Source of the DNA: a virus
Taxonomy: Duplodnaviria; Caudoviricetes
Virus record (IMG/VR): IMGVR_UViG_3300029288_000076
Location: 122,387 to 186,386 of that record
Reading direction: 5' to 3' (one strand)
Length of the DNA stretch: 64,000 bases
Shown: positions 1 through 64,000 of the stretch, piece by piece
How the letters are laid out: each line of letters opens with the position of its first letter
How positions within the stretch are numbered: the first letter of the stretch is position 1
The notes under the pieces: model-generated
The model's input: only the letters and a program-made list of their open reading frames with translations
Database searches by the model: none
Told to the model about the DNA's origin: nothing
Made by a program: the position numbers and the translations under genes

Positions 1-42
1 AATCAATTTCTCTAAAATTAGCATTTTTCATTCTTTTCATCT

Positions 43-420
43 TTAATCACCATCATAAATTATTATTATTGGATGAAAATCTTCAGGCATAGGTGGTACT
101 CCATCAAAATGAGTATATATTTTTTCTTTTTGTTTCCATTCATAATAAAAAGTATTTATTTCTCTTATTCTATCATGCATAGTTGCTAAAAGAGGTTTTA
201 TATAATATTGGTCAGGAGTTAAAGAAGAATTCAAATCATTACTCAATGAAATTAGATCTGATTCTTTAATAACATATACTAATTCTTCATCTACTTTTTC
301 CAATGTACATGGCATTGACTTTATCCAAGCCATTTTTGCTGCATAATTATTATCATAATAATTTCTGCATGAGCATAGCATTAAAACAGTAAAAACTAAA
401 ATAGTAATTCTTTTAAACAT
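43..420 (-). CDS. Hypothetical lipoprotein
   Basis: Basic N-terminus, hydrophobic stretch and lipobox-like LMLCSC. Confidence 0.5.
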   Translation of the reverse strand: MFKRITILVFTVLMLCSCRNYYDNNYAAKMAWIKSMPCTLEKVDEELVYVIKESDLISLSNDLNSSLTPDQYYIKPLLATMHDRIREINTFYYEWKQKEKIYTHFDGVPPMPEDFHPIIIIYDGD

Positions 421-421
421 C

Positions 422-970
422 TCATATCCTCTTTAAGTAAATGGCTATTCTTTTTTTAACCTCTAATAAAAGCTTCCTTATTAAAACGTTTTGTTTAAAA
501 TACCAAAAAGATATATATCCATCGTCAATATCTAAATCCCTATAATCTACTGGCCATTTGACAAACTTCCTTAATAGTTTCCCATATATTTTATTAAACA
601 CTCTTGTAATAAAATTAATAAGTTTTACCATTACAGCAATATAATACTTATTTGAATAAGCTAATCCGTCCCAACCAATAAAATCATTATAAGAAGAGCA
701 TTTATAAAGCGTTAAGTGTTTGCTGCTATACTTATTAGAAGGTTTATTACAATTAAAAAATGGACTAGAAAGTAGCCAAACTTTATTATAGAAAAATTTA
801 ATGTCATAATAATCAAAAAGAAGTGTATGAATTGGATTAGCATATGAAACAAGAACACCATACTTATCTTCTTTCTCTATAGCTAGTTTATTAATGCCAT
901 CAATAGCTTCTATATAAATATCTTTTATCCAGCATCTATATTCTCCTACCATCTTGCACCTGTTACCCAA
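422..970 (-). CDS. Hypothetical protein
   Basis: 182-aa ORF packed in the minus-strand gene train. Confidence 0.5.
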   Translation of the reverse strand: MGNRCKMVGEYRCWIKDIYIEAIDGINKLAIEKEDKYGVLVSYANPIHTLLFDYYDIKFFYNKVWLLSSPFFNCNKPSNKYSSKHLTLYKCSSYNDFIGWDGLAYSNKYYIAVMVKLINFITRVFNKIYGKLLRKFVKWPVDYRDLDIDDGYISFWYFKQNVLIRKLLLEVKKRIAIYLKRI

Positions 971-1518
971 TTTGAACTTTTATTTGGGCCTTCATATAAA
1001 AACGCACAATCTTCATGAACAAGTGTTTTTCCATAAATTTTAAAACCTAATCTCAATTCAGGATGAATAGAAGTAATAAGCGAAAAGAATAGATCCGGGC
1101 TCATAGTTTTTCTATTTACAACAGGAATAAGCTTATCAATAGCATAACATTCCCACCTACCAGTTTTAGTATTAAAAATAGGACAATGTGTAGAATGACC
1201 AGATGAGGTATCATAACCTTCACGTTTCAAATCTTCTTGATGATTAAGACATCTACAACCAGAGTTTATAATAATAGGTCCTGGATATTTTTTGTTTTTC
1301 TCAGCCCTTTCATCTTCAAATGATTTAAGAATATAAGGATGGATAATCTGCGACCAATCTACTTCAGCACATTGACGCCTACCATATCTATGGCTACAAC
1401 TGCAGGCTATTTCAGAATAAGTTATGTGATCTGAGACATACCACTTTCCGTTTTTTAAAAAAGCATTTTTAGGCTTATTATTTTCTATCTGAGGATAATT
1501 ATTATATTCATTAATCAA
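946..1518 (-). CDS. Peptidase M15A-like Zn peptidase, candidate endolysin
   Basis: EIACSC, INSGCRC, STH...AID and VHED motifs of the M15A family. Confidence 0.7.
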   Translation of the reverse strand: MINEYNNYPQIENNKPKNAFLKNGKWYVSDHITYSEIACSCSHRYGRRQCAEVDWSQIIHPYILKSFEDERAEKNKKYPGPIIINSGCRCLNHQEDLKREGYDTSSGHSTHCPIFNTKTGRWECYAIDKLIPVVNRKTMSPDLFFSLITSIHPELRLGFKIYGKTLVHEDCAFLYEGPNKSSNWVTGARW

Positions 1519-1700
1519 TTAACTCACCTTTATAATAAGTTAATATACATTCAAAAAATAACCATCCGCAAATGAAACTTATTTCTTTGTCAAGCTCGGC
1601 GTACATAAAATTTAACCTTGGAATAATTTCGCAACTATTTAGATTATAACCATATTCTATAGTCAATCTTTTACAAAATACAAATTCATCCCACCAATCT

Positions 1701-1973
1701 TTAATCATTTTCTTTACTCCTTTCAAATTTATCACAAAAACCGTTTATTTGTGCATAAGCAGGCTGTATTCTATCTAAATAACAATAAATTTCTCCTTCA
1801 CAACCAAAACTTGATTTTTCACAAACATAGCAGCAATCAGGAAATTTAGACAAATTTATCTCTTTATAATTAGATCTAATTTCTTTCATTATTAATAAAC
1901 TTTTCATCAACGTTTTCTTCTGCAGGCATATTATCAATAATAATATATCCATAATCTTGTGGTAACTTAGCAC
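1701..1973 (-). CDS. Small Cys-rich protein (paralogue of 7582..7830); real start probably at the internal MKEIRS
   Basis: KFPDCCYVC...C...CDKFER. Confidence 0.55.
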   Translation of the reverse strand: MLSYHKIMDILLLIICLQKKTLMKSLLIMKEIRSNYKEINLSKFPDCCYVCEKSSFGCEGEIYCYLDRIQPAYAQINGFCDKFERSKEND

Positions 1974-2379
1974 TATATAACTTAAATCTCAAAGGCCAGT
2001 TGTCTCTAAGCATAATCCAATTGGCAACATTATCATTATGATTGATAATATGATTTTGAAGTGTAATAACGTTTTCAGCTCTTTTTATTCCTGTATTATT
2101 TTGTGCAAGATCAGTAATTACACCCGAAGGTACATGATACTCATATTCACCAATAATGTTATTACTAGTAGTATACACCCCAATATTTGTTTTTAGAGCT
2201 TGCATGCTTCCATAATTATTCCAATCACTAGTTTTACCTATACAACTTCCCATTGAACTAAGTAACAATAAAACTGAAAATATTCCACCAAATATCTGCA
2301 TACTATCATTATCAAAAATACAACCAAATATCCAAATAAATAATGCAACAATTCCTAATGTTAAAATAATCCAAACCAT
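1876..2379 (-). CDS. Membrane-anchored hypothetical protein
   Basis: Two N-terminal hydrophobic helices; GGAG RBS upstream. Confidence 0.6.
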   Translation of the reverse strand: MVWIILTLGIVALFIWIFGCIFDNDSMQIFGGIFSVLLLLSSMGSCIGKTSDWNNYGSMQALKTNIGVYTTSNNIIGEYEYHVPSGVITDLAQNNTGIKRAENVITLQNHIINHNDNVANWIMLRDNWPLRFKLYSAKLPQDYGYIIIDNMPAEENVDEKFINNERN

Positions 2380-2538
2380 TTTATTTCTCCTCAGCTATGA
2401 ATATCTTATATTCTTTTTTAAGATCTTGAATTGCTGCTATATATCCTTCCCAATATGTTTTGATATGAACACCAGAATGAATAATTTTTGCTGCTTGTTC
2501 ACACTCTGTCATCCTATCATAAAAAGATCTTTTTTCCA

Positions 2539-2994
2539 TTATTCCTCCCTTAGTATATATTTTCCGTATTTTTCTTCAGCTTCAAAACACTTTTTGCATA
2601 CCTTTCCTGTATAGCCAAAAACAACAAACCTAGACCATTTAATATGATTATTTTGAATCATATCTAAAATAGGTATTTTCTTTCTACATTTTTCACAAAT
2701 ATTTATCCTAGCATATTTACCATAAGTAGCTTTTATCAAAATCCATTTTAATTTTGCTATAAAAAAAGATCTATAACCATTCACATAACCTTCGCAGAGA
2801 CTTGTTTCTCTAACAATTGCATATTTACCAGACACTCCAGAAGTTACTTTATTATTTTTACATAAAGCAAAATTTTTATAAGAACACTCATCCCACCGCC
2901 CATAAACTCTTTTAAAAGATTCTATTACTTCTAGTTCTGATATAAGCGGCGAACTCCTAAGATAACTATGAAAATACTCTGAATATTTTTCCAT
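2539..2994 (-). CDS. Hypothetical protein with two CxxC motifs
   Basis: CEKC...CKKC; coupled to the upstream gene. Confidence 0.5.
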   Translation of the reverse strand: MEKYSEYFHSYLRSSPLISELEVIESFKRVYGRWDECSYKNFALCKNNKVTSGVSGKYAIVRETSLCEGYVNGYRSFFIAKLKWILIKATYGKYARINICEKCRKKIPILDMIQNNHIKWSRFVVFGYTGKVCKKCFEAEEKYGKYILREE

Positions 2995-3153
2995 TATTCC
3001 TCCTCTATACTTATTTCATTCAAGCGTTTAATAGCATTTTGATAAATTTCTGGCGAAACATATCTTTTGAATTCTTGCAAAAGATAATTAAACTGATCTG
3101 AAAGCAATTGAACTCTTCTTAGCATATTATCATAATTATCATAATTATCTTTC

Positions 3154-3396
3154 TCAATCATTTTCAACCTCCTCCTCAACAGCGTGAGAAACTTCAAAAG
3201 GATTTATATAATGAATAATTTTTTCAGATTCTTTTATCATAATAAATGGGCAGTTAAAGTCAAGAAGTTCTATCCCCTCAGTAGATTCAACTTCAAATGG
3301 AATCTTATCCTCAATCCAACTAATATTTATTTTATATTTCTTTTTCTTCTTTGATTTTTCTGAAATACTAACTATATTATCCTTTTTGTTTTCCAA
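3154..3396 (-). CDS. Hypothetical protein
   Basis: Starts immediately after the dehydrogenase stop, with GGAGG RBS. Confidence 0.5.
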   Translation of the reverse strand: MENKKDNIVSISEKSKKKKKYKINISWIEDKIPFEVESTEGIELLDFNCPFIMIKESEKIIHYINPFEVSHAVEEEVEND

Positions 3397-4731
3397 TTAT
3401 AGTCCTCCCTTTCCTATTGCTTTGTATAAAAATCCTAACTCTGTTACTTTAACAGAATCAAAAACATTTCTTCCATCTACAATTATAAAAGTATTCATCA
3501 AACCTTTAATATCTTCAAGATCAATAGCTAGATATTCTTTATGCTTAGTAGCTACTACCAAGGCATCAGAATCTTTCAAAGCAGTTTTAATGTTATTTGT
3601 TAAATTAACACCATGAAATTCTTTTACATAAGGATCATGGACTATAACTTCCGAACCTAAAGATAATAATTGATGAACCAAATCATAAGTAGGACTATTT
3701 CTAATGTCATCTGAATTTTCAAGATAAGCAGCTCCCAGTATAGCTACTTTTATATTGGTAAAACGTTTCTCTTTAATTGTTAAGCATTCATATAGTAAAC
3801 TAATGATATGATGAGGCATAGAATTATTAATACTTCTTGCTAACTCTACGAATTGAGTATGAACAGTTTTCTTTCCATATAACTTAAGACCATATAGCAA
3901 TAACCAAGTATCTTTTGGAAGACAGTGGCCACCAACTCCAGTTCCTGGCAAATGCATCATTCTCTCAGATCTAGTATTTATAAGCTCTTGTACTTCATAC
4001 ACATTAATTCCAAGACTTTCACAAATTAAAGCCATTTCATTTGCAAAAGCTATATTAACGTCCCTATAAGCATTTTCAATAGTTTTTGTAGCTTCAGCTG
4101 TTTTTATATTTGTAGTATAAATTGGAGCCTTTATTATTGATGAATATAGCTTCTTAGCTCTATATTCACTTTCTTTATCAAACCCACCTACTATTCTTGG
4201 AAGTTCTTTTATAGATTGTAATAGCTTTCCGGGCATTAGTCTTTCAAATGAATAAGCCAATAAAAAATCTTTTCCTGCTTTTAAACCTGTTTGCTCTATA
4301 ATTGGTATTATTATGTTTTCAGTAGTTCCTGGAGCAAGAGTAGATTCTATAATTATAAGCGCTCCTGACTTCATCTTCCAACTCATTTCATGAATTGCTT
4401 CTTTAAGATCAATATAATCTGGTTCATTATATTGATTTACTGGAGTTTGAACGCAAATTATAATAATATCTCTGTCACTTAATCTTGAATAATCATCAGT
4501 AGCATAAAAAGACTTTTTATCCACAACTCTTTTAATTAATTCTGCTAATTCAGGCTCATCACCATTTATAGTAGATTCACCAGCATTAAGTGTTTTTATC
4601 TTCCATTCACTATTCTTTGCTCCTTTCTCTAAACCTACAACATGATTGTCTTCAACATCAGCTAATAATGCTGCGCACGGGAGACCAACATATCCCATTC
4701 CTATTACTGCTATTTTTACTTGATTGTTCAT
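3397..4731 (-). CDS. UDP-N-acetylhexosamine 6-dehydrogenase (WecC/WbpA family nucleotide-sugar dehydrogenase)
   Basis: GMGYVG Rossmann motif, CVQTP, IESTLAPGTT, ENAYRDVNIAFANE, catalytic GGHCLPKD, DGRN. Confidence 0.92.
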   Translation of the reverse strand: MNNQVKIAVIGMGYVGLPCAALLADVEDNHVVGLEKGAKNSEWKIKTLNAGESTINGDEPELAELIKRVVDKKSFYATDDYSRLSDRDIIIICVQTPVNQYNEPDYIDLKEAIHEMSWKMKSGALIIIESTLAPGTTENIIIPIIEQTGLKAGKDFLLAYSFERLMPGKLLQSIKELPRIVGGFDKESEYRAKKLYSSIIKAPIYTTNIKTAEATKTIENAYRDVNIAFANEMALICESLGINVYEVQELINTRSERMMHLPGTGVGGHCLPKDTWLLLYGLKLYGKKTVHTQFVELARSINNSMPHHIISLLYECLTIKEKRFTNIKVAILGAAYLENSDDIRNSPTYDLVHQLLSLGSEVIVHDPYVKEFHGVNLTNNIKTALKDSDALVVATKHKEYLAIDLEDIKGLMNTFIIVDGRNVFDSVKVTELGFLYKAIGKGGL

Positions 4732-4734
4732 ACT

Positions 4735-6579
4735 TTAATGAATCACATTACTAAATTGACCTTCCCTACGAACAGTCAACTTGTCAGGAACTAAAGGATC
4801 AAGCAAAGAATTGTGATTAACTAAGAAAATAGAATTTAATCCACCTTCTTCTGCTAATTTATTTTTTAACAAAGAAATTACAGCTTCGCACCCACTTAAA
4901 TCAAGAAACGAAAACGTTTCATCAAGAATTAAAACGTTACTTTTATTTGTAGTAACTAGATCTCTAAGAGCAAAAAGAACAGACAAATTCAACCTTGTTT
5001 TTTCACCACCAGAAAGAGATTGGTAATCATATTCAATTCCATCAATACTGATATTAAATGAAATCTTTTCTCTTTCCTCCCCAGACTTAAGTATAGCTTT
5101 ATTAGAAAATAAAACTTCTATATTTGTATAACCTATTTCACTAAGATAGAAATTAATTTGTTGGTTAAAAACGTCAATTATATTATCCAAAATAAAACTA
5201 CGTATTCCTTTTTTCCCAAAAGATTTTTCCCAAAAAGAAAGTATCTTTCTGTCTTCAATATACTTCTTTTCTTTTTTCTCTTCTTCATCAACTTCATCAG
5301 CTAATTTAACAAGATCTTTTTGTATTTTCTCGATATCTTTTTCTAAATTAGGGATAGTTAAGTCTTTCTCGTTTATTCTACTTTCAAGGTCTTTTAACCT
5401 TGATGTTAGATTATCAATTTCTTTTTGTTTTAATTTAACATCATTTTTTAACTTTTCTTGATTTCTAAAAGACTCTCTCGCTTGCTTTTCTAGCTTTACT
5501 ACTTCTTCATTTAGGCCAGCCAACTCCTTTTTCATTTCAGTTTGACTAAGATTGTTATCAGCCAGCTCGGCTTTAATAGGAATAAGTAACTCTTCAAAAG
5601 AATTTATAAGCTCTTCTTTATTAGCTTCAAATACTGAACCACAAGTTGGACATTCTCCAGCATTAATGACTTTAATTTTATCTATATATTTCCTTTGTTC
5701 TCCTTCTAGCTTTATTTCTTCTCTTTCAGCAGAAAGTAATTTTGTTTTTATCTTTTCAACTTCTTCTTTTTTCTTTTCAACTTTATCATCATTATTTTCA
5801 TCATACTCTAAATTACTTAAATTAAATTGTAACTTTTCAAGTTCAGAATACAATGGCTTTAAAGCAACATTTATTTTATCTTTTTCTCCTTTTAATTCCC
5901 AATGCTTTTGTTTTTGAATCTCTTCATAAGCTTCTTTGTTTTTTTCTAGCACATCAAGATTTTCTATATAAGCCTTTAATCTTGTATTTAGATCTTTCAC
6001 CACATATTTTGATTCATTCAAAAGTATATCAATGTTTTTAATATCAAGATCTACTTTACTACGACCAATTTCAAACTTTATAAGATTTAGAATCTTGTCA
6101 AACAAATCTTTTTGATTTGCGTCTGTTGAATCAATAAAGAAGCTTGCTCCTTCTTGAGAAATATAAGAAAGAATTTGAAAAATTTCTTGTGAAATATTTA
6201 AGCGCTCATAAAGAACTGCTTCTGTTTCTTTAATAGTTTTTTTCTGAAATTCTTTTTGACCTTTTCGTAAAATAAGATTATTTCCAAATTGAGAATGCTT
6301 TCTATAACGCTCAACAATCAGACCATCATCAAATTCTACAGTCGCAATACAATCTTTATCGATTACTTTATTAACTACAGAATCTCCTGAAATGCCTTTT
6401 GTTGTGGTTCCAAAAAGACAAAAGAAGATAGCTTCAGATAAAGATGTTTTTCCTACCCCATTAGAAGTAAAAAATCTATCTTCCGATTCACCAACAATCT
6501 GAACTAATCCTTGGCCTTTTAGATTAACTTCAAAATCTTTAAAGCACATAAAGTTCTGAGCTGAAACTTTAGAGAACAT
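4735..6579 (-). CDS. sbcC: SbcC/Rad50/gp46-like ABC ATPase
   Basis: NGVGKT Walker A, coiled coils, CPTC zinc hook, LSGGE signature, LILDE Walker B. Confidence 0.93.
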   Translation of the reverse strand: MFSKVSAQNFMCFKDFEVNLKGQGLVQIVGESEDRFFTSNGVGKTSLSEAIFFCLFGTTTKGISGDSVVNKVIDKDCIATVEFDDGLIVERYRKHSQFGNNLILRKGQKEFQKKTIKETEAVLYERLNISQEIFQILSYISQEGASFFIDSTDANQKDLFDKILNLIKFEIGRSKVDLDIKNIDILLNESKYVVKDLNTRLKAYIENLDVLEKNKEAYEEIQKQKHWELKGEKDKINVALKPLYSELEKLQFNLSNLEYDENNDDKVEKKKEEVEKIKTKLLSAEREEIKLEGEQRKYIDKIKVINAGECPTCGSVFEANKEELINSFEELLIPIKAELADNNLSQTEMKKELAGLNEEVVKLEKQARESFRNQEKLKNDVKLKQKEIDNLTSRLKDLESRINEKDLTIPNLEKDIEKIQKDLVKLADEVDEEEKKEKKYIEDRKILSFWEKSFGKKGIRSFILDNIIDVFNQQINFYLSEIGYTNIEVLFSNKAILKSGEEREKISFNISIDGIEYDYQSLSGGEKTRLNLSVLFALRDLVTTNKSNVLILDETFSFLDLSGCEAVISLLKNKLAEEGGLNSIFLVNHNSLLDPLVPDKLTVRREGQFSNVIH

Positions 6580-6604
6580 AAATCAAACCTTTAAAACATA
6601 TAAA

Positions 6605-6859
6605 TTATCCAGCATATCTACTTCTTAATTCTTTGCCTTTATCAAAAGCAGCATCCCATTTTTTAATTTTATTATTCTCATCTATCACTCTGCGATTATC
6701 ATATTTATAATTTCTATATTCATCTGGTTTACACCAAGTGCATGGAATAGCTTTACCAGCCTCTTTCATTCTACTATCATAACAAAAACCTGGTGGAGTA
6801 GAACAAATAAAAGTCGTTATACAAATTCCAGTATCATGACATTGATTACACTTATACAT
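6605..6859 (-). CDS. Small Zn-finger-like hypothetical protein
   Basis: CNQCHDTG...PCTWC. Confidence 0.5.
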   Translation of the reverse strand: MYKCNQCHDTGICITTFICSTPPGFCYDSRMKEAGKAIPCTWCKPDEYRNYKYDNRRVIDENNKIKKWDAAFDKGKELRSRYAG

Positions 6860-7085
6860 TTTTCACCTCAACATCAAAATTATAAAGAATAGATTCTTTT
6901 TCTTTATCTGGAAGTTCTTCTAATTCATCTTGATCATAGCTTTCAAGATATAATTCAGTTGCTTCTTTAAGATTATATTTAGCATCTTGAATAGTAATAC
7001 CTTGAGAAACTATATCGACTTCAAGACATCTAGCTACATAATACTTATCTTCTTTTGTTATTACTCCAGTTAATACTTTTTTCAT
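6852..7085 (-). CDS. hicB: HicB-family antitoxin-like protein (short, orphan)
   Basis: KEDKYYVARCLEVDIVSQG.TIQDAKYNLKEATELYLE is the typical HicB N-terminal pattern. Confidence 0.8.
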   Translation of the reverse strand: MKKVLTGVITKEDKYYVARCLEVDIVSQGITIQDAKYNLKEATELYLESYDQDELEELPDKEKESILYNFDVEVKNV

Positions 7086-7111
7086 TTCATATCCTTTTTA
7101 AAAAGACAGAA

Positions 7112-7250
7112 GAAGTTGCTTTAGCAAATGACAACAATAAAAAATAATTGACCGTAGCATTTAAAACCTAACAATACTCAACAAAATATTTTGTTTGTTT
7201 TTGGTCACAATGTTTTTCCGGCAGGCATAACCTGATACTAAAGCAACTTC
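7112..7250 (-). ncRNA. Candidate structured RNA closed by a perfect 13-bp stem
   Basis: GAAGTTGCTTTAG (7112-7124) and CTAAAGCAACTTC (7238-7250); inner TGACC/GGTCA and AACAAAATATTTTGTT; no ORF. Confidence 0.5.
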
Positions 7251-7257
7251 CTACTTC

Positions 7258-7551
7258 CTACTTAAGAGACTCAAGCAGGCTGTCTATATCATATACAATT
7301 TTTACTTTTGTTTTAGCGTTGACTTCTTTTAAAGAAGCGTCTGCCTCAAAAAGAAATTTTCTAAGTTCAACTATTTTTTCATCTACTTTTTTAACATCAT
7401 ACAATGGCTCAGAAACTTTTTCTGTGTCACCATAATAATGCTCTTTTTTTGATACTTCACCTCTAAGAGCAATAAGCTCATTAAGACGCTGACGAACATT
7501 TGTCATTACAACTAAAAGACGATTTACAGTAACTTCCTTCACTTCAGCCAT
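7258..7551 (-). CDS. Coiled-coil hypothetical protein, reminiscent of the DIP1984/DUF6847-like family
   Basis: Helix-EPLYDV-helix-NAKTKV architecture recalled from that family; AGGAG RBS. Confidence 0.45.
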   Translation of the reverse strand: MAEVKEVTVNRLLVVMTNVRQRLNELIALRGEVSKKEHYYGDTEKVSEPLYDVKKVDEKIVELRKFLFEADASLKEVNAKTKVKIVYDIDSLLESLK

Positions 7552-7581
7552 TAATTGTCTCCTAAATAATAATATACTTTT

Positions 7582-7830
7582 TTATCGTTGTCTATAAAAA
7601 ATATTTAAATCACATCTTTCGAATAAATTACAAGTAGTCCAAATTTTTGAATATTCACCAATATTTTTATGTTCATGATTACAGCAAATTTCCCAATCAT
7701 ATTCAACATCAGCAAATTTACAAACAAAACAACAATCTGGGAACTTGTTGCTATCAACATCCCTAAAATTTCTTTGGCAAACAATCATTTTTATATTATA
7801 ACTCCTGTAAATACTTTTTTCATTTTTCAC
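7582..7830 (-). CDS. Small Cys-rich protein
   Basis: KFPDCCFVC...CC...CNLFER. Confidence 0.55.
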   Translation of the reverse strand: MKNEKSIYRSYNIKMIVCQRNFRDVDSNKFPDCCFVCKFADVEYDWEICCNHEHKNIGEYSKIWTTCNLFERCDLNIFYRQR

Positions 7831-8171
7831 TTCTCCTTAGCATATTTAATACTATCAAGAAAAATTTCAATAGCATAATCTATAGAACTTTTTGATTCTT
7901 TATTTCTCGTTACATACTCTGGAAGATCAATATCAAAAGGTATACATAAGCAAGAAGGATAATCTTTATTACAAACACTACACCATATAAAACTTTCATA
8001 TTCAGACCAATGTAAGCGCTCGTCAAAATTACCATCAGTAACTAAATCGTATTTACAAATTGGACAATGATAGCCAAGCTCGCAAGGTTGATCAAAAGGA
8101 ATTACGCCTTCTATTTTCCTTTTACCAACTATTTCTTCTGCTCTTTTATTTATAGAATATTCTTTAATAAT
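7827..8171 (-). CDS. Unannotated 114-aa Cys-rich protein starting at ATT
   Basis: Open frame IIKEYSINKRAEEIVGKRKIEGVIPFDQPCELGYHCPIC...WCSVCNKDYPSCLC...AKEK*; AAGGAG upstream; ATT overlaps the preceding TAA. Confidence 0.7.
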   Translation of the reverse strand: MIKEYSINKRAEEIVGKRKIEGVIPFDQPCELGYHCPICKYDLVTDGNFDERLHWSEYESFIWCSVCNKDYPSCLCIPFDIDLPEYVTRNKESKSSIDYAIEIFLDSIKYAKEK

Positions 8172-8404
8172 TAGCTTTTCTCCTTTATAAGCATCAAATC
8201 TTTATAGAAATCATTTTGCCTTTCTATAAAACTATTAGAAAACATTCCTGATTCAAACCCGCAACCACATTCAACTAAATACATTTTACAATCTGGACAA
8301 TAATATTCTATAGCAGAACAATATGGTGTAGGACATGACCAATAATTATGTTGGACTTTATTTTTATGCTCTACTTCACAATTATCATCTGGATCATATT
8401 TCAT
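8171..8404 (-). CDS. Small Cys-rich hypothetical protein
   Basis: CPTPYC, CPDC, CGC. Confidence 0.55.
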   Translation of the reverse strand: MKYDPDDNCEVEHKNKVQHNYWSCPTPYCSAIEYYCPDCKMYLVECGCGFESGMFSNSFIERQNDFYKDLMLIKEKS

Positions 8405-9465
8405 TCCAAATACTCCAACCCTTTTTTAAGTAACTTTTCTTTATTTTGCTTAACCCATTCATCATTTTTGCTTACAAAATTAAGATAATTTTCCAGTACT
8501 TTTTTGTTATCGCTTAGATCTTCAGTTTGAATTCTAACTGCAGAAATTTTTTTGTCTGGTTTCAAATCAACAACAACATTTTTATTTTTATCTTTATATT
8601 CCGTTTGGCTAAGTTCTTTCCATAACTCTTTTGAAGCTTTTACCTTAACAAAACTCTCGTCTATATTTGTAGGCTGAACACCTTTTTCACAAACTATTTC
8701 TATTTCACCATCATCTTTTTCTATATAATCAAGTGTATGAAATTCTGGGTGTTGAGTTGGAATATATTCAATAGATAAATCATCATATAAAACAGAAAAA
8801 TATTTTTTAATTCCTTCATCTCCAAAATCTTTTTGAGCAATAGAACCTGGAAAAATAACATCTTGGCAAATCTGCTTAGTATGAATATGACCAGAAACAA
8901 TCATTTTGAATTTCTTAAACAGCTTTTCAGGATCAATATTGTCTTTAGCTTTTATCAATTCATAATTACCAACTACAACTCCCGGGACAGATTGGTGAAT
9001 AAAAATTACATCTCCTTCTCTACTAATATTAGAAATACTATCTCCATCAGAAACATAAGGATGAAAAGCTATTTTTAATCCACCAATAATACAATCATGA
9101 AAATTTTCATAAAGCCATATACCTGGAATATTATAGAAAGAATGTAATACACTATCTTCAAAATAAGAAAAATAGTCATGATTACCAGGAAACAAATGTA
9201 AATCAATATTTCTTGGTTTATTTTTAAATAAATCGTAAACATCATTAAACAAAACTGTTTTCACAACTTCCGAAGAATTAAAAATATCGCCAAGGAAAAT
9301 TATATTCCCAATATTATTCTCTTTAGCATAATCGAATATTCTTGCTACTTCATTAATCAGAAGTTGAGCGCGAGAATTTTTTCCATTATCAAGCTGCTTA
9401 TTGAACTTAGCATACAAGTCAAAATGAATGTCCCCAATAATTACTGCTACAAGTTGTTTACTCAT
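8401..9465 (-). CDS. sbcD: SbcD/Mre11/gp47-like nuclease
   Basis: GDIH, LGDIF, GNHD, GHIH, PGS metallophosphoesterase motifs; sbcC nearby. Confidence 0.9.
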   Translation of the reverse strand: MSKQLVAVIIGDIHFDLYAKFNKQLDNGKNSRAQLLINEVARIFDYAKENNIGNIIFLGDIFNSSEVVKTVLFNDVYDLFKNKPRNIDLHLFPGNHDYFSYFEDSVLHSFYNIPGIWLYENFHDCIIGGLKIAFHPYVSDGDSISNISREGDVIFIHQSVPGVVVGNYELIKAKDNIDPEKLFKKFKMIVSGHIHTKQICQDVIFPGSIAQKDFGDEGIKKYFSVLYDDLSIEYIPTQHPEFHTLDYIEKDDGEIEIVCEKGVQPTNIDESFVKVKASKELWKELSQTEYKDKNKNVVVDLKPDKKISAVRIQTEDLSDNKKVLENYLNFVSKNDEWVKQNKEKLLKKGLEYLE

Positions 9466-9653
9466 CTAATAATTCCTTAAATAAAGAACAATAAGGTTTA
9501 TTATATTCTTTAAGCCTAAAAAGAAGTTCATGTTCACCATATTTACCTAGATACTTATATGCATTTGATTTTAACGTTGTTATTAATCTAAAAGATAGGC
9601 ATTCGTCTCTAATACATTGCTTACCAGTATTTGGACAACATTTAATCTTATTC

Positions 9654-9675
9654 ATACTATATTATATTTTAAAAA
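9654..9675 (-). promoter_or_regulatory. Conserved phage promoter-like motif TTTTTAAAATATAATATAGTAT
   Basis: Identical 22 bp at 32886-32907; contains TATAAT. Confidence 0.6.
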
Positions 9676-9682
9676 TACTGTC

Positions 9683-10732
9683 TTACAAAAACTTGTTTAA
9701 AACTTCCATTATTCTTTCTACAGCATGACCGTCCCATAATTTATTAATTTTATAATATAAAATGTTCAAATTTAAGAATTTATTAACTAAATCATTTATG
9801 GTTTTTTGATCTTCAGTTACAAAATTATTCCCATGCAAAGTAGTAACTTTATGCGGTGTATGATAATTATATGTAATACAAGGTTTATGTAAAATATAAG
9901 ATTCACATTGAACTCCACCACTATCTGTAATAACAAAAGAAGCATTACATAATTTATTAATGAATTCTGAATAACTCATTGGCTCAACTAACTCTATGTT
10001 TTTTGATAAATATCGTTTATCAAACATAAAGACTTCTTTTATTCTAGGGTGAGCAGATAGTATAACAGGAATCTTATCTGCTACATTATTTAAGATTTCC
10101 AAAATACTTCTAAAACCATTATCAACATTTTCTACACGGTGAAAAGTAGCTAAACAATACTGCTTGCTATTAAAATCAATCCACTTTGTATGGTGTAATC
10201 TTATTGAATCAGCTAAAACGTTACCTACAAGATGTCCATTTGCTAAGGTCTCACTCTTCAAATTTATCATTCCAGATTCTTCAGTTACAAAATTATATGT
10301 TGACATATGATCAATAAGTTTTCTGTTTATCTCTTCTGGAAAGTCAAATCTTCCAACTCTTAAGCCTGCTTCTACGTGAGCGATGGGAAAGTCTTTTTTC
10401 TGAGCAAACAAAGTTCCAGCCAAAGAAGAATTCATATCACCAAATACTACAAACAAATCAGTAAAGCTTTCTAGAGAAAGGTTTTCAAAATATAACTTTT
10501 CTAGTTCAATAAGAATTGAACCTGTTTGGTGAGCATGACCTTTTCCTGAACGCTCTAATCTATAATCAGGTTGGAAACCAAATTCATCAAAGAATACTTG
10601 GCTCATAGAATTTGAATAGTGTTGTTCTGTAAAGATAATTTTATAGTTAGTAAAATTAATCTTTTTAAAATACTCTATAAACGGATAGAGTTTTACAATA
10701 TTAGGTCTACCACCAATACAAAAAACAATCAT
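9683..10732 (-). CDS. UDP-N-acetylglucosamine 2-epimerase family (WecB/WbpI-like)
   Basis: GGRPN, QHY, GDMNS, HVEAGLR, PEEINR, HRVEN, TDSGGVQ. Confidence 0.92.
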   Translation of the reverse strand: MIVFCIGGRPNIVKLYPFIEYFKKINFTNYKIIFTEQHYSNSMSQVFFDEFGFQPDYRLERSGKGHAHQTGSILIELEKLYFENLSLESFTDLFVVFGDMNSSLAGTLFAQKKDFPIAHVEAGLRVGRFDFPEEINRKLIDHMSTYNFVTEESGMINLKSETLANGHLVGNVLADSIRLHHTKWIDFNSKQYCLATFHRVENVDNGFRSILEILNNVADKIPVILSAHPRIKEVFMFDKRYLSKNIELVEPMSYSEFINKLCNASFVITDSGGVQCESYILHKPCITYNYHTPHKVTTLHGNNFVTEDQKTINDLVNKFLNLNILYYKINKLWDGHAVERIMEVLNKFL

Positions 10733-11068
10733 TTATACTCCTATCCAATCTAATTGCCATAAATAATCATCACCAACTATATCAAAAGGCTTTTGTATAC
10801 ACACATCATAAACTTTTCCACAAATACAAGTCCCAGTAAGGATATAACAAATCCCTACTTTGCCTACATGAACTTCTACGTCTTGATTAAAGTTAATATA
10901 CTCATTTAATAGTCTACCACAATTTGTACAGCATGAATAAGAAGAACCAACCTTCTTTTGTATAATTTCTATAGATCTAATAGGATTATATACAGGTAGC
11001 TTAGAAAATCTTAATCCCCAGGTAGGAACGGGTGGGTTATGAACAATAAGATTTTTAATATTTGTCAC
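10733..11068 (-). CDS. Hypothetical Zn-binding protein
   Basis: CTNCG...CICG. Confidence 0.5.
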   Translation of the reverse strand: MTNIKNLIVHNPPVPTWGLRFSKLPVYNPIRSIEIIQKKVGSSYSCCTNCGRLLNEYINFNQDVEVHVGKVGICYILTGTCICGKVYDVCIQKPFDIVGDDYLWQLDWIGV

Positions 11069-11376
11069 TCCATCTTCTCCTTCAGCTTCTCAACAAAAAC
11101 ATAAACATCTTTTATAAAATCAGCATGGTCTTCTAAGCTTTTATTTTTCTTTCTTCCAAATTCATTATACTCTTCAATAAAACCTTCACACAACTTTAAA
11201 ATACTTATAGCTTTATTTAAATGAAAATATTGAGCAGAAACTTTTTTAAGTTTTTCTTTCTCTTCATCAGCATAATCATTCAAACCTCTCGCTTGAGGAG
11301 GCATCATTGTTATAAGTTCTTCTTGATGTTTTGCTTCTTTAGAAAATTCTTCAAGATAAGCTATTGTTTTGTTCAT
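11065..11376 (-). CDS. Hypothetical protein
   Basis: Overlapping start/stop coupling on both sides. Confidence 0.5.
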   Translation of the reverse strand: MNKTIAYLEEFSKEAKHQEELITMMPPQARGLNDYADEEKEKLKKVSAQYFHLNKAISILKLCEGFIEEYNEFGRKKNKSLEDHADFIKDVYVFVEKLKEKME

Positions 11377-12149
11377 CTAAATCTTCCTTTAAAATAATAA
11401 CGAAGTTTGCAAACAAGATTACAATGATCCATGTTTTGACACATCACTAAACTTGGTTCATGCCAAAGATGAGCGCCATAAATATTATCTGGATAGATTG
11501 CTTTAATCCCATAGTTTGCCATATTATAATGAAGCATAATGTCACACCAAGGACGTTTAATATCATCTAACAACTCCATATCCTTCTTTCTAATGGCACC
11601 AAGAAAAAAGTAATTTTGAATCGCTACTTTTCCAGATCTTATAGTTGGGGGATTAATTTGCCAATCTTCATTAACTAATTTTAGCCATCCATAAAAATTA
11701 TTTACATTGTTAGCTTTTTCAGTTAATTCTTTATTCACATTTGCTACAGTACAAAAAGAAGCTTGGTCAGGCAAACAATTATCAACCAAAGTTTGTAGAA
11801 TATTATCGCTCATATAAACAACATCAGCAGACTGCATCACTATAATATCAGTATCTTCAGGAACAAAATCAACTATAAAGCTCATCATTGTATCAAAACT
11901 ATAATGTTGATCAAGTCTTTTATATTTCACATTATGAAAATAGCTTTTAATAATTGACTCAGGATCTATAGTAGAATTATCATCTACTATACAAAGCTGG
12001 TATTCAAAATCAGTTTTCTGCTTTGTTAAAGAATAGAGTACATATGGGAGCAACTTCTCTTTATTGTAAGTTGGCATATAAATTGAAACTTTCATTATTC
12101 TAAACCATTTATTTATTTTTGTTCTAAACAAGCTCCACAATGAGGACAA
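11373..12149 (-). CDS. GT2-like (GT-A) glycosyltransferase, paralogue 1 of 6
   Basis: PTYNK, CIVDDNS, QSADV, WCD, HLWH, C-x5-C-x3-C. Confidence 0.8.
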   Translation of the reverse strand: MSSLWSLFRTKINKWFRIMKVSIYMPTYNKEKLLPYVLYSLTKQKTDFEYQLCIVDDNSTIDPESIIKSYFHNVKYKRLDQHYSFDTMMSFIVDFVPEDTDIIVMQSADVVYMSDNILQTLVDNCLPDQASFCTVANVNKELTEKANNVNNFYGWLKLVNEDWQINPPTIRSGKVAIQNYFFLGAIRKKDMELLDDIKRPWCDIMLHYNMANYGIKAIYPDNIYGAHLWHEPSLVMCQNMDHCNLVCKLRYYFKGRFR

Positions 12150-12640
12150 GTATAATATGGTTCATACTTATATCTATAAGCCATTCTGGAAGATAAGCTT
12201 TTAGCCATAAACATTGTCCAGTCTAATTTTTCTTTATGTAGATATTTGTTCCTCTTTATTATTTCCCAAGAATCATTGTAATAAGGATTACAATCTTTTT
12301 TAAGTTTATATGCTCCAGCATAATCAGGAATATCTTCTTTATTGATATTAACATTAGGAGAAAATATATAACAAAAATAATTTGGAACTAATGCAGAAGA
12401 AATTTCTTTAAACCAATTTTTATCTTGTGATACCAACTTATATACTTGATGTTTAGAGATTTTTTTAAAATCATTTTTGAAATCAGCTAAACTTGTTTTA
12501 ATTTCATATTCATATGCAAATCCAGACCAAGTAACTAATAGAATATCTGCTTCACCGCTAGGTAGCCAAATATTAGGAGCAATTAAGCCAATATTAGCTT
12601 TCCATCTCATTATTGCTTTTTTCATTTCCCATTCATTCAT
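12113..12640 (-). CDS. MmcB-like PD-(D/E)xK nuclease
   Basis: EADIL...EYEIKTSLADFKNDFKK. Confidence 0.65.
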   Translation of the reverse strand: MNEWEMKKAIMRWKANIGLIAPNIWLPSGEADILLVTWSGFAYEYEIKTSLADFKNDFKKISKHQVYKLVSQDKNWFKEISSALVPNYFCYIFSPNVNINKEDIPDYAGAYKLKKDCNPYYNDSWEIIKRNKYLHKEKLDWTMFMAKSLSSRMAYRYKYEPYYTCPHCGACLEQK

Positions 12641-13008
12641 TTAATTTTTTCTCGTCCAAATCTTTTAGATTCATTTTCTATAGCTTGCAAAATAACTTCT
12701 TCTTGATGTCTTATAGACGTTAATTGCCGCTCGTAGCTTTTTCTTACATTTAAGCAATCAATACAATAATAAGGAGCTCTATAGTCGCCACCCCAAGTAT
12801 CAGCCTCTAATTCCCATTCCCCTCCAAAACAATTGCCACAAACTTCTCTTTTACAACCATCAAAATTTGCTCCCCATCCACCAGCTTGACCACACTCCCA
12901 TAAGTTTTTAGCTTCTTCTCCGCATCTATCGCAATAATATTTTGTTATTAATTCCTCATGTTCTAGAATTAATTCGTCCGGAACTATTTTAGAAATTACC
13001 TTCTTCAT
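12637..13008 (-). CDS. Cys-rich hypothetical protein
   Basis: CDRC, CGNC, CIDC. Confidence 0.5.
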   Translation of the reverse strand: MKKVISKIVPDELILEHEELITKYYCDRCGEEAKNLWECGQAGGWGANFDGCKREVCGNCFGGEWELEADTWGGDYRAPYYCIDCLNVRKSYERQLTSIRHQEEVILQAIENESKRFGREKIK

Positions 13009-13802
13009 TTTACTTTCCTCAATATCTTTGAGTCAGAAACCCAAGTATTCCAAACAGGGTTTTCTTCTTTTAAATAAATTCCATCTTCTTTCCATGATTT
13101 AACATATTTAACCAATAATATAAAATGTCTTTTATTATTATTCTGTTTAGTATATTCAACTCTCCAAACTGCTCCTTCACATTCTTCCAAAGCTCCTTCT
13201 CTACCTTCTTTAGGATAAAAATTAAATTCTTCAACAGAATAACCTGTTTCACCTCTATAAAGTAAATAAGGAATGTTAAATCTACTATTACCAAGAGCAT
13301 GATTCTTGTTAATAATTTCTTCAAAAGTTATTCTTTCATTTTCAGAATTAAAATAATCAAAAATGAAAAATGGTTCTTTCTTAAAATTGTATTTTGTTCC
13401 ATGAGCTTGAATACACCACTCACCTATTACTCTATCGCCAGGGTTAAGCAATTCTAGAAATCTATCTTTCTGTTCAAAAACCCATTCATGAAATATCTGG
13501 TGCATCTTAAAAGGTGATGTATTTGCTACATATCCAGCTCTAGTTAATGGTACAACAGTATCTTCATATCTAAGAATGCCTACGTTTGAACCATCAATTT
13601 TTTCAGTAACTAAAACTATACGCTTTGGTAATTTATCATTCTCAATAGCCATCTTCTCATGACCTGGAGAAGCTTTACTGTCAGATGGACCAAGTCTTGA
13701 TCCGCTAAGATGTGGAATTGATCCATAATTCTTAATACCAAGTGGTTTTCTTTCAAATATGTTCATTTTTCTATATAGCCTTTTCCTTTGCATCTCAAAC
13801 AT
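13005..13802 (-). CDS. ATP-dependent RNA ligase (Rnl2-like nucleotidyltransferase domain)
   Basis: TEKIDGSN (motif I), GEW, FD, EGAVWR, VKYV. Confidence 0.8.
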   Translation of the reverse strand: MFEMQRKRLYRKMNIFERKPLGIKNYGSIPHLSGSRLGPSDSKASPGHEKMAIENDKLPKRIVLVTEKIDGSNVGILRYEDTVVPLTRAGYVANTSPFKMHQIFHEWVFEQKDRFLELLNPGDRVIGEWCIQAHGTKYNFKKEPFFIFDYFNSENERITFEEIINKNHALGNSRFNIPYLLYRGETGYSVEEFNFYPKEGREGALEECEGAVWRVEYTKQNNNKRHFILLVKYVKSWKEDGIYLKEENPVWNTWVSDSKILRKVK

Positions 13803-13917
13803 TGTTTGTTATTATATATTGGACATATTAGACCAAATGGCATTGGAACATATACTATATCTTCTATAGACTTTTTCCCATTACAAGTAAAGCAGACTTT
13901 TTTAGATTTTTCTTTAA

Positions 13918-14679
13918 TCACTTCCAATTTTGTTTCCATATATCTAATTTCCTTACACAGTGAGATTTACAATTTTTCAAAACATTACAACCATAAGGAA
14001 TTTTCAAATGTCTTTGATGAATACCTTTTAAATCTGACATCAAATTAACTTCGTAATTCAACTCTTTCATTTTTTCTTTTATTATCACATCACAAGCATT
14101 CATTGTAAAGCCAAGCTCAATAAAATCGTGTATTGTCATAGCACCAAGAAAGAAATAAGGATCTTGTCCAGACCTCCCAGAATAAACTGTTTTTTGCTTA
14201 TTAAACACCACATTACCAAATAATATATCGATTTCAGTATCAAATTGTTCCCAGTTATCTAAAATATCTTTTGTATTATTATCAAAGTCTGTATAAAAAT
14301 CATCTTCAATAGGAATATCAACAACTTCAGCAATAGAAGGCTTTGAATCAAACGTATTATAAGCAAGATCAGAAACTATATTATCAGTTACATAAATAAC
14401 ATCACAAGCAGATAGAATTATAATATCAATATCATCAGAAGCTAATCCAAAACATTTACCATGTGAAAACTGAGTTCCAACTCTTTTATCAAGTCTCTTA
14501 TATTTTACGGGAAAATTAGTTATAAGCTCATCAATAATAGGTTTAGGATCAATATCAGAATAATCATCTATAATACATATTTCAATAGGAAAATCAACTT
14601 TCTGTCTGCTGATAGAATATAGAGTATTTGCAAATTGATTATTTTTATTGTACGTAGCTAAAAAAATTGCTGCTTTCAC
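13918..14679 (-). CDS. GT2-like glycosyltransferase, paralogue 2
   Basis: ATYNK, CIIDDYS, SACDV, ACD, HQRH, C-x5-C-x3-C. Confidence 0.8.
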   Translation of the reverse strand: MKAAIFLATYNKNNQFANTLYSISRQKVDFPIEICIIDDYSDIDPKPIIDELITNFPVKYKRLDKRVGTQFSHGKCFGLASDDIDIIILSACDVIYVTDNIVSDLAYNTFDSKPSIAEVVDIPIEDDFYTDFDNNTKDILDNWEQFDTEIDILFGNVVFNKQKTVYSGRSGQDPYFFLGAMTIHDFIELGFTMNACDVIIKEKMKELNYEVNLMSDLKGIHQRHLKIPYGCNVLKNCKSHCVRKLDIWKQNWK

Positions 14680-14867
14680 TTTATATATGTTTTACCTAAC
14701 AAATAACCAACACCATTACAAAGCGGACATGGCACTGGCCAACCATGACCACCTGGTTGAAATCTTCCTAGTCCAAAGCACATATGGCATGATTCTTTAT
14801 TAATAATCTCAATTTCTACAGTAGTAAACTCTGTCTTTTTTATCTTATTATTTTCAAATTCCATCAT
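14676..14867 (-). CDS. Small DnaJ-type Zn-finger protein
   Basis: CHMCFGLG...CPLCNGVG. Confidence 0.55.
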   Translation of the reverse strand: MMEFENNKIKKTEFTTVEIEIINKESCHMCFGLGRFQPGGHGWPVPCPLCNGVGYLLGKTYIK

Positions 14868-14938
14868 AGTACCTCACAGAAAAAGAAGAACAGCATGGCA
14901 AAATCAACTTCTACCTATTATCTTATTTAAATCTTTCT

Positions 14939-15712
14939 TCATTTCAACTTCCTAATACAATGATAACTACAAGACTCAATATCTGGACAATCATAAACTT
15001 TTTTAAGATGGCGCTGATGAATAGCTTTTACCTCTGGAACTAAAATTGCCTGAAGCCCTTGCTCTTTCATTTTGTGTTTAACAACTGCATCACAACTATT
15101 TTCTATAAATCCTATATCTATTAAATCTTTTTTCTTTATAGCTCCACAAAACAAAAGCCAACTTGTCCAATTTTTGCCAGTATAAATAGTCCATTGCCTT
15201 TCATATACTCTTTTGTCTATAGGAAGCTCAAGTTGATGAATATGACTTTCCCAATCATCTAAAATCCATTTAACATTCTCATCATAACTTTTATAAAAAT
15301 CTTCATCTATAGGTATGTCAACTACTTCAGCTAATGTAAATTTTTTATCTTCAACTTTCTCAACAAGCTTTTGCAAATCATCTGATCTAGTTAAAATTAT
15401 ATCAGCTCCAATCAGAACAATAATATCTGACTCTTCAGCTATCAAATCCATTCCAATACCTTGAGTTTTATTAAATGCTGAATGCTTATCAAGTCTTTTA
15501 TATTTATAAGTAACTTCTTCATTAATACAAAACTCTTTAATAATTTTATAAGGATCAGTATCAGAATGATCGTCAACAAAACAAACTTCATACTCAAAAT
15601 CAGTTTCTTGCTTACCCAAGCCAAACAAATAGTTTCTTAGTTGGTCTTCTTTATTCCATATTGCAGTTAAAATAGAAACTTTCAAGATTTTTTCTCCATC
15701 TCTTCCTTCCAA
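14939..15712 (-). CDS. GT2-like glycosyltransferase, paralogue 3
   Basis: AIWNK, CFVDDHS, GADI, SCD, HQRH, C-x5-C-x3-C. Confidence 0.8.
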   Translation of the reverse strand: MEGRDGEKILKVSILTAIWNKEDQLRNYLFGLGKQETDFEYEVCFVDDHSDTDPYKIIKEFCINEEVTYKYKRLDKHSAFNKTQGIGMDLIAEESDIIVLIGADIILTRSDDLQKLVEKVEDKKFTLAEVVDIPIDEDFYKSYDENVKWILDDWESHIHQLELPIDKRVYERQWTIYTGKNWTSWLLFCGAIKKKDLIDIGFIENSCDAVVKHKMKEQGLQAILVPEVKAIHQRHLKKVYDCPDIESCSYHCIRKLK

Positions 15713-16701
15713 ATATCTAAAAGCTTAAAAACAATTATCGCTATTTTTCTATTATCTTCAATCCATTTTTTGCCATATTTCTTACTTGCATCAGAAAAAA
15801 GTTTAAGATACTCTTCAGGTATTTCTATTTTAGAAATTGGTTTTTCTTCAACGATCGGTTTCTTTACTTCTATTATAGGTACTGTTCTCCAAAAAGACTT
15901 TTTTGGTTTATTAGGGTCTATTTTTTCCAAGTGCTTCAGCCAAAATTCATCTTTCCGTATACAGTGATAAGGACAAGTATCAATAATCTTACATTCATAC
16001 ATTGTTTTAGGATGCCTTTGATGAATAACCTTACAGTCATTTAATAGTATAGCTTTGAAATTTTTTTCTTTCATCAATTGATGCAGCGTAGCATCGCAAG
16101 CGTTATGCTCAATTCTTATGCTTCTAAGATCATCAGCTAAAATACCTCCGCAGAAAAATAACCACGAGTGATAAGGAGCGCCAGTATAAAATGTAGAACT
16201 GTTTTTACATAGCAATCCATTTGTTAACACAACATCAACATATACTTTATAATTATCCCAATTATTTATATATTTTTCTATATTAGAATCAAAATTTAAA
16301 TACATATTATCATCAATAGGAATATCAATAACTTCTGTCATCGTTATTTGTTTAGAATCAGTATTGTCTACTATTCTTTGCAAAATATGATCTTCAGTAT
16401 AAATAACATCAGATGATTGTAAAACAACAATATCTGTATTTTTATCCATCACATCAAAACAATGCCCATGAGAAAGCGTCACACCTTCATTTTTTGGTAA
16501 TCTTTTATATCTTGCGTGAGGAAAGAATTTTCTTATTATTGGCTCTGGATTAACATTAGAGTGATCATCAATAATACAAACATCAAAATCAAAATTCGTT
16601 TTTTGCCTGGCAAGAGAATATAGAGCATTTGGAAGTTGATTATTCTTATTCCAAGTAGCCATAAACACAGATACTTTAGATTTCATCTTTCTCCTTTTCA
16701 A
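15682..16701 (-). CDS. GT2-like glycosyltransferase, paralogue 4 (C-terminal extension)
   Basis: ATWNK, CIIDDHS, QSSDV, ACD, HQRH, C-x5-C-x3-C. Confidence 0.8.
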   Translation of the reverse strand: MKRRKMKSKVSVFMATWNKNNQLPNALYSLARQKTNFDFDVCIIDDHSNVNPEPIIRKFFPHARYKRLPKNEGVTLSHGHCFDVMDKNTDIVVLQSSDVIYTEDHILQRIVDNTDSKQITMTEVIDIPIDDNMYLNFDSNIEKYINNWDNYKVYVDVVLTNGLLCKNSSTFYTGAPYHSWLFFCGGILADDLRSIRIEHNACDATLHQLMKEKNFKAILLNDCKVIHQRHPKTMYECKIIDTCPYHCIRKDEFWLKHLEKIDPNKPKKSFWRTVPIIEVKKPIVEEKPISKIEIPEEYLKLFSDASKKYGKKWIEDNRKIAIIVFKLLDIWKEEMEKKS

Positions 16702-17491
16702 AATGTCTCTTTAATTTACAATCAACTTCACAAGTCTCTAATTGAGAGCATTTAATCCAAGTATCAGAATGTGGTTGATGGATAGCAATAGGAGTATCTA
16801 TAAATAATGGATTAAATCCTTGTTCTACTAAAGCTAAATGAAATAAAACATCGCACATAGGTTTTCCTATTAAAACTTTTTCAAGATCTGTTCTCATTAT
16901 AGCCATTAAAAAAGGATACATTGGTCTTTCTTGATTAGATCTAATTACTGGTTTTTCTTCTTCTAAAACATCATAAAAATGATTAACATAAAAATTAAAA
17001 AGTTGTTCATAATCATCATTAATAAAATTTAGTAAAGTATTGGCATTATATGTATTTACTAAAACAGGTTGTCCTTTATTAACATAAGTACTCATCATAT
17101 CTAAAAGAGTATCACTTGACCATATAGTATCTGCTGATTGAATAATAACTATTTCACTATCAACAGAAATAAGACTGAACATACTGTTCCAATAAATTAC
17201 ATCAAATCCTTGTTTTTCTGTGTATCTATAATATTTAACATCTGGAACATATTTCCTTATTATAGACTCTGGATCTATATCTGAACAATCATCAGCAACA
17301 CAAATTTCATAATCAACATCACTTAATTGTCTAGTTATAGAATAAAGTGTTCCTGGTAAAACTGCTTGTTTGTTATAAGTACAAAAGAATATTGACGCTT
17401 TCTTTATAGGAACCTTTCTTTTTTCAAAATCATTTACTTCTATAATTTTATATGGTAAAAGTTCTTTTTTATTGTAGTATGATAAATACAT
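16676..17491 (-). CDS. GT2-like glycosyltransferase, paralogue 5
   Basis: CTYNK, CVADDCS, QSADT, MCD, HQPH, C-x5-C-x3-C. Confidence 0.8.
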   Translation of the reverse strand: MYLSYYNKKELLPYKIIEVNDFEKRKVPIKKASIFFCTYNKQAVLPGTLYSITRQLSDVDYEICVADDCSDIDPESIIRKYVPDVKYYRYTEKQGFDVIYWNSMFSLISVDSEIVIIQSADTIWSSDTLLDMMSTYVNKGQPVLVNTYNANTLLNFINDDYEQLFNFYVNHFYDVLEEEKPVIRSNQERPMYPFLMAIMRTDLEKVLIGKPMCDVLFHLALVEQGFNPLFIDTPIAIHQPHSDTWIKCSQLETCEVDCKLKRHFEKEKDEI

Positions 17492-17493
17492 TT

Positions 17494-18288
17494 TTAATTA
17501 ATCCATTTTTCTTGTTTTTTGACGCAGTCAAATTTGCACTTTTCAACCTCAGAACATATATGTATTCCTTTATTGTGACGCTGGTGAATAGCTTTAACTC
17601 CTGGATAAACAGCGTCCCACCCTTCAGTAACTCTAACTTTTCTAGTCTTTTGATCTAAAATAGCATCACACCAATGATTTTGGACTCCTGTAAAAAGCAA
17701 ATCTTTCTTCATTATTGCTCCAAGATAAAAAAGCCAGCTGTCTCTTTCTTTACCAGAAAAAAGATTCCAGCAACCAGAAATAACCTTACTATTATATTCA
17801 CTCTTCAAAGTTACAGACCAATAATAATTTTTGTAGTCATTCCAATGACAAATAATATCATTAAGATTAATTTCAAATTCTTTCCAAAAATCTGGGAAAA
17901 TTGGTGTATTTATAACGTCTGCAAAAGAGAACTTTTTATTATCTACTCCTTCACAAAGAATGTTGATTGTATTTTCATCTGCCCATATAACATCTGAACA
18001 AGTCAAGATTACAACATTAGACTTAATAGATGATAATCTAAAAGCAGCAGGAACAGCTTGAAAAACACCTAGTTTCTCTTCTGATCTTCCAAATTTATAT
18101 TCAAAATTAGTTAAAAACTTCTTAACAATAGGTTCAGCGCTTTCGTCTGAACAATCATCCCAAATACAAAACTCAACGGGAATATCTGTCTTTTGTCTGT
18201 TCATAGAATATAGTGTATTTTCTAGAGCCCATAATCTATTATGGACCGCAAAAACAACGCTTACTTTTTCAATATTTTTTGTATTCAT
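17494..18288 (-). CDS. GT2-like glycosyltransferase, paralogue 6
   Basis: AVHNR, CIWDDCS, CSDV, WCD, HQRH, C-x5-C-x3-C. Confidence 0.8.
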   Translation of the reverse strand: MNTKNIEKVSVVFAVHNRLWALENTLYSMNRQKTDIPVEFCIWDDCSDESAEPIVKKFLTNFEYKFGRSEEKLGVFQAVPAAFRLSSIKSNVVILTCSDVIWADENTINILCEGVDNKKFSFADVINTPIFPDFWKEFEINLNDIICHWNDYKNYYWSVTLKSEYNSKVISGCWNLFSGKERDSWLFYLGAIMKKDLLFTGVQNHWCDAILDQKTRKVRVTEGWDAVYPGVKAIHQRHNKGIHICSEVEKCKFDCVKKQEKWIN

Positions 18289-19229
18289 TAAATTTTAACC
18301 ATCCTATATACTCCGCCAGAGCCACAAAGCTTTCTTTCATCTTTGTATTGACACCACGGAAAACCTTGGTCATCAAAAGTTACTGCTTCTAAAAAATCTG
18401 TATGCTCTTTTTCAAGTAAGTTATATTTATCAGAAATATATTTAGAATCAAAAAAATCTTTTAGATCTAATTTGCTTGGATATCCACCTATAAAATCTAT
18501 TTTAGCTATAGACAATTTGATAAAATCTTCAGGCTTATAAGCAATTGAAACGGGACAATCCTCCCCATCTGTAGATTTTGAAAATACATAATCAGTATTA
18601 TCTAATGCACTATACTTATCAGAATTTGGATAACCGCTTTCTTTACTAGAAAGAATCCTTAAAACAAAAGCCACATAAAAATGAAAGAAAATACTGTCTC
18701 TATTATACACCATTAAATTAGCATGACAATCTTCTTTTAAATAATCATATAAATAGTTAAGTATTTCTACTGGTTTATTTACATGGTGCAAAACTCCCCC
18801 GCAGTGAACATGATCAAATTCTCCAGAAAAGTCACCAATATTAGAATTTTGATTTGTATTAAGAATTAATGCTACTTTATCTTCATAGCCATATAACTTT
18901 ACTCTTTCATTAGTAATATCTAAAGCTTTTTTAGAAACATCACAACCAACTACAAAGTCAGCGCCAGCTTTTAAGAATTCAATTACGTCATGTCCTGGAC
19001 CGCAACCATAATCAAGAATTTTCTTCCCTGCATAATCTACATTCTCAAGTTCTAGCATTTTCATAGCCATTGGATATTGAGCACTTCTCCAAGCTAAATA
19101 ATCATCCGATTCCTTTATTGACGTAAAATACTTATCATAAATAAGATGCTTATTCCAGTATTCATCAACTTGGGTCATGTGTAACCTCCAAAACCAAAAT
19201 CTCTCTTCCCGGAACAGTAAACCTATCAA
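18288..19229 (-). CDS. Class I SAM-dependent methyltransferase (start probably MTQVDEYW)
   Basis: ILDYGCGPG, GCDVS, FDHVHCGGVLHH. Confidence 0.88.
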   Translation of the reverse strand: MIGLLFREERFWFWRLHMTQVDEYWNKHLIYDKYFTSIKESDDYLAWRSAQYPMAMKMLELENVDYAGKKILDYGCGPGHDVIEFLKAGADFVVGCDVSKKALDITNERVKLYGYEDKVALILNTNQNSNIGDFSGEFDHVHCGGVLHHVNKPVEILNYLYDYLKEDCHANLMVYNRDSIFFHFYVAFVLRILSSKESGYPNSDKYSALDNTDYVFSKSTDGEDCPVSIAYKPEDFIKLSIAKIDFIGGYPSKLDLKDFFDSKYISDKYNLLEKEHTDFLEAVTFDDQGFPWCQYKDERKLCGSGGVYRMVKI

Positions 19230-19806
19230 TCTCTACCATACCAAGTCTCAAGAGCATTTTTGTCATTTTAATATTTCTTATATCCATTGATCCCCAAGTA
19301 GCAAAATAGCCTAACTTTTTATGTTCATCAATAACCATTTGAATACAAGTTTTTACCATTTCTCTTCCTTCTGGGGTCCCTTGATATTCAGGAATCATGG
19401 TTATAAAACCAAGATGAGCTCTAGGATCTCTAGCTTTCCTAGTTTTCTTATCCATAGTGTTAAAAAATAATTGCATTAAGGCATTGAGAACATAACGCAA
19501 ATGAAATACCCCGGCAAGCATGCGCTTTATCCAGATCCATGGTATTCTAAATCTATATTTTCTATTAAAACATTCATAGAGCAAAGCTTTATTAAAATAG
19601 CCAACAGCATAGCAAATTATCTTACCATGCTTTTCTGCATAAAAACCAAAAGCTAATCCTGAAGAAACAAGATAGTTATAAAATAAAGTAAGATATTCTT
19701 CGCCCAAAAGTTTAGTAAATTCATAATCATAGAATGTATCTAAATGAATTTGAACTAATTTTCTAGCAAACAAATAACTATTAAAGAATGGTCTGTAAAA
19801 AATCAC
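19165..19806 (-). CDS. GNAT-family acetyltransferase
   Basis: ITMIPEYQGTPEG motif A-like, N....LL.RLGM motif B-like. Confidence 0.6.
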   Translation of the reverse strand: MIFYRPFFNSYLFARKLVQIHLDTFYDYEFTKLLGEEYLTLFYNYLVSSGLAFGFYAEKHGKIICYAVGYFNKALLYECFNRKYRFRIPWIWIKRMLAGVFHLRYVLNALMQLFFNTMDKKTRKARDPRAHLGFITMIPEYQGTPEGREMVKTCIQMVIDEHKKLGYFATWGSMDIRNIKMTKMLLRLGMVEIDRFTVPGREILVLEVTHDPS

Positions 19807-20398
19807 TGAATGTCCTCATAAAAGTAATATAATATTCCATATGACCTACATCGTTTAAATGTACTCCATCTTGTAGTAAAAGATTTTGAACAATTTTGTT
19901 TTTAGTGAGCCAATCTTTTTCATGATCTACTAAAATTACTCTATGATTATAATTGCTTCCAGATATAAAATCCTCAACCACATTTCGTATAACACCATTA
20001 TATACATGACATTGTGGGTAGATAGTGTTTTTTATAGCTGGATGATTTGTAGCAACAAAAACAACTTTAATATCAAAATTAAAAGCTCTTTCTATAATTT
20101 CATATAGATTATACCTAAAAGAATTAAGAGAAACCCTTGATAATCCTTTATCTGTTTCCCATCTATTACAATCATTCAAGCCATATTGAACATATAAGTA
20201 ATCTGCTTTTGCTTCTTGTACGTCATGCGGCATGCGCTCAAGAGCCTGCCTTGTAGTCTCACCATTCCTTGCAGAAATCTCAATAGAATAATCTTCTTCT
20301 AATTCTTTAGCTACAAGATATATCCACTTATTTGATAATGATATATGTTGTCCATCGACAGTAGAATCTCCCCAAAATAGAAACTTCTTTTTAATCAT
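19781..20398 (-). CDS. SGNH/GDSL hydrolase (O-acetylesterase or acetyltransferase)
   Basis: GDST, GETT, GLND, DGVH blocks. Confidence 0.88.
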   Translation of the reverse strand: MIKKKFLFWGDSTVDGQHISLSNKWIYLVAKELEEDYSIEISARNGETTRQALERMPHDVQEAKADYLYVQYGLNDCNRWETDKGLSRVSLNSFRYNLYEIIERAFNFDIKVVFVATNHPAIKNTIYPQCHVYNGVIRNVVEDFISGSNYNHRVILVDHEKDWLTKNKIVQNLLLQDGVHLNDVGHMEYYITFMRTFSDFLQTIL

Positions 20399-20756
20399 TC
20401 AAACTCCTAATCCACAATTCATTTGGTATAGCATAGGCAGCATCAATAGCTAGAAATTTAATTCCTCCTGGTGGATATAATCTACACTTATCCCAAATAC
20501 CATAGTCTTTTATATTACGACATATTTGCTCAAGTATTCTATCTTGAGCTTCTTTAGAAATTTCACAATTAAACCAAAAATGTCTTACTACAAAATGAAG
20601 CTTATTGTCTAAAGAGCTTTCCCCACCACCCTCTTTATAGTATGTTACGCAAATACAAATATGACGATCTATATCGCTATCTTTTTCTTTTTGAAAATAA
20701 AAAGGTAAAGAATCTATTTCATAACCTTCAATATTCTTAAACGATTCATTAATCAT
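20391..20756 (-). CDS. Hypothetical protein
   Basis: GGAGG RBS; lies within the operon. Confidence 0.5.
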   Translation of the reverse strand: MINESFKNIEGYEIDSLPFYFQKEKDSDIDRHICICVTYYKEGGGESSLDNKLHFVVRHFWFNCEISKEAQDRILEQICRNIKDYGIWDKCRLYPPGGIKFLAIDAAYAIPNELWIRSLND

Positions 20757-20765
20757 TTAACCTCC

Positions 20766-21599
20766 TTAGATACGATTAAGTAAATTTTGTTTTTTAAAAG
20801 CAAAACATAAAACGCCTAATACATTTCCATTGTTTGGAAATAGAAAATAAGATCCTTTCTTCCAAGCATTTTTATCCCAATTTATATATCCTGGAAGTTC
20901 GTTCACATAACCATAAATCAATTCAGATCCTAAAAACATTTCTTGTATATGCCTAACATTTATATTTGTAATATTCTTAGCTCTATCACCATATCCTAAT
21001 TCCCCATTCATTAGATAATCTATAGTAAAAATAATTATACCTCCAGGAGCCACTAAGTCCCAGCATGCTTTTAAGTGTTTTTCATATTTATCAACACCAT
21101 AGCAAATTGGTATATGTTCTAAAACAGATATATTAAAAACTACATCAAAAAATTCTTTTTGTAATGGTAATTCTTCTACCAAACCGACCACCATTTTTGC
21201 TTCATAATCTTTTAATATTGACATAAAAGATGTCCATTCAGCTTCTAGATTATTTCTTAAAGCCCAAATAAGAATATCAGTAAGATGTTCATAATCAGAA
21301 GAAAAGACTTTATGGATTGTTAAATCTGTTTGCTCCATTAATAAAGCTGAAACAAAAAGCATATCAGAACCAATATCTAAAACTTTCTTTCCTTTTAATC
21401 CTCCATGAAAATTAGAAGCAATATTTAATACAGTTGGATACTCTTTCAATCTTGTAGTGCAGGAACAAAAAAATATCATTTCTTCTTTTTGATATTGTGT
21501 AAGTTCTAACCATTCTTCAAGTTTAAGTTCGTTAGACATCCAGTCAAAAGCTTTAATATAGTATCTAATATCTTCTTGAGAAGGATTCTTTAAAATCAT
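20766..21599 (-). CDS. Class I SAM-dependent methyltransferase
   Basis: VLDIGS, FDVVFNISVLEH, LVAPGG. Confidence 0.82.
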   Translation of the reverse strand: MILKNPSQEDIRYYIKAFDWMSNELKLEEWLELTQYQKEEMIFFCSCTTRLKEYPTVLNIASNFHGGLKGKKVLDIGSDMLFVSALLMEQTDLTIHKVFSSDYEHLTDILIWALRNNLEAEWTSFMSILKDYEAKMVVGLVEELPLQKEFFDVVFNISVLEHIPICYGVDKYEKHLKACWDLVAPGGIIIFTIDYLMNGELGYGDRAKNITNINVRHIQEMFLGSELIYGYVNELPGYINWDKNAWKKGSYFLFPNNGNVLGVLCFAFKKQNLLNRI

Positions 21600-22525
21600 T
21601 TCAAATTTTTAAGATGCGTATAAGTTTCTGTTACTGGATTATTTTTGTACCAATCAGTTGCCCTATCAATTCCACTTTGTAATGGTGTGAAACCTAGCAC
21701 TGGTTGTCCAAATTCTTTGATAGTTAAATCATTCTCTAAAATCAAATAAGGTATATCGTCGTCACCACGTTCTTTAAAAATAGGGTCTTTTTCTATATTC
21801 AAACTCTTGCACATCGCATTATACAAATCAACAATCTTATATGATCTTCCTGACGATACATGGTAAGCTCCATGTCCATTACTTTTAAGTATTGCCTGGA
21901 GCAAATAAAAAAGCAAATCATTTATATAAACAAAATCTCTTTCAACTCCAGTTACTACTGTGCAATCTTCTCCTTCAGTTAATCTCTTGAAAAATGTGGG
22001 CACAGGACCTGATAAATTACGTTCGCCGTAGCAGTTAGCTAATCGAAAAGAAACATAATCAATTCCAGACATTGCTATATATCTTTCAGCTGCTGTTTTT
22101 GAAATAGAATAGCTATTAGTTGGGGCTATTTTATGTACAACTGGAATTGGAACTATCTCTGGCCATCCATAGCAAAGTGATGTTTGCATATAGATAATTC
22201 TTTTCACTTTATTATTTTTAGCTGCTTTAATAATATTAACTGTCCCAAGTACATTTGTAGCACTATCGCGATACCAATCTTCAGGATCTTTATATGACGC
22301 TGCACAATGTACTACAACTTCTGGTTTAACGAGTTCAAAAAGTTCATTAACCCTGCCAATATTCTCTATTGTATCTGCAACAAAGTATTCCATTCTAGCA
22401 TCAATGTTTTTAGCTTTACCTGTTGACAAATTATCTATTCCATATACTTGATGTCCCCTATCAATAAGTTTGTTTGCTAAATGAGAACCAATAAATCCAG
22501 CAACCCCAGTTATTATGACATTCAA
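21596..22525 (-). CDS. NAD-dependent nucleotide-sugar epimerase/reductase (extended SDR), Bordetella WbmG/WbmH-like
   Basis: TGVAGFIG, AASYKDPEDW, QTSLCYG, YSISK, FRLAN, C-terminal YTHLK as recalled for WbmG/H. Confidence 0.85.
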   Translation of the reverse strand: MNVIITGVAGFIGSHLANKLIDRGHQVYGIDNLSTGKAKNIDARMEYFVADTIENIGRVNELFELVKPEVVVHCAASYKDPEDWYRDSATNVLGTVNIIKAAKNNKVKRIIYMQTSLCYGWPEIVPIPVVHKIAPTNSYSISKTAAERYIAMSGIDYVSFRLANCYGERNLSGPVPTFFKRLTEGEDCTVVTGVERDFVYINDLLFYLLQAILKSNGHGAYHVSSGRSYKIVDLYNAMCKSLNIEKDPIFKERGDDDIPYLILENDLTIKEFGQPVLGFTPLQSGIDRATDWYKNNPVTETYTHLKNLK

Positions 22526-23169
22526 TTAGTTTCCTCCCTATCTTTTTTCTTTCTAGTTTCTTTTTTATTATGATAACTAAAATGTTCTCCAACAGTCATC
22601 ATTTGCAAATTTGTCAAATCATTATTTTTACTATTCCCATCTTTATGATGAATAACGCAACCTTTTGGTATTTCTCCATAAGCTTCTCCCCAAACTAAAC
22701 GATGCATTAACCTTCTTTTATCTCCTTCATTGTAAATTGATATATAATTGCCACTATCAAGTACTTCACCTTTCCACCTTGAATTTTTCTCCCTTATAGT
22801 ACTTTCTCTCATTTTCCTCTTTGCTTCTTCGGAAAGATGTTTTCCTGTTTGGGCTTCGCTCATCCGCTTTCTAGTTTCTAAAGAGAGATTTTCTATTTTA
22901 TGACATTCACTTCTACGCTTCTTTGTCTCTTCGGAAAGATTTTCTGTTTTATTAATAAAACTTATTTGTTGCCTTGTTTCTTTAGAATGATGTTTACCTT
23001 TCATGCCAAAATTATGATTATTTTTAGCATTCCACTTAGAAACACAAGAGTGACAACAAAATAATGACTCTTTCTTCTTCTTTTTTCCACACTTATATTT
23101 ATTTAGAATTTCTTTTCCGCACTGTTTACAACACTCTTTATTGTCATCCATTCTATAACATTTCTCCAT
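22522..23169 (-). CDS. Free-standing HNH homing endonuclease with NUMOD3 repeats
   Basis: GKHHSKETR repeats; HRLVW...IHHKDGNSKNNDLTNL. Confidence 0.88.
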   Translation of the reverse strand: MEKCYRMDDNKECCKQCGKEILNKYKCGKKKKKESLFCCHSCVSKWNAKNNHNFGMKGKHHSKETRQQISFINKTENLSEETKKRRSECHKIENLSLETRKRMSEAQTGKHLSEEAKRKMRESTIREKNSRWKGEVLDSGNYISIYNEGDKRRLMHRLVWGEAYGEIPKGCVIHHKDGNSKNNDLTNLQMMTVGEHFSYHNKKETRKKKDREETN

Positions 23170-24406
23170 CTATAAAGTTTCTAAAAAATAATTCCAAGCT
23201 CAAAGCACCCAAAATTGTCCTACCATATTCTGATTCCAATGATGCTGCTATTAATATTTCATCACAATTAAAGATACCACGTTCTCGCGTTCTTTGATCA
23301 TTAAATAAATCGCTAACAAATTCATTTGCAATACCATCTCCTTGTATCCATTTCACAAAAGGAGTTGTAAAGCCCATCTTGTTTGTTCTATTTAAGACTT
23401 TCTCAGGCAAATACTTTTCTCCTGCTTTCTTAAGAATATATTTTAATTCTTGATTCTTAAATTTAATCTCAATTGGGACTTCTTTAGCAAACTCAACAAT
23501 AGCCCTACTTAGCAAAGGTGCATAAGTTTCTATACCAAAAGCTCTTGGGAGCTTTTCATCAATAGCTAATAACGTTGGTAGATCATATTGAATTTCTCCA
23601 ACCATTACTTGCTCAAGAGTTTTTGTTTCCATACAAGGATAAAATATATTCATTGGAAAACGATCTTTAGCATATATACTAGGGACTTTGCATCTAAGAA
23701 TAGAATTATTATATTGTAATAAATCCAAATATCTTGTATAACCTAACCAAAGTTCGTCTCCCCCTTCACCTGTTAGAAGTATGTCTACCCATTTCGAAGC
23801 TTCTTTGTAGACAATATATTGGCTAAAAGATCCTGGACCACCGCAAGGTTCTTCTAACCAATAAATAACGTCTTGTATATTATCTACAAAATCTTGTTCA
23901 TCAATAATTACAGGATGCAAAATAAGATTTGGATATTTATTTGTTACTGCTTTAATATAAGGCCATTCATTGTAACCTTCATAAAGAAACAATCCTGAGA
24001 AAACATTAAAGTCGCAATCAGGATTTTGAGTTGCTGCTACACCAGTTACAAAAGAACTATCTATTCCGCCAGAAAGAGAAAAGCCTATTTCATCAGCGCT
24101 TTTATAAGAAAGAGATTCTTTAATAGAGTTCTCTACAAGATACGTTAGTGTTTTTATTGCTCTATCTTCTGTAAGATTATCATAATTAAAATAGAAATTA
24201 GCTAATTGAGAAGGTCTTTCTCTAAAAATACCTTTAAATAATGTTTCAGAAGAAGTATAGTATTGATATGTAATGTACTCTTGAAGAGCTTGTTCGTTTA
24301 GCTCTATTTTAGGTTTGCCATTTTCATCTTGGGGTAAATATTTAAAAAGATCAACTATCCTATCTGAATAGTGTCTAACACCGTAACCATTAATATAGTA
24401 TTGCAA
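23153..24406 (-). CDS. Asparagine-synthetase-like amide ligase (synthetase domain only)
   Basis: SLSGGIDSS PP-loop, LTGEGGDELWLGY, KMGF; no N-terminal Cys glutaminase domain. Confidence 0.85.
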   Translation of the reverse strand: MQYYINGYGVRHYSDRIVDLFKYLPQDENGKPKIELNEQALQEYITYQYYTSSETLFKGIFRERPSQLANFYFNYDNLTEDRAIKTLTYLVENSIKESLSYKSADEIGFSLSGGIDSSFVTGVAATQNPDCDFNVFSGLFLYEGYNEWPYIKAVTNKYPNLILHPVIIDEQDFVDNIQDVIYWLEEPCGGPGSFSQYIVYKEASKWVDILLTGEGGDELWLGYTRYLDLLQYNNSILRCKVPSIYAKDRFPMNIFYPCMETKTLEQVMVGEIQYDLPTLLAIDEKLPRAFGIETYAPLLSRAIVEFAKEVPIEIKFKNQELKYILKKAGEKYLPEKVLNRTNKMGFTTPFVKWIQGDGIANEFVSDLFNDQRTRERGIFNCDEILIAASLESEYGRTILGALSLELFFRNFIDGEML

Positions 24407-24458
24407 TTACTTTATTCCTCCATTGTTACTATTATGTAAAATGTTTAATCTATTAAAT

Positions 24459-24932
24459 TTAAATTTCTAATAAAGCCCCGCAGCGGCCACAATATTTACT
24501 TTTTTTATACTCTTCTTTAGTAAATGAATAACCGCAATAAAGACACTTAGAATTTAAAGATTTATCTTTGCTTATTTTATTATCAAGACTATAATTGTGA
24601 GTTGATACAGCTGCAAAATAATTATAAGAATTTTTCTTTTTATAACCAAAAATATTCCTATTTTCTTTATCCCTATCGAGACCATTCCAATATATATTGT
24701 ACGGAATACTCGCTTCTTGTATTTTTATTATATAATCTGCTACTTCTACTCCATTCTTACAATGATATTTGCAAAAAAGATTAAGTAACCTTTCTGTTCC
24801 ATAATACCAAATACAAATCCAAATAGGCTCTTTAATCAGCTCATCACCACAAATATCACAAAAATCATCTTCACAAATACCTTGTTTAACTTTATATCTG
24901 CTTCTGTCAACGTTTTCTTTATTAATTCTCAT
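24459..24932 (-). CDS. Cys-rich hypothetical protein
   Basis: CDICG, CLYCG, CGRCG. Confidence 0.5.
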   Translation of the reverse strand: MRINKENVDRSRYKVKQGICEDDFCDICGDELIKEPIWICIWYYGTERLLNLFCKYHCKNGVEVADYIIKIQEASIPYNIYWNGLDRDKENRNIFGYKKKNSYNYFAAVSTHNYSLDNKISKDKSLNSKCLYCGYSFTKEEYKKSKYCGRCGALLEI

Positions 24933-25189
24933 CCCCTATCACCATTTTCTAAAATATTTAGTTTGTAGCTAGCGCCATTAGAAAAATGAATACTTCGTGT
25001 ATTATAGTATTCTATTTCTTCTTTAGTTAAATCTCTGGTAGTTTCTTTAGGGAATTTTACTTCCATAAAACCAAATCCGGTTAACCATTCTCCTAAATAA
25101 TAACTTTCACGAACTCCTCTTATATGGAATATATCTGGTTTATTACTGCTAATGTCTCCAAGTTTATGTATTGCTTTAGTAGCCATCAC
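24929..25189 (-). CDS. Hypothetical protein
   Basis: 86-aa ORF directly downstream of tnpB. Confidence 0.55.
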   Translation of the reverse strand: MMATKAIHKLGDISSNKPDIFHIRGVRESYYLGEWLTGFGFMEVKFPKETTRDLTKEEIEYYNTRSIHFSNGASYKLNILENGDRG

Positions 25190-25250
25190 GGAACTACATC
25201 CTTATAAAGTATTATAGTTTTCTTGCACAGGATCCGTAGGTTCCTGTAAG
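25190..25250 (-). ncRNA. Candidate 3' part of the TnpB omegaRNA scaffold / element right end
   Basis: Hairpins ACAGGA...TCCTGT (25227-25247) and AACTATA...TGTAGTT (25192-25219) overlapping the tnpB 3' end. Confidence 0.45.
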
Positions 25251-26281
25251 AGAAATCGATTCAAGATATTTAAAGACGCATTATAATCTGCATCGGTAGT
25301 GTAACCACAACTCTTACACTTAAATATCTCACCATTTCGATTCTCCTTGTGGACTGCTTTGCACATTGAGCATTCTTGGCTCGTGTAAGCAGGATTAACT
25401 TTGTGAACGTGGACACCACTTATTTCACATCGTTGCCTTAACCTATTTAAAAAATATGAATAAGACCACCGTTGTAACTTATTATTAAATTTCTTGGTAA
25501 ACTTACCTTTACTGTGCTTCTTTACATTTTTAAGATCCTCCACAACTAGAATTTTGATAGTTTCAAAAGGAATTTCTTTTGTTACTCTATTAATATAATT
25601 ATCTCGTTCTATTAGTTTCCTTTTAAATGCTTTAGAACCTTGTACTTTTCTTGAAATATTTTCAATTTTCTTTTCTAATTCAGTTCCTATTTGTTGTTTT
25701 GTAGAAAGAACTGCCAGCTTCTTATATCCACAATCAAGACCTATAGCTTTTCCTGTTTCTTTTAATGTAACATCTTTCTGGAAAAATAAATCTACAAAAA
25801 ATGCTCCATCAGATCTTTTTCTAAGTCTAATTGACTTTTTAAGATTCCAACTTTCAAAACTATTAAAATGCTCATGTTTTTTAGATGGGATTTTAAAGAC
25901 AAAATGATTACCAATATTCCAAAATTTTATCCATATATCAAAAGAAGTTGAAATATTAAAATTAATAGTAACAAAATTTGAATTGAGAATAATATTTTTC
26001 TTTTTAAAAACTGGTTTTATCTTCTTTTTCTTTTTTCTTTGGCTCTTGACTATTTGTAACGCTTGTTGAGCTAGAGATTGTTTCAAAGCAGGAGATAACC
26101 ATGTATCTCCAACAAGATCATAAATAGATTTATATACATAATTCCCTTCAAATACATTATTATCATAGAAAATAGAAATATACTTGTTAATAACTTTTGC
26201 TGATTCCTCTAGCAAAGAACCTAAAATTTGTAATTTGCCAGTGTTTGCTTTATTAATAGATATAGTTGATTTTCTAATCAT
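25202..26281 (-). CDS. tnpB: TnpB RNA-guided endonuclease (IS200/IS605/IS607 superfamily), solo
   Basis: RuvC-I GLDCG, RuvC-II VEDL, VNPAYTSQECSMC...FKCKSCG zinc finger, RuvC-III DADYNASLNI. Confidence 0.92.
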   Translation of the reverse strand: MIRKSTISINKANTGKLQILGSLLEESAKVINKYISIFYDNNVFEGNYVYKSIYDLVGDTWLSPALKQSLAQQALQIVKSQRKKKKKIKPVFKKKNIILNSNFVTINFNISTSFDIWIKFWNIGNHFVFKIPSKKHEHFNSFESWNLKKSIRLRKRSDGAFFVDLFFQKDVTLKETGKAIGLDCGYKKLAVLSTKQQIGTELEKKIENISRKVQGSKAFKRKLIERDNYINRVTKEIPFETIKILVVEDLKNVKKHSKGKFTKKFNNKLQRWSYSYFLNRLRQRCEISGVHVHKVNPAYTSQECSMCKAVHKENRNGEIFKCKSCGYTTDADYNASLNILNRFLLQEPTDPVQENYNTL

Positions 26282-26306
26282 GTTTCATTTCACTTCCTCA
26301 TTAAAA

Positions 26307-26588
26307 TTAATTTCGCATCTCAAGATAACTACACCCACAAAGCCATTTATCTGCAGAAGCATGCATTCTAGCAGAACATAAAGGACATTTTTTAGTTGTG
26401 AAGTGATAACTATATGTATTAACTGAAAATTCCCATCCACAGTTTACACAAGAGTGATGAAATTCTCTGCCTATAATTTCATTAGAAAATTCAAGTTCTA
26501 TTTCCTTATAACAACGAGGGCAATAAAGACTTGTTATATCTTTTTGGTCTAAACCATTAATTACAAATTGTATTCTTTCTTCTTGCAT
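26307..26588 (-). CDS. Zn-ribbon hypothetical protein
   Basis: CPRC, CVNC, CPLC, CGC. Confidence 0.55.
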   Translation of the reverse strand: MQEERIQFVINGLDQKDITSLYCPRCYKEIELEFSNEIIGREFHHSCVNCGWEFSVNTYSYHFTTKKCPLCSARMHASADKWLCGCSYLEMRN

Positions 26589-27183
26589 AATTAAATCTCC
26601 TCTTCAAAATAATTGGCTGACTTTTTCTTTCTTATATTTTTCTTATCTAAAACGCACTCAGTTAATAATGTAAATTCTCTACAAGATTGCCATTGTTCTG
26701 GATCTTCATATATACAATCCCTACAAATTTTTCTGTCCCACCCCATACCAAATAAAGGACAACTCGGTTCAATAAGATCTTCTGCATTTTTGAACATCTT
26801 GGCTTCCTCACTGAATCCTTGAGAAAATATCTATAGCTTGCTCTTTTGTTGGAGCACAATGAAAACAAAGATAATAATCTGTTTGATATTTTTCTATCAT
26901 CCACATATCTTCTTTCTTATAATCTTCTTGGCATAAACAGCATTGCTTCCAAAAATATTTGGGTCGAACAATAAATATAGTATCTTCAAATTTTACTTTT
27001 TTTCTTTTCATTTTAAATTATGCTAACTGCGTTTCTTTAAAAAGTGAACTTCTTTTGATCTATATTAATTCTACTACAAAAGGAAATTCAGCAGAAACAA
27101 AGCTCTTATACATTTTTAAACTAAATCAAATATAAAAAGAATTTGAATTTTGCCTTTATCAAACATAAGTATGCTCACTAAGT

Positions 27184-27221
27184 TAAAATATTCCTAAAAT
27201 CAAACACAAACTTGTTCCAAT
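27184..27221. repeat. 38-bp direct repeat, copy of the exonuclease gene 3' end (27811-27848)
   Basis: TAAAATATTCCTAAAATCAAACACAAACTTGTTCCAAT identical at both positions. Confidence 0.9.
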
Positions 27222-27239
27222 AATAATAGTAAATATAAT

Positions 27240-27452
27240 TTATTCCTTTTTAAAATATTTACAAATAGCGTTTTCATTGACCATAGGAGAATAATTTTCA
27301 TTTCTTGCACAAATGAAAAAGTATTTTCTTTCAGTTACGTTTTCAATAAAATCTATCTTATGATATTTGCACTTACGACAACTATCAACTAGTTTATAGC
27401 CAGTCTCATTTAACCAAACACTTCTATTAGCTAATCTTTCTAACGCATCCAT
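27240..27452 (-). CDS. Small Cys-rich protein (paralogue of 27562..27795)
   Basis: CRKCKY...IC...ICKYFKK. Confidence 0.6.
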   Translation of the reverse strand: MDALERLANRSVWLNETGYKLVDSCRKCKYHKIDFIENVTERKYFFICARNENYSPMVNENAICKYFKKE

Positions 27453-27561
27453 TTAAAATCCTTTTTAGATTAAAATATTACATAAATCATTTATTTATAC
27501 CAATCCTTTACGGCAATCTAAACATCTAAATTTGAATAACCTTCAACAACTTAAAATATAT

Positions 27562-27795
27562 TCAAACAACTTCTTTCTTCTTATAAGATTTGCAAACAGT
27601 ATCTTCTTTTACAAGAGCATGATAATCATCTTGGTAACAAATCTTATACCATTTTTCTTTCATTGCTGAACCAAAAAATTCATCCTTTGAATACTTACAC
27701 GTAGTACAAGTTTTTGCTACTCTATAATTTTGTTTATTATTCCAGAATCTTCTTTTCTTTTGGTCATAAGTTTCGTAAGACATAATTTTACTCAT
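27562..27795 (-). CDS. Small Cys-rich protein
   Basis: CTTCKY...IC...VCKSYKK. Confidence 0.6.
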   Translation of the reverse strand: MSKIMSYETYDQKKRRFWNNKQNYRVAKTCTTCKYSKDEFFGSAMKEKWYKICYQDDYHALVKEDTVCKSYKKKEVV

Positions 27796-27804
27796 TTAAT
27801 ACAA

Positions 27805-28740
27805 TTAAACTAAAATATTCCTAAAATCAAACACAAACTTGTTCCAATCATTTAAAATGCTTTCAAACTCATACTCTTCTATTTTTTGTTTAAATTTATC
27901 TAAATCAATTTTTCTATTTAAGTATTGAAGCTCAAATTCTTCAAATATTAACTCTTCATATCCTAACTCTTTTACCAATTCTCCTAATTTGAAAAGCTTA
28001 TAATTTCTTTTTAAAAGATCTAGAGCATCTTCAGTAAACAGATTCTTATACTTTTTCTTTTCAATTAAATCTGTTTTTATTCGTTCATAATTATCTATAA
28101 CGTTCCCATAAGTATTTACTAAATCTGTTGCTGTTTTTGGCCCTATGCCATCGATTCCTCTAACATTATCACTCATATCACCAAGAAGTATCTTGTAATA
28201 AATAAAGTTTTCAATACTATTTATACCAGTTTTCTCAGAAAAGTTATCTACAGTAACCAGCTCGTTTTTATTTGGATTGCACCATGCCACATTTGTGTCT
28301 ACTGCTAAATAAAGATCTCTATCAGTAGAAATAATTACGACCTCTTCATTACTACTAAAGAAACTTGCCAATAGATGAATTGAGTCATCAGCCTCTATGC
28401 CTTTGATTCTTACGTTTATAATACCTATTAGGCTAAGAATGTCATATAATTCGTTTAATTGATTTAAAAATTCTAAATAAAATTCATCTGAACCTGGATT
28501 ATTCTTTCTATTTTCTGCCCTATTAGTTTTATAAGTATTTAATAGATCAAGACGATAATGCACTTTCCCAAAATCATAACACATCACAACCATTGATGGA
28601 GAAAACTTTTTGAGTACGCTTCTTAGCATATTCAAAACTCCATAAACAACGCTTACTCTCTGACCCTTAGAGTTAGATAAATCTAAAGTAGAATTGGCAC
28701 GAAATGCGAAATTATTTCCATCAATAATACAAATGGTCAT
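27805..28740 (-). CDS. 5'-3' exonuclease / flap endonuclease (Pol I N-terminal / T4 RNase H family)
   Basis: IIDGNN, YKTNR, EADD, STDRD, GDMSDNVRGIDGIGPKTA. Confidence 0.93.
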   Translation of the reverse strand: MTICIIDGNNFAFRANSTLDLSNSKGQRVSVVYGVLNMLRSVLKKFSPSMVVMCYDFGKVHYRLDLLNTYKTNRAENRKNNPGSDEFYLEFLNQLNELYDILSLIGIINVRIKGIEADDSIHLLASFFSSNEEVVIISTDRDLYLAVDTNVAWCNPNKNELVTVDNFSEKTGINSIENFIYYKILLGDMSDNVRGIDGIGPKTATDLVNTYGNVIDNYERIKTDLIEKKKYKNLFTEDALDLLKRNYKLFKLGELVKELGYEELIFEEFELQYLNRKIDLDKFKQKIEEYEFESILNDWNKFVFDFRNILV

Positions 28741-29360
28741 TCTGTTTCCTCTATTACTTTTTTGCCATGATGAATTTTATTATGCTCTCCAGGAGTTACT
28801 AGTTGCAAATTTATTAATTCGTTATTTTTTCTATTGCCATCTATATGATGAATATGGTAACCCTCTGGTATCAAACCATTAGCTTCTTCCCATATATAAC
28901 GATGCAATGATTTTCTTTTATCACCTTTAACATATATTGAAGTATATGTGCTTGTATCAATAATTTCACCCTTCCACATATAATTTTTTTCTCTCTTAAG
29001 AGATTCGCTTATTTTATGTTTTTGCTCTTCTGGCAAATGCCTACCTTTTAATGTATTACTTATTTTTTTTCTACATTCCTCAGTAATACATCTGCCCTTT
29101 AACTTAACACTTAATAGTTTTCTAGTCTCATCTGAAAATATTCTTCCCTTTAATTTATCGCTTAACTTTCGCTTATGCTCTTCTGATAAGCTCTTTCCTT
29201 TAAATCCAACATTAGGATTGTTAATAATTTGCCATTTGCTAGAACAAGAAACGCTACAAAACTTTTTACTTTCTTTACTTTTAAACTTAATTACAATTTC
29301 ATTATTACACTGTAAACAATATTTTTTTATCTTATCATTTCTATCACAATATTTTATCAT
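28737..29360 (-). CDS. Free-standing HNH homing endonuclease with NUMOD3 repeats
   Basis: SEEHKRKLS repeats; HRYIW...IHHIDGNRKNN..NL. Confidence 0.88.
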   Translation of the reverse strand: MIKYCDRNDKIKKYCLQCNNEIVIKFKSKESKKFCSVSCSSKWQIINNPNVGFKGKSLSEEHKRKLSDKLKGRIFSDETRKLLSVKLKGRCITEECRKKISNTLKGRHLPEEQKHKISESLKREKNYMWKGEIIDTSTYTSIYVKGDKRKSLHRYIWEEANGLIPEGYHIHHIDGNRKNNELINLQLVTPGEHNKIHHGKKVIEETE

Positions 29361-30742
29361 ATTATCCTTATCTCAAATCCTTCACGCTCGTATATACTAA
29401 GTCTATGAAAACTATGCCGCGAAAGATAGCGATTATTGGCATCAATTATATCCCATATTTGCACTGTATTTTCTCCTTCTTTTTTCTTTCTCAATGATCT
29501 GCCAACACGCTGTAGTATCTGTCTGCTAGCTTCTCCGCCCTTACCCCCAGCGCCCAAGACTAATTTTCTAATTATGTCAATGTCAACCCCCTCATCCAGT
29601 ATCGAAGATGAAATAAGGGTGCTGAGCGCTCCCGCTTTGAAGTCACTAAAAGCAGCATTTCTATCTACAGCACTTCCATGTATGAAGACGCACTCTATGC
29701 CTTCTTTGATTAACATTTTTTCTAAAATTCTTCCATGCTCCAACAAATTTACAATAACTAATGTCCCACTCACAAAATTATCTTTCACAGCATTGACAAT
29801 AAGAGAATTTCTTAAATCAGATCTAACAACTAATTCATCATAAATATCTTTATAATTTCTTATGCCACGATCTATATCTTCGTCATTATTTTGAAGCAAA
29901 TAAACTGTAGGTTTTGCAGAAAATCCTTGCTCAATAAGTTCATCATTACTAACTTTGATTATGATGTTACCAAAAAAGCTAGCCACTTTCATTCCGGTAA
30001 AGTGTTTTATATTTGGGATTGTGCCCGACATCCCTATAGCGTAGTCGGAATTTATACAATATTTGAAAATTTTCTGCCAAGTTGCTGCGCCAGCTCTATG
30101 CACTTCGTCACCGATAACTATCTCTGCACTTTTTATAAATTCTATAACATCTCTGTCATTATTCTTAATCCTATTATGAATAGTTGGTACCATCCCAATT
30201 GTTATGTCTTGGATATTTTTTGTATCAGAAGAAATTATTCCTATTTTTGTTTTTAATTCTTTTTCGAAAAGCTTGTGTGTTTGCTTTAATAACTCTTGCC
30301 TATGAGTTAAAAAAAGAGTTTTTAGCCCAAGTATTTGAACTATTCCACAAGCAACTATAGTTTTCCCCCCGTTCGTTGCGATTGATACTAAGCTTCGCTT
30401 GTTCTCGATTGCTTTATTAATTGCATCAATTTGATAATCTCTTAAATCTAATGAAACATTTAATTCATTATATTGTGGTTTAGAAATTATAGAATCATCT
30501 ACAATTTCATAATCAAAGTTATTTTTCTTTAAAACTTCTATAAGCTGGTTAAAAAACCCAATAGGCAACGAATCTGTTTTACGATCGTAGAATCTATGAA
30601 ACCCATCCCAGCCGCCCATTTTGAATGCACGACTGTATTGATATCCTGGTATTTTAGCTGCAAAATGATTTAGTAAGATATTTCTTTCGTTTGGAAAAAT
30701 ATTCTTGAAGTATATCTTAAGATTAGTTTTTATTATTTGCAT
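29357..30742 (-). CDS. SF2 DNA helicase (UvsW-like)
   Basis: LRDYQ, ATNGGKT, DEVH, SGT, QRVGRSLR. Confidence 0.9.
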   Translation of the reverse strand: MQIIKTNLKIYFKNIFPNERNILLNHFAAKIPGYQYSRAFKMGGWDGFHRFYDRKTDSLPIGFFNQLIEVLKKNNFDYEIVDDSIISKPQYNELNVSLDLRDYQIDAINKAIENKRSLVSIATNGGKTIVACGIVQILGLKTLFLTHRQELLKQTHKLFEKELKTKIGIISSDTKNIQDITIGMVPTIHNRIKNNDRDVIEFIKSAEIVIGDEVHRAGAATWQKIFKYCINSDYAIGMSGTIPNIKHFTGMKVASFFGNIIIKVSNDELIEQGFSAKPTVYLLQNNDEDIDRGIRNYKDIYDELVVRSDLRNSLIVNAVKDNFVSGTLVIVNLLEHGRILEKMLIKEGIECVFIHGSAVDRNAAFSDFKAGALSTLISSSILDEGVDIDIIRKLVLGAGGKGGEASRQILQRVGRSLRKKKEGENTVQIWDIIDANNRYLSRHSFHRLSIYEREGFEIRII

Positions 30743-30921
30743 TTAGCCAATTTGCTTTAATAAAAGAGTATTTTTTTCTTCAACAATCAATATTTTTTCA
30801 GGAAAAATAATAAGATCACCTTTAATTAAACTGCCGTCAGCTTTCCATTCATCTAATTCTGAATCGTCTAATTCTGACCATTGTCGATGCCAACCATCAG
30901 AAGGGTGTAAAATATAAATTT

Positions 30922-31977
30922 TCATTCAGTATCTTCTTCGTCTTCGTCTATACTAACAATGTCTTCGCTTTTATTAATTACATTATTACTGTTCAAAGCT
31001 TTTTCCCATAGATTATTTTGTTCCATTATAGAAATTACTTCATCTTCTCTGATCTTCTTTTCAGTATCTACTAAACCATCAAAACTATTTTTGAATTGAT
31101 ACCAGCCCCTACTATTATCAACTACATCAGCCATTTCTAAAACTTCCATTATTCCACTTTCTTTGATAATCCCCTTATCAAAATAAACTTCAAATTGTGC
31201 TTTTCTAAATGGAGCAACAACCCTATTTTTCACTGATTCTGCCTGACATAGAATCCCGATAACTTTTTCTTTATTGTTATCATCCTTAATTCTTTTTTTA
31301 TGCTTCAACTCAAGTCTTATAGAAGCGGCAAATTTTGTTCCTTTACCGCCAGGAGTTGAAATTGGATTTCCATACATAACGCCAACATTATCTCTTATTT
31401 GATTTACGATTACAAATCCAATATTTTTATCTGAAAGCTTCTTGCTAATTTTTCTAATACCTTTGCCAATAATTCTTGCTCGCTCTGCCATTTCAGCTTT
31501 CTCAACAGAATTTTCTAATTCCTTTTTTGTTGATGTTCCAGCAAGAGAATCCCATACAATAACTGCTGCTGGAAAAGTATACTTTTCTTTTCCAAACAAT
31601 TCACAGAAATAGTCAATAAAATCAAAAATTGTTTCTATTGCATTAATTTGAAGATAAAGAAAATTATTATCTACGTCAAGACCAATAATATTTGCAAAAT
31701 GTGGATCAAAAGAAGATTCAGTATCAATATAAACGCTAAAACCTCCTTTCTTCTGCATCTCAGAAAGGATATGAAAAACAAGCAAAGATTTTCCAGTAGA
31801 TGTATCGCCAAAAATCTCTACAATCTTCCCAAAAGGAATACCTTTACCAAGCACCCAATCTATTGATAGAGATTGGGTGCTAACAAATCCAGTTGGAAGT
31901 TTATCTAAACCAACAACTACGTCTTCATTATCGTCAAGAAAGCCTTTAATAAGATCATCAACTATGCTTTTTGCCAT
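30922..31977 (-). CDS. recA: RecA/UvsX recombinase
   Basis: GDTSTGKS, YIDTE, WDSLA, NQIR, TPGG. Confidence 0.92.
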   Translation of the reverse strand: MAKSIVDDLIKGFLDDNEDVVVGLDKLPTGFVSTQSLSIDWVLGKGIPFGKIVEIFGDTSTGKSLLVFHILSEMQKKGGFSVYIDTESSFDPHFANIIGLDVDNNFLYLQINAIETIFDFIDYFCELFGKEKYTFPAAVIVWDSLAGTSTKKELENSVEKAEMAERARIIGKGIRKISKKLSDKNIGFVIVNQIRDNVGVMYGNPISTPGGKGTKFAASIRLELKHKKRIKDDNNKEKVIGILCQAESVKNRVVAPFRKAQFEVYFDKGIIKESGIMEVLEMADVVDNSRGWYQFKNSFDGLVDTEKKIREDEVISIMEQNNLWEKALNSNNVINKSEDIVSIDEDEEDTE

Positions 31978-32865
31978 TTACTTAATCCCCATTTTCTTCT
32001 TTAAGTCAGCTTTCATTTCTTCAATAGTTTTACCAGACTTTGTTTTAATTTCTTCTTTTGGTTCTTCTACTTCAATTTCTTTTTCAGTTTCATCTTCAAA
32101 AAACTCTTCCTCTTCTACTGCTACTTCAGCGCCACTATCAGATTCATCTATAAAAGTAACATCATCATTAGAATCGTCAACAGCACTGTCTTCGTCAACA
32201 TCTCCGCCTTCTAACATTGCCCTCAAATAATCTGCAGAATTGAGAACAAGAACTTCTTTTTTAAAATCATGAAGTTTTTCAAGAAGCTTAAATGAAGGAA
32301 TAGGCGACTTATCAATATCAATCTGGACTCTACTAATAGCAAACCCTGTCGCACTTTTTTCTCTAGGTGTATAGATCAATGTAAAGTTACGGCCTTCTTT
32401 AGGATTAAGAATATCACCATACTTTGGAATATTTACAAAATATGAAAGAATATCCTCAAACAACATAATGCCAGCCTCAAAAATCTGCACACCCTTTGTT
32501 ACATCTTTCAAGTCGATAATATTCATATAAAATCTTGATTTTGCGCGAATGCTATTTGCAAGTTGCTTGTCATCACTATCTTTAGTTTCATAAAGATTTT
32601 TAACAAGATCACAAATAGGACATGGCTTCTTAGCAATCTGCTGCGGACAGAAAAAAGAAGTAACATCACCTTGGCCAATATTGTAATGTTTAAAATATTC
32701 AACATAAAATGTCCTTGAAAGAGGCGGAGCACTTCCAGCAGGAAGTATTCTAATAGAATTCTCGTTCTCTTTAGGCGCCCATTGATTTCCCTTGCTTCTA
32801 GAGAGTTTATCTCTTTTAGCTTGTAAAGAATTAACATCAATCCCGCCATACTTAAACTCAACCAT
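31978..32865 (-). CDS. Single-stranded DNA-binding protein (gp32-like)
   Basis: IRILP, H/C zinc motif CP...CPIC, GRNFTL, acidic tail; adjacent to recA. Confidence 0.75.
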   Translation of the reverse strand: MVEFKYGGIDVNSLQAKRDKLSRSKGNQWAPKENENSIRILPAGSAPPLSRTFYVEYFKHYNIGQGDVTSFFCPQQIAKKPCPICDLVKNLYETKDSDDKQLANSIRAKSRFYMNIIDLKDVTKGVQIFEAGIMLFEDILSYFVNIPKYGDILNPKEGRNFTLIYTPREKSATGFAISRVQIDIDKSPIPSFKLLEKLHDFKKEVLVLNSADYLRAMLEGGDVDEDSAVDDSNDDVTFIDESDSGAEVAVEEEEFFEDETEKEIEVEEPKEEIKTKSGKTIEEMKADLKKKMGIK

Positions 32866-32885
32866 TGTAAACTCCTTTAGTTTTT

Positions 32886-32907
32886 ATACTATATTATATT
32901 TTAAAAA
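32886..32907 (-). promoter_or_regulatory. Conserved promoter-like motif upstream of the SSB gene
   Basis: Identical to 9654-9675; followed by AAGGAG RBS. Confidence 0.65.
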
Positions 32908-32914
32908 CCCAATC

Positions 32915-33352
32915 TTACCTTGTAACTTTCACATCATTGTTGTACTCTTCCCTCATTGAATACCCATAAGCTTTCATAGAATCTCGCTTCATAAGCAATG
33001 AATCTTTGCAAGCTCTTAGAACTTCAGCTACATAAATTGCCTCATTATATTTTTCTTTTAACTCAACTAAAGTCTCATCACCAATTACTTCTTGCCGTAT
33101 TTTAGCTTCTGTAACTTTTTTATTAGTTGTTTCATAAGATTCTCTAATAGTCATATCAAGTTTAGATTCTAAAAGCTCAATAGCTGATTTAAGTTTACTA
33201 GCCTGCCATTGAGCTTTTGCATAAAGAAATGCATACCACGAAAATGTTCCAGGAAGTTTAGTAGCTTCACCAGTAAAATCAGTTTCATCAAATTTTGCCT
33301 CATCAAGAATGTTAATTTCATATTCTTGGTTAAAGATTTTTACTTTCTCCAT
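32915..33352 (-). CDS. UvsY-like recombination mediator
   Basis: Helical 145-aa protein with KVTEAKI motif next to SSB/RecA. Confidence 0.55.
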   Translation of the reverse strand: MEKVKIFNQEYEINILDEAKFDETDFTGEATKLPGTFSWYAFLYAKAQWQASKLKSAIELLESKLDMTIRESYETTNKKVTEAKIRQEVIGDETLVELKEKYNEAIYVAEVLRACKDSLLMKRDSMKAYGYSMREEYNNDVKVTR

Positions 33353-33816
33353 TACAGATAATCCTCACTAAAAAAGTTTCTAATTTTAACTCCAGCGTTT
33401 TTGAAAATAATTAATGAATATATCGTATTATATTCACTCTCAAATACAACTTCTTTAATTCCAGCAGTTATTATAAGTTTTGCACATTCTGAACATGGCG
33501 TTTCTGGAGTATAAATAACAGATTTATGCATACCACCCAATTGTATACCAAATCTTGCGCATGTTCCTATTGCATTAACCTCTGCATGAACGCATAAAAC
33601 TGTCTCCATATTATTACCAGAAACAACTACACTTCCGCCATTACATTTATCTCGTTTACACAAAGAAGTATCTGACCCAAATGGCGGACTATTCCATCCT
33701 TCAGAAACAATTCTTCCATCAAGTGCAATTATGCATCCAACTTTTCTAGTTTTGCATGTTGACTGCTCTTTAACGCGCATCATTATATCATAAAAATACT
33801 TATCAGGATCTTTCAC
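33352..33816 (-). CDS. dCMP deaminase
   Basis: STC..RKVG, GWN, HAEVNAI, PCSEC. Confidence 0.92.
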   Translation of the reverse strand: MKDPDKYFYDIMMRVKEQSTCKTRKVGCIIALDGRIVSEGWNSPPFGSDTSLCKRDKCNGGSVVVSGNNMETVLCVHAEVNAIGTCARFGIQLGGMHKSVIYTPETPCSECAKLIITAGIKEVVFESEYNTIYSLIIFKNAGVKIRNFFSEDYL

Positions 33817-34810
33817 TTTCTGACCTCAAAAAGTGTTTGTAACAATTGCAATTTTCTAATTCGTAAATAAAATTTTCATGCGGCAAGTTAAACTTCTTGC
33901 ATAAGAGAACTAAAGTTAACTGCTTCCAATACATTGAAATATTACAATTCATTATTTCATCTATAAAATAGCTAGCATTAATAGATGCGTCTGCACTTCT
34001 TATCAACCTTTCTAATCTGCATATAATATTCAAATCACAATCTTCACTATAAATATCGCTATTTACAAATTCCATTTTTGGCATTGAAAAATATTGTTTG
34101 TTTTTTTCATCTACAATATTGTGCCCTTTTTCATAGAATTTATCATAAATATGAAATGAATTACAGATGTGTGTATATGCACCAACTTCAACATTTAATA
34201 AAATTGCTAAAATCTCTTGAAACATTGTAAAACTAAATGCATCATAAGGAGTTCCCCAAATAACATCTTGGGACCGCATATGTGTAATCATATGCAATTT
34301 ATTTTCTCTTACAAAAAACTGCAAGTCTAAAGTACATACTTGATCTTTGGTATGCTTAAGAGAATCTTGTGGAGTCTTTATATGAATAATAGCATGCCTT
34401 GTATAAAGATCTTCTTCAAATTTCTTTATAACAAAATCAAGCTGATCAAATCCTATATCCTTATTTGCGCCAAAAATTCTATTTCCATAAGCAGAATTAA
34501 GAGTTAAGCCATCGTCACTAAAATTATCAAAATTCTTAGAATAATATTTCATTGTGGCTAAATCATCTCTTCCACTCCAATACCATAAAAACTCACCTAT
34601 AGCGAATGGCAAACTAATCTTGCGCTTTTTAGAAAAAATAAGTCTATTTCTAATATTTGTTAAGCAAAATCCACTAGCTAAAATTTCGGTGTTCTCAAGA
34701 CATCTACATTTTACTTTGCTACCAAAAGCAAATATTGCGTCTATCATATCTTGATAAATATAATCCATATTGGTAGCACTATTAAAGTAAGTCATTATAA
34801 CATCTCCCAC
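33803..34810 (-). CDS. Thymidylate-synthase homologue, dCMP hydroxymethylase-like (Asp-type)
   Basis: KDQVCT catalytic Cys; RSQDVIWGTPYD has Asp where dUMP enzymes have Asn; NSFHIY. Confidence 0.8.
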   Translation of the reverse strand: MGDVIMTYFNSATNMDYIYQDMIDAIFAFGSKVKCRCLENTEILASGFCLTNIRNRLIFSKKRKISLPFAIGEFLWYWSGRDDLATMKYYSKNFDNFSDDGLTLNSAYGNRIFGANKDIGFDQLDFVIKKFEEDLYTRHAIIHIKTPQDSLKHTKDQVCTLDLQFFVRENKLHMITHMRSQDVIWGTPYDAFSFTMFQEILAILLNVEVGAYTHICNSFHIYDKFYEKGHNIVDEKNKQYFSMPKMEFVNSDIYSEDCDLNIICRLERLIRSADASINASYFIDEIMNCNISMYWKQLTLVLLCKKFNLPHENFIYELENCNCYKHFLRSESERS

Positions 34811-35874
34811 TTTCTATATTCAAAAATATTATTTAGAATATCATCAACAGCATCTTTTGCAATTCTTTTATTCATACTAATAAATTCTTCAAGCAACTCG
34901 CCGTAGATATTTGTATCATAAATTTCTCGCATTTTTTTTGCCATCTCGAAACCATCTTGAACAAGCATGTATTTAGGAAAATATTTATCTGCATTAAGAA
35001 TGTTACTATCACAAAAACAAAGTATGTTTGCGCTTACGCACTCAAAAGTTCTGATTGTCATTAAGCCAACTACTTCATATATATTCCTTGCTATTTGAAA
35101 AGAAAACATAGAGTCTGATAGCTTTTTAATAACATTTATAGGAGATATTTTACCTTTGAATTGCACATTAGCTTCATTCATAAGATTGTTAGAAAATTCT
35201 TTTGTTTCTTCCCTTAACCAATTACCATAAATCTTCATTGATCTTAGGTCGGCTGGGTACGGATTAGCAAAAGTATAAAGCATTCTTCTTCTTCCATATT
35301 CATTACCTACATACACACAATCTTCATACTCAGCTGCTCTTTTCTTCTCAATTAAACTTTTATTTGTAAAAGTAAAATAAGGCCAAAAAATAGAATTTTT
35401 AAAAAAAGCATCTTCACTATGCGGCCTTAATACAATTGCATTTGAAAGCACATTTTTTGGATAGTTTTTTACCCAAAAATCAGTATCAATAATAAATGGA
35501 AGCACGCTTTTTTTATCAATAAATTTTTTAAGAAGATCAATTAGCACAAAATAATCACTATCAAATTGCTCAGCGTATATCTTTCTATAAAACCCCATAG
35601 CAGGCCTAGATTCTGCAATTAACAAATCATAATTATTAACATTAATATTGCTACATTCAACATATGCTATTTTATTTATTATGTTCGCAAAATTATTATC
35701 TATATATTTTTTAGTTTCTTCATCCGCATTGTCTTCTAAAAGCCTTCCAGTAAAGGTTATATTATTATTTCTTGATAAAAGGTTCTCAAACAATTCTAGT
35801 CTAAGAGTTATTGAACCATCAACACTAATATTTTTAGCGTCATATCTTCCAACACCATACCACAATATATTCAT
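34795..35874 (-). CDS. T4 beta-glucosyltransferase-like GT-B DNA glycosyltransferase
   Basis: FKGKISPINVIKKLS and MTIRTFECVSANILCFCD resemble T4 BGT FTGKIPMNMVSEKNS and ITLRVWETMASDAVMLID (recalled); adjacent to the TS homologue. Confidence 0.65.
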   Translation of the reverse strand: MNILWYGVGRYDAKNISVDGSITLRLELFENLLSRNNNITFTGRLLEDNADEETKKYIDNNFANIINKIAYVECSNINVNNYDLLIAESRPAMGFYRKIYAEQFDSDYFVLIDLLKKFIDKKSVLPFIIDTDFWVKNYPKNVLSNAIVLRPHSEDAFFKNSIFWPYFTFTNKSLIEKKRAAEYEDCVYVGNEYGRRRMLYTFANPYPADLRSMKIYGNWLREETKEFSNNLMNEANVQFKGKISPINVIKKLSDSMFSFQIARNIYEVVGLMTIRTFECVSANILCFCDSNILNADKYFPKYMLVQDGFEMAKKMREIYDTNIYGELLEEFISMNKRIAKDAVDDILNNIFEYRKWEML

Positions 35875-36434
35875 TATTTCTCCTCTTCGAGAATAGACAT
35901 AATGTCTAAATAAACAATATCTGCATTTGCGTTCGCGCCATTATATGTTGTGTCATATTTAATAAATTTAAAAGGAGATTCTGACAAAAACTTCTCATAT
36001 TCAAATATAAAAGCTTTAATTTTATCAAAACTATAATTGCTATCAATTCCTTTTTTATCACTTTGTATTCTTTGCAAAATAGTTATTGGATTAGCACAAA
36101 ACAATAAAAAGACAACGCTATCTGCGATAAATTTATAATACTGTTCATAAACTTTATTCTTATCTAAATCCAAATTTATTTTTGGATAAACTATATCAGA
36201 AAGAAACGACCTGTCAAAAAATATAGGATTTCCTTTAGACAGTCCATTTATAAACGGAATAAGTTTTAACATTAATAAATTTTCGCCAGTTATTAGTGAA
36301 GTAAAATCAGAGTCAAATTCATTTTTAGAAGGTCTTGTTGGGTGATAATAAAAAGCCTTTGGATACCTTTCCATTACTTTCTTTAAAATAGAAGTCTTGC
36401 CTGTCTTATCAAACCCTTCAAATATAAAAATCAT
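35874..36434 (-). CDS. dNMP (thymidylate-kinase-like) kinase
   Basis: FEGFDKTGKTS P-loop, FDRS. Confidence 0.82.
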   Translation of the reverse strand: MIFIFEGFDKTGKTSILKKVMERYPKAFYYHPTRPSKNEFDSDFTSLITGENLLMLKLIPFINGLSKGNPIFFDRSFLSDIVYPKINLDLDKNKVYEQYYKFIADSVVFLLFCANPITILQRIQSDKKGIDSNYSFDKIKAFIFEYEKFLSESPFKFIKYDTTYNGANANADIVYLDIMSILEEEK

Positions 36435-36437
36435 AAT

Positions 36438-37145
36438 TTATCCGCAAAAATTGTCATATAAAGACTTTATCCTAATCGCCTCATCATAATAATATTCAAA
36501 TTGTTCTTCTTTAGTGATTCTCTTATATTTAAAATACGCTGGATGTTTTATCTTGAAAAGGCTAAGATTTTCATGCCCGCTTGCTGCAAGGAAATTTTTT
36601 ACTTTATCTCCTATAGCAATAAAGACCTTACCATTAGTATTATTAAAATTTAAATAATCAAGTTGATCTCTTGTCCAATATTCAAAACAATTATTGAACG
36701 CTTCATCGGTATAATTATTTTTTTCAAAAGGACATTTTGCAACATTAATGAAATTCCAATTATTATCTTTACCATAAAATATATTAGAAAAAATATTTGT
36801 AACCATTCCTATTTCTGTTGATAAAATCACTTTTTCATAAGAAGAAACCATTGCATCAAAATCATTATTTAAAAAAGCCTCTATCATTTCTTTATCATAT
36901 TGAGACGTTTTCGTATTTTTATTTAGGTTCGATTTCCAATCCCCAGGATTGATACCTATAAATGTTATAAAATTTTTATCTCTTATTATGCCATATTGCG
37001 GCGGCATAATCCACCCATTTATTTGCGAGCACTTACTACAAGATAAAAATTTTTGCTTGTCTATATTACTCAGAATCATTATTTCTAATTCTCTTTTTAT
37101 ACTTACTATTTTTTCTTTTCTTATTATGAAAAGCAACATGCTCAC
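36438..37145 (-). CDS. Uracil-DNA glycosylase superfamily protein, family-4-like (start probably MILSNID)
   Basis: CSKC, IGINPG, NVAKCP, C..YW, AIG, KHPAY. Confidence 0.7.
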   Translation of the reverse strand: MSMLLFIIRKEKIVSIKRELEIMILSNIDKQKFLSCSKCSQINGWIMPPQYGIIRDKNFITFIGINPGDWKSNLNKNTKTSQYDKEMIEAFLNNDFDAMVSSYEKVILSTEIGMVTNIFSNIFYGKDNNWNFINVAKCPFEKNNYTDEAFNNCFEYWTRDQLDYLNFNNTNGKVFIAIGDKVKNFLAASGHENLSLFKIKHPAYFKYKRITKEEQFEYYYDEAIRIKSLYDNFCG

Positions 37146-37530
37146 TTTGAGTCATTATTTGCAAATTTGATAAATCATTATTAAATCCATCACCATTTAC
37201 ATGGTGGATAATATACCCTTCTTGAATTAATCCATAAGCTTCTTCACATACAAAACGATGCATTTGTTGCCTTTTCCCATTACCTATACCTATTAAAAAA
37301 TGAGAACCGCTTTTTGATATACCGTTATTCCAGTTTGGATTCTTATTGCCAGTTAATGCATCACCTATTTGTTTTTTAGATTTTTCTGAATGATTTTTTC
37401 CATTAAAACCAAAATTTGGATTATTAATATTATGCCATTTATTAATACATGCTCTGCTACAAAATATTCTTTTTCCAGCATTTTCTTTAACTATGATTTC
37501 TTTATTACATTGCTTACAATATATTATCAT
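37066..37530 (-). CDS. Free-standing HNH homing endonuclease
   Basis: CKQC..FCSRAC, GKNHSE, HRFV...IHHVNGDGFNN..NL. Confidence 0.85.
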   Translation of the reverse strand: MIIYCKQCNKEIIVKENAGKRIFCSRACINKWHNINNPNFGFNGKNHSEKSKKQIGDALTGNKNPNWNNGISKSGSHFLIGIGNGKRQQMHRFVCEEAYGLIQEGYIIHHVNGDGFNNDLSNLQIMTQSEHVAFHNKKRKNSKYKKRIRNNDSE

Positions 37531-37910
37531 TTAAATCCTTGTCTATTCTCACTTTCCAGTCTATCCCTAACAACGCTTGATTTTAATGAAAATTCTTTCC
37601 AAAATTCTTCTTCATCTTTACAGCATAAATTTATTATATTTAATAAAAACTTTAGAACGTCGACGCATTCTTCTCTTAAATGATCAAAATCAATTTCTTT
37701 TTCTGGCTCATGCAATTTGTACCCAATAAGATCTAGGACTTCAACTGCCTCTTCAATTATATTGGTCGCATACCGCTTTATTTCTTCTTTTACTTCATTA
37801 TTTGTAAGCAAATTATAATCTTCATTTTTAATTTTTTTAAAAATAGTTTCACAAAAATCTTGCTGTTCTTCCATTGCTTCTTTAAAATTTTTAACATCAA
37901 CTTTTTTCAA
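37527..37910 (-). CDS. All-alpha NTP pyrophosphatase (dCTPase/dUTPase, MazG-like)
   Basis: EEAVEVLD...EECVDVLKF. Confidence 0.78.
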   Translation of the reverse strand: MKKVDVKNFKEAMEEQQDFCETIFKKIKNEDYNLLTNNEVKEEIKRYATNIIEEAVEVLDLIGYKLHEPEKEIDFDHLREECVDVLKFLLNIINLCCKDEEEFWKEFSLKSSVVRDRLESENRQGFK

Positions 37911-37913
37911 TTT

Positions 37914-40571
37914 TCATACTCCATAAATTTGGCTTATAATACTTCTTCCTAAATCTATTTTATCAAATTTTGTTGGCTTCCCGCCAAATGCTCCTAAATC
38001 TACTAAAGCTTCAGTAATTGTTTTGCTAACCCTTTTCCCTTTTAGCTTTTTCTGAAAATCATTAACATCATCATATGGTTGATTACTTACAATAGCATCA
38101 GCAACTTTGTCTCCGCAACCCTTGAGGAGAGAAAAGCCCAACCTTATACTAGTGCCATCTATTGAAAAATCCTTCTTTGACTTGTTAATATCAACGCCCA
38201 ATATTGATATATGACTTTTTATGCAGTCAATTAAGTAGAGTTCTCTTTTATCAGAATATGAAGTGTTACTTAAAAGCGATACCATATACTCTCTAGGATA
38301 ATACACCTTCAACCACATATCCCAATACGCCAAAAGTGCATACCCAGTAGAATGCGCTTTGTTGAAAGAATAGTTTACAAAATTTACAATAGTATTCCAT
38401 ACTTTTAAAGTAATTTCTTTATCAAATATGGATTTCTCAATAAATTCTTTTCTTCTTTTTTCTATGGCCTGCTTATCTTGAGTGTCTTTAGTTACAAATC
38501 TCCTCCAATTATCGGCTTCATGATAGTCAATACCCAAAAACTTAGACGCTATCTTCATAACCTGTTCCTGATAGATTGGAATACCAAATGTGTCTCCAAG
38601 TATACCGTCTAAAATTCCGTTTTGCTCTCTCCTTGCAGAATTTTTTAGAATAATAAATTCATCAACAAAACCAGAAGAAAGAGGACCAGGCCTGTAAAGC
38701 GCGTTTGCCATTACTAAATGGTCAAACTTTGTAGGTCTCAATTTCATAAGTAAATCAGTAATTCCTCTAGACTCAAATTGAAAGATACCTTTTGTATTAC
38801 CTTTTGCAAATTGCTCAATAACTCTTTTATCATCAATATCAATTAAATTTAAATCAATATCTTTATCAATCAATTTTAGGGTATCTTTTATAATTGTAAG
38901 ATTTGAAAGACCTAATATATCAAATTTTAAAAGCCCTATTCTGCTTATTTCATGTGTTCCTTCTGATTCTGGCCACCCAGTAAGTTCAATTTTATTCTTC
39001 ACCACAATAGGAATAACTTCATCAATATTTTGTGGAGCTATAACAATACCTGCTGCATGTTTTGATATATGTCTAGGCTTTCCTTCTAGCTTTTTAGCTA
39101 TATTCCAAATTTCAGGATAATTTTTAGCAAAAATTTTAATTTCATTGTGATTAACTTTTGCATCGTTAAGCGATTCAGAAGAAAAAATACTTTTACAAGT
39201 CATATCAACAAGTCTGTCATCTAAATCAAAAACTCTTCCTAAATCTCTAAGTACTCCTCTTGAAGCAAGTGACGAAACTGTCATTATATCTGCTACATTT
39301 CCATATTTCTCCCTCAGATATTCTTTTACTGTATCTCTTTTTGTATCTTCAAAATCAATATCTATATCAGGATAATCTTTTCTATTCTTATTAATAAAGC
39401 GCTCAAACATAAGGTCATATTTAATAGGATCTAATTTTGTAATGTCAAGCAAATAAGCAACTAAACTTCCGCCAACACTTCCCCTACAAGGACCTACCAT
39501 AATATCATTATCTCTGCAAAAGCGCATTATATCATAAACAACATAGAAATATCTTAAGAACTTCATTTGCTTAAGAATAGAAAATTCATACTCAAGGCGT
39601 TCATTATATTTTTCTAAATCTTCAACACCAAAAAGCTTATATTCATAATTTTCAGTTATTGCATTTAAAAGAATTTGTTCTATTTCTTTAAGGCTTATTT
39701 TTACATTTGGAAGCTTTGTTGAAACGTCAAACTCAAACTGTTCACATTCATTAGCAACTTCACTTGTATTATTAATAAATTCAAGCAATTTGTTCTCAGA
39801 AAGTTCAAGTCCATTTTCTTTACAAATAATATATGACTCTAAAAATTGATCTAAGTTTCTAACATACAAATCCTTATAATCTGTAAATAGTTTTGAATTA
39901 CCAATTTTTTGATTTCGTTGGATTGCTATTAATGCTTCTTGAGCCTTAACATCTTCAGGATTTACATAATGACTATCTGTTGTAATAATACATTTAATAT
40001 CAAATTGTTTTGAAAGTTCTAATAATTTATTATTAGTTTTAATTTGGCGGGGAACATTATATAACATCAACTCAAAGAAATAATTTTCTCCAAAAACTTC
40101 TTTTAATTTCGCTACTTTCTTTTCTATATAGTCGCCTGCATCTAAATCAATCGCTTGTGGAATATCTCCGCCAATACATGCTGAAGTTACGATAAGATCG
40201 CTAGCATTTTCAAAAAGAAATTCTTCATCTATTAAAGGCTTATAATAGAAATGACGCCAACCATAATTATGAAGTTTGAGAAGATTTAGATAACCTTTAT
40301 AGTTTTTTGCTAAAAGAGTTGTGTGGTATGTAAGTTTGTCAGAAAGCTTTATATATGCTTCAAAACCAAAAAGAAATTTGAGATTATTTTGTTTTGCCTT
40401 AACATAAGCTTCCATTGCACCACAAAGATTACCATGATCTGTAATGCAAAGAATACTATCATAGAAACTATCACTTTTAATTTTAGAAATATAGTCATCA
40501 ACAGAAGCAACACCATCAAGAAAAGAATACTGACTGTGACAATGTAAATTGACAAATTTAATTTGTTTCAT
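37914..40571 (-). CDS. dnaE: DNA polymerase III alpha subunit (family C)
   Basis: HCHSQYSFLDG/TDHG/DSHY PHP domain, RGSVGGS, PDIDIDF, KFDILGL, YSFNKAH. Confidence 0.96.
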   Translation of the reverse strand: MKQIKFVNLHCHSQYSFLDGVASVDDYISKIKSDSFYDSILCITDHGNLCGAMEAYVKAKQNNLKFLFGFEAYIKLSDKLTYHTTLLAKNYKGYLNLLKLHNYGWRHFYYKPLIDEEFLFENASDLIVTSACIGGDIPQAIDLDAGDYIEKKVAKLKEVFGENYFFELMLYNVPRQIKTNNKLLELSKQFDIKCIITTDSHYVNPEDVKAQEALIAIQRNQKIGNSKLFTDYKDLYVRNLDQFLESYIICKENGLELSENKLLEFINNTSEVANECEQFEFDVSTKLPNVKISLKEIEQILLNAITENYEYKLFGVEDLEKYNERLEYEFSILKQMKFLRYFYVVYDIMRFCRDNDIMVGPCRGSVGGSLVAYLLDITKLDPIKYDLMFERFINKNRKDYPDIDIDFEDTKRDTVKEYLREKYGNVADIMTVSSLASRGVLRDLGRVFDLDDRLVDMTCKSIFSSESLNDAKVNHNEIKIFAKNYPEIWNIAKKLEGKPRHISKHAAGIVIAPQNIDEVIPIVVKNKIELTGWPESEGTHEISRIGLLKFDILGLSNLTIIKDTLKLIDKDIDLNLIDIDDKRVIEQFAKGNTKGIFQFESRGITDLLMKLRPTKFDHLVMANALYRPGPLSSGFVDEFIILKNSARREQNGILDGILGDTFGIPIYQEQVMKIASKFLGIDYHEADNWRRFVTKDTQDKQAIEKRRKEFIEKSIFDKEITLKVWNTIVNFVNYSFNKAHSTGYALLAYWDMWLKVYYPREYMVSLLSNTSYSDKRELYLIDCIKSHISILGVDINKSKKDFSIDGTSIRLGFSLLKGCGDKVADAIVSNQPYDDVNDFQKKLKGKRVSKTITEALVDLGAFGGKPTKFDKIDLGRSIISQIYGV

Positions 40572-40606
40572 ATATTATTATATTTTAGATTGCACATCAT
40601 AGAAAA
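40569..40606 (-). promoter_or_regulatory. Promoter-like element upstream of dnaE (copy at 46269-46306)
   Basis: 34/38 identity with 46269-46306; TATAAT 5 nt before the ATG. Confidence 0.6.
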
Positions 40607-40673
40607 GAAAAAAGCAGTTTTTGCTGCTTTCGTTTCTAGTTACTTTATTCTAAAATAAAGCAAAAAAATCACC

Positions 40674-41561
40674 TTATAAGTTCTTTAAAGTTATAGAAAC
40701 CTCTAATTTATTTGTAAACTTAAATTTTTCTAACTTTAAATAATCATATTCTGTCTCAAAATCTCCTGGGTCTCCTTTTTCAAGTTTAACAACTTCTACA
40801 ATATCAAAATACGATATCAATTTTTGAGTTAATAACAAAGATTCTTTAAATTTATCAGAATCTAACATTAAAATAATATGATTAATTTTCTTTTTTAAAA
40901 GAAGTTTTATATGTTCATCACTAAAATAACTTCCCAGAAGGCATGTTGTATTTTTAAATCCTAATGAAAGCATTTTCAAACAATCAAATGGTCCTTCAAC
41001 TATTATAACTTCGTTTTTCAAATGCTCATAATTAAAAAGAACTTGCGAGCTTGCCTTATTAATTTCTTCTTTAGCTGGATGTAATGTCTTTTTACCTTTA
41101 CCTAAAAATCTTCTAGTCGTAAAATAAACTAATTTTCCATCTTCAAAAAACGGAATAATAAGCATTCCTAGATACTTTTTATCATCAGTATAACTTAAAA
41201 GATATCTCTCTATTATTTCATCTGAAATGCCACGGCCTTTTATATATTCATAAGCAATTTTTGCTATATGAGAATTATTATGTAAAATAGGAATTAAAGT
41301 AAGATTGATTTTTCCATTTAGTATAGTTTTTCTATCTTTAAAACTTTCTTTAACATTACCAAAATAAACTCCATTTATACCTTGTTCATTTAAAAGTTCT
41401 TCAAGCTTACCACCTCTCCCGCAACGATAACAGTGATAGAGTTTCTTCTTTAGATTTATTGTTAAGTGGCCTTTTTTGTCAGGACAATAAGGACAATAAG
41501 TAAGGAATTCACCGTTTTGATATTTGACTTTTTTAAAATAAGTTTCAATTGTACTTAGCAT
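40674..41561 (-). CDS. DNA primase (zinc finger + TOPRIM)
   Basis: CPYC...CYRC, VEGPFD, LDSD, DPGD. Confidence 0.9.
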   Translation of the reverse strand: MLSTIETYFKKVKYQNGEFLTYCPYCPDKKGHLTINLKKKLYHCYRCGRGGKLEELLNEQGINGVYFGNVKESFKDRKTILNGKINLTLIPILHNNSHIAKIAYEYIKGRGISDEIIERYLLSYTDDKKYLGMLIIPFFEDGKLVYFTTRRFLGKGKKTLHPAKEEINKASSQVLFNYEHLKNEVIIVEGPFDCLKMLSLGFKNTTCLLGSYFSDEHIKLLLKKKINHIILMLDSDKFKESLLLTQKLISYFDIVEVVKLEKGDPGDFETEYDYLKLEKFKFTNKLEVSITLKNL

Positions 41562-42811
41562 TAAATATCGCCTATTAGCATTCTATCTAAATCCACTAAT
41601 ACTGGAATCTGAGCACCGCGCCCTTTTACGTTTCTTGCCTTTGATACAAAAAGCCTTCCCATATTAGCTTCTAATTCTGCTTCTTCTTGTAAAAGAGCCC
41701 AAACATTATCAGCTTTTCTAAATTTCTCTTTAGACCCAGCCATTGATTTTTCAGTCAAGACTTTTTTGCTTAGTTCACTCGCCGTTACTTGGCTCACTGT
41801 AAATATTGGAACTTTTATTCTCTTTGCCATCTGTTTCATTTCTTGAGCAATGCTTCCTTGTTCTTCATATTTAAAAGTACCACCATAACGATCATCATTA
41901 CTTCTCATAAGATCGATATAGTCTATTAAAATAACATCTGGTTTAAATTCTTTTGTTTGTTGAAGTAATGGAAGTATTTTAGACTCGATATTACTTGTAG
42001 TAAGTGTATCTTCTAAAGATTCATAAACCAAAAACTTGCTTTTTGTATACTCACAAAACTTACCAAGAATTTCTTTTACTTTATCTTGATCAACTAGAAT
42101 ATCATTAAATGTAGCGTGCATTATTCTACGGATTAGTCTTTCAAGAACATAACTTTCTTCAATTTCTAGTGTAATATACAAAACACTTTTTCTCTGACTT
42201 AATGCACCGTGTGCCATATTAATAAGAAATGTAGTCTTTCCTTGACCAGACCCAGCCATCATAACTGACAAGTCGCCAGTATTAACACCACCATGCAGCA
42301 TTTTGTCAAGCTCTGTTATTCCAGTTCTTATATGATCTTCAATTCTTTTAGTTATAAGAAGATCAAAATATGAATCGAAATCGTCGAATAATTCTATTCC
42401 TAAGTACGTAGAACTAAGATTAAAAGAACAAATATCGTTAATAGTTTTATAATACAAATCATAATTAATAAATTTTCCATCTTGAAAATCTCCAAGTGCT
42501 TTATTAACTAACTCTTCCATCCTAGCTCGTTTTACAAATTCAACTAACTTTTCAGAATAGTATTCTGTGTCATTAACTTCTAAATTATTAATTTCTTCAA
42601 TATAAGAAGTATATGTTTCAAATTGTATTTTGAGAATATCATAAGTAAGCTGTTTTCCCTTTTTATAATAATTTTCTACAAAATTGTAAATCTCTGCTAA
42701 ATATTTTTTAGAAAAATCATTTGGCTTTATGTTTCCAAAACAAAGAATTCTAATTTGTTCATTCTCAATCACAAGTTTAAGAAGTGCTTTTTCAAACTCA
42801 ATTGATATCAT
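41561..42811 (-). CDS. DnaB-like replicative helicase
   Basis: AGSGQGKT, YITLE, IDYIDLM, VSQ, KAR. Confidence 0.9.
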   Translation of the reverse strand: MISIEFEKALLKLVIENEQIRILCFGNIKPNDFSKKYLAEIYNFVENYYKKGKQLTYDILKIQFETYTSYIEEINNLEVNDTEYYSEKLVEFVKRARMEELVNKALGDFQDGKFINYDLYYKTINDICSFNLSSTYLGIELFDDFDSYFDLLITKRIEDHIRTGITELDKMLHGGVNTGDLSVMMAGSGQGKTTFLINMAHGALSQRKSVLYITLEIEESYVLERLIRRIMHATFNDILVDQDKVKEILGKFCEYTKSKFLVYESLEDTLTTSNIESKILPLLQQTKEFKPDVILIDYIDLMRSNDDRYGGTFKYEEQGSIAQEMKQMAKRIKVPIFTVSQVTASELSKKVLTEKSMAGSKEKFRKADNVWALLQEEAELEANMGRLFVSKARNVKGRGAQIPVLVDLDRMLIGDI

Positions 42812-43013
42812 GTTTATATTTTTTATCTACCTAATTTTCTAAAACACTGCATAACAAAAGAAACAAATATTGTTCTCCAAGAATCATAAATAGCAAATGC
42901 TCCATAATCAGCACCAAAATCACATTTTGGGCAACCTTTCTTATTTATCCAAAATATATATTTGCAATGAGCACATACCCTTATACTATTTTTTAAGTTT
43001 AGATAAATCATAT

Positions 43014-43811
43014 CTAATCTATCCTCATCAAAGATTCAAGTTCATCGACTTCTTCTTGAGTTAATCCATTACCAGAATCTGATTTTGTAAGAAATTCAAT
43101 TATTTTTGTTCTATACTCATCATCTCTGTTGTTCCAATCGCTAAACAACCTAAGTGCTTCGATTGGTCTCATGAAATACCCTTTTCGGGCATACTTATAA
43201 CATCTGAGCAATGAAGAAACAGGGCAATGGATGTTTTTTAATCTAAGAAGTCTTAACTTTTCATCATGCATGAAATCAGCATCTACTAATGCTCTTGTAT
43301 CATTAAGTAGTCCTGCTCTAATAACAGTGAAGTCAAAATTCTCAAGTATCTCTTCCATTGTTCCAGTAGCAACTATAGCACCTTTGTTTTCTGGCTTAAT
43401 TAACTGGATAGGCGGACAAGCGAAAAGAGAACGTTCTGTATCTAGTATACCTTCATATGTGATTGATACTTCATTTTCGTGTTTTAATTTTAAATCAAAG
43501 TAAGATGTAATTCTATCTTTGAAAGGATCAAAGAACTCTTGATCGTAGACATAGATATCTACATCGCTTGCTGGCTCTGGTTTCTTTCGTGGCGAACACA
43601 TATACCTAACATATCCACCACAGATGAATGCCTTATTCTCATAAAAGTTGTTTCTGAGGAATTCATAAAGTGATTTAATCTCTGTAAAACCTCTCATGAC
43701 TCTTGCTTGTTCGAAACCTTGCTTAGAAACATAAACTTCTTTTTCTTCAGATTTTTCTTTCTTCATTTCTTCTTCTACTGGTTTAAGAACTTGCTCTTCA
43801 AAATTATCCAT
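43014..43811 (-). CDS. Nucleotidyltransferase (CCA/poly(A) polymerase head-like)
   Basis: GGYVR, SDVDIY, FDFT, R..KY..KGY. Confidence 0.7.
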   Translation of the reverse strand: MDNFEEQVLKPVEEEMKKEKSEEKEVYVSKQGFEQARVMRGFTEIKSLYEFLRNNFYENKAFICGGYVRYMCSPRKKPEPASDVDIYVYDQEFFDPFKDRITSYFDLKLKHENEVSITYEGILDTERSLFACPPIQLIKPENKGAIVATGTMEEILENFDFTVIRAGLLNDTRALVDADFMHDEKLRLLRLKNIHCPVSSLLRCYKYARKGYFMRPIEALRLFSDWNNRDDEYRTKIIEFLTKSDSGNGLTQEEVDELESLMRID

Positions 43812-43813
43812 TT

Positions 43814-44398
43814 TTATCTCCTTATCTCATTTGAGAAATTGTTAACTTTTATTAGCTTTGCAGATCCAAGAATTCTACTAGTAGCATGAGCAGATAATCT
43901 TTCTTTTAATTTATCAAGTAAATTCAAAGTTATGATTATTGGCTTCTCATTGTAGAATCTATAGTCAATAACTTTCACAAATTCTTTTTCAGAAAATTTA
44001 GAAATGTCTACACAAAAGACATCATCAACCAAAAGATAATCTACATTACTAAGGAACCCTATAAATTCTGAGATGCTATCTTTAGTTTCAAGAAACTTTG
44101 AAATTGTGTCATCAAAATCAAGGAATGTTATAAAATAGACCTTATCAATTCTACTATATTCTGCTAGCAGTACTTTAAACAGTGAACAAAGAAGGTGCGT
44201 CTTTCCAGTAGCAAAGTCACCGTGCAATATTATATTTTCTTTTTTGTCTCCTACAATAAAATCAAATAAGCTTTCTGCTACTTCTTCATTATTAGTAAAA
44301 TCAAAATTAACAAACGATTTGTTCTGCATTGATTTTGGAAGCATAGCATAGTAGTTTGAGCATTTGAGTTCTTGAAGAGATCTTATAGCTTCATTCAT
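43814..44398 (-). CDS. DnaC/IstB-like AAA+ helicase loader
   Basis: GDFATGKTHL, LLVDD, IDYR, SRI. Confidence 0.85.
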   Translation of the reverse strand: MNEAIRSLQELKCSNYYAMLPKSMQNKSFVNFDFTNNEEVAESLFDFIVGDKKENIILHGDFATGKTHLLCSLFKVLLAEYSRIDKVYFITFLDFDDTISKFLETKDSISEFIGFLSNVDYLLVDDVFCVDISKFSEKEFVKVIDYRFYNEKPIIITLNLLDKLKERLSAHATSRILGSAKLIKVNNFSNEIRR

Positions 44399-45870
44399 TT
44401 AGCTTCACCTTTAATCTTCTTAGCAATGAACTCTTCCCATTTATCATGCTCTGCCCCGTGTTCTTTTCTCATCATTAAACTTTCTTTAATGCCCAAATTC
44501 TTTTTTGTATACTCTATGTATCTTGACAAGGCATTTTCTGTTTTAAAATGAAAGTGCTTTGGAAATGAACCGGTAAAAGCAAGACCAGAAATTTGACTAT
44601 CTACAAAAACTCCATAGTCAAAACCGTTATTATATATTTTTGAATCAATTAAATTTTTAGCACAGATAAGAAAATCTTTATAAGCTTTAGAATTCTTTTT
44701 TATATTTCTAATACTTTTCAACACAACTTTTTCTTCTTCTGTTTTTGATCTTAATACAGCACTTTCTAATTTTTGCTTATATATTTCATAGATATGTTCT
44801 GCGACATCTTTTTCAGTTTCATTAAATTCTATATTTACAACTTTCTCATTCTCAAGATAAACTATAAAAGAATCGTAGTATGTTTTAAACAGCCTCACGT
44901 TTATTCTCTTTTTCTCATCAAACAAAAAAGAACAGAATTTTTGAAATATATTATTAACTTCAATATCATAACCAAAAGCAACATCATTTAATTGAACAGC
45001 AAACTTCTTAAATAATTCCCAATCCCTATGTGTATCATCAATCTTGAATAGCTTTTTAAATTTTTTAAATCTCATATAATGTGACAATATAGAAGCAAAT
45101 TCAAGAGATATCTTATCTATAAAATCAATCGCGTATCTATTTTCTTTATCAGTGAGGCTTCCTTCAAATCTTGAGAGTTTCGCACTTTCTATTAGTTCTT
45201 TTTCTTTTAATAGTTCTTTTAATAGAAAAAGAGAAGATCTATTATAATAATAGAATAATAGAAATAGTGCATTGGAAGAAATGTTATTACACTCTGGCAG
45301 ATTTATATAATAATCCATATCGCCAATTGAATTATGCTCGCTTGACAAGAATATGTTATTTACTTGAAATAATAACTCTTCTAACTCACTATTTTTAAAT
45401 CTATTTAAGAATAAAGAATTAATTTTGTTAATGAAATCAATATCTTTTGACAAGTTGAAGCGTAAAAAAATATCATTTATATCTTTTTCAGACAGAAAAG
45501 CAAATTTGATTAGTGCTTCTTCGCTTAAATTTATTTTAAAAGTTTCATTAAGTCTTAGCTTATTAAATTGCTCATTTGCATTCAATATTTGAAAGTTATG
45601 ACTTGAAATTTTTGAATGCAAATCACTAATTTGGCAAAAAGATACTAACCCAAGAAAATTAAAACCATTAATAATTTTTTTTAAAGTATTGCCAGAAATT
45701 TTTAAGCTTGACAACGCTATGGTAAAAATTATGTCTTCGCCTTTAACGAATTTAGATAAAAAATAAGACAACGCTGTCCATGCAGAAGGCGAAATTGTAT
45801 TATGCAATTTTTGTATAAAGTTATTTTTGAAATAAAGCGAGGCAAATATGCCTATATGTTCTTCTTTCAA
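44395..45870 (-). CDS. Hypothetical protein, candidate replication initiator
   Basis: 491 aa, directly upstream of loader-helicase-primase; positional inference only. Confidence 0.4.
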   Translation of the reverse strand: MKEEHIGIFASLYFKNNFIQKLHNTISPSAWTALSYFLSKFVKGEDIIFTIALSSLKISGNTLKKIINGFNFLGLVSFCQISDLHSKISSHNFQILNANEQFNKLRLNETFKINLSEEALIKFAFLSEKDINDIFLRFNLSKDIDFINKINSLFLNRFKNSELEELLFQVNNIFLSSEHNSIGDMDYYINLPECNNISSNALFLLFYYYNRSSLFLLKELLKEKELIESAKLSRFEGSLTDKENRYAIDFIDKISLEFASILSHYMRFKKFKKLFKIDDTHRDWELFKKFAVQLNDVAFGYDIEVNNIFQKFCSFLFDEKKRINVRLFKTYYDSFIVYLENEKVVNIEFNETEKDVAEHIYEIYKQKLESAVLRSKTEEEKVVLKSIRNIKKNSKAYKDFLICAKNLIDSKIYNNGFDYGVFVDSQISGLAFTGSFPKHFHFKTENALSRYIEYTKKNLGIKESLMMRKEHGAEHDKWEEFIAKKIKGEAK

Positions 45871-46259
45871 CTAGCCTCTTGATACACAAAATATGCACTA
45901 AATCGTTCTATTATTCTACTCTTAATTTCATCATTTTTCATTTCAGGAACTTTTCTCCAATCTTCAATACACTCATCATTATTTTTAACATTATCAAAAT
46001 AGAACTTGAAATGCTCAATTAAAAGTTCTATATAGTTATGTAAAAGATTTACAATATTTACTTGTTCTTCTAAACAATTTTGATATTGTTCTAGTATATT
46101 ATTGTTTTTAAGAAACTTTTCAACTATTTTTTTAGTTGTTCCGTTTTTGTGCTTTTTATACCCGCTTTTATTAAGCTGAAGATTTTCGTACTTGATAAGA
46201 CGTTTTATTTCTTTAGACATTAAAAGATTTACATTAGTTTCCATAAGACAATTCTCCAT
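45867..46259 (-). CDS. Hypothetical protein, first gene of the leftward block
   Basis: 130-aa ORF downstream of the promoter motif. Confidence 0.5.
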   Translation of the reverse strand: MENCLMETNVNLLMSKEIKRLIKYENLQLNKSGYKKHKNGTTKKIVEKFLKNNNILEQYQNCLEEQVNIVNLLHNYIELLIEHFKFYFDNVKNNDECIEDWRKVPEMKNDEIKSRIIERFSAYFVYQEAS

Positions 46260-46268
46260 AATGAATTA

Positions 46269-46347
46269 CATATAGTATTATATTTTAAACTGTACATCAT
46301 AGAAAAATAAAAAAGAACTTATATACATCGCATTTTAAAATATAATA
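46269..46347. promoter_or_regulatory. Divergent promoter pair at the strand switch
   Basis: TTTAAAATATAATA on minus (46276-46289) and on plus (46334-46347). Confidence 0.65.
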
Positions 46348-46379
46348 ATACATATCATACAATTATAAAGGAGATAAAC

Positions 46380-46610
46380 TTGTTTTTATGCGAAAGATTC
46401 TCATGTAAAATGACATCTAAAAAATCATGCAATATCTATAGTATTGCTCATCCTAAATTATGTAAAGAATGTGAAAATGCAATTATAGAAACTGAAGATA
46501 CACCAATAAATATTAAAAAAATAGATCATAAATTACATAATAAACAAAGAAAATTATACTTAGAAAAATATTATTTTGAAGAAGAAAATTATAACAAATC
46601 AATGCGCTAG
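46380..46610 (+). CDS. Small Cys-rich hypothetical protein
   Basis: AAGGAG RBS, TTG start. Confidence 0.55.
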   Translation: MFLCERFSCKMTSKKSCNIYSIAHPKLCKECENAIIETEDTPINIKKIDHKLHNKQRKLYLEKYYFEEENYNKSMR

Positions 46611-46736
46611 ATTAAAAAATTATAATAATTGAAGTCGTAAAAAAGGTTTACATAAACAGCATACTTATATATAATATAAACAACCAGTGTAATCTAAAAA
46701 TGTTCGGTTTTAATATTGAAGAAAAGATTATAATAT

Positions 46737-46811
46737 CTGGCTGTAGTTCAATGGATGAACAATGGTCTTCTAAGCCATTTGATGTAGGTTCGACTCCTAC
46801 CAGCCAGACCA
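46737..46811 (+). tRNA. tRNA-Arg(UCU)
   Basis: CTGGCTG/CAGCCAG acceptor, loop CTTCTAA, TTCGA, CCA. Confidence 0.92.
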
Positions 46812-47079
46812 ATTTTTAACAAAGAGCAAGAAGATAGAACTAAAAAGACTATTAGTAGAAAAAGATTTTAAAAGTCCTGGAAAAACAAACGGTAAACTTA
46901 AAAAATGTTTTTCTTAAACAGTAAACTATTATGAGAAAAATTAAGATCACATGGATCAAAATTTTATTTTCTATTTCTTTAATCTTCCTTGATACTTCTA
47001 TATGGTTTAACAATATAGCCCATACTTTTTGTGATAAGCTTGATATTCACAAGAAAGATCTTTGGGATGATGAATAATT

Positions 47080-47156
47080 CGGGGTGTAGGCTAGTTTGGT
47101 AAGTCACTCGGTTTGGGGCCGAGAGATCCTCCGTTCAAATCGGAGCATCCCGACCA
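47080..47156 (+). tRNA. tRNA-Pro(UGG)
   Basis: CGGGGTG/CATCCCG acceptor, loop TTTGGGG, CCA. Confidence 0.93.
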
Positions 47157-47161
47157 GTTAA

Positions 47162-47235
47162 TGCGAAGTGGTATAATGGTATTACGCCTGTCTGTTAAAC
47201 AGGAAATTTAGGTCCGATTCCTAACTTCGCAGCCA
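47162..47235 (+). tRNA. tRNA-Asn(GUU)
   Basis: TGCGAAG/CTTCGCA acceptor, loop CTGTTAA, atypical T-loop TCCGATT, CCA. Confidence 0.88.
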
Positions 47236-47657
47236 GTTTTAAAATGAGGTTAAAAGTGTATATTGAAGATTCTAAAGTAAAAAGAATTTATCCTAACAAT
47301 AGAGAAGACAAACCAATAATTCCATACTTCAAAAAATATGGGACGTGGTTTGAACATGAATGTCATCATGTTTTTATAAAAGACAGAATTCTTGTTCGTG
47401 GAATTACATTAATATTTTGGAAATGGCAAGTATTGCTTTGGATTTGTGAGATAGGATAGAAAAATGATTAAAATTGTTAAAACTAAGAACTTTTCTTCTG
47501 AAAATAAAATAGATTGTGAAAAAGATCTTATTTTTATAAGACAAAATATTAATGTTCAAACCACAAATGCTATAGGAAAAGAATGTATATTTAAACAATT
47601 CTTAAGCATAATAGAAGATATTGTAAAAAATAGAACTTTGCATTAAGAAGATAGAAA

Positions 47658-47930
47658 ATGAAACAAGAAAAAGCTTATACTCGCAAAAATAGAGAACTAG
47701 ATATGGATGAGCTTGAATATTCTGAATATTGGTGCGGAAAACTTACAGAAGCTCAAAAATCTGTAATCAAACAAAAGAAAGAAGAGAATCAATTTATTGG
47801 CGTAGGTAGATTTCCAGGAGAAATGAATTATTATCCAATGATTTTGATTAATGGAAACTTTAAATTAGTAGACAAAAAAGGTAATTATTATTGTCAACAG
47901 CCAGCGTTAACTGGGCAAAAAACTTACTAG
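47658..47930 (+). CDS. Hypothetical protein
   Basis: 90-aa ORF in the plus-strand train. Confidence 0.5.
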   Translation: MKQEKAYTRKNRELDMDELEYSEYWCGKLTEAQKSVIKQKKEENQFIGVGRFPGEMNYYPMILINGNFKLVDKKGNYYCQQPALTGQKTY

Positions 47931-47943
47931 TATAGGTATTAAA

Positions 47944-48309
47944 ATGAAATTAATAGAAACAGAAGCTTATATTCCTAGAATTATGAGGAAATATGAAAAA
48001 ATTCAATCAGTTATAAAGCCTAAAATTGGTATGAAAGTAATTCATTATGCTACTTATCTTGATGGATCAACAGACACTATTACTGAAATAATGAAAGATA
48101 ATTGTTATGTTTGGTTAAAAAATCTCGGCAATAAAGAAAACATAACTGATGTATTATTAATTCCAAATTTAACTATCAAAGAATATAATCAGTTGTATTA
48201 TAAAGTACTTATAAATAAGACTAAAAAAATATTGACAAACATATTTTCTCCAACACTATGGAAATGGAGATTGATAAATCTTTTCAATAAATTTGAGAAG
48301 GAGTGGTAA
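47944..48309 (+). CDS. Hypothetical protein
   Basis: 121-aa ORF in the plus-strand train. Confidence 0.5.
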   Translation: MKLIETEAYIPRIMRKYEKIQSVIKPKIGMKVIHYATYLDGSTDTITEIMKDNCYVWLKNLGNKENITDVLLIPNLTIKEYNQLYYKVLINKTKKILTNIFSPTLWKWRLINLFNKFEKEW

Positions 48310-48310
48310 G

Positions 48311-48469
48311 ATGGATAATAAAAAAGATTCAAATAAAACTCCTTGTTGCTATAATTGTAATCAAAATAAAAACAAAAATGAGTATCATAAAGTTATAATT
48401 TGCAAATTATTTCAACCAGATGATTATAGACTTAAGAAGAGTGATCTTTGTGATATGTGGGAGAGATGA
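48311..48469 (+). CDS. Unannotated 52-aa Cys-rich protein
   Basis: MDNKKDSNKTPCCYNC...ICKLF...DLCDMWER*; AAGGAG RBS. Confidence 0.6.
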   Translation: MDNKKDSNKTPCCYNCNQNKNKNEYHKVIICKLFQPDDYRLKKSDLCDMWER

Positions 48470-48973
48470 ATGAACAACATTTTCTTTTGGGCTGATACGC
48501 ATTTTAGTCATGACAATATCAGAAAGTATTGTAATCGTCCATTCAAAACTATAAAAGAAATGGATGATGTTTATATTGAACGTTGGAATTCTACTGTTAG
48601 ACCTAATGATATAATTTACTTTTTAGGCGATTTTGCTTTTGATAATGCTAAAGAAATATTCTATTCTCTAAATGGTCAAAAGTTTTTAGTTGTGGGAAAC
48701 CATGATAAACATGATGTCTTAAAACTCCCTTGGTTACAGATAAGGGATTCAATTGGCTTACAAATTGATAAAGAATATATTTGGCTTAATCATTATCCTC
48801 ATAGAAGTTGGAATAGATCTTTTCATGGTTCTTGGCACCTATATGGACATGTTCACGGGAAGTTAGAACATTATGGAAAGTCCTTAGATGTTGGGGCAGA
48901 TGTTTTAGAACGACCTATAAGTTTTGATGATTTAAAAGTTGTTATGAAAGATAGGCCATTAATAGTGGTTTAG
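48470..48973 (+). CDS. Calcineurin-like metallophosphoesterase
   Basis: ADTHFSH, LGDF, GNHD, HYP, GHVH. Confidence 0.9.
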   Translation: MNNIFFWADTHFSHDNIRKYCNRPFKTIKEMDDVYIERWNSTVRPNDIIYFLGDFAFDNAKEIFYSLNGQKFLVVGNHDKHDVLKLPWLQIRDSIGLQIDKEYIWLNHYPHRSWNRSFHGSWHLYGHVHGKLEHYGKSLDVGADVLERPISFDDLKVVMKDRPLIVV

Positions 48974-48976
48974 AAA

Positions 48977-49393
48977 ATGTTTCATGCAAAGCCACCTAAA
49001 TGTAAACTAAATCATATTTTTACAGAAAATGGAAAGTCACTTTGCAAAAGAGTTTATATTTCACCAAATAATAGAAATTCACAATTAACATTTTCTATTC
49101 ATAGAAGTGGAAAGAACAATATTATTCCTCCTAATAAGCAATATGATTGTTTAGCTTGTTTCAAAACATATAATGAAGCAGCTATTCAAGATACTGTAGA
49201 AATACTTGATAATATAGTTAATGGAAAACTCAATTTTGTTTCTATAGAGATGGAATGTCCTCATTGTGGGCAAACAATGCTTTATGAAGTTAGACGGTCA
49301 ATGATTCACAAAGACGGAACATTTCATAAAACATGTAGCAATATAGAGTGTCGAAAAACATTTGGTGTTGTAATGCCAGTAAGGACCTATTAA
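48977..49393 (+). CDS. Zn-ribbon hypothetical protein
   Basis: CPHCG...CSNIEC. Confidence 0.5.
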   Translation: MFHAKPPKCKLNHIFTENGKSLCKRVYISPNNRNSQLTFSIHRSGKNNIIPPNKQYDCLACFKTYNEAAIQDTVEILDNIVNGKLNFVSIEMECPHCGQTMLYEVRRSMIHKDGTFHKTCSNIECRKTFGVVMPVRTY

Positions 49394-49400
49394 TATTTTG

Positions 49401-49474
49401 GGGACGGTAATTCAATGGAAGAATAGCAGACTTTTAATCTGTCTATGAGAGTTCAATTCTCTCTCGTCCCACCA
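49401..49474 (+). tRNA. tRNA-Lys(UUU)
   Basis: GGGACGG/TCGTCCC acceptor, loop CTTTTAA, CCA. Confidence 0.9.
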
Positions 49475-49497
49475 ATTTCAATTTTAAGGTTTCTTTT

Positions 49498-50183
49498 ATG
49501 ATTTGTGAGTATTGTGATCAAGAGCATGATGGATCTTATGCTTCAGGACGTTTTTGTTCTGTTAAATGTGCTAGAGGCTTTTCCTCAAAAGAAAAAAAAA
49601 AGAAATGAATGAAAAAGTTTCTAAAACATTAAAACAATTCTATAAAGATTTGTATGAAAAAGAACCTGAAGCTAGGATAAAAGCTAAAGAATTATTTATG
49701 TTAAATATGAAAAATAATCCTAAAACTCCTGAAGATATAATCATCAAAAAAGAGTGGGTTGCTAAAGCCATAAAAAGGAGGAAAGAATTTTTTAATTACA
49801 ACAGACCTTTAAATGATTTTTATTTACTTGTCCTTTCTTATTCAGGTAATTTAAGTTATAGAAAAGATGAACTTCCAGTTAAAGAGAAATTAGAAAAAAT
49901 ATTTAACTGTGAGTTTCGTAAAGAAAGAATAAAGGATAGATATATTGATTTTGCTTCTTCTGATTATCTTATTGAATATACAGCAAACACATCTAGGGGA
50001 ATCTATCTTGCAATTAGACGTTTATATTATGATTGTAAAGAGGATAAAAGACAGAAAATTTTAATTTCTCATGTTCATAAAATAGGTAAGACTTATAGAG
50101 AATTTTGTAAAGATATAATTCTTCTCCCGATATCTTTCTTAGAGAATGGAACTATTGAGGAAGTTATAAAAATAAAAGATTGA
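49498..50183 (+). pseudogene. Putative homing endonuclease split by a -1 frameshift in an A10 run
   Basis: MICEYCDQEHDGSYASGRFCSVKCARGFSSKEKK joins EMNEKVSKTL (49605 ORF) in the -1 frame; C-terminal IDF....LIEY. Confidence 0.6.
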
Positions 50184-50222
50184 CCCGCTACCAGAATTTT
50201 AATTGTTAATATGATATAGATT

Positions 50223-50675
50223 ATGAAACTCAAAATGAGAAAACAGCCAATTGGTTTTGGCGGTCTATGGTCTCAATCATTAGAAGCCGGCGATAGAATT
50301 GTTCATCATATGACAAATGATAAAGATGAAGTTTGGGATTTATATAAATCTACAGGGTGGTATAAAGCAAGATCAAACGAGCTTTCTTATAGAGTTGTAA
50401 AACCTCCACATCCAGATGCTAAGCCTATTTGTGAAAACAATATTTGGTATTGGGTATGGGAAGGCCCTAGACTGTATAAATGTTTTGATTGTAAAGGAAA
50501 AGGTTCTTATTTATATTCTGATCCAGGTGAAAAAGTTCAAGAATCAGATGGAAGTATTATATATCATCATCCTCCTTCAACTTATCCTGTTACTTGCACA
50601 ATTTGCAACGGAACAGGGAAAACTAATTTTAAAAAACAAAGAAGTGATTTTTGTTCAAAAAAGAATAAAAAGTAA
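50223..50675 (+). CDS. Hypothetical protein with DnaJ-type CxxCxGxG motifs
   Basis: CFDCKGKG...CTICNGTG. Confidence 0.55.
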   Translation: MKLKMRKQPIGFGGLWSQSLEAGDRIVHHMTNDKDEVWDLYKSTGWYKARSNELSYRVVKPPHPDAKPICENNIWYWVWEGPRLYKCFDCKGKGSYLYSDPGEKVQESDGSIIYHHPPSTYPVTCTICNGTGKTNFKKQRSDFCSKKNKK

Positions 50676-50745
50676 TAATAAGTAAACACAGCATTTGACT
50701 ATCAGAACAGTTAAAAGCTAAAGAAGAATATAAAAGGATAAAATA

Positions 50746-51003
50746 ATGAAAATTCGCAGAGTCGCCTTAGAAGGCCAAATAACTTTGGGGGTTAAAATAA
50801 ATTCTACAAAAAGTAACAAATCATTACCAAAGATGTCTATTTTATTCCAAACAGGCGATCAAAATGTTATGGAACAAGAATTATTAAGTGAGTTAATTTT
50901 TGACGGCTCTATTAATAAAAGACTAGATGACATTAAACATTTTATTAATGATTTAGAAGAAATAAAACATAAGCTCTTAGTAATAAAGAGCGCAAGATAT
51001 TAA
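50746..51003 (+). CDS. Hypothetical protein
   Basis: 85-aa ORF with RBS. Confidence 0.5.
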   Translation: MKIRRVALEGQITLGVKINSTKSNKSLPKMSILFQTGDQNVMEQELLSELIFDGSINKRLDDIKHFINDLEEIKHKLLVIKSARY

Positions 51004-51007
51004 CAAA

Positions 51008-51084
51008 GCCGGAGTAGCTCAATTGGTTAGAGCAACTGATTTGTAATCAGTAGGTTGAGGGTTCAAGTCCTTCCTTCGGCTCCA
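51008..51084 (+). tRNA. tRNA-Thr(UGU)
   Basis: GCCGGAG/CTTCGGC acceptor, loop TTTGTAA, CCA. Confidence 0.93.
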
Positions 51085-51328
51085 AAGTTAAAAAGAGGCA
51101 GTAGTCGCTAAATGTCTACATCGCTACTACCTGAGTCGCTAAGCGTCTTGGATAGTAGTTACCTCTTATTTAAAGAGATACTAAAATGGATTATATAAAA
51201 TATGAAAATCTTCCTTGCAAACATGATGCGAAAGTCGTTGGTCTTATTGGTATTGCTAATGCTTTCATATGGATTATAAATAAACTTCAACAATTTAAAA
51301 ATTGGATTAGTCTAAAAATTAAAAGCTA

Positions 51329-52245
51329 ATGATTTGTAAAATTTGTAATAAAATAATAAAAAATAATTTAGGGCTCTCTTTACATCTTAAAATACATAAT
51401 ATAACAATTTTTGATTATTTTGTTCAATATGATAATCTTAAAATCTTAAAATACCAAAATGTCCTTATTGTTTTAATAATGCAAAATATAGGTATAATAA
51501 GAAGTTTTATTTAACATGCTGTGATAAAAAATGTTTTATTAAAAGAAAATCTTATACATCATCAAATATTAATGAAGAAACAAGAGAGAAACTTAGGAAA
51601 GCTAGAGTTGAGTATATAAAAAAGAACACTGGCGAAACAGCTTACCAAAGAAGAAATGCTGGCAAAATGAGCTATTTGGAAGAGTGGTTTTATGATAATG
51701 TTATTATTAAGTACAATCTGGCTTCAAAATATGATATAATTAATGAACTTTCTATATATCCATATTTTATAGATTTTGCTTTTTCAAATATAAAAATAGC
51801 TGTAGAATTAGATGGAACATTTCATTTAGCTGAAAAGCAAATTCACCGTGATAATAAGAAAGATGCTTTTTTATTAGAAAATGGTTGGTCTGTTTTTAGA
51901 ATAAGATATGATGAAGCTAATGAAACAAAAATAAATGAATTTCTTAATTTTCTATATTCTTATGATAGTAAGCCAAAGCTTTTAGCAAATAAAGTTGAAA
52001 GAATAAAACGTCCTAAAAAAGAAAAAAGAATACATTCAATAACGTGGTTTAATAGAATACAAAAACAAAGAATAGAGTTGGTTATAAATAGTAATATTGA
52101 TTTTTCGAAGAAAACATGGAGAGTAGAGTTAGCAAAACTATTAAATATAAATTCTCAACATTCAACAAGATGGTTAAGAAAATTTATTCCTTGTTGGTAT
52201 AAAAATTATGCTAGAAAATATAGTAGACATATAGAATTATACTAG
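51329..52245 (+). pseudogene. DUF559/Vsr-like endonuclease frameshifted by an 8-nt tandem duplication
   Basis: AATCTTAA x2 at 51434-51449; removing one copy fuses 51329 with 51667; YFIDFA..IAVELDGTFH...GWSVFRI. Confidence 0.75.
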
Positions 52246-52251
52246 AATTAT

Positions 52252-52329
52252 TGACGGGTAGACGAATTGGTAATGTCCCTTGGCTTTGACCCAAGAGTCT
52301 TGAAGGTTCGAATCCTTCCCCGTCAGCCA
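52252..52329 (+). tRNA. tRNA-Gln(UUG)
   Basis: TGACGGG/CCCGTCA acceptor, loop CTTTGAC, CCA. Confidence 0.92.
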
Positions 52330-52337
52330 ACTATAAT

Positions 52338-52425
52338 GGGCGAGTGGCGGAATTGGTAGACGCCTCGGACTTAAAATCCGTTGTTCTTTACGGACGTGAG
52401 GGTTCAAATCCCTCCTCGCCCACCA
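52338..52425 (+). tRNA. tRNA-Leu(UAA)
   Basis: GGGCGAG/CTCGCCC acceptor, loop CTTAAAA, long variable arm, CCA. Confidence 0.93.
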
Positions 52426-52917
52426 ATTAACTTTAAGGAGAAATAAAATGGGAAGTAAAGATTGGAAGCCTAAAGACAGATTCAATGCTGAAGATTTTAT
52501 CAAACTTATACAGGAAAAAATTGATTCTGGAAAATTCGCTGAATTATATGATGAATATTTAAAAGAAAGGTATAATAAAAATGATATTTAATTCAATAGA
52601 AGATGATAAAAAGAGACTTTACATATCTATAGAAGACGTAATTATAATACTACTAAAAATCAAGCAGCATTATTCTACAATAACTGATTTTATTGCTGAA
52701 CTTGAGCGATTTAAATCAGAAGGATTAAAATAAGGTTACATAATGAATGAAAAAGTAAAAGCTAATTTTTGTCTTTATTGTGGAAGCGATTTATTAAAAG
52801 GAAATACTTTTCAAACAAAAACAGTTGAAGACAAAATTTATATAAAAATAGAATGTTTAAAATGTAATAACTATTTTTGGAGCCTTTTAGAAGATAAAAA
52901 GGAGAAAACAAACTCAA

Positions 52918-53142
52918 ATGCGAAACAAGATTAACAAACAATCTTTAACTTTAAAAGAAGTTTTCCAAATTAAAGGTTGGGAACATTTTCTAAGCGTCAA
53001 AGAGATGGCAGAAAAATATAATCTGCAAGTGTCTACTCTTCTAGCTCGTGTTAGGAAGGGTGAAGAATTTGATTCAATTACTCTGTACAACTTTTTGTTG
53101 ATACGGGAGAAAGATAATGGAAAATCAGGAGATTTGGAGTGA
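52918..53142 (+). CDS. Small HTH (excisionase-like) DNA-binding protein
   Basis: LSVKEMAEKYNLQVSTLLARVRKG. Confidence 0.6.
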   Translation: MRNKINKQSLTLKEVFQIKGWEHFLSVKEMAEKYNLQVSTLLARVRKGEEFDSITLYNFLLIREKDNGKSGDLE

Positions 53143-53599
53143 TTTTGATGCTTATGAAAAACTTATTTACCAACAATCATGGAAATTTCACCAACAGTTT
53201 AGAGCATACACAATAGAAGACCTCTTTCACGAAGGCGTTTTAGTGTTTGCTAAATGTAAACAGAAATACGATCCTTCTAGAAATGTTAAATTTGTAACAT
53301 TTCTACAAATCTGCTTATTCAGACATTTCTTAGCACTCCTTCATTATAAAGAAAAACACCTGACAACAACTGATTGGAAAAATAAGGTGAACCACCACGC
53401 TACAGAATCAACTTTAGAATTTAGTGAATTCAGTTATTCAATAAGCTCTATAAGGAATGTTAAAATTATTCCTCTCAATGGTTCAAGCAAGGTCTTAATG
53501 GAAAAGTTAAGACCTTTTATTTTAGAAGGGCGGCAAGTAAACTGGAAAACAAGAAAAAACTTGATTCCACAAATTAAGAAATGTTTATTGGTATGGTAA
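53117..53599 (+). CDS. Sigma-70-like factor (region 2)
   Basis: EDLFHEGVLVF.KC..KYDPSRNVKFVTF. Confidence 0.72.
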   Translation: MENQEIWSDFDAYEKLIYQQSWKFHQQFRAYTIEDLFHEGVLVFAKCKQKYDPSRNVKFVTFLQICLFRHFLALLHYKEKHLTTTDWKNKVNHHATESTLEFSEFSYSISSIRNVKIIPLNGSSKVLMEKLRPFILEGRQVNWKTRKNLIPQIKKCLLVW

Positions 53600-54439
53600 T
53601 TAAATGATTACACAAGATACTTTTACAAAGCTCTATGATTCAGTTAGTAAACAAACTTTCCCCACAAAAAATTACAAATTTTGGTTGCATCCATGTCATA
53701 GAGACTTTATAGATTCTATAAGCTATGGAGATCCACTTGAAGAAAACTTTCATATTAAATATGGTAACAAATATAAAATATATGAATGGCTTGGATTTGA
53801 AATTGTTTTTGATCTTAATGTTCCAATAGAAGCTGTATATTTTAAAGAGAGTATAGAATGAAAACTAAAACAGTTTTATTTATGAGCAATAACTACTTTG
53901 GCAATCTATTTTCATTTACTTTTACACTTTTAAATTACTTAACTCATTTCTATTATATTAACTATATCTATAATAATCAATTTTACTTTCAAGTAGTTAG
54001 AACTGTAAAATTAAATATAACTTTCTTTCAATTTGAATTTATGTTCTTTTTAAAACCAATTGAAGAAAAAAAATGAAAACTTATTATTTAGTAGTTCTTG
54101 TTTTTGGATTTTGTTTATTTGCTTCAGTTTTAGGTATAGTTATAGAAAACTTTTTATTGTTTTATTCTGAATTAGCTTTGACTATGCTTACAATAGCAGT
54201 TATTGTTTATGATTACAAGAGATATAAGAAGGTAAAAAAATGAAAAAGTTGTTTTATCTCACAGGAAAAGCATTCTTTTGGTTAGAGATTAAATTTAACA
54301 ATTGCATTGTTGGATATTATGGCAAAAGAATTGTAAGTTATGAAAAATGTTTAGAAATTTGTAAAAAAGAGCTTGCTCTTTATAAAGAACATCTTATAGA
54401 AGCAGAAAATAGTTTTAACAATTTTAAAGAGGAATGTAA

Positions 54440-55543
54440 ATGACAAGAAAAAGAAAATTTAATCTGTTTGGACTTGGTGAAGGGGGTTCTAGAATTGCTG
54501 ATGAACTTTATAAAAAAATGAAATCACACCATGATATCAATCTATCTTTTATCAATACAGCGTCACAAGATCTTGAAAAACATAAAGGCGATAATATCTT
54601 GATGCTTGAAGGCGAAGGAACTGGAAAGCGTATTGAAAAGGGAATAACTATCGTTGCTAATCATTCAGAAGAAATTCAAAATTTTGTCGAAGCTATAACA
54701 GCTGAAAACAAAGTTCATTTTCATATGATTATTGCCTGTCTTGGTGGAGGATCTGGTTCTACTATTTTTGACAAAGTTGTTGAAAGTTTACCAAGTCATG
54801 AAAAAATTGTAGCAATTTTAGTTCTTCCAGAACTTTCAGAAGAAATTCCTGCTAATCCAAATAGCTTTCTTAATCTTCAGCGAATTTATTTCAAATATTC
54901 TTCTAAGCTTAGTAACATGATTATTATTGACAATGATGAACTGTTTAAAAGCTTCTCAAAAACTGTTGATGTTGAAAACTATTATGATAAAGCAAATGAT
55001 TTTCTTACTCATAGATTAGATTCTATATTTTCATTAGACGGGTTTACATCTCAAACTCATTCAAGCGTTGACAATAATGAAATTGATGAAGTTTTGTTTT
55101 CAGGAAATGGTTGTTTTAAATGTTACAGTATCAAGTTTGAAGAACTTACTAACGAAATGGTAGAAGGAATCTTTGAACAATTTATTGAAGTAGATACAGA
55201 TATATTTCAGGTTGGTAATTGGAAAAGTGCAAAAAGAGTTTTAGCTTTCATAGAATATAAAAACCAACAATGTATTGATATGAAACGTTTCTTTAGATTA
55301 CAAGAAATAATTAAGAAAAAGGTTAAAAATACTTATTTTGCTTTTTCAGCTAAAATTAGTAAAGAACTTGACTTAAATTATGCCATAACTATTTTTGCTA
55401 ACGGACTTGATTTGCCAACAAAAAGAATTAGTAAAATTAGCAAAGAAGCTAAAAGATCTTTAGTTCTTTTAAGAGAGAAAAACGATAAGACTAAAGACAA
55501 AGAAGTTTTTAAAAAAGAAAAAGGATTTAATTTTAAGTTCTAA
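54440..55543 (+). CDS. Tubulin/FtsZ-family GTPase (TubZ/PhuZ-like)
   Basis: GLGEGGSRIAD, INTASQD, GTGK, signature GGGSGS, IDN, VDNNE. Confidence 0.88.
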   Translation: MTRKRKFNLFGLGEGGSRIADELYKKMKSHHDINLSFINTASQDLEKHKGDNILMLEGEGTGKRIEKGITIVANHSEEIQNFVEAITAENKVHFHMIIACLGGGSGSTIFDKVVESLPSHEKIVAILVLPELSEEIPANPNSFLNLQRIYFKYSSKLSNMIIIDNDELFKSFSKTVDVENYYDKANDFLTHRLDSIFSLDGFTSQTHSSVDNNEIDEVLFSGNGCFKCYSIKFEELTNEMVEGIFEQFIEVDTDIFQVGNWKSAKRVLAFIEYKNQQCIDMKRFFRLQEIIKKKVKNTYFAFSAKISKELDLNYAITIFANGLDLPTKRISKISKEAKRSLVLLREKNDKTKDKEVFKKEKGFNFKF

Positions 55544-55557
55544 ACTTTAAATTTATA

Positions 55558-55588
55558 AAAGAGCTAAATAATTTCTATTTAGCTCTTT
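55558..55588 (+). terminator. Intrinsic terminator-like hairpin after the tubulin gene
   Basis: AAAGAGCTAAATA-ATTTC-TATTTAGCTCTTT followed by a T-rich tract. Confidence 0.75.
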
Positions 55589-55589
55589 A

Positions 55590-56135
55590 TTTTGTTCTGT
55601 TAATTAATAACTATAAAATAAAAGTTTAAAAGTTAATATATAAAATTTTTATATATTAGATTTAATAATTAAGATATTATAATTTAAGTTAATCTATTTA
55701 AAAATATTATAATAAAAACAAAACTATTTAAAGTTTTTTATATTTTAACTTATTTATAACTTTTAAACTTATAATTTAATTCTATTAATATAAAAATATA
55801 ATGATTATATTAAATATTATAAATATATAAAATAAGAATTAATACTAACTTTTAAAAGTATTAAGAATTTTAAAATTTTTTAAAAAAAAGAACAATTTTG
55901 AAGCAAAAAAGGAGTGATTTTTGAAAGTTATATTTAAATTATATATAATTATAATTAACTAGCTTTTTGTGCTTTCTAACTATTTAAAATCATTACAATT
56001 TTGAGCTGTAAAAAATGCATTTTAAAAAATTTAAATCTACTAAAATAAGTAACTATACATCTAAAATCCAATTTTTCATAAATTTCTAAACTACTAATAT
56101 TTATACTTTTTAAAATATTAATTTATAACTATTTT
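55590..56135. other. Extremely AT-rich non-coding region between convergent gene blocks
   Basis: No ORF; palindromes; 14-bp inverted repeat 55622-55635 / 55757-55770. Confidence 0.7.
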
Positions 56136-56534
56136 TCACTTAGTTAGATATAAACTTAATCCTGCTCCTACAAGAACGCCAAGCAAAAACGATGTTCCTA
56201 ATCTCTTTATCTCTTGCCAAAATGTAGGAAAAGATTTGTTTTTCATTACATCACTAATCTTATCACTTTGCAATTGATACATCTTAGCATCAGTATAAAG
56301 AGAAGCAGCATCTTCATCTAGCATTACTGTTGTTCCGATTTCTGTCCCAGGTTTAATTGTAGGATTAACGATATCTTTACCAGCTAAAATATCTTTAGCT
56401 ACTGAATCTCTATACTCTTCTTCAGTAACTATAAAGTCGTCAGGGCTTGGGAGTTTGAGAGTGTAGCATGCCGTTAATAGCATAATGCAGCTGATCAAGA
56501 GGCAAAGACCTTGTATAAACTTTGTTTTTTTCAT
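56136..56534 (-). CDS. Spanin-like lipoprotein with a C-terminal transmembrane helix
   Basis: Lipobox LLTAC; C-terminal FLLGVLVGAGLSLYL. Confidence 0.6.
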   Translation of the reverse strand: MKKTKFIQGLCLLISCIMLLTACYTLKLPSPDDFIVTEEEYRDSVAKDILAGKDIVNPTIKPGTEIGTTVMLDEDAASLYTDAKMYQLQSDKISDVMKNKSFPTFWQEIKRLGTSFLLGVLVGAGLSLYLTK

Positions 56535-56700
56535 AATTATTCTCCATTGTTTGAATTGCTTGAAAATTAGGATTTAATTCAGTGCTTATATGTTGTTCTG
56601 GTTTAGTAAACTTATTATATAGCCAAGCACCAAAAATCATTATTGAAATAATAACAATTAACATTATAACAAGTTTTAACCACCAAGGAATCATTTTCAT
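56440..56700 (-). CDS. Inner-membrane spanin-like protein
   Basis: N-terminal TM helix; 3' end overlaps the lipoprotein gene by 95 nt. Confidence 0.55.
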   Translation of the reverse strand: MKMIPWWLKLVIMLIVIISIMIFGAWLYNKFTKPEQHISTELNPNFQAIQTMENNYEKNKVYTRSLPLDQLHYAINGMLHSQTPKP

Positions 56701-56716
56701 ATTTTTCTCCTTTTTA

Positions 56717-59104
56717 TTATCCCCAAATATTGATTGTTAGATAACATGCATTATAAAGCAATGAATTTGCTGAACCTAGTTGCAATACATTTACATAATG
56801 ATATCCTGGAGTCATTAGTTGAATACCGGAACTTCCTGTTCTAAACCTATTGTCATCATTAGTTCCATTTCTAAAGTAAATAGTTGTTGTGTCATCTGGA
56901 ACAGAAGTAGAATCATAGCCTACAGAATTTGCATTTGCTCCACTAGATCCTGTTCCATAATAATAAACCTGCATCATTGTATGTAAGTTAAGAAAATCCT
57001 CATGTTGAATAAATTCAATTCTAGTTAAAGCAATGTTGTTTAGCCATGTTCTCCAAGATGCAGTTGTATACGAATGAGAAGTTGTATTACTAATAAAGCC
57101 ATATTTTTGTTTAGGGTTCCATTTACTAATAGCAAAAAGAGCTGAATTTTCATCATAATAAAATGGTGTTCCACTTGCTGTTACTAAATATACCCAACCT
57201 GCCAATCGCCAATTTTTAGCATCTCCTGTAGTTCCTAAATACTTGTTTGCATTTGGACTATATATACTAGTTCTTAACTGGTTCGGCATAGATGTAACTA
57301 AAGAATTGCTAGCGTAAACAAATAATGTAGTAGCAGCTACTGTAGGTGAAGTAGAATCTGTTCCATCATCTAAAATCATAGTTGAAAGATTATCTAGTGT
57401 TCTTATTGTAGTCGATAAATTAGCAATTTCTCCATTAATATAAAATAAGCCATTTGTTCCTCCTATACCAGTTAATTGGATCATATTAGATCCAACCATG
57501 GTCATCCTTACATTTGCTATTTCATTAAATAACGCAGATTGATTAATCCAAATAGATCCATTATATACCATAGTATCTAATGTAGCTGGAGCTGAAACAG
57601 TAACATCATCTAATCCAGCTAAACTATGAGTATAAGTACAATCAGTGTTTATCCATGTACTACCATCATGCATAAGAATATCTAAAGTAGCTGGAGAAAT
57701 AATTGTAACATCTGACATACTAGCTAATTTAGTAAATCCTGAACCAGTAGCGCTGAATTGAGTATTTATCCAGGTTGAACCATCAAATATTAAAGTGTCT
57801 ACTGTTGCTGGCGTAGCAATAACAACGTCAGATAAACTTCTTAATTCAGTTATTCCTCCTGGGTCATTTAAAGTTGTATTAACCCAAGTGCTTCCATCAT
57901 ACAGAATTATGTCTAAGGTAGCAGGAGTGATTGTAACATCAGAAAGACTTGCTAATTCAGTTACTCCACTGCTGCTTGCAGCCCATTTTACACCAGATGC
58001 CTCACCAGAATCTGCTGTCAATACCGTTCCGTTTGCGTCGACAGACAGTGCTACAAACGTCCCCGCCGCAGTCCCGACGAGGATAACACCTTTCGCTGTG
58101 TATCCTGATTCTAATACATATTGAGTATGGGGATCGCCTTCTTCGAGATTTAAGAGACCGGCATGATCTATGATAGGCTCATATAACATTGTACGGGCGA
58201 CAATCTGCATCGCTCCTTCGCCGACTCCCTTGACCAGAACCGTTCCAATCTCCTGACGGATATTAGGGTATGTTGGCGGTGTGGTAGTCATAGCACCTGC
58301 GATATCAGCCGATACATATAACACATCCCCTTCTGCAAATGCGTCCGTATTGAAATGTTCCATCAGGCCAACCTGCATCACCCGGCCAAACGTGCCAGAC
58401 GTTATTTCCTCGATGGCTATTCCGATAGCGGGCATGGTATCAATCGAATCTGATTTGGCAAGATCAACCGTTGGTACGTTCCGGGACGATCCGGTGGCAT
58501 AAACCAACTGCCCTATTGTGATATCTACATCTGCCTTGACCACATACACAGAATCACGTACTAATTTACGCACCATCCCGGTTGCATCTATGGATTCGAG
58601 GAATGTGAAACCCTTAAAATCCATCGCCCGGATACGGATAACATCTGCCGCCGGAGTCGTATCATCGGCGGTTTCGGTAAAATCTATATATGCCTCAACG
58701 GGATTTGCCCCGTCAACTCTAACGTATGTATCGTCGGAAACGCCTGTATCTTGTAAATAACCTCCAGCTGTCAAAGAAACAAAATTATCTTGACTTCCAG
58801 TAATTGGATTATGATCACTTAAGCTATCAAAATCATGAAGTCTAACATGGATATTATCATGATCATAAATACTTTCATGGACAGACATTATATTAGTTGG
58901 AATTAAAGAGGTGATATAAGTAGAATGAATATATGTAGATAAATGATTTGTTAATTGAGCCCCTATGTAAACACTAGTAACTCTAGAAGCTAAAAGATTA
59001 TCCGGAGTAATTCTATAATTAGTTAGATTTTGGACAATAGGGATAAACTCAGCACCACTAATAGAAGTAGTTAGAGTATCTTCACTTATTTTTATATCTG
59101 CCAT
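56717..59104 (-). CDS. Tail fibre / receptor-binding-like virion protein
   Basis: Four L.SLSDV.I..PAT.D.L.(Y/F/H)(D/N)GS.W.N repeats; Thr/Ser/Gly-rich; end of the tail module. Confidence 0.7.
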   Translation of the reverse strand: MADIKISEDTLTTSISGAEFIPIVQNLTNYRITPDNLLASRVTSVYIGAQLTNHLSTYIHSTYITSLIPTNIMSVHESIYDHDNIHVRLHDFDSLSDHNPITGSQDNFVSLTAGGYLQDTGVSDDTYVRVDGANPVEAYIDFTETADDTTPAADVIRIRAMDFKGFTFLESIDATGMVRKLVRDSVYVVKADVDITIGQLVYATGSSRNVPTVDLAKSDSIDTMPAIGIAIEEITSGTFGRVMQVGLMEHFNTDAFAEGDVLYVSADIAGAMTTTPPTYPNIRQEIGTVLVKGVGEGAMQIVARTMLYEPIIDHAGLLNLEEGDPHTQYVLESGYTAKGVILVGTAAGTFVALSVDANGTVLTADSGEASGVKWAASSSGVTELASLSDVTITPATLDIILYDGSTWVNTTLNDPGGITELRSLSDVVIATPATVDTLIFDGSTWINTQFSATGSGFTKLASMSDVTIISPATLDILMHDGSTWINTDCTYTHSLAGLDDVTVSAPATLDTMVYNGSIWINQSALFNEIANVRMTMVGSNMIQLTGIGGTNGLFYINGEIANLSTTIRTLDNLSTMILDDGTDSTSPTVAATTLFVYASNSLVTSMPNQLRTSIYSPNANKYLGTTGDAKNWRLAGWVYLVTASGTPFYYDENSALFAISKWNPKQKYGFISNTTSHSYTTASWRTWLNNIALTRIEFIQHEDFLNLHTMMQVYYYGTGSSGANANSVGYDSTSVPDDTTTIYFRNGTNDDNRFRTGSSGIQLMTPGYHYVNVLQLGSANSLLYNACYLTINIWG

Positions 59105-59109
59105 TTTTA

Positions 59110-59526
59110 TTATTCCCTAACAAATCTATTTCCATCTTCACGAAGTATATAAGAAGCATCCTCTCTTAAAATATATCCAGTAACAGCCTCTTCAACAAAT
59201 ATTTTATTTTCTTCGAATGGTAAATAACTTTCACCATTTACATTTAAAATAAAGAAATTTTGATCATCTATAACATATGAAACTCCAGAAGCGAAAATAT
59301 TTTCTCCTTCCCAACCTCTTTTATCACTTTTTAAAGTTATATAATCAAAAGGGTTTAAAATCTTAAAAGTTTCTAAACTAATATCAATATTATGAACTTG
59401 AGTAAAACTTTTATTAACTTCACACTTTCCATATAAAACTGCTTCTTCTTCTGTGGTCAGATTTTCAACCTGAACAGTTCCAATTGGTCTGTCTCCCCTA
59501 CCCTTTTTAACTTTAATATCTATCAT
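59110..59526 (-). CDS. Tail-associated protein (paralogue of 59825..60145)
   Basis: MIDIKVKKGRGDRPIGTVQVENLTTE. Confidence 0.55.
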   Translation of the reverse strand: MIDIKVKKGRGDRPIGTVQVENLTTEEEAVLYGKCEVNKSFTQVHNIDISLETFKILNPFDYITLKSDKRGWEGENIFASGVSYVIDDQNFFILNVNGESYLPFEENKIFVEEAVTGYILREDASYILREDGNRFVRE

Positions 59527-59828
59527 ACTAAGTACGTTTTTAAGTTAGAGCTTGCAGAACCGGGAGCATATCTTAATATAGAAACAGTTCCTCCTATATT
59601 TTTAGTCTTTGTCACTTCTACAGTAGCATTAATTGGATAAGTATTTGAATCACTATCAGGAGCAACAGCTTTTACATACCCTCCATCTAATAGTTGAATT
59701 GTATAAATCTTTTTTGAATTACTATATGCAATAATTCTACCAGTATCAATATTGTTTATTGATTGTCCAGCAGCTAAAATTTGCAGTTGTTGTGTTACTT
59801 TAAGATTATCTTTATATGACATTATCAA
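59523..59828 (-). CDS. Tail/baseplate-associated small protein
   Basis: Context; OB-like beta-rich pattern. Confidence 0.4.
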   Translation of the reverse strand: MIMSYKDNLKVTQQLQILAAGQSINNIDTGRIIAYSNSKKIYTIQLLDGGYVKAVAPDSDSNTYPINATVEVTKTKNIGGTVSILRYAPGSASSNLKTYLV

Positions 59829-60145
59829 TCCTCAAAATTAATATAATCTTCACATTCTGCGTTAGTAGTACAAATATTATTTTCATCAATAGTTAAAGAA
59901 ATAGAAGATAGAAATAAAGTTTTGCCTATCCACCCTCTTTGATTGCTATTTACGTTTACACAATCAAAAGGATCAGCTATAATACACTCTTCTTGTGAAA
60001 TTCCAATTTTATCAACCATTACCCATTGGTCATTTATCTCTTTTTCACCATAAAGTAAAGCCTCAGCTTCTGTTGTTAAATTTTCAACTTGAATAGTGCC
60101 AATGGGTCTATCACCAGCTCCTCTTTTAACTTTTAAATCTATCAT
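59825..60145 (-). CDS. Tail-associated protein (paralogue of 59110..59526)
   Basis: MIDLKVKRGAGDRPIGTIQVENLTTE. Confidence 0.55.
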   Translation of the reverse strand: MIDLKVKRGAGDRPIGTIQVENLTTEAEALLYGEKEINDQWVMVDKIGISQEECIIADPFDCVNVNSNQRGWIGKTLFLSSISLTIDENNICTTNAECEDYINFED

Positions 60146-62694
60146 TGAGTAACTACAACCCTAACATAAACTATTCCATGATAATATATTGAAACTGGAT
60201 TTTTTATAGTTTCTGAATTACTGCTTACATTAATATATTCTTCAAAAGTGGCATATTCTCCGGTCCACCAAGACCCGTTAACTTCACCTTCTGTTCGACC
60301 GCCTATCTTTTCTAATACTGATGCTGGAGCATAATTAGCTCCATTAATAGATGTATTTACAGATTCATAACCTTCTGCTAAACATTCTACTTCAGCTGTG
60401 AAAGGGACAGCTCTTTTAAACGTAGCCCACCCTTTATCAACTCCCATTTCAACCACCCCCATCCCACCTGGATTACCAGAAGTAAATTGAGTTTCCTCAT
60501 CAAATGCATTTTCTGTTTTTGGCCACCAAATAGTAACTGAAGCTCCAGCTATTCCTGTATCAGTTTCAGAATCTTTAACAAAAACTTTAAGTGTAAATTG
60601 AGGAACTTCGGGATTAATCTTTTCGTCTTGTTGTTCTGTTTCTTCAAAATAACCATAAACCACGCATAAAACAATAGTATTGACACCTATTGTGTCAGTA
60701 TAAATAGAACAATTAGTGCATACATTATTACTAAATTCATAATATCCATTATCTAAAGGAGGAAGATACTTTTTTAATTTTAATGGATTATCAGCTTCTG
60801 AATACCCAGAGAACACTCCTGAAAACTCAATTGGTTGCCATTCACTATAATAATGATCATAATTATTATTATCTTTATTGTTACTGTTATCATTGTTATT
60901 GTTATTGTTGTCGGTACTGCTTTTATTTATAGATATCTCACAAATATCTATTTCGGATCCAGCCATACCTAATATATGAGTTACATCTTCTAATGAAGAA
61001 GGCATTGTTGAAGGAGCTGTAAATAGAATTTTAGCTAATCCTCCAGTAACATACGTAGCCCAAATATTAGCTCCTTGAGGAAATAAAGGGACGTCTACTC
61101 CTAAAATAACAGTACTACCAGATACTGTTTCTATGCTGCTTATATAATTAGTTCCAGATTTAGTTGAATTTAAATATAGCCCAGAAATTGAGCTTGGTAT
61201 ATCTGGAAGACTCAACCTAGACTCAGTATGACCGGCACCACTTATTTTTATATTATCTACTATAGTTGATAAAGTTGTAGCTGTATTTGCAGATAATGAT
61301 CCATGACCTTCTATAATTGAAAAAGTAACAGTAAAACCATCATAAATTGGATTACCACTTGAGTTAGTAACTTTAGCCATAATATCTGCAGTTTCAGTTA
61401 TAGCTAAAGAACTTGGATTAGCAGATAAAGAAATGCCAGAAACATTAGGGTCTTGTACAGTAACAAGTTTATAATCATTAGCAGAACCTCCACCAGAAGA
61501 AGAGAATTCTGCTTCTATCCATACCCAACCTCCACCACCATCTTGAGATCTAACCCTTGTGGTAGCAGAACCATCCTCTATTAGAACGCTTGGAGAAGAA
61601 ATATCAACACTAACATCATATGCAGTTGATTGAGAGAATGTACATAGTCTTCCACCTCTATATGTTATTAAGTAGTCAGTATTCATTGGCATAAAAGTTG
61701 AAGTAATAATTGTTGTTTCACCTTTTTTATAAGCATCTGGTCCAAGTTCTACCACAGTAGAATGCCCTCCGATACCATCATCTAACCAAATGCCAACAAC
61801 TTCTGCTATTGGATTTGAAACGCTTATTTCAAAAGCTGAAGAATCAGATGCTTGTTGAGACTCATCTTCATATAAAGTTAAAGTTTCTAATTCTCCAGAA
61901 GGCTTATAGCAAAGAGCAGTAGCATATAGATAGTCGGCTCCATCTGATTTTAAAGAGTCTTTTGAAAGTCCTAGCTTTACAACGGGTCTGTTTTTTTCAT
62001 ATGTCCCACCTTCATAAGATTGAACTCTTATTTCATTTTTTCCTTCGGGAATAGTACGATCTTCTGACAAACCAATAATATCAAATTTTCCATCAAATGT
62101 AGCTACTGAGGGTTTTCCTTCTGTTGTAAATTCTTTATACGTAGCAACAAGAGTATCGTCATGATAAGTTATTAATGTTCCATTGCAAGCTTTAACTAAA
62201 TCATTTATTATTTCAAGTGGAGTCTTTTTATCAGTACCATATTTTGATGCAGGAAGAGTTGAATCAGGAATTAGCCAGCTTAAAGTTATTCCGCTTGTGC
62301 AAAGAGTTTCTGCGACTGCTTTTTTAGAATTTAGATTTTCAAAGATAGTAGTTATTTGAGTAGAATAAGGTTCATCTAAAATAGCAACGGCAGATCTACC
62401 TGAAATAGAGGCTTCTGCACCAATAATACCAGTACTAAAGCTAGTAGATTCCCAAAAGAAATTCCCCATAAAAATTGAATTTAAATAAAGTTGAATTCTT
62501 GTTTGAGTCCATTCTTGGTCACGTCTTAAGTATTCTCTTTTTCCATATATAATACTTTTATCTCTAAGATAAATTGTAATATGCTTAACAGGAGCGTCTT
62601 CAGAATTATTATACTCAATGCGATAAACTTTATCACTAATGTCTACACCGTCTAGATAAACTTGTTTTGTAACTTGCTTGATTTCAATTGCCAT
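60142..62694 (-). CDS. Baseplate hub / central tail protein with Ig-like domains
   Basis: Hub-like N-terminus (ISGRS...TPLEIINDL); invasin-type Ig pattern ISLSANPSS...AKVTNSSGNPIYDG.TVTF. Confidence 0.6.
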   Translation of the reverse strand: MAIEIKQVTKQVYLDGVDISDKVYRIEYNNSEDAPVKHITIYLRDKSIIYGKREYLRRDQEWTQTRIQLYLNSIFMGNFFWESTSFSTGIIGAEASISGRSAVAILDEPYSTQITTIFENLNSKKAVAETLCTSGITLSWLIPDSTLPASKYGTDKKTPLEIINDLVKACNGTLITYHDDTLVATYKEFTTEGKPSVATFDGKFDIIGLSEDRTIPEGKNEIRVQSYEGGTYEKNRPVVKLGLSKDSLKSDGADYLYATALCYKPSGELETLTLYEDESQQASDSSAFEISVSNPIAEVVGIWLDDGIGGHSTVVELGPDAYKKGETTIITSTFMPMNTDYLITYRGGRLCTFSQSTAYDVSVDISSPSVLIEDGSATTRVRSQDGGGGWVWIEAEFSSSGGGSANDYKLVTVQDPNVSGISLSANPSSLAITETADIMAKVTNSSGNPIYDGFTVTFSIIEGHGSLSANTATTLSTIVDNIKISGAGHTESRLSLPDIPSSISGLYLNSTKSGTNYISSIETVSGSTVILGVDVPLFPQGANIWATYVTGGLAKILFTAPSTMPSSLEDVTHILGMAGSEIDICEISINKSSTDNNNNNNDNSNNKDNNNYDHYYSEWQPIEFSGVFSGYSEADNPLKLKKYLPPLDNGYYEFSNNVCTNCSIYTDTIGVNTIVLCVVYGYFEETEQQDEKINPEVPQFTLKVFVKDSETDTGIAGASVTIWWPKTENAFDEETQFTSGNPGGMGVVEMGVDKGWATFKRAVPFTAEVECLAEGYESVNTSINGANYAPASVLEKIGGRTEGEVNGSWWTGEYATFEEYINVSSNSETIKNPVSIYYHGIVYVRVVVTQ

Positions 62695-63533
62695 TACGTA
62701 TTGTTCACTTCTGTCAATCTAATTCTATTAAAAGTTGTACCGTATATCTTATTTACCTCAACTAATCTAATTCTATTTTGATTTGTATAACCAGCAATTT
62801 CAGTTAAAGCAGACCCACCAACTCTACTACGAGAATGCCTAACTATTTGAAGTAAATTATTTCTTGATCGGAGTTGATATTTTTGTCCTATATCTGTTAT
62901 ATTTATATAATTGCATTTTAATGTTCCAAAAGAATAGTTAGTCCATTGATCACCAATAAACCAGTACCAATTAGTTTGATCATGCTGAATATAGCTATTT
63001 ATAATAGTTGTTTGTGAACCATTATCTAACTTAAATTTTTTTGTTACAGGATTAAAAATTACATTTATATAATAATCTATATCTTGGGAAATGTTTCTTG
63101 TTATTGAAGAAGCAACCCAAGTTTCATTGGTACCATCATATCTATAAACAGATCCTGCATTTGTATAAAAACTCCATAGTTCTTTATATACACCATTAAC
63201 ATTTTGTAGCATGCATCTAATCCTAAAAGCACCTATATTTGATAGGGTTATAGGAGATGTAGATTGAGTAATAGCTAATACATGAATATTGTTTCCAGTA
63301 TTAATAGAAGTTATATTATAACCAACTTTTATTTTAATTGATTTATCATAAAATTCAGAAACTTTAGCTTCATCTAAATTTGTTATAATAGCGGCATCTG
63401 AAGTAGCTGTTGTAACTATTATCGCTATAGAATTGCTTTGCGTAATAGAACCCCCTCCGTCAGTTGTAGTAACTATTGTTGGCTGAAAAGTTCCATCTGG
63501 CAAATTAAAATTTTCAATAAAAAAGAAACCCAA
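62694..63533 (-). CDS. Putative virion structural protein
   Basis: Beta-rich Thr/Asn/Ile composition; tail module context. Confidence 0.5.
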   Translation of the reverse strand: MGFFFIENFNLPDGTFQPTIVTTTDGGGSITQSNSIAIIVTTATSDAAIITNLDEAKVSEFYDKSIKIKVGYNITSINTGNNIHVLAITQSTSPITLSNIGAFRIRCMLQNVNGVYKELWSFYTNAGSVYRYDGTNETWVASSITRNISQDIDYYINVIFNPVTKKFKLDNGSQTTIINSYIQHDQTNWYWFIGDQWTNYSFGTLKCNYINITDIGQKYQLRSRNNLLQIVRHSRSRVGGSALTEIAGYTNQNRIRLVEVNKIYGTTFNRIRLTEVNNT

Positions 63534-63534
63534 T

Positions 63535-63996
63535 TTATTTTCCTATATATATTTTATATAATATTGTTCCACTTCCACTATCTGGGGAATAGTTACCTAC
63601 TCGTATTTCGCCCGTAGCTCCAACAGATATTACTGAGTTAAAACCACCTGAATTAATATATCCTTTTATACCTAAATATTTTCTTTCGGTTACTATATCA
63701 TCAGATCTCTTCCAATATCCAGAAACGTAAACAATTTTTATTTTTGAATAACCAGGAGGAACAGTTATCTTACCTCCAGCCCACATATTTGATCCTGGAG
63801 TCCAATTCCATCCCCATGAAGACCAAGAACCACTCCAATAAACTATTCCCCCATACTGCGTCCACGTTATAGAAGACCCAGATTTTTGTTGGTCTTCTAA
63901 TGATTTTTGTTGGTCTTCTAATTCTTTTGCAGTAATATTTATTCTGAAACCTCCAGTTCCAGGCCCTCCAGTTCCATTATTATTCATTTCTATCAA
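63535..63996 (-). CDS. Putative virion protein, probably truncated by the window edge
   Basis: Frame open to the window end; Gly/Trp-rich; in-frame LEDQQKS duplication. Confidence 0.5.
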   Translation of the reverse strand: MIEMNNNGTGGPGTGGFRINITAKELEDQQKSLEDQQKSGSSITWTQYGGIVYWSGSWSSWGWNWTPGSNMWAGGKITVPPGYSKIKIVYVSGYWKRSDDIVTERKYLGIKGYINSGGFNSVISVGATGEIRVGNYSPDSGSGTILYKIYIGK

Positions 63997-64000
63997 AAAA

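Follow-up and report, generated by a model that had tools for sequence, protein, structure and literature searches.

Two gene modules on one strand

The window analysed here is a stretch of 64,000 nucleotides from an uncultured phage whose record (IMGVR_UViG_3300029288_000076) extends over 186,386 bp. All genes between positions 3397 and 37910 of the window are co-oriented on the (-) strand. An earlier interpretation made from the letters of the DNA (the sequence-only reading) had proposed that this block encodes a pathway building an oligosaccharide on modified cytosine in phage DNA. The single co-oriented block that it described was borne out, and nearly all of the genes that it named were found there. 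The genes fall into two modules (Table 1): Module A, the cytosine set, at 33352-37910, and Module B, the glycan set, at 3397-24932. Family assignments, the residue signature, fold matches and the pattern of gene neighbourhoods were obtained by computation.

Module B sits amid recombination and replication genes, outside the structural operon and 9 kb from the hmC cassette. About 15.5 kb separate the TS gene from the nearest Cys-signature GT-A gene, and this interval contains recombination genes, a TnpB and homing endonucleases. The sequence-only reading had seen no flippase, lipid-carrier or transmembrane glycosyltransferase gene, and this observation could be extended to the whole record. Indeed, no protein with more than three predicted transmembrane segments was detected in the 186,386 bp, nor was any flippase, initiating phosphoglycosyl transferase, polymerase or ligase found in these 186 kb.

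Table 1. Genes of the two modules and the capsid-linked glycosyltransferase (window positions, except where G000 is given)
Position	Strand	Assignment	Evidence
3397-4731	(-)	Nucleotide-sugar 6-dehydrogenase, closest to UDP-ManNAc dehydrogenase	Pfam three-domain match; TIGR03026 1e-118
9683-10732	(-)	WecB, non-hydrolysing UDP-GlcNAc 2-epimerase	Pfam Epimerase_2 6.1e-69
11373-12149	(-)	Sixth Cys/His-signature GT-A	Pfam Glycos_transf_2 1.7e-13
13918-18288	(-)	Five tandem Cys/His-signature GT-A (GT2) paralogues: 17494-18288, 16676-17491, 15682-16701, 14939-15712, 13918-14679	Pfam Glycos_transf_2
14676-14867		63-aa zinc-ribbon ORF among the GT-A genes	Anti-TRAP-like match
18288-19229	(-)	SAM methyltransferase, 313 aa	Pfam Methyltransf_12 2.9e-14
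19165-19806	(-)	Conserved 213-aa protein, weakly GNAT-like	Acetyltransf_3 E 0.072
19781-20398	(-)	SGNH/GDSL hydrolase or O-acyl-handling enzyme	Pfam Lipase_GDSL_2 3.1e-15
20391-20756	(-)	Small conserved protein, 121 aa, no function assigned
20766-21599	(-)	SAM methyltransferase, 277 aa	Pfam Methyltransf_11 1.7e-7
21596-22525	(-)	SDR nucleotide-sugar epimerase/dehydratase	Pfam Epimerase 5.2e-41
23153-24406	(-)	Asparagine-synthase-like ligase without glutaminase domain	Pfam Asn_synthase 4.7e-53
33352-33816	(-)	dCMP deaminase (cd analogue)	Pfam dCMP_cyt_deam_1 1.2e-19
33803-34810	(-)	TS homologue, 5-hydroxymethyl-dCMP synthase signature	Pfam Thymidylat_synt 1.8e-29
34795-35874	(-)	BGT-like GT-B, candidate DNA hmC glycosyltransferase	T4 BGT profile and fold matches (see text)
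35874-36434	(-)	dNMP (thymidylate-type) kinase, candidate hm-dCMP kinase (gp1 analogue)	Pfam Thymidylate_kin 4.3e-8; PHROG 761 thymidylate kinase 6e-15
36438-37145	(-)	UDG-superfamily-like protein, weak, Module A neighbour	Pfam UDG 1e-4 (22.8 bits, below the 24.3 cut-off)
37527-37910	(-)	Candidate dCTPase (gp56 analogue), MazG/dUTPase_2-like all-alpha NTP pyrophosphatase, weak assignment	Pfam dUTPase_2 1.1e-3, MazG 3.6e-3 (weak); PHROG dUTPase 1.7e-5; T4 gp56 BLASTP 0.002 over 43 aa (weak)
G000:40604-41830		Gtf3/GtfC-like GT-B near capsid gene, outside window	GtfC and Gtf3 profile matches (see text)

The cytosine module

The closest PDB sequence match of the TS homologue is the CMP hydroxymethylase MilA (1.6e-29). 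In the alignment with E. coli ThyA, C146 and D169 are kept while L143 and N177 are each replaced by Asp. The homologue was typed with the residue rule of PMC13326640. Position 177 is Asp in T4 gp42, MilA and the TS homologue, as compared to Asn in SPO1 gp29. At position 169, an Asn is diagnostic for 5-hydroxy-dCMP synthases (PMC13326640). Because the TS homologue keeps Asp169, it is not of this type. Moreover, a separate ThyX is encoded elsewhere in the genome (G000:109340-109873), so that dTMP synthesis does not depend on the ThyA homologue. The hydroxymethylase signature L143D/D169/N177D supports the cytosine-type TS of the sequence-only reading. As for the kinase and dNTPase also claimed, Pfam and PHROG both identify the kinase, whereas the dNTPase is present but weakly matched (Pfam E about 1e-3). 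The dCMP deaminase was missing from the earlier gene list. The UDG-like protein had no match in PDB or NCBIfam, and its BLASTP comparison with the UDG of phage contig L005 was not significant.

The family profile of the GT-B aligned with T4 BGT (hhalign 96%, E 4.5e-9) over the C-terminal half, and a Foldseek search of PDB with the AF2 model (pLDDT 87.7) placed T4 BGT first (6.5e-10). These two results bear out the BGT-like enzyme that had been proposed. The relation is a remote one, with 15-17% identity in structural alignments, and the Pfam T4 glucosyltransferase models were not reached. Searches returned 87 matches including the protein itself, that is, 86 distant homologues and no close relative. 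A PolB gene adjoins the distant homologue in each of three other phage contexts; a TS homologue is present in two of them, and a UDG-family gene adjoins in two (L005 and L021). None of the three contains a Cys-signature GT-A. Overall, the TS signature, the BGT-like GT-B and the contexts of its homologues make a T4-like glycosyl-hmC pathway a well-founded prediction for Module A.

The glycan module

The six soluble GT-A paralogues reported earlier are confirmed by Pfam and by shared invariant residues (C53, D56, D57, D109, C202, D203, H227, H230, C237, C243 and C247). The copy at 11373-12149 has a 64% identical orthologue in the relative G001 and is 26-33% identical to the other paralogues. The top Foldseek match of the AF2 model (pLDDT 91.3) is the chondroitin polymerase K4CP (5.7e-13), the fold being nearest to chondroitin and heparosan synthases; TarP is a sequence match of the family. 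This family is rare: of 5.8 billion cluster representatives 16 matched, including three from the phage itself. Six copies occur in the studied phage, as compared to one to four in the other phages seen, an excess that could point to an additional role.

Profile matches also verified the families of the dehydrogenase, 2-epimerase, SDR and candidate amide ligase genes. WecB scored 227 bits with TIGR00236 (wecB), above the curated cut-off of 210. No counterpart of the dehydrogenase was present in the seen parts of G001, L007 and L008, nor among the genes listed for an NCBI relative. Orthologues of the SDR were found in L007, L008, L024 and G001 (47-68% identity), and those of the asparagine-synthase-like ligase in L007 (47%) and G001 (61%). 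The ligase aligns to positions 173-517 of TIGR01536, the synthetase domain only, and would serve in uronate amidation. Within the proposed tailoring set, the SGNH enzyme and the two methyltransferases stand on their Pfam matches, whereas the GNAT label is weak, although the gene itself is conserved in the cassette (52% identity to its L007 counterpart). The SGNH enzyme has orthologues in L007, L008 and G001, and the 313-aa methyltransferase is homologous to the C-terminal part of a 679-aa methyltransferase of L007. The 121-aa protein is 31-34% identical to the product of an 87-aa L007 gene at the equivalent cassette position.

The glycan cassette in other phages

The Cys-signature GT-A travels with the asparagine-synthase-like, SDR and WecB genes in L007, L008, L024, G001 and the NCBI relative, usually joined by SGNH and methyltransferase genes. 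The phages carrying it differ, L007 being GC-rich and L008 having 41% GC; in L024 the cassette includes an MFS transporter. In other phage contigs the cassette lies within capsid and tail gene operons. In L007 it immediately follows the terminase, portal, scaffold and major capsid protein (MCP) genes, and neither Pfam lists nor tblastn revealed a TS, BGT-like, kinase or deaminase gene in the 33.7 of 37.1 kb covered. As the comparison contigs are fragments, and the closest relative (G001 plus G002) is without the polymerase region expected to hold the hmC cassette, absence of TS there is no proof. Judged from its distribution, Module B is best regarded as a rare mobile cassette, a unit independent of the cytosine genes that recurs in unrelated phage contigs.

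Together with the cassette, L007 and L008 carry a GT-B of the Gtf3_C type; a homologue is encoded in the studied genome, which makes three lineages in total. Members of this family carry Pfam Gtf3_C. The profile matches GtfC (4w6q, 2.4e-10) and Gtf3 (3qkw, 8e-6), which are protein O-glycan enzymes, the matched stretch comprising only some 80 C-terminal-domain residues. In eight contexts (the NCBI relative, L026, L007, L025, L027, L030, L031 and L033), whose MCPs belong to three different families, the gene follows the MCP gene at a distance of at most 1.2 kb; in the studied genome it is found about 4.8 kb downstream of an SU10-type MCP. No TS homologue was seen in the nine IMG/VR records with this GT-B, all of them fragments. 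Ser/Thr-rich tails and serine repeats, the known acceptor tags, were found in none of the ORFs of the genome. DNA-hypermodification gene clusters also adjoin phage structural genes (Pyle et al., bioRxiv 10.1101/2023.12.21.572611), so capsid adjacency is in itself also compatible with a DNA target.

A probable division into two systems

We favour, with a probability only a little above one half (about 0.55), the view that the block holds two functionally separate systems, a T4-like hmC glycosylation pathway and a probably virion-directed glycan cassette. The substrates, sugar chemistry and acceptor that we infer for them are as follows. In the cytosine pathway, the MazG-like hydrolase and the dCMP deaminase would shape the dC pool and the Asp-type ThyA homologue would produce 5-hydroxymethyl-dCMP, to be phosphorylated by the dNMP kinase and incorporated by the phage DnaE-type polymerase. 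The BGT-like GT-B would then glycosylate hmC in DNA, probably with a single sugar, ThyX supplying dTMP separately. In the glycan cassette, WecB and the dehydrogenase would yield UDP-ManNAc and UDP-ManNAcA, and these sugars would be epimerised by the SDR and amidated by the asparagine-synthase-like ligase. The soluble Cys/His-signature GT-As may build the oligosaccharide, which the methyltransferases, SGNH and GNAT-like enzyme would tailor, with the Gtf3-like GT-B priming or acting early. The acceptor would most likely be a virion protein, either the MCP or a small capsid-adjacent protein. Because the cassette occurs by the capsid gene without visible cytosine genes in other phages, the virus particle is a likelier carrier of the large glycan than the DNA. 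Virion-protein glycosylation, which the sequence-only reading had kept as an alternative, is thus favoured by the capsid-linked GT-B and the structural-operon cassettes. Against it speak the placement of the cassette in this lineage, among replication genes near the hmC genes, the surplus of GT-A copies and the failure to find the known acceptor tags.

The main proposal of that reading, in which the BGT-like enzyme primes hmC and a large amidated, methylated or acetylated chain is then added by the six GT-As and the products of the sugar and tailoring genes, appears unlikely to us. The modules do share one co-oriented block among replication genes, every GT is soluble, lipid-carrier machinery is absent from the 186 kb, and both the extra GT-A paralogues and the phage's own sugar dehydrogenase are missing in relatives. 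On 5hmC, phage glycosyltransferases of both the GT-A and the GT-B type assemble di- and trisaccharides, and TarP-related GT-As act on DNA in the same set (Pyle et al.); poly-arabinose occurs on 5-hydroxycytosine (PMC13326640), and in YerA41 an oligosaccharide-like group of roughly 1 kDa is attached to thymidine (PMC9023294). With such modifications published, the premise of a glycan far larger than those known on DNA was overstated. However, extension on DNA finds no support in the distribution of the genes. In other phages the cassette recurs in capsid and tail operons without visible TS, BGT-like, kinase or deaminase genes, and the other BGT-like contexts lack the GT-A. Phages with the GT and sugar genes and no visible cytosine cassette (L007 and others) were to count against the proposal, and what we see comes near to this, although in fragments only. 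Furthermore, the partner of the cassette in L007, L008 and the studied genome is the capsid-tied GT-B, and the long interval with TnpB, recombination and homing genes sets the GT-As apart from the TS.

We give a similarly low probability to the view that the cassette acts during infection on a non-virion acceptor, for instance a lipid-carrier-linked surface glycan of the host or some small molecule, in the service of superinfection exclusion or host takeover. The enzyme set, with its WecB and UDP-ManNAc-dehydrogenase-like members, does resemble O-antigen, teichuronic-acid and glycosaminoglycan pathways; the GT-A fold is near the chondroitin and heparosan synthases, and the L024 cassette has its MFS transporter. 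Most bacterial polysaccharide GTs are themselves soluble and use host carrier lipids. In contrast, the 186 kb lack an initiating phosphoglycosyl transferase, flippase, polymerase and ligase, both the cassette and the GT-B that partners it recur in head-morphogenesis operons rather than in lysogeny or moron positions, and the family of this partner has characterised members that glycosylate proteins. Least probable of all, and by our estimate quite improbable, is that no glycosyl-hmC is made, the product of the TS homologue being dTMP or 5-hydroxy-dCMP and the substrate of the BGT-like enzyme something other than DNA. The best-coverage phage tblastn matches do include both SPO1-type dUMP hydroxymethylases and proteins annotated as thymidylate synthases, and the GT-B misses the Pfam T4 models; yet Asp177 is shared with T4 gp42 and MilA, Asp169 is not the Asn of 5-hydroxy-dCMP synthases, ThyX is available for dTMP, and T4 BGT is the top fold match.

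Comparison with known systems

The capsid-linked GT-B resembles in profile Gtf3 and GtfC (3qkw, 4w6q), which act in O-glycosylation of serine-rich-repeat adhesins, whereas the studied genome encodes no serine-rich repeat protein. In mycobacteriophages, capsid and tail tube proteins are the targets of virion glycosylation (Freeman et al. 2023, as far as recounted in PMC11600133 and PMC12619734). To the extent of these accounts, the systems share phage-encoded tandem soluble GTs with an O-methyltransferase, and a GT linked to structural genes. The cassette studied here, a candidate for such a role, differs in its GT families, in a much larger set of sugar-nucleotide and tailoring genes (for uronate, amide ligase and SGNH), in that no C-terminal Ser/Thr acceptor tails were found and in lying mostly among replication genes.

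Phage DNA glycan clusters (Pyle et al.; poly-arabinosyl-5-hydroxycytosine of RB69/DLP3, PMC13326640; YerA41, PMC9023294) establish that multi-sugar chains exist on DNA bases. As here, a base-hydroxylating enzyme, soluble GT-A and GT-B enzymes and sugar-nucleotide genes are brought together in one phage. In those clusters, the extra GTs lie with the base-modifying enzyme, whereas the present GT-A cassette is seen without it in other phages and follows a capsid-linked GT-B.

Module A has the same enzyme roles as the T-even hmC pathway (gp56, gp42, gp1, cd and beta-glucosyltransferase). It differs from T4 by a DnaE-type polymerase in place of PolB, a GT-B only remotely related to BGT, a weakly assigned dCTPase and a UDG-like gene. 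The likeness lies in the TS residues (Asp at 143, 169 and 177), in the BGT-like fold and in the order polymerase, gene 42, beta-gt, uvsX, the GT adjoining the hydroxymethylase between polymerase and uvsX.

Gene content and setting of the block

The window is the terminal 64 kb of a 186,386-bp IMG/VR virus record, about 90% complete by estimate, with about 29% GC. From position 1 to about 46 kb, every gene lies on the minus strand. The sequence-only reading had described between 3397 and 37910 a block of cytosine-modification, sugar-synthesis, tailoring and glycosyltransferase genes. Pfam, NCBIfam and PHROG scans confirmed almost all of this list. The GNAT gene is present but its match is weak, and the dNTPase gene is present but shows weak domain matches and only a marginal likeness to T4 gp56. 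The six GT-A genes are genuinely paralogous, with 26-33% identity to the first one. The block also encodes gp46/gp47-like proteins, an RNA ligase, UvsW, RecA/UvsX, gp32, a UvsY-like protein and a 5'-3' exonuclease, together with one TnpB and three HNH homing endonucleases (Pfam/PHROG).

Flippase, polymerase and lipid-carrier genes had been reported as lacking in the window. Their absence extends to the whole genome, because none of the record's 340 ORFs scored as a multi-pass membrane protein in a hydrophobicity scan: no ORF had more than three candidate TM segments, and three were reached only by small ORFs (76-130 aa).

Coordinates of the features discussed, as window positions unless a contig is named (G000, the whole record, its features here being outside the window; G001, a contig of the closest relative; L numbers, loci of related phages)
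Feature	Position	Remark
Sugar/GT-A cassette	3397-24932	WecB, dehydrogenase, SDR, AsnS-like, SGNH, methyltransferases, six GT-A
Promoter-like motif	9669; 32901	(C/G)TAAGA-N7-8-TTTTTAAAATATAATATAGTAT; at least eight other genome sites
RNA ligase (Pfam RNA_ligase)	13005-13802; L024:18042-18677	Inside the GT-A array; beside the L024 cassette
Zinc-ribbon ORF	14676-14867	63 aa, CxxC; within the GT-A array; Anti-TRAP/DnaJ-CXXCXGXG-like match, 1.2e-6
GNAT	19165-19806	E 0.072
HNH_3/NUMOD3 homing endonucleases	22522-23169; 28737-29360; 37066-37530	In or beside the sugar cassette, UvsW and the hmC cassette
TnpB (Cas12f-like TNB domain)	25202-26281; G000:22385-23464; G001, 83.7-84.8 kb	Between the two modules; second copy; homologous copy in the relative
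hmC cassette	33352-37910	dCMP deaminase, TS homologue, BGT-like GT-B, dNMP kinase, MazG/gp56-like
UDG-like gene	36438-37145	Weak; G-I-N-P-G motif
dNTPase	37527-37910	MazG/dUTPase_2 match
Bacterial-type replisome	37914-45870	DnaE PolIII alpha with PHP domain, DnaG primase, DnaB helicase, DnaC-like loader
Gene behind second motif variant	45867-46259	TATGATGT(G/A)CA-N-TAAAATATAATA; variant also upstream of the DnaE gene
Gtf3-like GT-B	G000:40604-41830	Found by BLASTP
Radical-SAM gene	G000:43695-45104; L027:11702-12712; L031:12322-13026	SPASM domain in L027
Tandem 124-125-aa paralogues	G000:45801-46562	Just downstream of the capsid gene; 23-24% Ser/Thr
SU10-type major capsid gene	G000:46590-47723	
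ThyX	G000:109340-109873	
UDG-superfamily gene	L005:11056-11655; L021:1566-2234	Directly adjoining the BGT-like GT

Recombination genes of T4 type (gp32, UvsX, UvsW, gp46/47) and an SU10-type capsid accompany the DnaE-type replisome, a mosaic that is unusual at 186 kb. With 24 kb as query, megablast gave zero matches among GenBank phages. A generic scan for sigma-70 promoters and terminators gave no enrichment. The conserved promoter-like motif listed in the table lies upstream of genes in replication as well as structural regions and is therefore uninformative on timing.

A 5-hydroxymethyl-dCMP signature beside a BGT-like glycosyltransferase

The TS homologue (Pfam Thymidylat_synt, 1.8e-29) was aligned with E. 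coli ThyA, T4 gp42 and SPO1 gp29, and residues are given in E. coli numbering. The catalytic Cys is kept at the C146 position. Position 177 is Asp in place of Asn (motif RSQDVIWGTPYD as compared to RSCDVFLGLPFN in E. coli); Asp is also present in T4 gp42, and SPO1 gp29 has Asn. Position 143 is Asp in place of Leu (KDQVC as compared to ALAPC). Lee et al. 2026 (PMC13326640) give N177D as the mark of a cytosine substrate, an acidic residue at 143 as that of hydroxymethylation, and D169N as that of the recently discovered 5-hydroxy-dCMP synthases. Read by these rules, Asp143 and Asp177 together with a retained Asp169 make up a 5-hydroxymethyl-dCMP signature, in agreement with the cytosine type proposed earlier. 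The Asp169 to Asn change, hallmark of the RB69 gp48 / DLP3 gp80 type, is absent from the alignment, and the retained Asp169 speaks against a 5-hydroxy-dCMP synthase. Among solved structures the nearest relative is MilA, a CMP hydroxymethylase (1.6e-29); with the TS protein as query, zero relatives were obtained in IMG/VR. This protein is the sole ThyA homologue of the genome, which also encodes ThyX. T4 td, gene 42 and cd are thereby mirrored by ThyX, the TS homologue and dCMP deaminase. Among relatives, ThyX is interrupted by an intein in the NCBI contig and shows up as two separate matches in G001.

The GT-B beside the TS homologue has 86 distant relatives and no close ones. Its family profile matches T4 BGT (hhalign 96%, E 4.5e-9, 172 columns), and with its structural model (pLDDT 87.7) T4 BGT occupies Foldseek ranks 1-4 and 6 (best 6.5e-10, TM 0.54-0.62), and the five leading distinct PDB entries are all T4 BGT. 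The protein has no match to curated T4 glucosyltransferase family models, PHROG families or PDB sequences, and only a weak one to Pfam Glyco_trans_1_2 (1.9e-4). The BGT likeness that had been claimed for it is thus upheld, T4 BGT being its closest fold with detectable profile similarity.

Gene context agrees with this assignment. The order polymerase, gene 42, beta-gt, uvsX is common to T4 and this phage. Distant BGT-like homologues adjoin a PolB gene in all three contexts examined (L005, L020, L021), accompanied by UDG, GT2, TS and deaminase genes in L005, by SHMT and TS in L020 and by UDG in L021. These TS, polymerase and UDG-family neighbours point to hmC in duplex DNA as the candidate acceptor of the GT-B. 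Overall, we put the probability that the phage carries a glycosyl-hmC DNA modification at roughly 0.8.

The UDG-like gene of the window has a neighbourhood equivalent to that of the UDG-superfamily genes in L005 and L021; its protein gave no PDB or NCBIfam match. In an hmC phage, such a protein could act in uracil repair or in attack on cytosine-containing DNA.

A rare glycosyltransferase family with a Cys/His signature

The six GT-A paralogues share invariant C53, DD56-57, D109, C202-D203, H227, H230, C237, C243 and C247. This pattern suggests that a putative Cys/His metal site was added onto a GT2 core. The GT-A model (pLDDT 91.3) most resembles soluble synthases of glycosaminoglycans whose donors are UDP-HexNAc and UDP-uronates (K4CP, 5.7e-13). 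The likeness of the model fits the chemistry predicted from the WecB and dehydrogenase genes and is silent on the acceptor.

The family is rare. A search of 5.8 billion cluster representatives gave 16 matches, three of them the phage's own, and tblastn with one Cys-GT-A as query against GenBank phages gave zero matches, so that no cultured phage carries it. The larger contigs bearing it all carry the Asn-synthase-like ligase, SDR and WecB, and most carry SGNH and a methyltransferase; several of these cassette orthologues are 47-68% identical to the window genes. The one metagenome scan recovered the contig of L007 and a fragment of 1.5 kb, and nothing else. In IMG/VR, the AsnS alignment as query found zero relatives, and exact 40-mers from L007 and L008 were absent.

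In other phages the cassette lies in structural modules, without visible cytosine genes

In the GC-rich contig of L007/L012/L013, the cassette comes directly after the genes for terminase, portal, scaffold and major capsid protein. In the 33.7 of 37.1 kb that were read, Pfam lists and tblastn gave no gene for a TS, a BGT-like enzyme, a kinase or a deaminase. In L008/L029 it lies within the head-tail module of a phage with a tape-measure gene. No TS or BGT-like gene was found in the sequence seen of L007, L008 and L024, all comparison contigs being incomplete, and no Cys-signature GT-A in the BGT-like contexts examined. The expected co-occurrence of the GT-A family with a base-modifying enzyme was therefore not observed in these contigs. 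The sequence-only reading had accepted that routine occurrence of the GT/sugar genes in phages lacking the cytosine cassette would refute it; these loci nearly amount to that, but on partial contigs. Judged by its gene neighbourhoods, the sugar/GT-A cassette moves as a unit of its own. In the closest relative (G001, 95 kb, and G002, 50 kb), no TS, BGT-like or Tet_JBP gene was found, the Tet_JBP search having no positive control. These contigs lack the polymerase region and so are uninformative on any linkage between the lineage's cassette and the hmC genes.

A GT-B annotated as Pfam Gtf3_C accompanies the cassette in L007 and L008, and the present genome has a homologue about 4.8 kb downstream of its major capsid gene. 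The stretch between them holds the two small paralogues, the radical-SAM gene and several further small ORFs. The family profile matches GtfC (4w6q, 2.4e-10) and Gtf3 (3qkw, 8e-6), two enzymes that elongate the O-glycans of serine-rich adhesins. In eight contexts (the NCBI relative, L026, L007, L025, L027/L028, L030, L031/L032 and L033), spanning three capsid families (SU10_MCP, Phage_capsid_4, Phage_capsid_3), the Gtf3-like gene lies at most 1.2 kb downstream of the capsid gene and at most two genes away. A glycosyltransferase beside or in the capsid module, a trait of virion glycosylation, is thus seen in these contexts and, at the longer distance, here. A TS homologue was found in none of nine IMG/VR records bearing the Gtf3-like GT-B, all of them fragments, 14-69% complete.

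Atlas models of the tandem 124-125-aa paralogues resemble gp53-like or H-type-lectin tail-fibre tips. In L026 a homologue separates the MCP gene from the Gtf3-like GT-B. Capsid decoration is one possible role for these proteins; accepting or binding a glycan is another. A radical-SAM gene recurs beside the capsid-linked Gtf3-like GT-B in unrelated phages, a hint that these capsid-module islands may perform additional chemistry.

Two proposed systems and their alternatives

The best reading is that of two systems, one of them a T4-like glycosyl-hmC pathway and the other the sugar/GT-A cassette, which probably acts on virion proteins. It keeps the hmC and BGT-like part of the sequence-only interpretation and gives up the DNA oligosaccharide, in which the BGT-like enzyme would prime hmC for extension by the six GT-A and tailoring enzymes. 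Given the neighbourhoods of the cassette in L007, L008 and L024, we consider that model unlikely. A variant, in which a capsid-type cassette was co-opted to DNA in this lineage, so that the six GT-A would furnish every cytosine with an oligosaccharide that contains uronamide and is methylated or acetylated, appears improbable. It would make the largest and chemically most complex cytosine base modification known. A host glycan or other acceptor is rather doubtful as well; the scan of 340 ORFs found no initiating phosphoglycosyl transferase, flippase/transporter or polymerase of a Wzx/Wzy or ABC-type polysaccharide pathway.

The two-system reading has its own weak points. The lineage's cassette lies among recombination genes, outside the structural operon, and this phage encodes additional GT-A copies and a dehydrogenase of its own. 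Moreover, DNA-glycan clusters can also adjoin structural genes (Pyle et al., bioRxiv 10.1101/2023.12.21.572611). No ORF carries a Ser/Thr acceptor tag (at least 15 Ser/Thr per 30 residues, or at least six in the last 12). Because of these points and the uninformative relative, the DNA-oligosaccharide and host-glycan or other-acceptor models are retained, at low probability, beside the two-system reading.

Comparison with known systems

If the cytosine system works as predicted, glycosyl-hmC of the T4 kind would also occur in an AT-rich phage whose polymerase is of the DnaE type, made by a BGT-like family that is very divergent and has no name in the libraries searched. This would help to forecast which phage DNA resists restriction and CRISPR. 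If the sugar cassette glycosylates virions, it would represent unusually elaborate self-glycosylation outside actinobacteriophages, drawing on methylated sugars in acidic or amidated form and on a GT-A family that is new, has the Cys/His signature and presumably binds metal, and would bear on immune evasion, stability and host recognition. As a practical rule, a glycosyltransferase-rich cassette near DNA-modification genes needs a co-occurrence test before it is assigned to DNA.

Mono-, di- and trisaccharides on 5hmC are known (Pyle et al., bioRxiv 10.1101/2023.12.21.572611), as are poly-arabinosyl-5-hydroxycytosine and tri-hexosyl cytidines (PMC13326640), and thymidine of phage YerA41 carries an oligosaccharide-like group of roughly 1,044 Da (PMC9023294). 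Multi-sugar modification of DNA bases is therefore already established, and an oligosaccharide on hmC, if true, would be a larger and chemically richer version of it.

Follow-up and report, generated by a model that had tools for sequence, protein, structure and literature searches.

Why an uncultured 186-kb phage should carry six diverged copies of a GT-A glycosyltransferase (GT), all on the minus strand at 11373-18288 of the window (the whole stretch of 64,000 nucleotides analysed), what the cysteines shared by these enzymes do, and what molecule receives the sugars are the questions raised by this locus. Exactly six such four-cysteine (Cys4-type) genes are present genome-wide, here numbered GT1 to GT6; E values in the first listing refer to PF00535, the threshold of which is passed by all six in the N-terminal half only.

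Six paralogs and their cysteine signature

11373..12149, minus strand: GT1, Cys4-type GT2-family glycosyltransferase (E 1.7e-13); SAD 11823-11831, WCD 11541-11546, H-x2-H...C-x5-C-x3-C tail motif 11409-11471 (CQNMDHCNLVC)
13918..14679, minus strand: GT2, Cys4-type GT2-family glycosyltransferase, extra GT3-like copy (E 2.2e-6); xxD as ACD, ACD 14089-14094, tail motif 13957-14019 (CNVLKNCKSHC)
14939..15712, minus strand: GT3, Cys4-type GT2-family glycosyltransferase (E 6.5e-10); xxD as GAD, SCD 15089-15094, tail motif 14957-15019 (CPDIESCSYHC)
15682..16701, minus strand: GT4, Cys4-type GT2-family glycosyltransferase, extra GT3-like copy (E 6.3e-11); xxD as SSD, ACD 16093-16098, tail motif 15961-16023 (CKIIDTCPYHC)
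16676..17491, minus strand: GT5, Cys4-type GT2-family glycosyltransferase (E 1.4e-12); xxD as SAD, MCD 16850-16855, tail motif 16718-16780 (CSQLETCEVDC)
17494..18288, minus strand: GT6, Cys4-type GT2-family glycosyltransferase (E 3.4e-7); xxD as CSD, WCD 17665-17670, tail motif 17524-17586 (CSEVEKCKFDC)

The six proteins belong to family 2 (GT-A fold), are acidic and without a transmembrane segment, and can be aligned with one another at 26-44% pairwise identity; each other copy is 25-33% identical to GT1, and GT2, GT3 and GT4 are 39-44% identical among themselves. The GT1 reading frame encodes 258 residues from a TTG, and the probable true start is an ATG at 12095 that gives 240 residues. The six-way alignment and the motif positions bear out the first-pass annotation in its description of six paralogous GT-A enzymes with a shared four-Cys signature. 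By orthology there are four conserved groups (GT6, GT5, GT3 and GT1) and two additional GT3-like copies (GT2 and GT4): GT1 has a 64% identical ortholog in a related phage, and GT3, GT5 and GT6 have orthologs in the phage G001 at 66%, 63% and 65%, GT3 also being 73% identical to P0023. G001 is without a GT2 ortholog, and its GT3 ortholog is 43% identical to GT2. A hetero-oligomer of the GTs, also suggested earlier, is without support; a related phage retains just four of the six. Within the GT span, 12113-13802 holds three unrelated genes, which encode a phrog_2776 protein, a Cys-rich ORF and an RNA ligase.

In all six copies H-x2-H is followed six residues on by C-x5-C-x3-C. Every motif string quoted at first reading was found in the sequences; the statement that all six proteins end in the motif needs amendment, as the motif is present in six of six but GT4 runs ~92 residues past it, an extension that matches no Pfam family. 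The six-way alignment has 20 invariant columns, five of them cysteines: C53, C202, C237, C243 and C247 (GT1 numbering). Across 66 aligned clade sequences (22% mean column identity) just eight columns are invariant, namely a Q, D109, C202, D203, H227, H230, C237 and C243, with C247 reaching at least 90% conservation. The distance to the last tail Cys ranges from x3 to x7 with all three cysteines retained. C202 directly precedes the predicted catalytic Asp (D203) and is found in 86 of 86 relatives with the C-terminal Cys triad vs 6 of 60 without it, zero of the 146 relatives having the tail and lacking C202. Its register in tail-bearing members is exactly one residue before the Asp, whereas the tail-less ones mostly have C-x-D. 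C53 (in C-I-x-D-D) is placed outside the signature because only 67 of the 86 clade members keep it and because it is also present in the E. coli K4 polymerase K4CP. Judged from the alignments, conservation of the cysteines across so diverged a clade is far beyond chance and the Cys4 signature marks one clade, and the counts for C202 uphold the earlier claim that the four cysteines are under selection and define a subfamily. The coupling of C202 to the tail is strong one way only, since 17 of the 60 tail-less relatives have a Cys at 201 or 202 (C-F-D, C-Y-D and A-C-E-D contexts), and a Cys there may thus serve a separate role. In the tree there are four independent tail transitions, with C202 changing alongside in three and in the opposite direction in none (sign test p 0.25).

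That the subfamily, called unusual at first reading, is uncharacterised agrees with the searches, which gave no specific name, structure or equivalog: the PDB matched the Cys4 GTs over the N-terminal half only and holds no solved member, NCBIfam has no equivalog, Pfam has no family for the Cys tail, the source annotations give generic labels only, no Cys4 clade member was found in GenBank phages, and a literature search for the signature found no match. The clade is undescribed and apparently phage-borne, so far occurring on phage-like contigs only.

Fold, catalytic core and a proposed metal clasp

The AF2 model of GT1 has a GT-A fold (pLDDT 90.8), and that of GT5, from the 66-sequence alignment, reaches pLDDT 91.2 and pTM 0.90. 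Confidence is high in the tail of both models (pLDDT about 85-96; 92 for the Cys-bearing coil at 241-260 of GT5), where the coil passes into a helix ~1 residue from the last Cys. The nearest solved folds include TarS/TarP (TarP Z 17.7), SpsA, GalNAc-T1 (Z 15.3, spanning residues 15-258) and beta4GalT7 (Z 13.3), and the best match is the N-terminal GT2 domain of K4CP (PDB 2Z86/2Z87; Z 20.1, rmsd 2.5 Å, 202 residues). The N-terminal nucleotide-binding half of K4CP aligns by sequence as well (E 1e-16), but this likeness ends ahead of the acceptor half, and K4CP is a two-domain polymerase in which the D-x-D is complete and the Cys4 signature absent. The nearest Atlas clusters bear Glyco_transf_7C (PF02709), two of them being 98-100% viral, and that Pfam model has no sequence match to the six GTs or to their Cys-less relatives. 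The comparison with beta4GalT1 and the polypeptide GalNAc-transferases (GT7/GT27, the Glyco_transf_7C branch), with which the GT-A fold is common, is one of fold-level similarity.

The reduced DxD and the H-x2-H, both pointed out at first reading, are present in the six GTs but are not specific to the clade: D...H-x2-H is kept in all 146 relatives, including all 60 Cys-less ones. In beta4GalT1 the Mn site consists of Asp254, Met344 and His347, that is one Asp of the DxD and two ligands near the C-terminus three residues apart (PMC7565966); by homology D109 and H-x2-H would correspond to this site, with H-x2-H in place of M-x2-H, and in both enzymes the catalytic acid lies ~25 residues upstream of the C-terminal ligands. 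The six GTs would be soluble, inverting GT-A enzymes (CAZy GT2-type) in which the DDxS motif binds the nucleotide, D109 as the last residue of the degenerate DxD holds the catalytic Mn2+/Mg2+ together with H227 and H230, and D203 acts as base. Unlike the beta4GalT and GalNAc-T enzymes they are cytoplasmic phage proteins of ~250 residues without a stem or lectin domain, and the base is preceded by Cys, not by Glu or Gly.

The tail-less relatives terminate 3-10 residues past H-x2-H, which indicates that the Cys site is an add-on outside the catalytic machinery. The triad is positioned where beta4-galactosyltransferase carries its mobile lid, the loop after the metal ligands that forms the acceptor site (PMC4202792), and the segment of C237, C243 and C247 thus matches in location the lid of both beta4GalT and ppGalNAcT. 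The four cysteines probably bind a structural metal, probably Zn: C202 would pair with C237, C243 and C247 beyond H-x2-H, and Zn2+, the most likely ion, would clasp the C-terminal lid onto the catalytic loop, fixing the acceptor pocket and not joining in the chemistry. The lid segment with its three invariant cysteines would then probably be fixed by metal, in place of the mobile lid of beta4GalT.

Two other readings of the cysteines are to be set against a Zn clasp. A [4Fe-4S] or [2Fe-2S] cluster, which would make these redox- or oxygen-sensitive glycosyltransferases, is suggested by a set of four invariant cysteines (one remote plus C-x5-C-x3-C) with no His among them, by a spacing that differs from the usual CxxC zinc knuckles, and by the fact that no known Zn-finger model in Pfam matches the tail; it is nonetheless very unlikely, as there is no Fe-S-specific sequence feature, a variable third spacing (x3 to x7) and near-terminal placement are what structural Zn sites typically show, the existence of tail-less relatives shows catalysis to be possible without the site, and no Fe-S GT-A enzyme was found in the literature search. 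Alternatively there may be no single metal site: the C202 thiol may serve a function of its own close to the base, and the tail cysteines may form a separate small knot or disulfides. The tail-less relatives that bear a Cys at 201 or 202 are in keeping with this, and a metal can be held by three Cys plus a His or water; the strict occurrence and exact register of C202 in the tail-bearing members, and the improbability of disulfides in a cytoplasmic phage enzyme, leave such an arrangement improbable.

The glycan module and its acceptor

The GT genes lie among genes for nucleotide-sugar synthesis and modification:

3397..4731, minus strand: nucleotide-sugar 6-dehydrogenase (TIGR03026, E 1e-118; phrog_9148)
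9683..10732, minus strand: non-hydrolysing UDP-GlcNAc 2-epimerase (WecB), makes UDP-ManNAc (PF02350, E 6e-69)
18288..19229, minus strand: SAM-dependent methyltransferase (Methyltransf_12/23/25), also part of the module in other phages
19165..19806, minus strand: basic 213-aa protein, pI 9.5, with no match in Pfam, PHROG or NCBIfam
19781..20398, minus strand: SGNH/GDSL hydrolase-fold protein (Lipase_GDSL_2, E 3e-15), candidate sugar O-acyl transferase or esterase, recurring in other phages' modules
20766..21599, minus strand: second methyltransferase-like protein (Methyltransf_11, E 1.7e-7)
21596..22525, minus strand: NAD-dependent sugar epimerase/dehydratase (SDR; PF01370, E 5e-41), in all module copies examined
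23153..24406, minus strand: AsnB-like adenylating amidotransferase domain, glutaminase domain lacking (PF00733, E 5e-53)

The WecB assignment exceeds its cut-off (TIGR00236 wecB, 227 bits against 210), and for the dehydrogenase UDP-ManNAc dehydrogenase models rank top yet fall under their equivalog cut-offs. The AsnB-like protein, which covers AsnB-model residues 173-517 only and is found in all module copies examined, probably amidates a sugar carboxylate. A module of AsnB-like enzyme, SDR, methyltransferase, Cys4-GT and WecB, often with the SGNH protein, recurs on the NCBI, ENA, JGI and Logan contigs examined, and in at least seven contigs a GT1-type member adjoins the gene for the UDP-GlcNAc 2-epimerase. 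Together the six GTs and the module enzymes would add sugars stepwise to yield a decorated ManNAc/ManNAcA-containing oligosaccharide.

The position of the module bears on the acceptor. On one contig (L029) it is flanked by the genes for the major capsid and tail-tube proteins, on another (L028) it immediately precedes the prohead protease and capsid genes, and on a third (L024) a Cys4-GT/GT2 fusion lies between capsid and tail genes. Because it adjoins capsid genes in these other phages, a virion protein is a likelier acceptor than hmC-DNA, and is the most likely one overall, if at slightly less than an even chance. The glycan on it would be primed or extended by a Gtf3-like GT-B: this genome encodes, 5 kb downstream of the SU10-type capsid gene, a full-length homolog of the module's Gtf3_C-type GT-B, the profile of which matches solved Gtf3/GtfC enzymes of serine-rich-protein (adhesin) O-glycosylation at 2e-9 to 1e-6. 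Virion O-glycosylation has reportedly been described in mycobacteriophages (Che8, Corndog and Myrna) by Freeman et al. in 2023, a study cited in PMC11256854, and GT genes adjoining capsid genes are a point of likeness; the present phages are of other lineages with a much larger module that has its own nucleotide-sugar synthesis, the six GT-A genes here are far from the head genes, and the acceptor protein is a candidate only. Here and in close relatives of this phage, the module is found amid recombination and replication genes (SbcCD, UvsW, UvsX), outside the head operon, and a Ser/Thr-rich acceptor protein was sought and none found.

DNA stays a live alternative acceptor because the genome also carries a hydroxymethylase, GT-B and kinase trio:

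33803-34810, minus strand: thymidylate-synthase homolog, predicted dCMP hydroxymethylase (best PDB match MilA CMP hydroxymethylase, 1.6e-29)
34795-35874, minus strand: GT-B glycosyltransferase resembling T4 beta-glucosyltransferase-type viral clusters
35874-36434, minus strand: Tmk-like kinase

Relative to E. coli ThyA the first of these retains C146 and D169 and has the cytosine-specific change of N177 to D, and the gene order is that of DLP3 gp78-80 (PMC13326640). In this case 5-hmC could receive its first sugar from the GT-B, and the six GT-As, with the same Cys4 site, could extend that sugar into an oligosaccharide. Phage-encoded GT-As related to TarP and JGT that act on 5hmC DNA, some of which add the second or third sugar to the growing glycan, are known (Pyle et al., 10.1101/2023.12.21.572611), and DNA glycans ranging from mono- to trisaccharides have likewise been described (10.1101/2023.12.21.572611; PMC13326640). 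The GT cluster is transcribed in the same direction as the replication and recombination genes around it. This acceptor is nevertheless unlikely, if to be taken seriously, for several reasons: 16 kb separate the GT cluster from the trio, which is probably a separate system; the module adjoins capsid genes elsewhere, with a protein-glycan GT-B as partner; the GT proteins are acidic; an adduct of 6-7 sugars on DNA is without precedent; and the published motifs of the DNA GT-As (R...DDD...EDY/F) are absent, Q/x-S-A-D and C-D standing in their place. A Cys or zinc feature is not mentioned in that paper (10.1101/2023.12.21.572611), and the Cys4 clade, unlike those enzymes, is not consistently linked to a base-modifying enzyme. 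A thymidylate-synthase homolog (PF00303) is absent from a complete 93.5-kb phage that carries a family member; a Tet_JBP search of it gave no match either, but this negative is uninformative, as the search controls gave none as well.

Remodelling of a host envelope polysaccharide (O-antigen, capsule or an ECA-like ManNAcA glycan) during infection is consistent with WecB and the ManNAc-type dehydrogenase, which yield the ECA/O-antigen precursor UDP-ManNAcA, and with a PHROG match to GtrB-like O-antigen conversion proteins (E 1e-8, N-terminal half only). Such a role is highly improbable, as a priming phosphoglycosyltransferase, flippase, polymerase and ligase are absent from the module copies examined, the GTs are without a membrane segment, and a location inside the head operons of other phages is hard to square with it.

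Taken as a whole, the reading that a phage clade of GT-A enzymes carries a Zn-type Cys4 clasp, and that the six GTs of this phage would build a ManNAc/ManNAcA-type glycan for which a virion protein is the likeliest acceptor, stands at an even balance of probability.

A clade-defining four-cysteine signature

The glycosyltransferase paralogs GT1-GT6 are encoded on the minus strand at 11373-18288 by six ORFs of 253-339 residues, in an IMG/VR virus record of 186,386 bp that is ~90% complete and of which the window is the final 64 kb; a profile built from the six finds exactly six copies in this genome. All six exceed the gathering score of PF00535 (Glycos_transf_2; 28-51 bits vs a cut-off of 23.3), with the match confined to the N-terminal 85-140 residues, i.e. 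the nucleotide-binding half. A seventh PF00535 match, at G000:C1:11952-12191 (-) in genome coordinates (locus L014), lies in a 1000-residue ORF distant from the cluster and is without a match to the Cys4-clade profile. The paralogs are strongly diverged: each of the others is 25-33% identical to GT1, pairwise identity among GT2, GT3 and GT4 is 39-44%, and GT4 has ~92 additional residues beyond the motif. The probable start codon of GT1 is the ATG at 12095, directly past the upstream stop, and three unrelated genes (a phrog_2776 protein, a Cys-rich ORF and an RNA ligase) lie between it and GT2. None of the six proteins has a membrane segment, and most are acidic. A promoter and terminator scan of the cluster gave no signal above shuffled controls.

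All of the sequence strings quoted in the first-pass annotation were found in the six proteins. Their alignment has 20 invariant columns, five of them Cys, and the main elements are as follows (GT1 numbering).

Shared motifs of the six paralogs
DDxS: invariant in the six
D109: the last Asp of DxD and the only one kept, as x-x-D (SAD, ACD, GAD, SSD, SAD, CSD)
C202-D203: C-D, with the putative base D203 invariant; preceded by W, A, S, A, M, W
H227-x2-H230: H-x2-H
C237-x5-C243-x3-C247: the Cys tail, beginning six residues after H-x2-H

A word-indexed search returned just 16 relatives of these proteins, every one metagenomic; when 1.84 billion representatives were searched exhaustively with a profile, 88 clusters came up at E < 1e-30. 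With this genome's own proteins removed, the relative set comprises 86 sequences with the C-terminal Cys group and 60 full-length sequences without it. Cys precedes the conserved Asp in 86/86 of the tail-bearing relatives vs 6/60 of the tail-less, and not one of the 146 has the tail without C202. This coupling is absolute in one direction only, for among the 60 tail-less relatives 17 retain a Cys at position 201 or 202, frequently in a C-F-D or C-Y-D context. On a tree made without these columns the tail switches state four times, C202 switching along with it in three cases and in the opposite sense in none, four switches being too few for significance (p 0.25). In a 66-sequence alignment of the clade with a mean column identity of 22%, the eight invariant columns are a Q, D109, C202, D203, H227, H230, C237 and C243, and C247 stands at 90% or more because the last spacing ranges from x3 to x7; among all 86 members the four cysteines are invariant or almost so. 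C53, the fifth Cys common to the paralogs, falls outside the signature, since just 67 of the 86 members have it and it is found in K4CP as well. Tail-less relatives terminate 3-10 residues past H-x2-H, so that the Cys tail appears to be an add-on, dispensable for chemistry. This distribution bears out the earlier proposal that the cysteine set is under selection and marks a clade; the Cys4 signature is real and has no earlier description.

A tblastn search with GT4, GT1 and the GT-B as queries found zero matches in 50,697 GenBank phage records, IMG/VR scans added four further contigs only, and NCBIfam has no equivalog for the clade, its cluster names being missing or generic. A clade-motif pattern scan of 185,579 species genomes also found zero relatives, the pattern being a narrow one that does not prove cellular absence. 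Some members are natural fusions, as in the relatives P0063, P0042 and P0075, where the Cys4 enzyme is joined to a sugar N-formyltransferase, a GT-B (group 1) or a second GT2 domain.

Catalytic core and the cysteine site

AF2 models of GT1 (from 18 sequences, pLDDT 90.8) and GT5 (from 66 sequences, pLDDT 91.2, pTM 0.90) both have a GT-A fold. The closest solved folds are the K4CP N-terminal domain (Z 20.1), TarS (17.8) and SpsA (17.4), together with TarP, followed by GalNAc-T1 (Z 15.3, aligned through residue 258) and beta4GalT7 (Z 13.3); Foldseek E values are as low as 5.5e-13. The closest ESM-Atlas clusters, two of which are 98-100% viral, bear the Glyco_transf_7C domain (PF02709), and direct searches for PF02709 gave zero hits for the six (E up to 1) and for ten Cys-less relatives (E up to 0.1). 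In beta4GalT1 the catalytic Mn is bound by Asp254, Met344 and His347 (PMC7565966). On the basis of fold and spacing, D109, H227 and H230 appear to be the positional equals of this triad; the reduced DxD would then be no anomaly, a single Asp ligand such as Asp254 of beta4GalT1 being within the known GT-A range, and H-x2-H would belong to the catalytic metal site rather than to the Cys site. D203 and H-x2-H, the latter 24-27 residues past the former, are kept in 146/146 relatives, the Cys-less included, and the DxD position of the Cys-less relatives is mostly x-D-D or x-D-E. The reduction of DxD to x-x-D in the six is confirmed; together with H-x2-H it would be an ordinary feature.

The residue before the base is different: beta4GalT/ppGalNAcT-type enzymes have Glu or Gly where the present proteins have C202. 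The other three cysteines lie on the segment that would be equivalent to the beta4GalT lid, which in beta4GalT1 is a long loop after the Mn ligands that shuts over the site, with the acceptor site at the C-terminal end of the loop (PMC4202792). Both models render the Cys-bearing segment as an irregular coil, yet with a pLDDT of 85-96, and a helix starts within about a residue of the last Cys. The confidence of this coil and the co-occurrence of C202 with the tail are the only signs, both indirect, that the four sulfurs would converge. The four cysteines would most likely form a structural metal site, with Zn the most likely metal, by which the C-terminal lid is fastened to the catalytic loop next to the base. 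A complex prediction of the GT1 homodimer with two Zn scored 0.00 with no contacts reported, and is uninformative on oligomers or Zn placement. The isolated tails matched zero metal-binding families in Pfam at E up to 10.

An iron-sulfur cluster held by the same four residues, again beside the base and gating the lid by its redox state, is a quite improbable alternative to Zn, and no GT-A enzyme with such a Cys4 site, whether Zn or Fe-S, came up in literature searches. These would be the first Fe-S glycosyltransferases, and if the acceptor were glycosyl-hmC DNA the cluster might contact DNA, by analogy with Fe-S DNA repair enzymes. Nor is any GT-A enzyme known to us, or found in the literature searches, whose lid loop is tied down by an additional Cys4 metal site that recruits the residue adjacent to the base, as the structural Zn site would do.

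Sugar module and candidate acceptors

Near the six genes are a WecB-type UDP-GlcNAc 2-epimerase, which scores above the equivalog cut-off, and a nucleotide-sugar dehydrogenase best matched by UDP-ManNAc dehydrogenase models, together with two or three methyltransferases, an SGNH protein, an SDR epimerase/dehydratase and an AsnB-like domain that lacks the glutaminase half. A set of AsnB-like, SDR, methyltransferase, Cys4-GT and WecB genes, often with the SGNH protein, recurs on unrelated NCBI, ENA, JGI and Logan contigs, and on the contigs with the module that were examined the GT1-type member is always one or two genes from the epimerase. Judged by these genes, the products of the module are likely ManNAc/ManNAcA glycans that are amidated, methylated and acylated. 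A single Cys4-GT is found in a different sugar cluster in a complete phage of 93.5 kb (IMGVR_UViG_3300033144_007170, L018), where the methyltransferase, PfkB-like kinase, Zn-ADH, split transketolase, SDR and GT2-GT9 fusion genes suggest a branched-chain or heptose-type sugar pathway. Other genes of the window and of the wider record are listed here.

Other genes (window coordinates unless marked G000)
22522-23169, 28737-29360, 37066-37530: HNH/NUMOD3 homing-endonuclease-like genes that break up gene clusters
25202-26281 (-): TnpB/Cas12f-like protein, directly past the glycan module; TNB domain E 1.8e-20
33352-33816: dCMP deaminase, next to the trio
33803-36434 (-): trio of Tmk-like kinase, GT-B and thymidylate-synthase (TS) homolog
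37914-40571 (-): replicative polymerase of bacterial Pol III alpha (DnaE/PHP) type; adjoins T4-like gp32, UvsX, UvsW, RNase H and SbcCD homologs, an uncommon combination in a large phage
G000:C1:40604-41830 (-) = L030:8605-9831: Gtf3/GtfC-like GT-B, 408 aa
G000:C1:43695-45104 (-) = L030:11696-13105: radical SAM protein, 469 aa, between the capsid gene and the Gtf3-like GT-B
G000 46590-47723: SU10-type major capsid gene

Two acceptors are live options, DNA and a virion protein. The TS homolog has the MilA CMP hydroxymethylase as its best solved relative and, compared with E. coli ThyA, retains C146 and D169 and has Asp at N177, which by the criteria of PMC13326640 indicates a cytosine hydroxymethylase rather than a 5-hydroxycytosine synthase. 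On its flanks are the Tmk-like kinase and the GT-B, which resembles viral clusters of the T4 beta-glucosyltransferase type; this order is that of DLP3 gp78-80 and of the 5hoC-arabinosylation core in DLP3 and RB69, but the signature here is that of a hydroxymethylase. ThyX is encoded elsewhere in the genome. From the hydroxymethylase, GT-B and kinase together, the phage very probably makes glycosyl-hmC DNA, and there are known GT-A enzymes that lengthen DNA glycans (10.1101/2023.12.21.572611). The motifs of the latter, R...DDD...EDY/F (10.1101/2023.12.21.572611), are not those of the six, which have x-S-A-D and C-D at the equivalent positions. The TS homolog is 16 kb from the glycosyltransferase cluster and is absent from four other viral records with family members, one of them the complete 93.5-kb phage; a Tet_JBP search of that phage gave no match and is uninformative, its controls having matched nothing either. 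On balance DNA is the less likely of the two options, and rather unlikely to be the acceptor.

The case for a virion protein comes from gene context. On L029, a 48-kb contig, the module in its entirety separates the major capsid gene from the tail-tube gene; on the contig L028 it adjoins the genes for prohead protease and capsid; and on the podovirus contig L024 a Cys4-GT/GT2 fusion lies between capsid and tail genes. The module GT-B of L029 and of the contig L007 is of Gtf3_C type, with profile matches to the solved Gtf3/GtfC enzymes of serine-rich-protein O-glycosylation, and the present genome has a full-length homolog of both (E 5e-29 and 8e-21), the 408-residue GT-B, ~5 kb downstream of its SU10-type major capsid gene. 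Ser/Thr-rich acceptor proteins sought in the genome turned up as spurious antisense ORFs only, with weak enrichment in capsid and fibre proteins, and no acceptor protein was identified there; a GT-D-like protein was likewise sought in this genome and is absent. On balance a virion protein is a tentative choice of acceptor, a plausible one that falls a little short of an even chance, and transfer to a glycan of the host envelope appears very doubtful.

Paralog number and significance of the clade

Each paralog resembles proteins from other phages more than it resembles its siblings, as the closest sequences elsewhere illustrate.

Closest relatives outside this genome
GT1: P0007, 64% identity
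GT3: P0023, 73% identity
GT5: P0045, 43% identity
GT6: P0005, 71% identity

GT6, GT5, GT3 and GT1 have orthologs of 63-66% identity on G001, a related viral contig of 95 kb, with the order kept, and GT2 and GT4 are additional GT3-like copies in the present genome. In a relative, the NCBI contig of GCA_024449895.1, an intein-interrupted ThyX gene fills the variable position that separates the GT3-like gene from the GT1-like gene; in the window this position has the RNA ligase block. Paralog number is six here, four in G001 and in the NCBI contig, and one or two in other phages. The hetero-oligomer offered in the first-pass annotation is rejected as the main reading because of this variation, and is without support. 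Overall the first-pass interpretation is partly supported: the clade-defining Cys4 signature stands, the metal and its geometry are inferred, and the DxD and H-x2-H appear ordinary. The orthology of the paralogs across phages and their varying copy number fit distinct, sequentially acting specificities better than an obligate hetero-oligomer.

GT-A glycosyltransferases are among the best-studied enzyme folds, and a Cys4 lid clasp, if true, would be a new way to fix acceptor specificity. If confirmed, the pattern C-D ... H-x2-H ... C-x5-C-x3+-C would provide a simple sequence marker for ~90 diverged protein clusters on phage-like contigs. The clade is the recurring glycosyltransferase of a conserved phage sugar module of ManNAc/ManNAcA type, with products likely to be amidated, methylated and acylated. 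Since the module stands beside capsid genes in several phages, it may give a handle on glycosylation of the phage particle outside the mycobacteriophages, and since six copies occur in one genome with a separate hmC-DNA glycosylation trio, the two targets should be experimentally distinguishable.

Follow-up and report, generated by a model that had tools for sequence, protein, structure and literature searches.

T-even phage T4 carries glucosyl-5hmC, for which it encodes the gp56 dCTPase, the gp42 hydroxymethylase, the gp1 kinase, the cd deaminase and the glycosyltransferase (GT) BGT, its hydroxymethylase and b-gt genes lying just downstream of the polymerase gene. Bacillus phage G groups the same functions near its DnaE gene (gp313 alpha-GT, gp315 kinase-UDG, gp317 deaminase, gp319 ThyA homologue, gp329 DnaE) and has two copies of an AGT-like (alpha) transferase (PMC6024577, PMC13216743); in the literature we found no report on the base composition of its DNA. 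The metagenomic 5hmC cassettes of the MetaGPA study, which include 5-carbamoyloxymethylcytosine phages, hold an Asp-type ThyA homologue, a MazG-clan pyrophosphatase and a dCMP deaminase on phage contigs; genes of these three kinds are found together specifically on metagenomic contigs with modified cytosine (PMC8670742). In the arabinosyl-5-hydroxycytosine clusters of RB69, DLP3 and RL38JI, a ThyA homologue with N177D, a thymidylate-kinase-like kinase and GT-B transferases are found near the polymerase, and the enzymes carry D169N and hydroxylate C5 with flavin (PMC13326640). Replication-coupled phage UDGs occur as fusions with SP-15-like PolA or are encoded by a gene in trans (PMC13697223).

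Here we analysed a window of 64,000 nt (positions 122,387-186,386 of IMG/VR record IMGVR_UViG_3300029288_000076, Caudoviricetes) from the 186-kb genome of an uncultured low-GC phage. Taking all the results together, a gene cassette in this window probably specifies T-even-type replacement of cytosine by 5hmC followed by sugar attachment, within an operon that also encodes a DnaB/DnaG/DnaE replisome.

The gene block downstream of dnaE

The cassette (33352-37910) lies entirely on the minus strand and directly downstream of dnaE, which is itself preceded by genes for a DnaG primase, a DnaB helicase and a DnaC-like loader. After dnaE come, in this order, the NTP pyrophosphatase, an HNH endonuclease, the UDG-like protein, the kinase, the GT-B enzyme, the ThyA homologue and the dCMP deaminase (Table 1). 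Neighbouring genes abut or overlap by 1-14 nt, resembling a single operon. Most of the domain matches lie far outside what chance would give; the exceptions are the pyrophosphatase and the UDG-like protein, both of which were confirmed through their relatives. A preliminary description of this DNA, made from its letters, had listed these genes correctly and in the right order and had overlooked the HNH_3/NUMOD3 gene between the pyrophosphatase and UDG-like genes. Genes of the same type occur at two further places in the window and none was seen in the relatives' cassettes; the HNH gene is probably a mobile insertion and not a step of the pathway.

Table 1. Genes of the cassette and related features (positions in the window unless stated)
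Feature	Position	Strand	Evidence
DnaE-type (family C) replicative DNA polymerase, 885 aa	37914..40571	-	PHP, DNA_pol3_alpha, DNA_pol3_finger, HHH_6, E 6e-76; phrog_405 E 3.5e-261
MazG/dimeric-dUTPase/T4 gp56-type all-alpha dNTP pyrophosphatase, 127 aa	37527..37910	-	dUTPase_2 E 1.1e-3, MazG E 3.6e-3, PHROG dUTPase E 1.7e-5
HNH_3 + NUMOD3 endonuclease, 154 aa	37066..37530	-	HNH_3 E 8e-12, NUMOD3 E 1.5e-4
Family-4-like UDG-superfamily protein, four Cys	36438..37079	-	Pfam UDG E 1e-4 (below cut-off); Atlas 0.95 to UDG clusters
Thymidylate-kinase-like dNMP kinase, 186 aa	35874..36434	-	Thymidylate_kin E 4e-8, above cut-off; phrog_761
GT-B glycosyltransferase, distant T4 BGT homologue, 359 aa	34795..35874	-	Family profile, predicted structure
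ThyA-family pyrimidine hydroxymethylase (predicted), 330 aa	33803..34795	-	PF00303 E 2e-29
dCMP deaminase, 154 aa	33352..33816	-	dCMP_cyt_deam_1 E 1e-19; phrog_174 E 3e-31; HAE + PCxxC motifs
Other HNH_3/NUMOD3 genes	28737-29360; 22522-23169		
Glycan gene island, 15 kb	9683-24406		
ThyX gene	genome C1:109340-109873, outside the window		

Although the pyrophosphatase falls below the Pfam cut-offs (dUTPase_2 19.7 bits against 22.9, MazG 18 against 22), its metal-binding motifs EExxE and EExxD are visible, T4 gp56 belongs to the same Pfam family (BLASTP between the two, E 0.002), and homologues adjoin the same GT family in contigs L021 (a dUTPase_2 protein, E 4e-7) and L020. We read it as a putative dCTPase that may also be a dUTPase. 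The kinase exceeds the Thymidylate_kin cut-off (33.5 bits against 27) and shows the P-loop GFDKTGKTS, but scores 27 against a cut-off of 83 for the NCBIfam dTMP kinase equivalog and is therefore no orthodox Tmk. It is homologous to RB69 gp45 and to the kinase half of a ThyA-kinase fusion in the metagenomic contig L007, and in Agathobaculum phage AB434P2 and Lactobacillus phage ATCCB a homologous kinase gene adjoins that of the ThyA homologue. We read it as a putative 5hm-dCMP kinase.

The family profile of the UDG-like protein matches the family-4 UDGs 4zbx, 1vk2 and 1ui0 with E-values between 1e-12 and 3e-7, and the alignment brings the CxxC, KCP and xxC positions into register; the Cys pattern is common to the homologue in contig L011; the four Cys probably form an Fe-S site. 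Because the CxxC is conserved, we prefer a start at 37079 to that of the database gene call (37007). Motif A reads GINPG, which we take to be the motif of the MUG/TDG family, and not GE(A/G)PG as in family 4 (relatives have VRPG or QNPG), and motif B is KHPAY (HPA), its His being invariant in the family profile. As in the replication-coupled phage UDGs (PMC13697223), a UDG-superfamily gene stands beside the replicative polymerase of a phage predicted to modify a pyrimidine; here, however, it is encoded in trans, beside DnaE, in a phage that would modify cytosine and not thymine, and the GINPG motif sits on a family-4-like four-Cys scaffold.

The BGT-like glycosyltransferase and the glycan island

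When a profile of 68 sequences of the GT family was compared with the PDB, T4 BGT (family GT63) was retrieved with E 3e-16 over its C-terminal, nucleotide-binding domain only, and the next natural protein with E 0.0068; hhalign against T4 BGT gave 97.5%, and the window protein is approximately 15% identical to BGT. The resemblance to BGT that had been proposed for this gene was borne out by its predicted structure (pLDDT 88.6), for which BGT entries took ranks 1-5 in Foldseek and ranks 1-4 in VIA (Z 23.3, rmsd 4.0, 307 aligned residues, full length). R275 and E278 align with the UDP-binding R269 and E272 of BGT; all family members have R275, and nearly all have E278. The nearly invariant Asp132, a candidate equivalent of the catalytic base Asp100 of BGT, lies like it in a TD motif after a beta-strand. 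The gene is present in a single copy in the genome, and the family counts 87 representatives at 50% identity. The window enzyme is a candidate DNA 5hmC glycosyltransferase.

In five other contigs (L008, L009, L010, L020 and L021), a member of this family and a ThyA homologue lie no more than about 3.5 kb apart, and four of these five ThyA homologues are Asp-type. The family is not cytosine-specific, since L021 combines it with a hydroxymethylase of the Asn (uracil) type and with a 5-hmdU DNA kinase. The GT and UDG genes are adjacent in L009 and L011.

The window also contains a large glycan island, 11 kb downstream of the cassette and transcribed in the same direction, with genes for a UDP-GlcNAc 2-epimerase, six GT-A paralogues, two SAM methyltransferases, a GDSL/SGNH enzyme, an NAD epimerase/dehydratase and an asparagine-synthase-like amidotransferase. 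The BGT-like enzyme might only prime a glycan on 5hmC which the island would then extend and decorate. Some slight support comes from L008 and L009, where the hydroxymethylase cassette itself includes GT-A genes, a methyltransferase and a homologous epimerase, and from RB69, DLP3 and RL38JI, whose DNA is known to have cytosines that bear oligosaccharides (PMC13326640). We regard such a role of the island as rather unlikely; if it were true, the phage DNA would carry a previously undescribed type of oligosaccharide, methylated or acylated.

Alternatively, the phage makes 5hmC (or 5mC) while the GT-B enzyme acts on a target outside the DNA, such as a protein, a wall polymer or a small molecule, leaving the 5hmC of the DNA bare or otherwise decorated. 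The presence of this large separate island would fit such a reading, as would two observations on the GT: generic GT-B enzymes score only approximately 2 Z units below BGT in VIA (Z about 21 vs 23), and PF09198 (T4-Gluco-transf, the N-terminal DNA-binding domain of BGT) had no match at E <= 0.01 in the window protein or in any of the 68 family members, T4 BGT itself giving 9e-98. Against this stand the sequence-profile similarity, which is specific to BGT, the location of the family inside a hydroxymethylase cassette in every informative contig, and the overlap of the GT gene with each flanking gene by one base, as in a translationally coupled operon. We consequently consider a target other than DNA improbable.

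Substrate and product of the ThyA homologue

The ThyA homologue is the sole ThyA-family gene of the genome, scores far below the NCBIfam thymidylate synthase cut-offs and has the CMP hydroxymethylase MilA as its best PDB match (E 1.6e-29). The strings on which the preliminary description had relied are present (KDQVCT, RSQD, PYD), and the catalytic Cys154 (E. coli C146) is invariant across the alignments. Its signature D151/C154/D177/D185 corresponds to E. coli L143D/C146/D169/N177D and is identical to that of T4 gp42. The Asp announced for the specificity position is thus confirmed as Asp185 in the N177 column, where T4 gp42 and MilA also have Asp and where phi3T and B. subtilis ThyA, and the dUMP hydroxymethylases of SPO1, ViI-like and M6-like phages, have Asn. 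In the L143 column Asp151 replaces the Leu of phi3T ThyA, and in the D169 column Asp177 is kept, in contrast to the RSQN of RB69 gp48. The control enzymes with known product are sorted correctly by these three columns (L143/D169/N177: phi3T ThyA L/D/N; T4 gp42 D/D/D; RB69 gp48 E/N/D; SPO1, ViI-like and M6-like D/D/N).

An acidic residue at L143 admits water and so leads to a hydroxymethyl instead of a methyl group, and Asn at D169 marks the 5-hydroxy-dCMP synthases, all tested ones carrying it (PMC13326640), a recent rule that was drawn from a limited set of tested enzymes. Three products had been offered at first, 5-hydroxymethyl-, 5-methyl- and 5-hydroxy-dCMP. The replacement of L143 by Asp disfavours the second and the retention of Asp169 the third, and the diagnostic residues favour the first, so that we infer a dCMP hydroxymethylase (5hm-dCMP synthase).

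The third product deserves closer attention, because 5-hydroxy-dCMP synthases likewise have Asp at N177 and an acidic L143 and adjoin thymidylate-kinase-like kinases, to which the kinship of the window kinase with gp45 may be added, and GT-B transferases. The ThyA homologue would then be a flavin-dependent enzyme of the RB69/DLP3 type, and the GT would link a sugar directly to 5-hydroxycytosine by an ether bond. Apart from the Asp in place of the Asn of every tested synthase, the only specific relative of the GT is BGT, a 5hmC enzyme, and this assignment appears quite improbable to us.

Were dUMP the substrate, as in SPO1 or ViI-like phages, glycosylated 5-hydroxymethyluracil would replace thymine. 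The top named phage matches do include the dUMP hydroxymethylases of SPO1, SP10 and ViI-like phages, the dCMP deaminase would feed dUMP, and L021 has the GT family together with an enzyme of the Asn type as well as a 5-hmdU DNA kinase. However, the specificity residue is Asp and not Asn, and in the maximum-likelihood tree the window enzyme falls outside the well-supported hmU clade (98/94) and is not sister to gp42, the deep nodes being poorly supported. The genome encodes ThyX, so that dTMP and thymine are made normally, and no HMUDK was found, in a search that had no positive control. Modification of uracil is, in our view, very unlikely. An XP12-type dCMP methyltransferase giving 5-methylcytosine, which Asp at N177 would suit as it suits any dCMP-using ThyA homologue, is hardly credible, since L143 is Asp as in all aligned hydroxymethylases (a set without an XP12-type reference) and not a bulky water-excluding hydrophobic residue, and since a methyl group offers the adjacent GT no acceptor.

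A pathway for glycosylated 5hmC and its relatives

In the pathway that we favour, which leads through 5-hydroxymethyl-dCMP and would have steps both before and after replication, the MazG/gp56-type pyrophosphatase would hydrolyse dCTP, and perhaps dUTP, to the monophosphate, depleting dCTP and feeding dCMP to the ThyA homologue, which would convert it with methylene-tetrahydrofolate into 5-hydroxymethyl-dCMP. The kinase would yield the diphosphate and the host NDP kinase 5hm-dCTP, which DnaE would use instead of dCTP. The BGT-like enzyme would flip 5hmC out of duplex DNA and attach a sugar taken from a UDP-sugar of the host, probably by an inverting mechanism in which Asp132 would serve as the base; the linkage would therefore be beta. 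The dCMP deaminase, supplying dUMP to the phage ThyX, would maintain the supply of dTTP, and the Fe-S UDG-like enzyme may rid replicating phage DNA of uracil or of deaminated 5hmC. The outcome would be DNA resistant to host restriction. The T4-like logic proposed earlier (destroy dCTP, modify dCMP, phosphorylate, incorporate, glycosylate) holds up well in view of the gp42-type residues, the BGT match and the gp56-family pyrophosphatase.

This logic, and the superfamilies of the pyrophosphatase (dUTPase_2 clan), hydroxymethylase, deaminase and GT, are shared with T4, as is the location just downstream of the polymerase gene. The phage differs from T4 in its replisome (DnaE/DnaB/DnaG vs gp43/41/61), in its thymidylate-kinase-like and not gp1-like kinase, in making dTMP via ThyX and not Td, in a highly diverged GT without a recognisable PF09198, in the UDG-family gene that belongs to the block and in a ThyA homologue that is extended at its C-terminus and that a tree with poorly supported deep nodes does not place with gp42. 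Among cultured phages, that homologue has its nearest relative in phage G (32% identity, Asp-type), the UDG-family domain of which shares the HPAY motif; there the transferases are AGT-like and the kinase and UDG are fused, whereas here the transferase is BGT-like and the two genes are separate and adjacent. This fusion in gp315, and that of ThyA and kinase in L007, tie the parts of the cassette together. The closest ThyA relatives (L007, L008) adjoin carbamoyltransferases. Unlike the MetaGPA 5-carbamoyloxymethylcytosine phages, this genome has no carbamoyltransferase, and the group-transfer enzyme is the BGT-like GT; unlike in the RB69, DLP3 and RL38JI clusters, no arabinose synthesis genes were seen. 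The highlighted coupling to a polymerase of family C is real in this phage but is not special: cassettes of this type also accompany PolB and PolA, the related cassettes having polymerases of family A or B.

Judged from its genes, the phage is very probably a new example of a known anti-restriction strategy, similar cassettes having already been published. Complete base replacement with glycosylation is among the strongest phage defences against restriction enzymes and CRISPR, and it makes genomes hard to sequence and clone. The diverged BGT-like family is a possible source of new 5hmC-labelling enzymes, and its conserved UDG partner with a MUG/TDG-type motif is of interest for its substrate. 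These results are further evidence that T4-like phages are not alone in using the T4 strategy: the toolkit of hydroxymethylase, kinase, pyrophosphatase, GT and UDG also occurs in large low-GC phages whose DnaE replisome is of bacterial type, and it moves among phages whose polymerases belong to families A, B and C.

Setting and gene content of the cassette

The phage genome record measures 186,386 bp, its completeness being estimated at about 90%; the window covers its bases 122387-186386, and the G+C content is 27-33% across most of that stretch. Scans against Pfam and PHROG placed the cassette within a long minus-strand replication operon, in which the genes for a DnaC/IstB-like loader, DnaB helicase, DnaG primase and DnaE lie upstream in transcription order, and those for a UvsY-like protein, a gp32-like SSB, RecA, a UvsW-like helicase, an HNH endonuclease and a 5'-3' exonuclease follow in that order. 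The six cassette genes named in the preliminary description were all recovered by ORF listing and by these scans, in the same order and at the same coordinates, as were the motif strings KDQVCT, RSQD and PYD of the ThyA homologue, but that gene list had omitted an HNH_3/NUMOD3 gene. Adjacent genes either abut or share 1-14 nt of sequence. The sole blastn match of the region to phages was 111 bp of Bacillus phage G.

Features of the cassette, of the surrounding genome (window positions, or C1 for the whole genome record) and of relatives
Feature	Coordinates	Strand	Evidence or context
Small all-alpha NTP pyrophosphatase	37527-37910	-	ORF listing, Pfam/PHROG
HNH_3/NUMOD3 endonuclease gene	37066-37530	-	Between pyrophosphatase and UDG-like genes
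UDG-like protein	36438-37079	-	ORF listing, Pfam/PHROG
Thymidylate-kinase-like kinase	35874-36434	-	ORF listing, Pfam/PHROG
Glycosyltransferase (GT)	34795-35874	-	ORF listing, Pfam/PHROG
ThyA-family protein	33803-34795	-	ORF listing, Pfam/PHROG
dCMP deaminase	33352-33816	-	HAE and PCxxC motifs
HNH_3 + NUMOD3 gene	28737-29360		
TnpB/Cas12f-like gene	25202-26281		Cas12f1-like_TNB, E 2e-20; between glycan island and replication genes
HNH_3 + NUMOD3 gene	22522-23169		
Glycan-biosynthesis island, ~15 kb	9683-24406	-	UDP-GlcNAc 2-epimerase, E 6e-69
ThyX gene	C1:109340-109873		
Phage G gp315	L004:3444-4439		N-terminal nucleotide kinase, C-terminal UDG-superfamily domain (PF03167, E 1.5e-12)
Agathobaculum phage AB434P2 enzyme	L005:3838-4500		Annotated 'deoxyuridylate hydroxymethyltransferase'; Asp at the N177 position (PYD)
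Metagenomic protein P0003, 472 aa	L007:10001-11419		Asp-type ThyA homologue fused to thymidylate-kinase-like domain
Serine hydroxymethyltransferase and ThyA homologue	L010:11200-13405		Former directly upstream of Asp-type ThyA homologue in PolB phage
BGT-like GT and neighbours	L021:948-4688		With Asn-type (uracil) hydroxymethylase, 5-hmdU DNA kinase domain protein and dUTPase_2 protein near PolA

The HNH gene of the cassette is read as a mobile insertion because genes with the same domains occur elsewhere in the window, each of the three sitting between operon genes for replication, modification or glycan synthesis; they look like a homing endonuclease family spreading inside the genome. As a step of the pathway this gene was dropped, since same-domain genes are scattered in unrelated operons and none was seen in the cassettes of relatives.

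The glycosyltransferase and its resemblance to T4 beta-glucosyltransferase

The GT gave no significant pairwise BLASTP match to T4 beta-glucosyltransferase (BGT) or to the phage G alpha-GT, phmmer against the PDB and tblastn against 50,697 phage records gave no match, and a word-index protein search gave one weak match. The family, with 87 representatives, was obtained solely by exhaustive HMMER search. A profile of 68 of these matched T4 BGT with E 3e-16, no other natural protein falling below E 0.0068, and the hhalign probability between family and BGT was 97.5%. The profile match spans the C-terminal, nucleotide-binding domain, where Arg269 and Glu272 of BGT correspond to Arg275 (invariant across the family) and Glu278 (nearly invariant) of the window GT. 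A single-sequence AlphaFold model was discarded (pLDDT 29.7); the model built with the family alignment reached pLDDT 88.6 and pTM 0.88, and its VIA-align comparison with BGT gave Z 23.3 for 307 residues over the entire chain, generic GT-B enzymes scoring about 2 Z units lower. The resemblance to BGT proposed in the preliminary description was borne out by Foldseek, whose top five hits were BGT entries, with two caveats: the N-terminal Pfam domain of BGT (PF09198) was not detected in the window GT or its family, and the counterpart of the catalytic Asp100 is only plausible, being Asp132, a nearly invariant residue in the same strand-TD context.

At the sensitivity used, and in a record about 90% complete, we found in the genome no sugar nucleotidyltransferase, second BGT-like GT, carbamoyltransferase or trimeric dUTPase, and no AGT or HMUDK, the searches for these last two having no positive control. 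With no sugar nucleotidyltransferase in the genome, the sugar donor is likely a host UDP-sugar. Five other contigs were of sufficient length to assess the gene neighbourhood, and in every one of them a member of the GT family is no more than about 3.5 kb from a ThyA homologue. Set beside this neighbourhood and the likeness to BGT, an acceptor other than DNA seems improbable for the enzyme. The glycan island of the same window also encodes six GT-A paralogues, two SAM methyltransferases, a GDSL/SGNH enzyme, an NAD epimerase/dehydratase, an HNH gene and an asparagine-synthase-like protein, and its epimerase/dehydratase has a homologue (E 2e-22) that adjoins the ThyA homologue of contig L008. That the island builds a decorated oligosaccharide onto the DNA-linked sugar is a tentative idea, and on balance an unlikely one.

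The ThyA homologue and its predicted product

The ThyA homologue scored 75 bits, far under the NCBI thymidylate synthase cut-off of 327, and its best solved relative is the CMP 5-hydroxymethylase MilA (E 1.6e-29; B. subtilis ThyA, E 1.5e-15). Alignment to B. subtilis ThyA by HMMER places Asp at the positions of E. coli L143, D169 and N177. According to a 2026 diagnostic rule, N177D marks a dCMP substrate, L143D/E a non-methyl product and D169N the flavin-dependent 5-hydroxy-dCMP synthases (PMC13326640). We checked this rule on enzymes of known product from public records in one common alignment, and all sorted correctly: phi3T ThyA is L/D/N, T4 gp42 D/D/D, RB69 gp48 E/N/D, and SPO1 gp29, one ViI-like enzyme and one M6-like enzyme are all D/D/N. 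The window enzyme is D/D/D, identical to gp42, which upholds the dCMP-type Asp of the preliminary description and narrows the three products offered there to a predicted 5-hydroxymethyl-dCMP, the other two being disfavoured. 5-Hydroxycytosine, whose synthases carry D169N, is thus very improbable for an enzyme with Asp at this position.

A uracil pathway is less probable still: the substrate residue is of the dCMP type, and in the maximum-likelihood tree the enzyme falls outside the dUMP hydroxymethylase clade (support 98/94). The tree did not make the enzyme sister to gp42, and support did not settle the other deep nodes, among them its placement within the Asp-type enzymes. 5-Methylcytosine, with Asp at the L143 position, can be given next to no weight. 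The genome holds no ThyA-family gene besides this homologue but does have a ThyX gene, so dTMP would be made by ThyX from deaminase-supplied dUMP and thymine would not be replaced; this gene content agrees with a 5-hydroxymethyl-dCMP product. Its closest relatives come from metagenomes (39-45% identity) and from phage G (gp319, 32%); a related-locus search with the homologue among viral contigs found no relative.

The proposed pathway and its relatives

Homologues of the window kinase are RB69 gp45, the C-terminal part (one half) of the ThyA-kinase fusion of the metagenomic relative L007, and kinase genes adjoining the ThyA homologues of AB434P2 and Lactobacillus phage ATCCB; these relationships tie it to the modified nucleotide. 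The pyrophosphatase shares its Pfam family with the T4 dCTPase/dUTPase gp56 (aligned at E 0.002) and has homologues in the L020 and L021 cassettes; by analogy, its substrate would be dCTP, with or without dUTP. Single-sequence PDB searches with this protein and with the UDG-like protein gave only noise. The latter has a weak Pfam match and an atlas score of 0.95 to UDG clusters, no match in the word-index search, and was missed by a six-frame PF03167 search of the genome, showing its high divergence. A profile of four such proteins (the window protein, those of contigs L009 and L011, and phage G gp315) matched family-4 UDGs (E 1e-12) with the four Fe-S cysteines aligned. Motif A of the window protein reads GINPG, not GEAPG, the former being the MUG/TDG motif. 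A UDG-family gene directly follows the GT in contigs L009 and L011. Phage G gp315, publicly annotated only as thymidylate kinase, carries QNPG and KHPAY in its UDG domain. Phage UDGs fused to or encoded beside polymerases act in replication-coupled uracil removal (PMC13697223), the best-supported role for the window protein; an attractive further idea is that it might prefer 5hmU, which arises from 5hmC by deamination.

Experimental work has associated Asp-type ThyA homologues, together with MazG-clan pyrophosphatases and deaminases, with metaviromes whose cytosine is modified (PMC8670742), and the phage G GT genes are already in the literature (PMC6024577, PMC13216743). Analogous cassettes occur in cultured Enterococcus phage Planchet and in ATCCB, which like the window phage has an Asp-type ThyA, with a 359-aa 'beta-glucosyltransferase' (hhalign 95.5% to the window GT family) and also a UDP-galactopyranose mutase. 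Taken together, the cassette probably specifies T4-type cytosine hydroxymethylation and DNA glycosylation, with the T-even-like logic proposed in the preliminary description. The pyrophosphatase would convert dCTP to dCMP, the ThyA homologue would hydroxymethylate it, and the product would be phosphorylated up to the triphosphate and built into DNA by DnaE; glycosylation, probably with a beta linkage, would follow replication, the deaminase and ThyX would keep up dTTP, and the UDG would guard against uracil.

With a carbamoyltransferase and DnaE on its two sides, the L007 fusion probably belongs to a 5-carbamoyloxymethylcytosine phage. The Asp of the AB434P2 enzyme makes a dCMP hydroxymethylase more likely, its annotation being probably wrong. 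The L010 phage may supply its own methylene-tetrahydrofolate, and the L021 genes suggest 5hmU DNA that is glycosylated and/or phosphorylated. Among the contigs with both GT and ThyA homologue, L008 also has a carbamoyltransferase, a methyltransferase, three GT-A genes and sugar-nucleotide enzymes, L009 and L010 have PolB, and L021 has PolA; L020 is the remaining one. DnaE accompanies Asp-type enzymes in the window phage, phage G, L007 and AB434P2. The coupling to DnaE is thus present but not special to a family C polymerase, and because PolB and PolA also occur it would reflect lineage history rather than mechanism. The ThyA homologues near the GT family are Asp-type in four of five cases, that of L021 being Asn-type with a 5-hmdU DNA kinase; these two kinds of partner suggest that the GT family serves hydroxymethyl-pyrimidine DNA in general, paired in the window with a cytosine-type enzyme.
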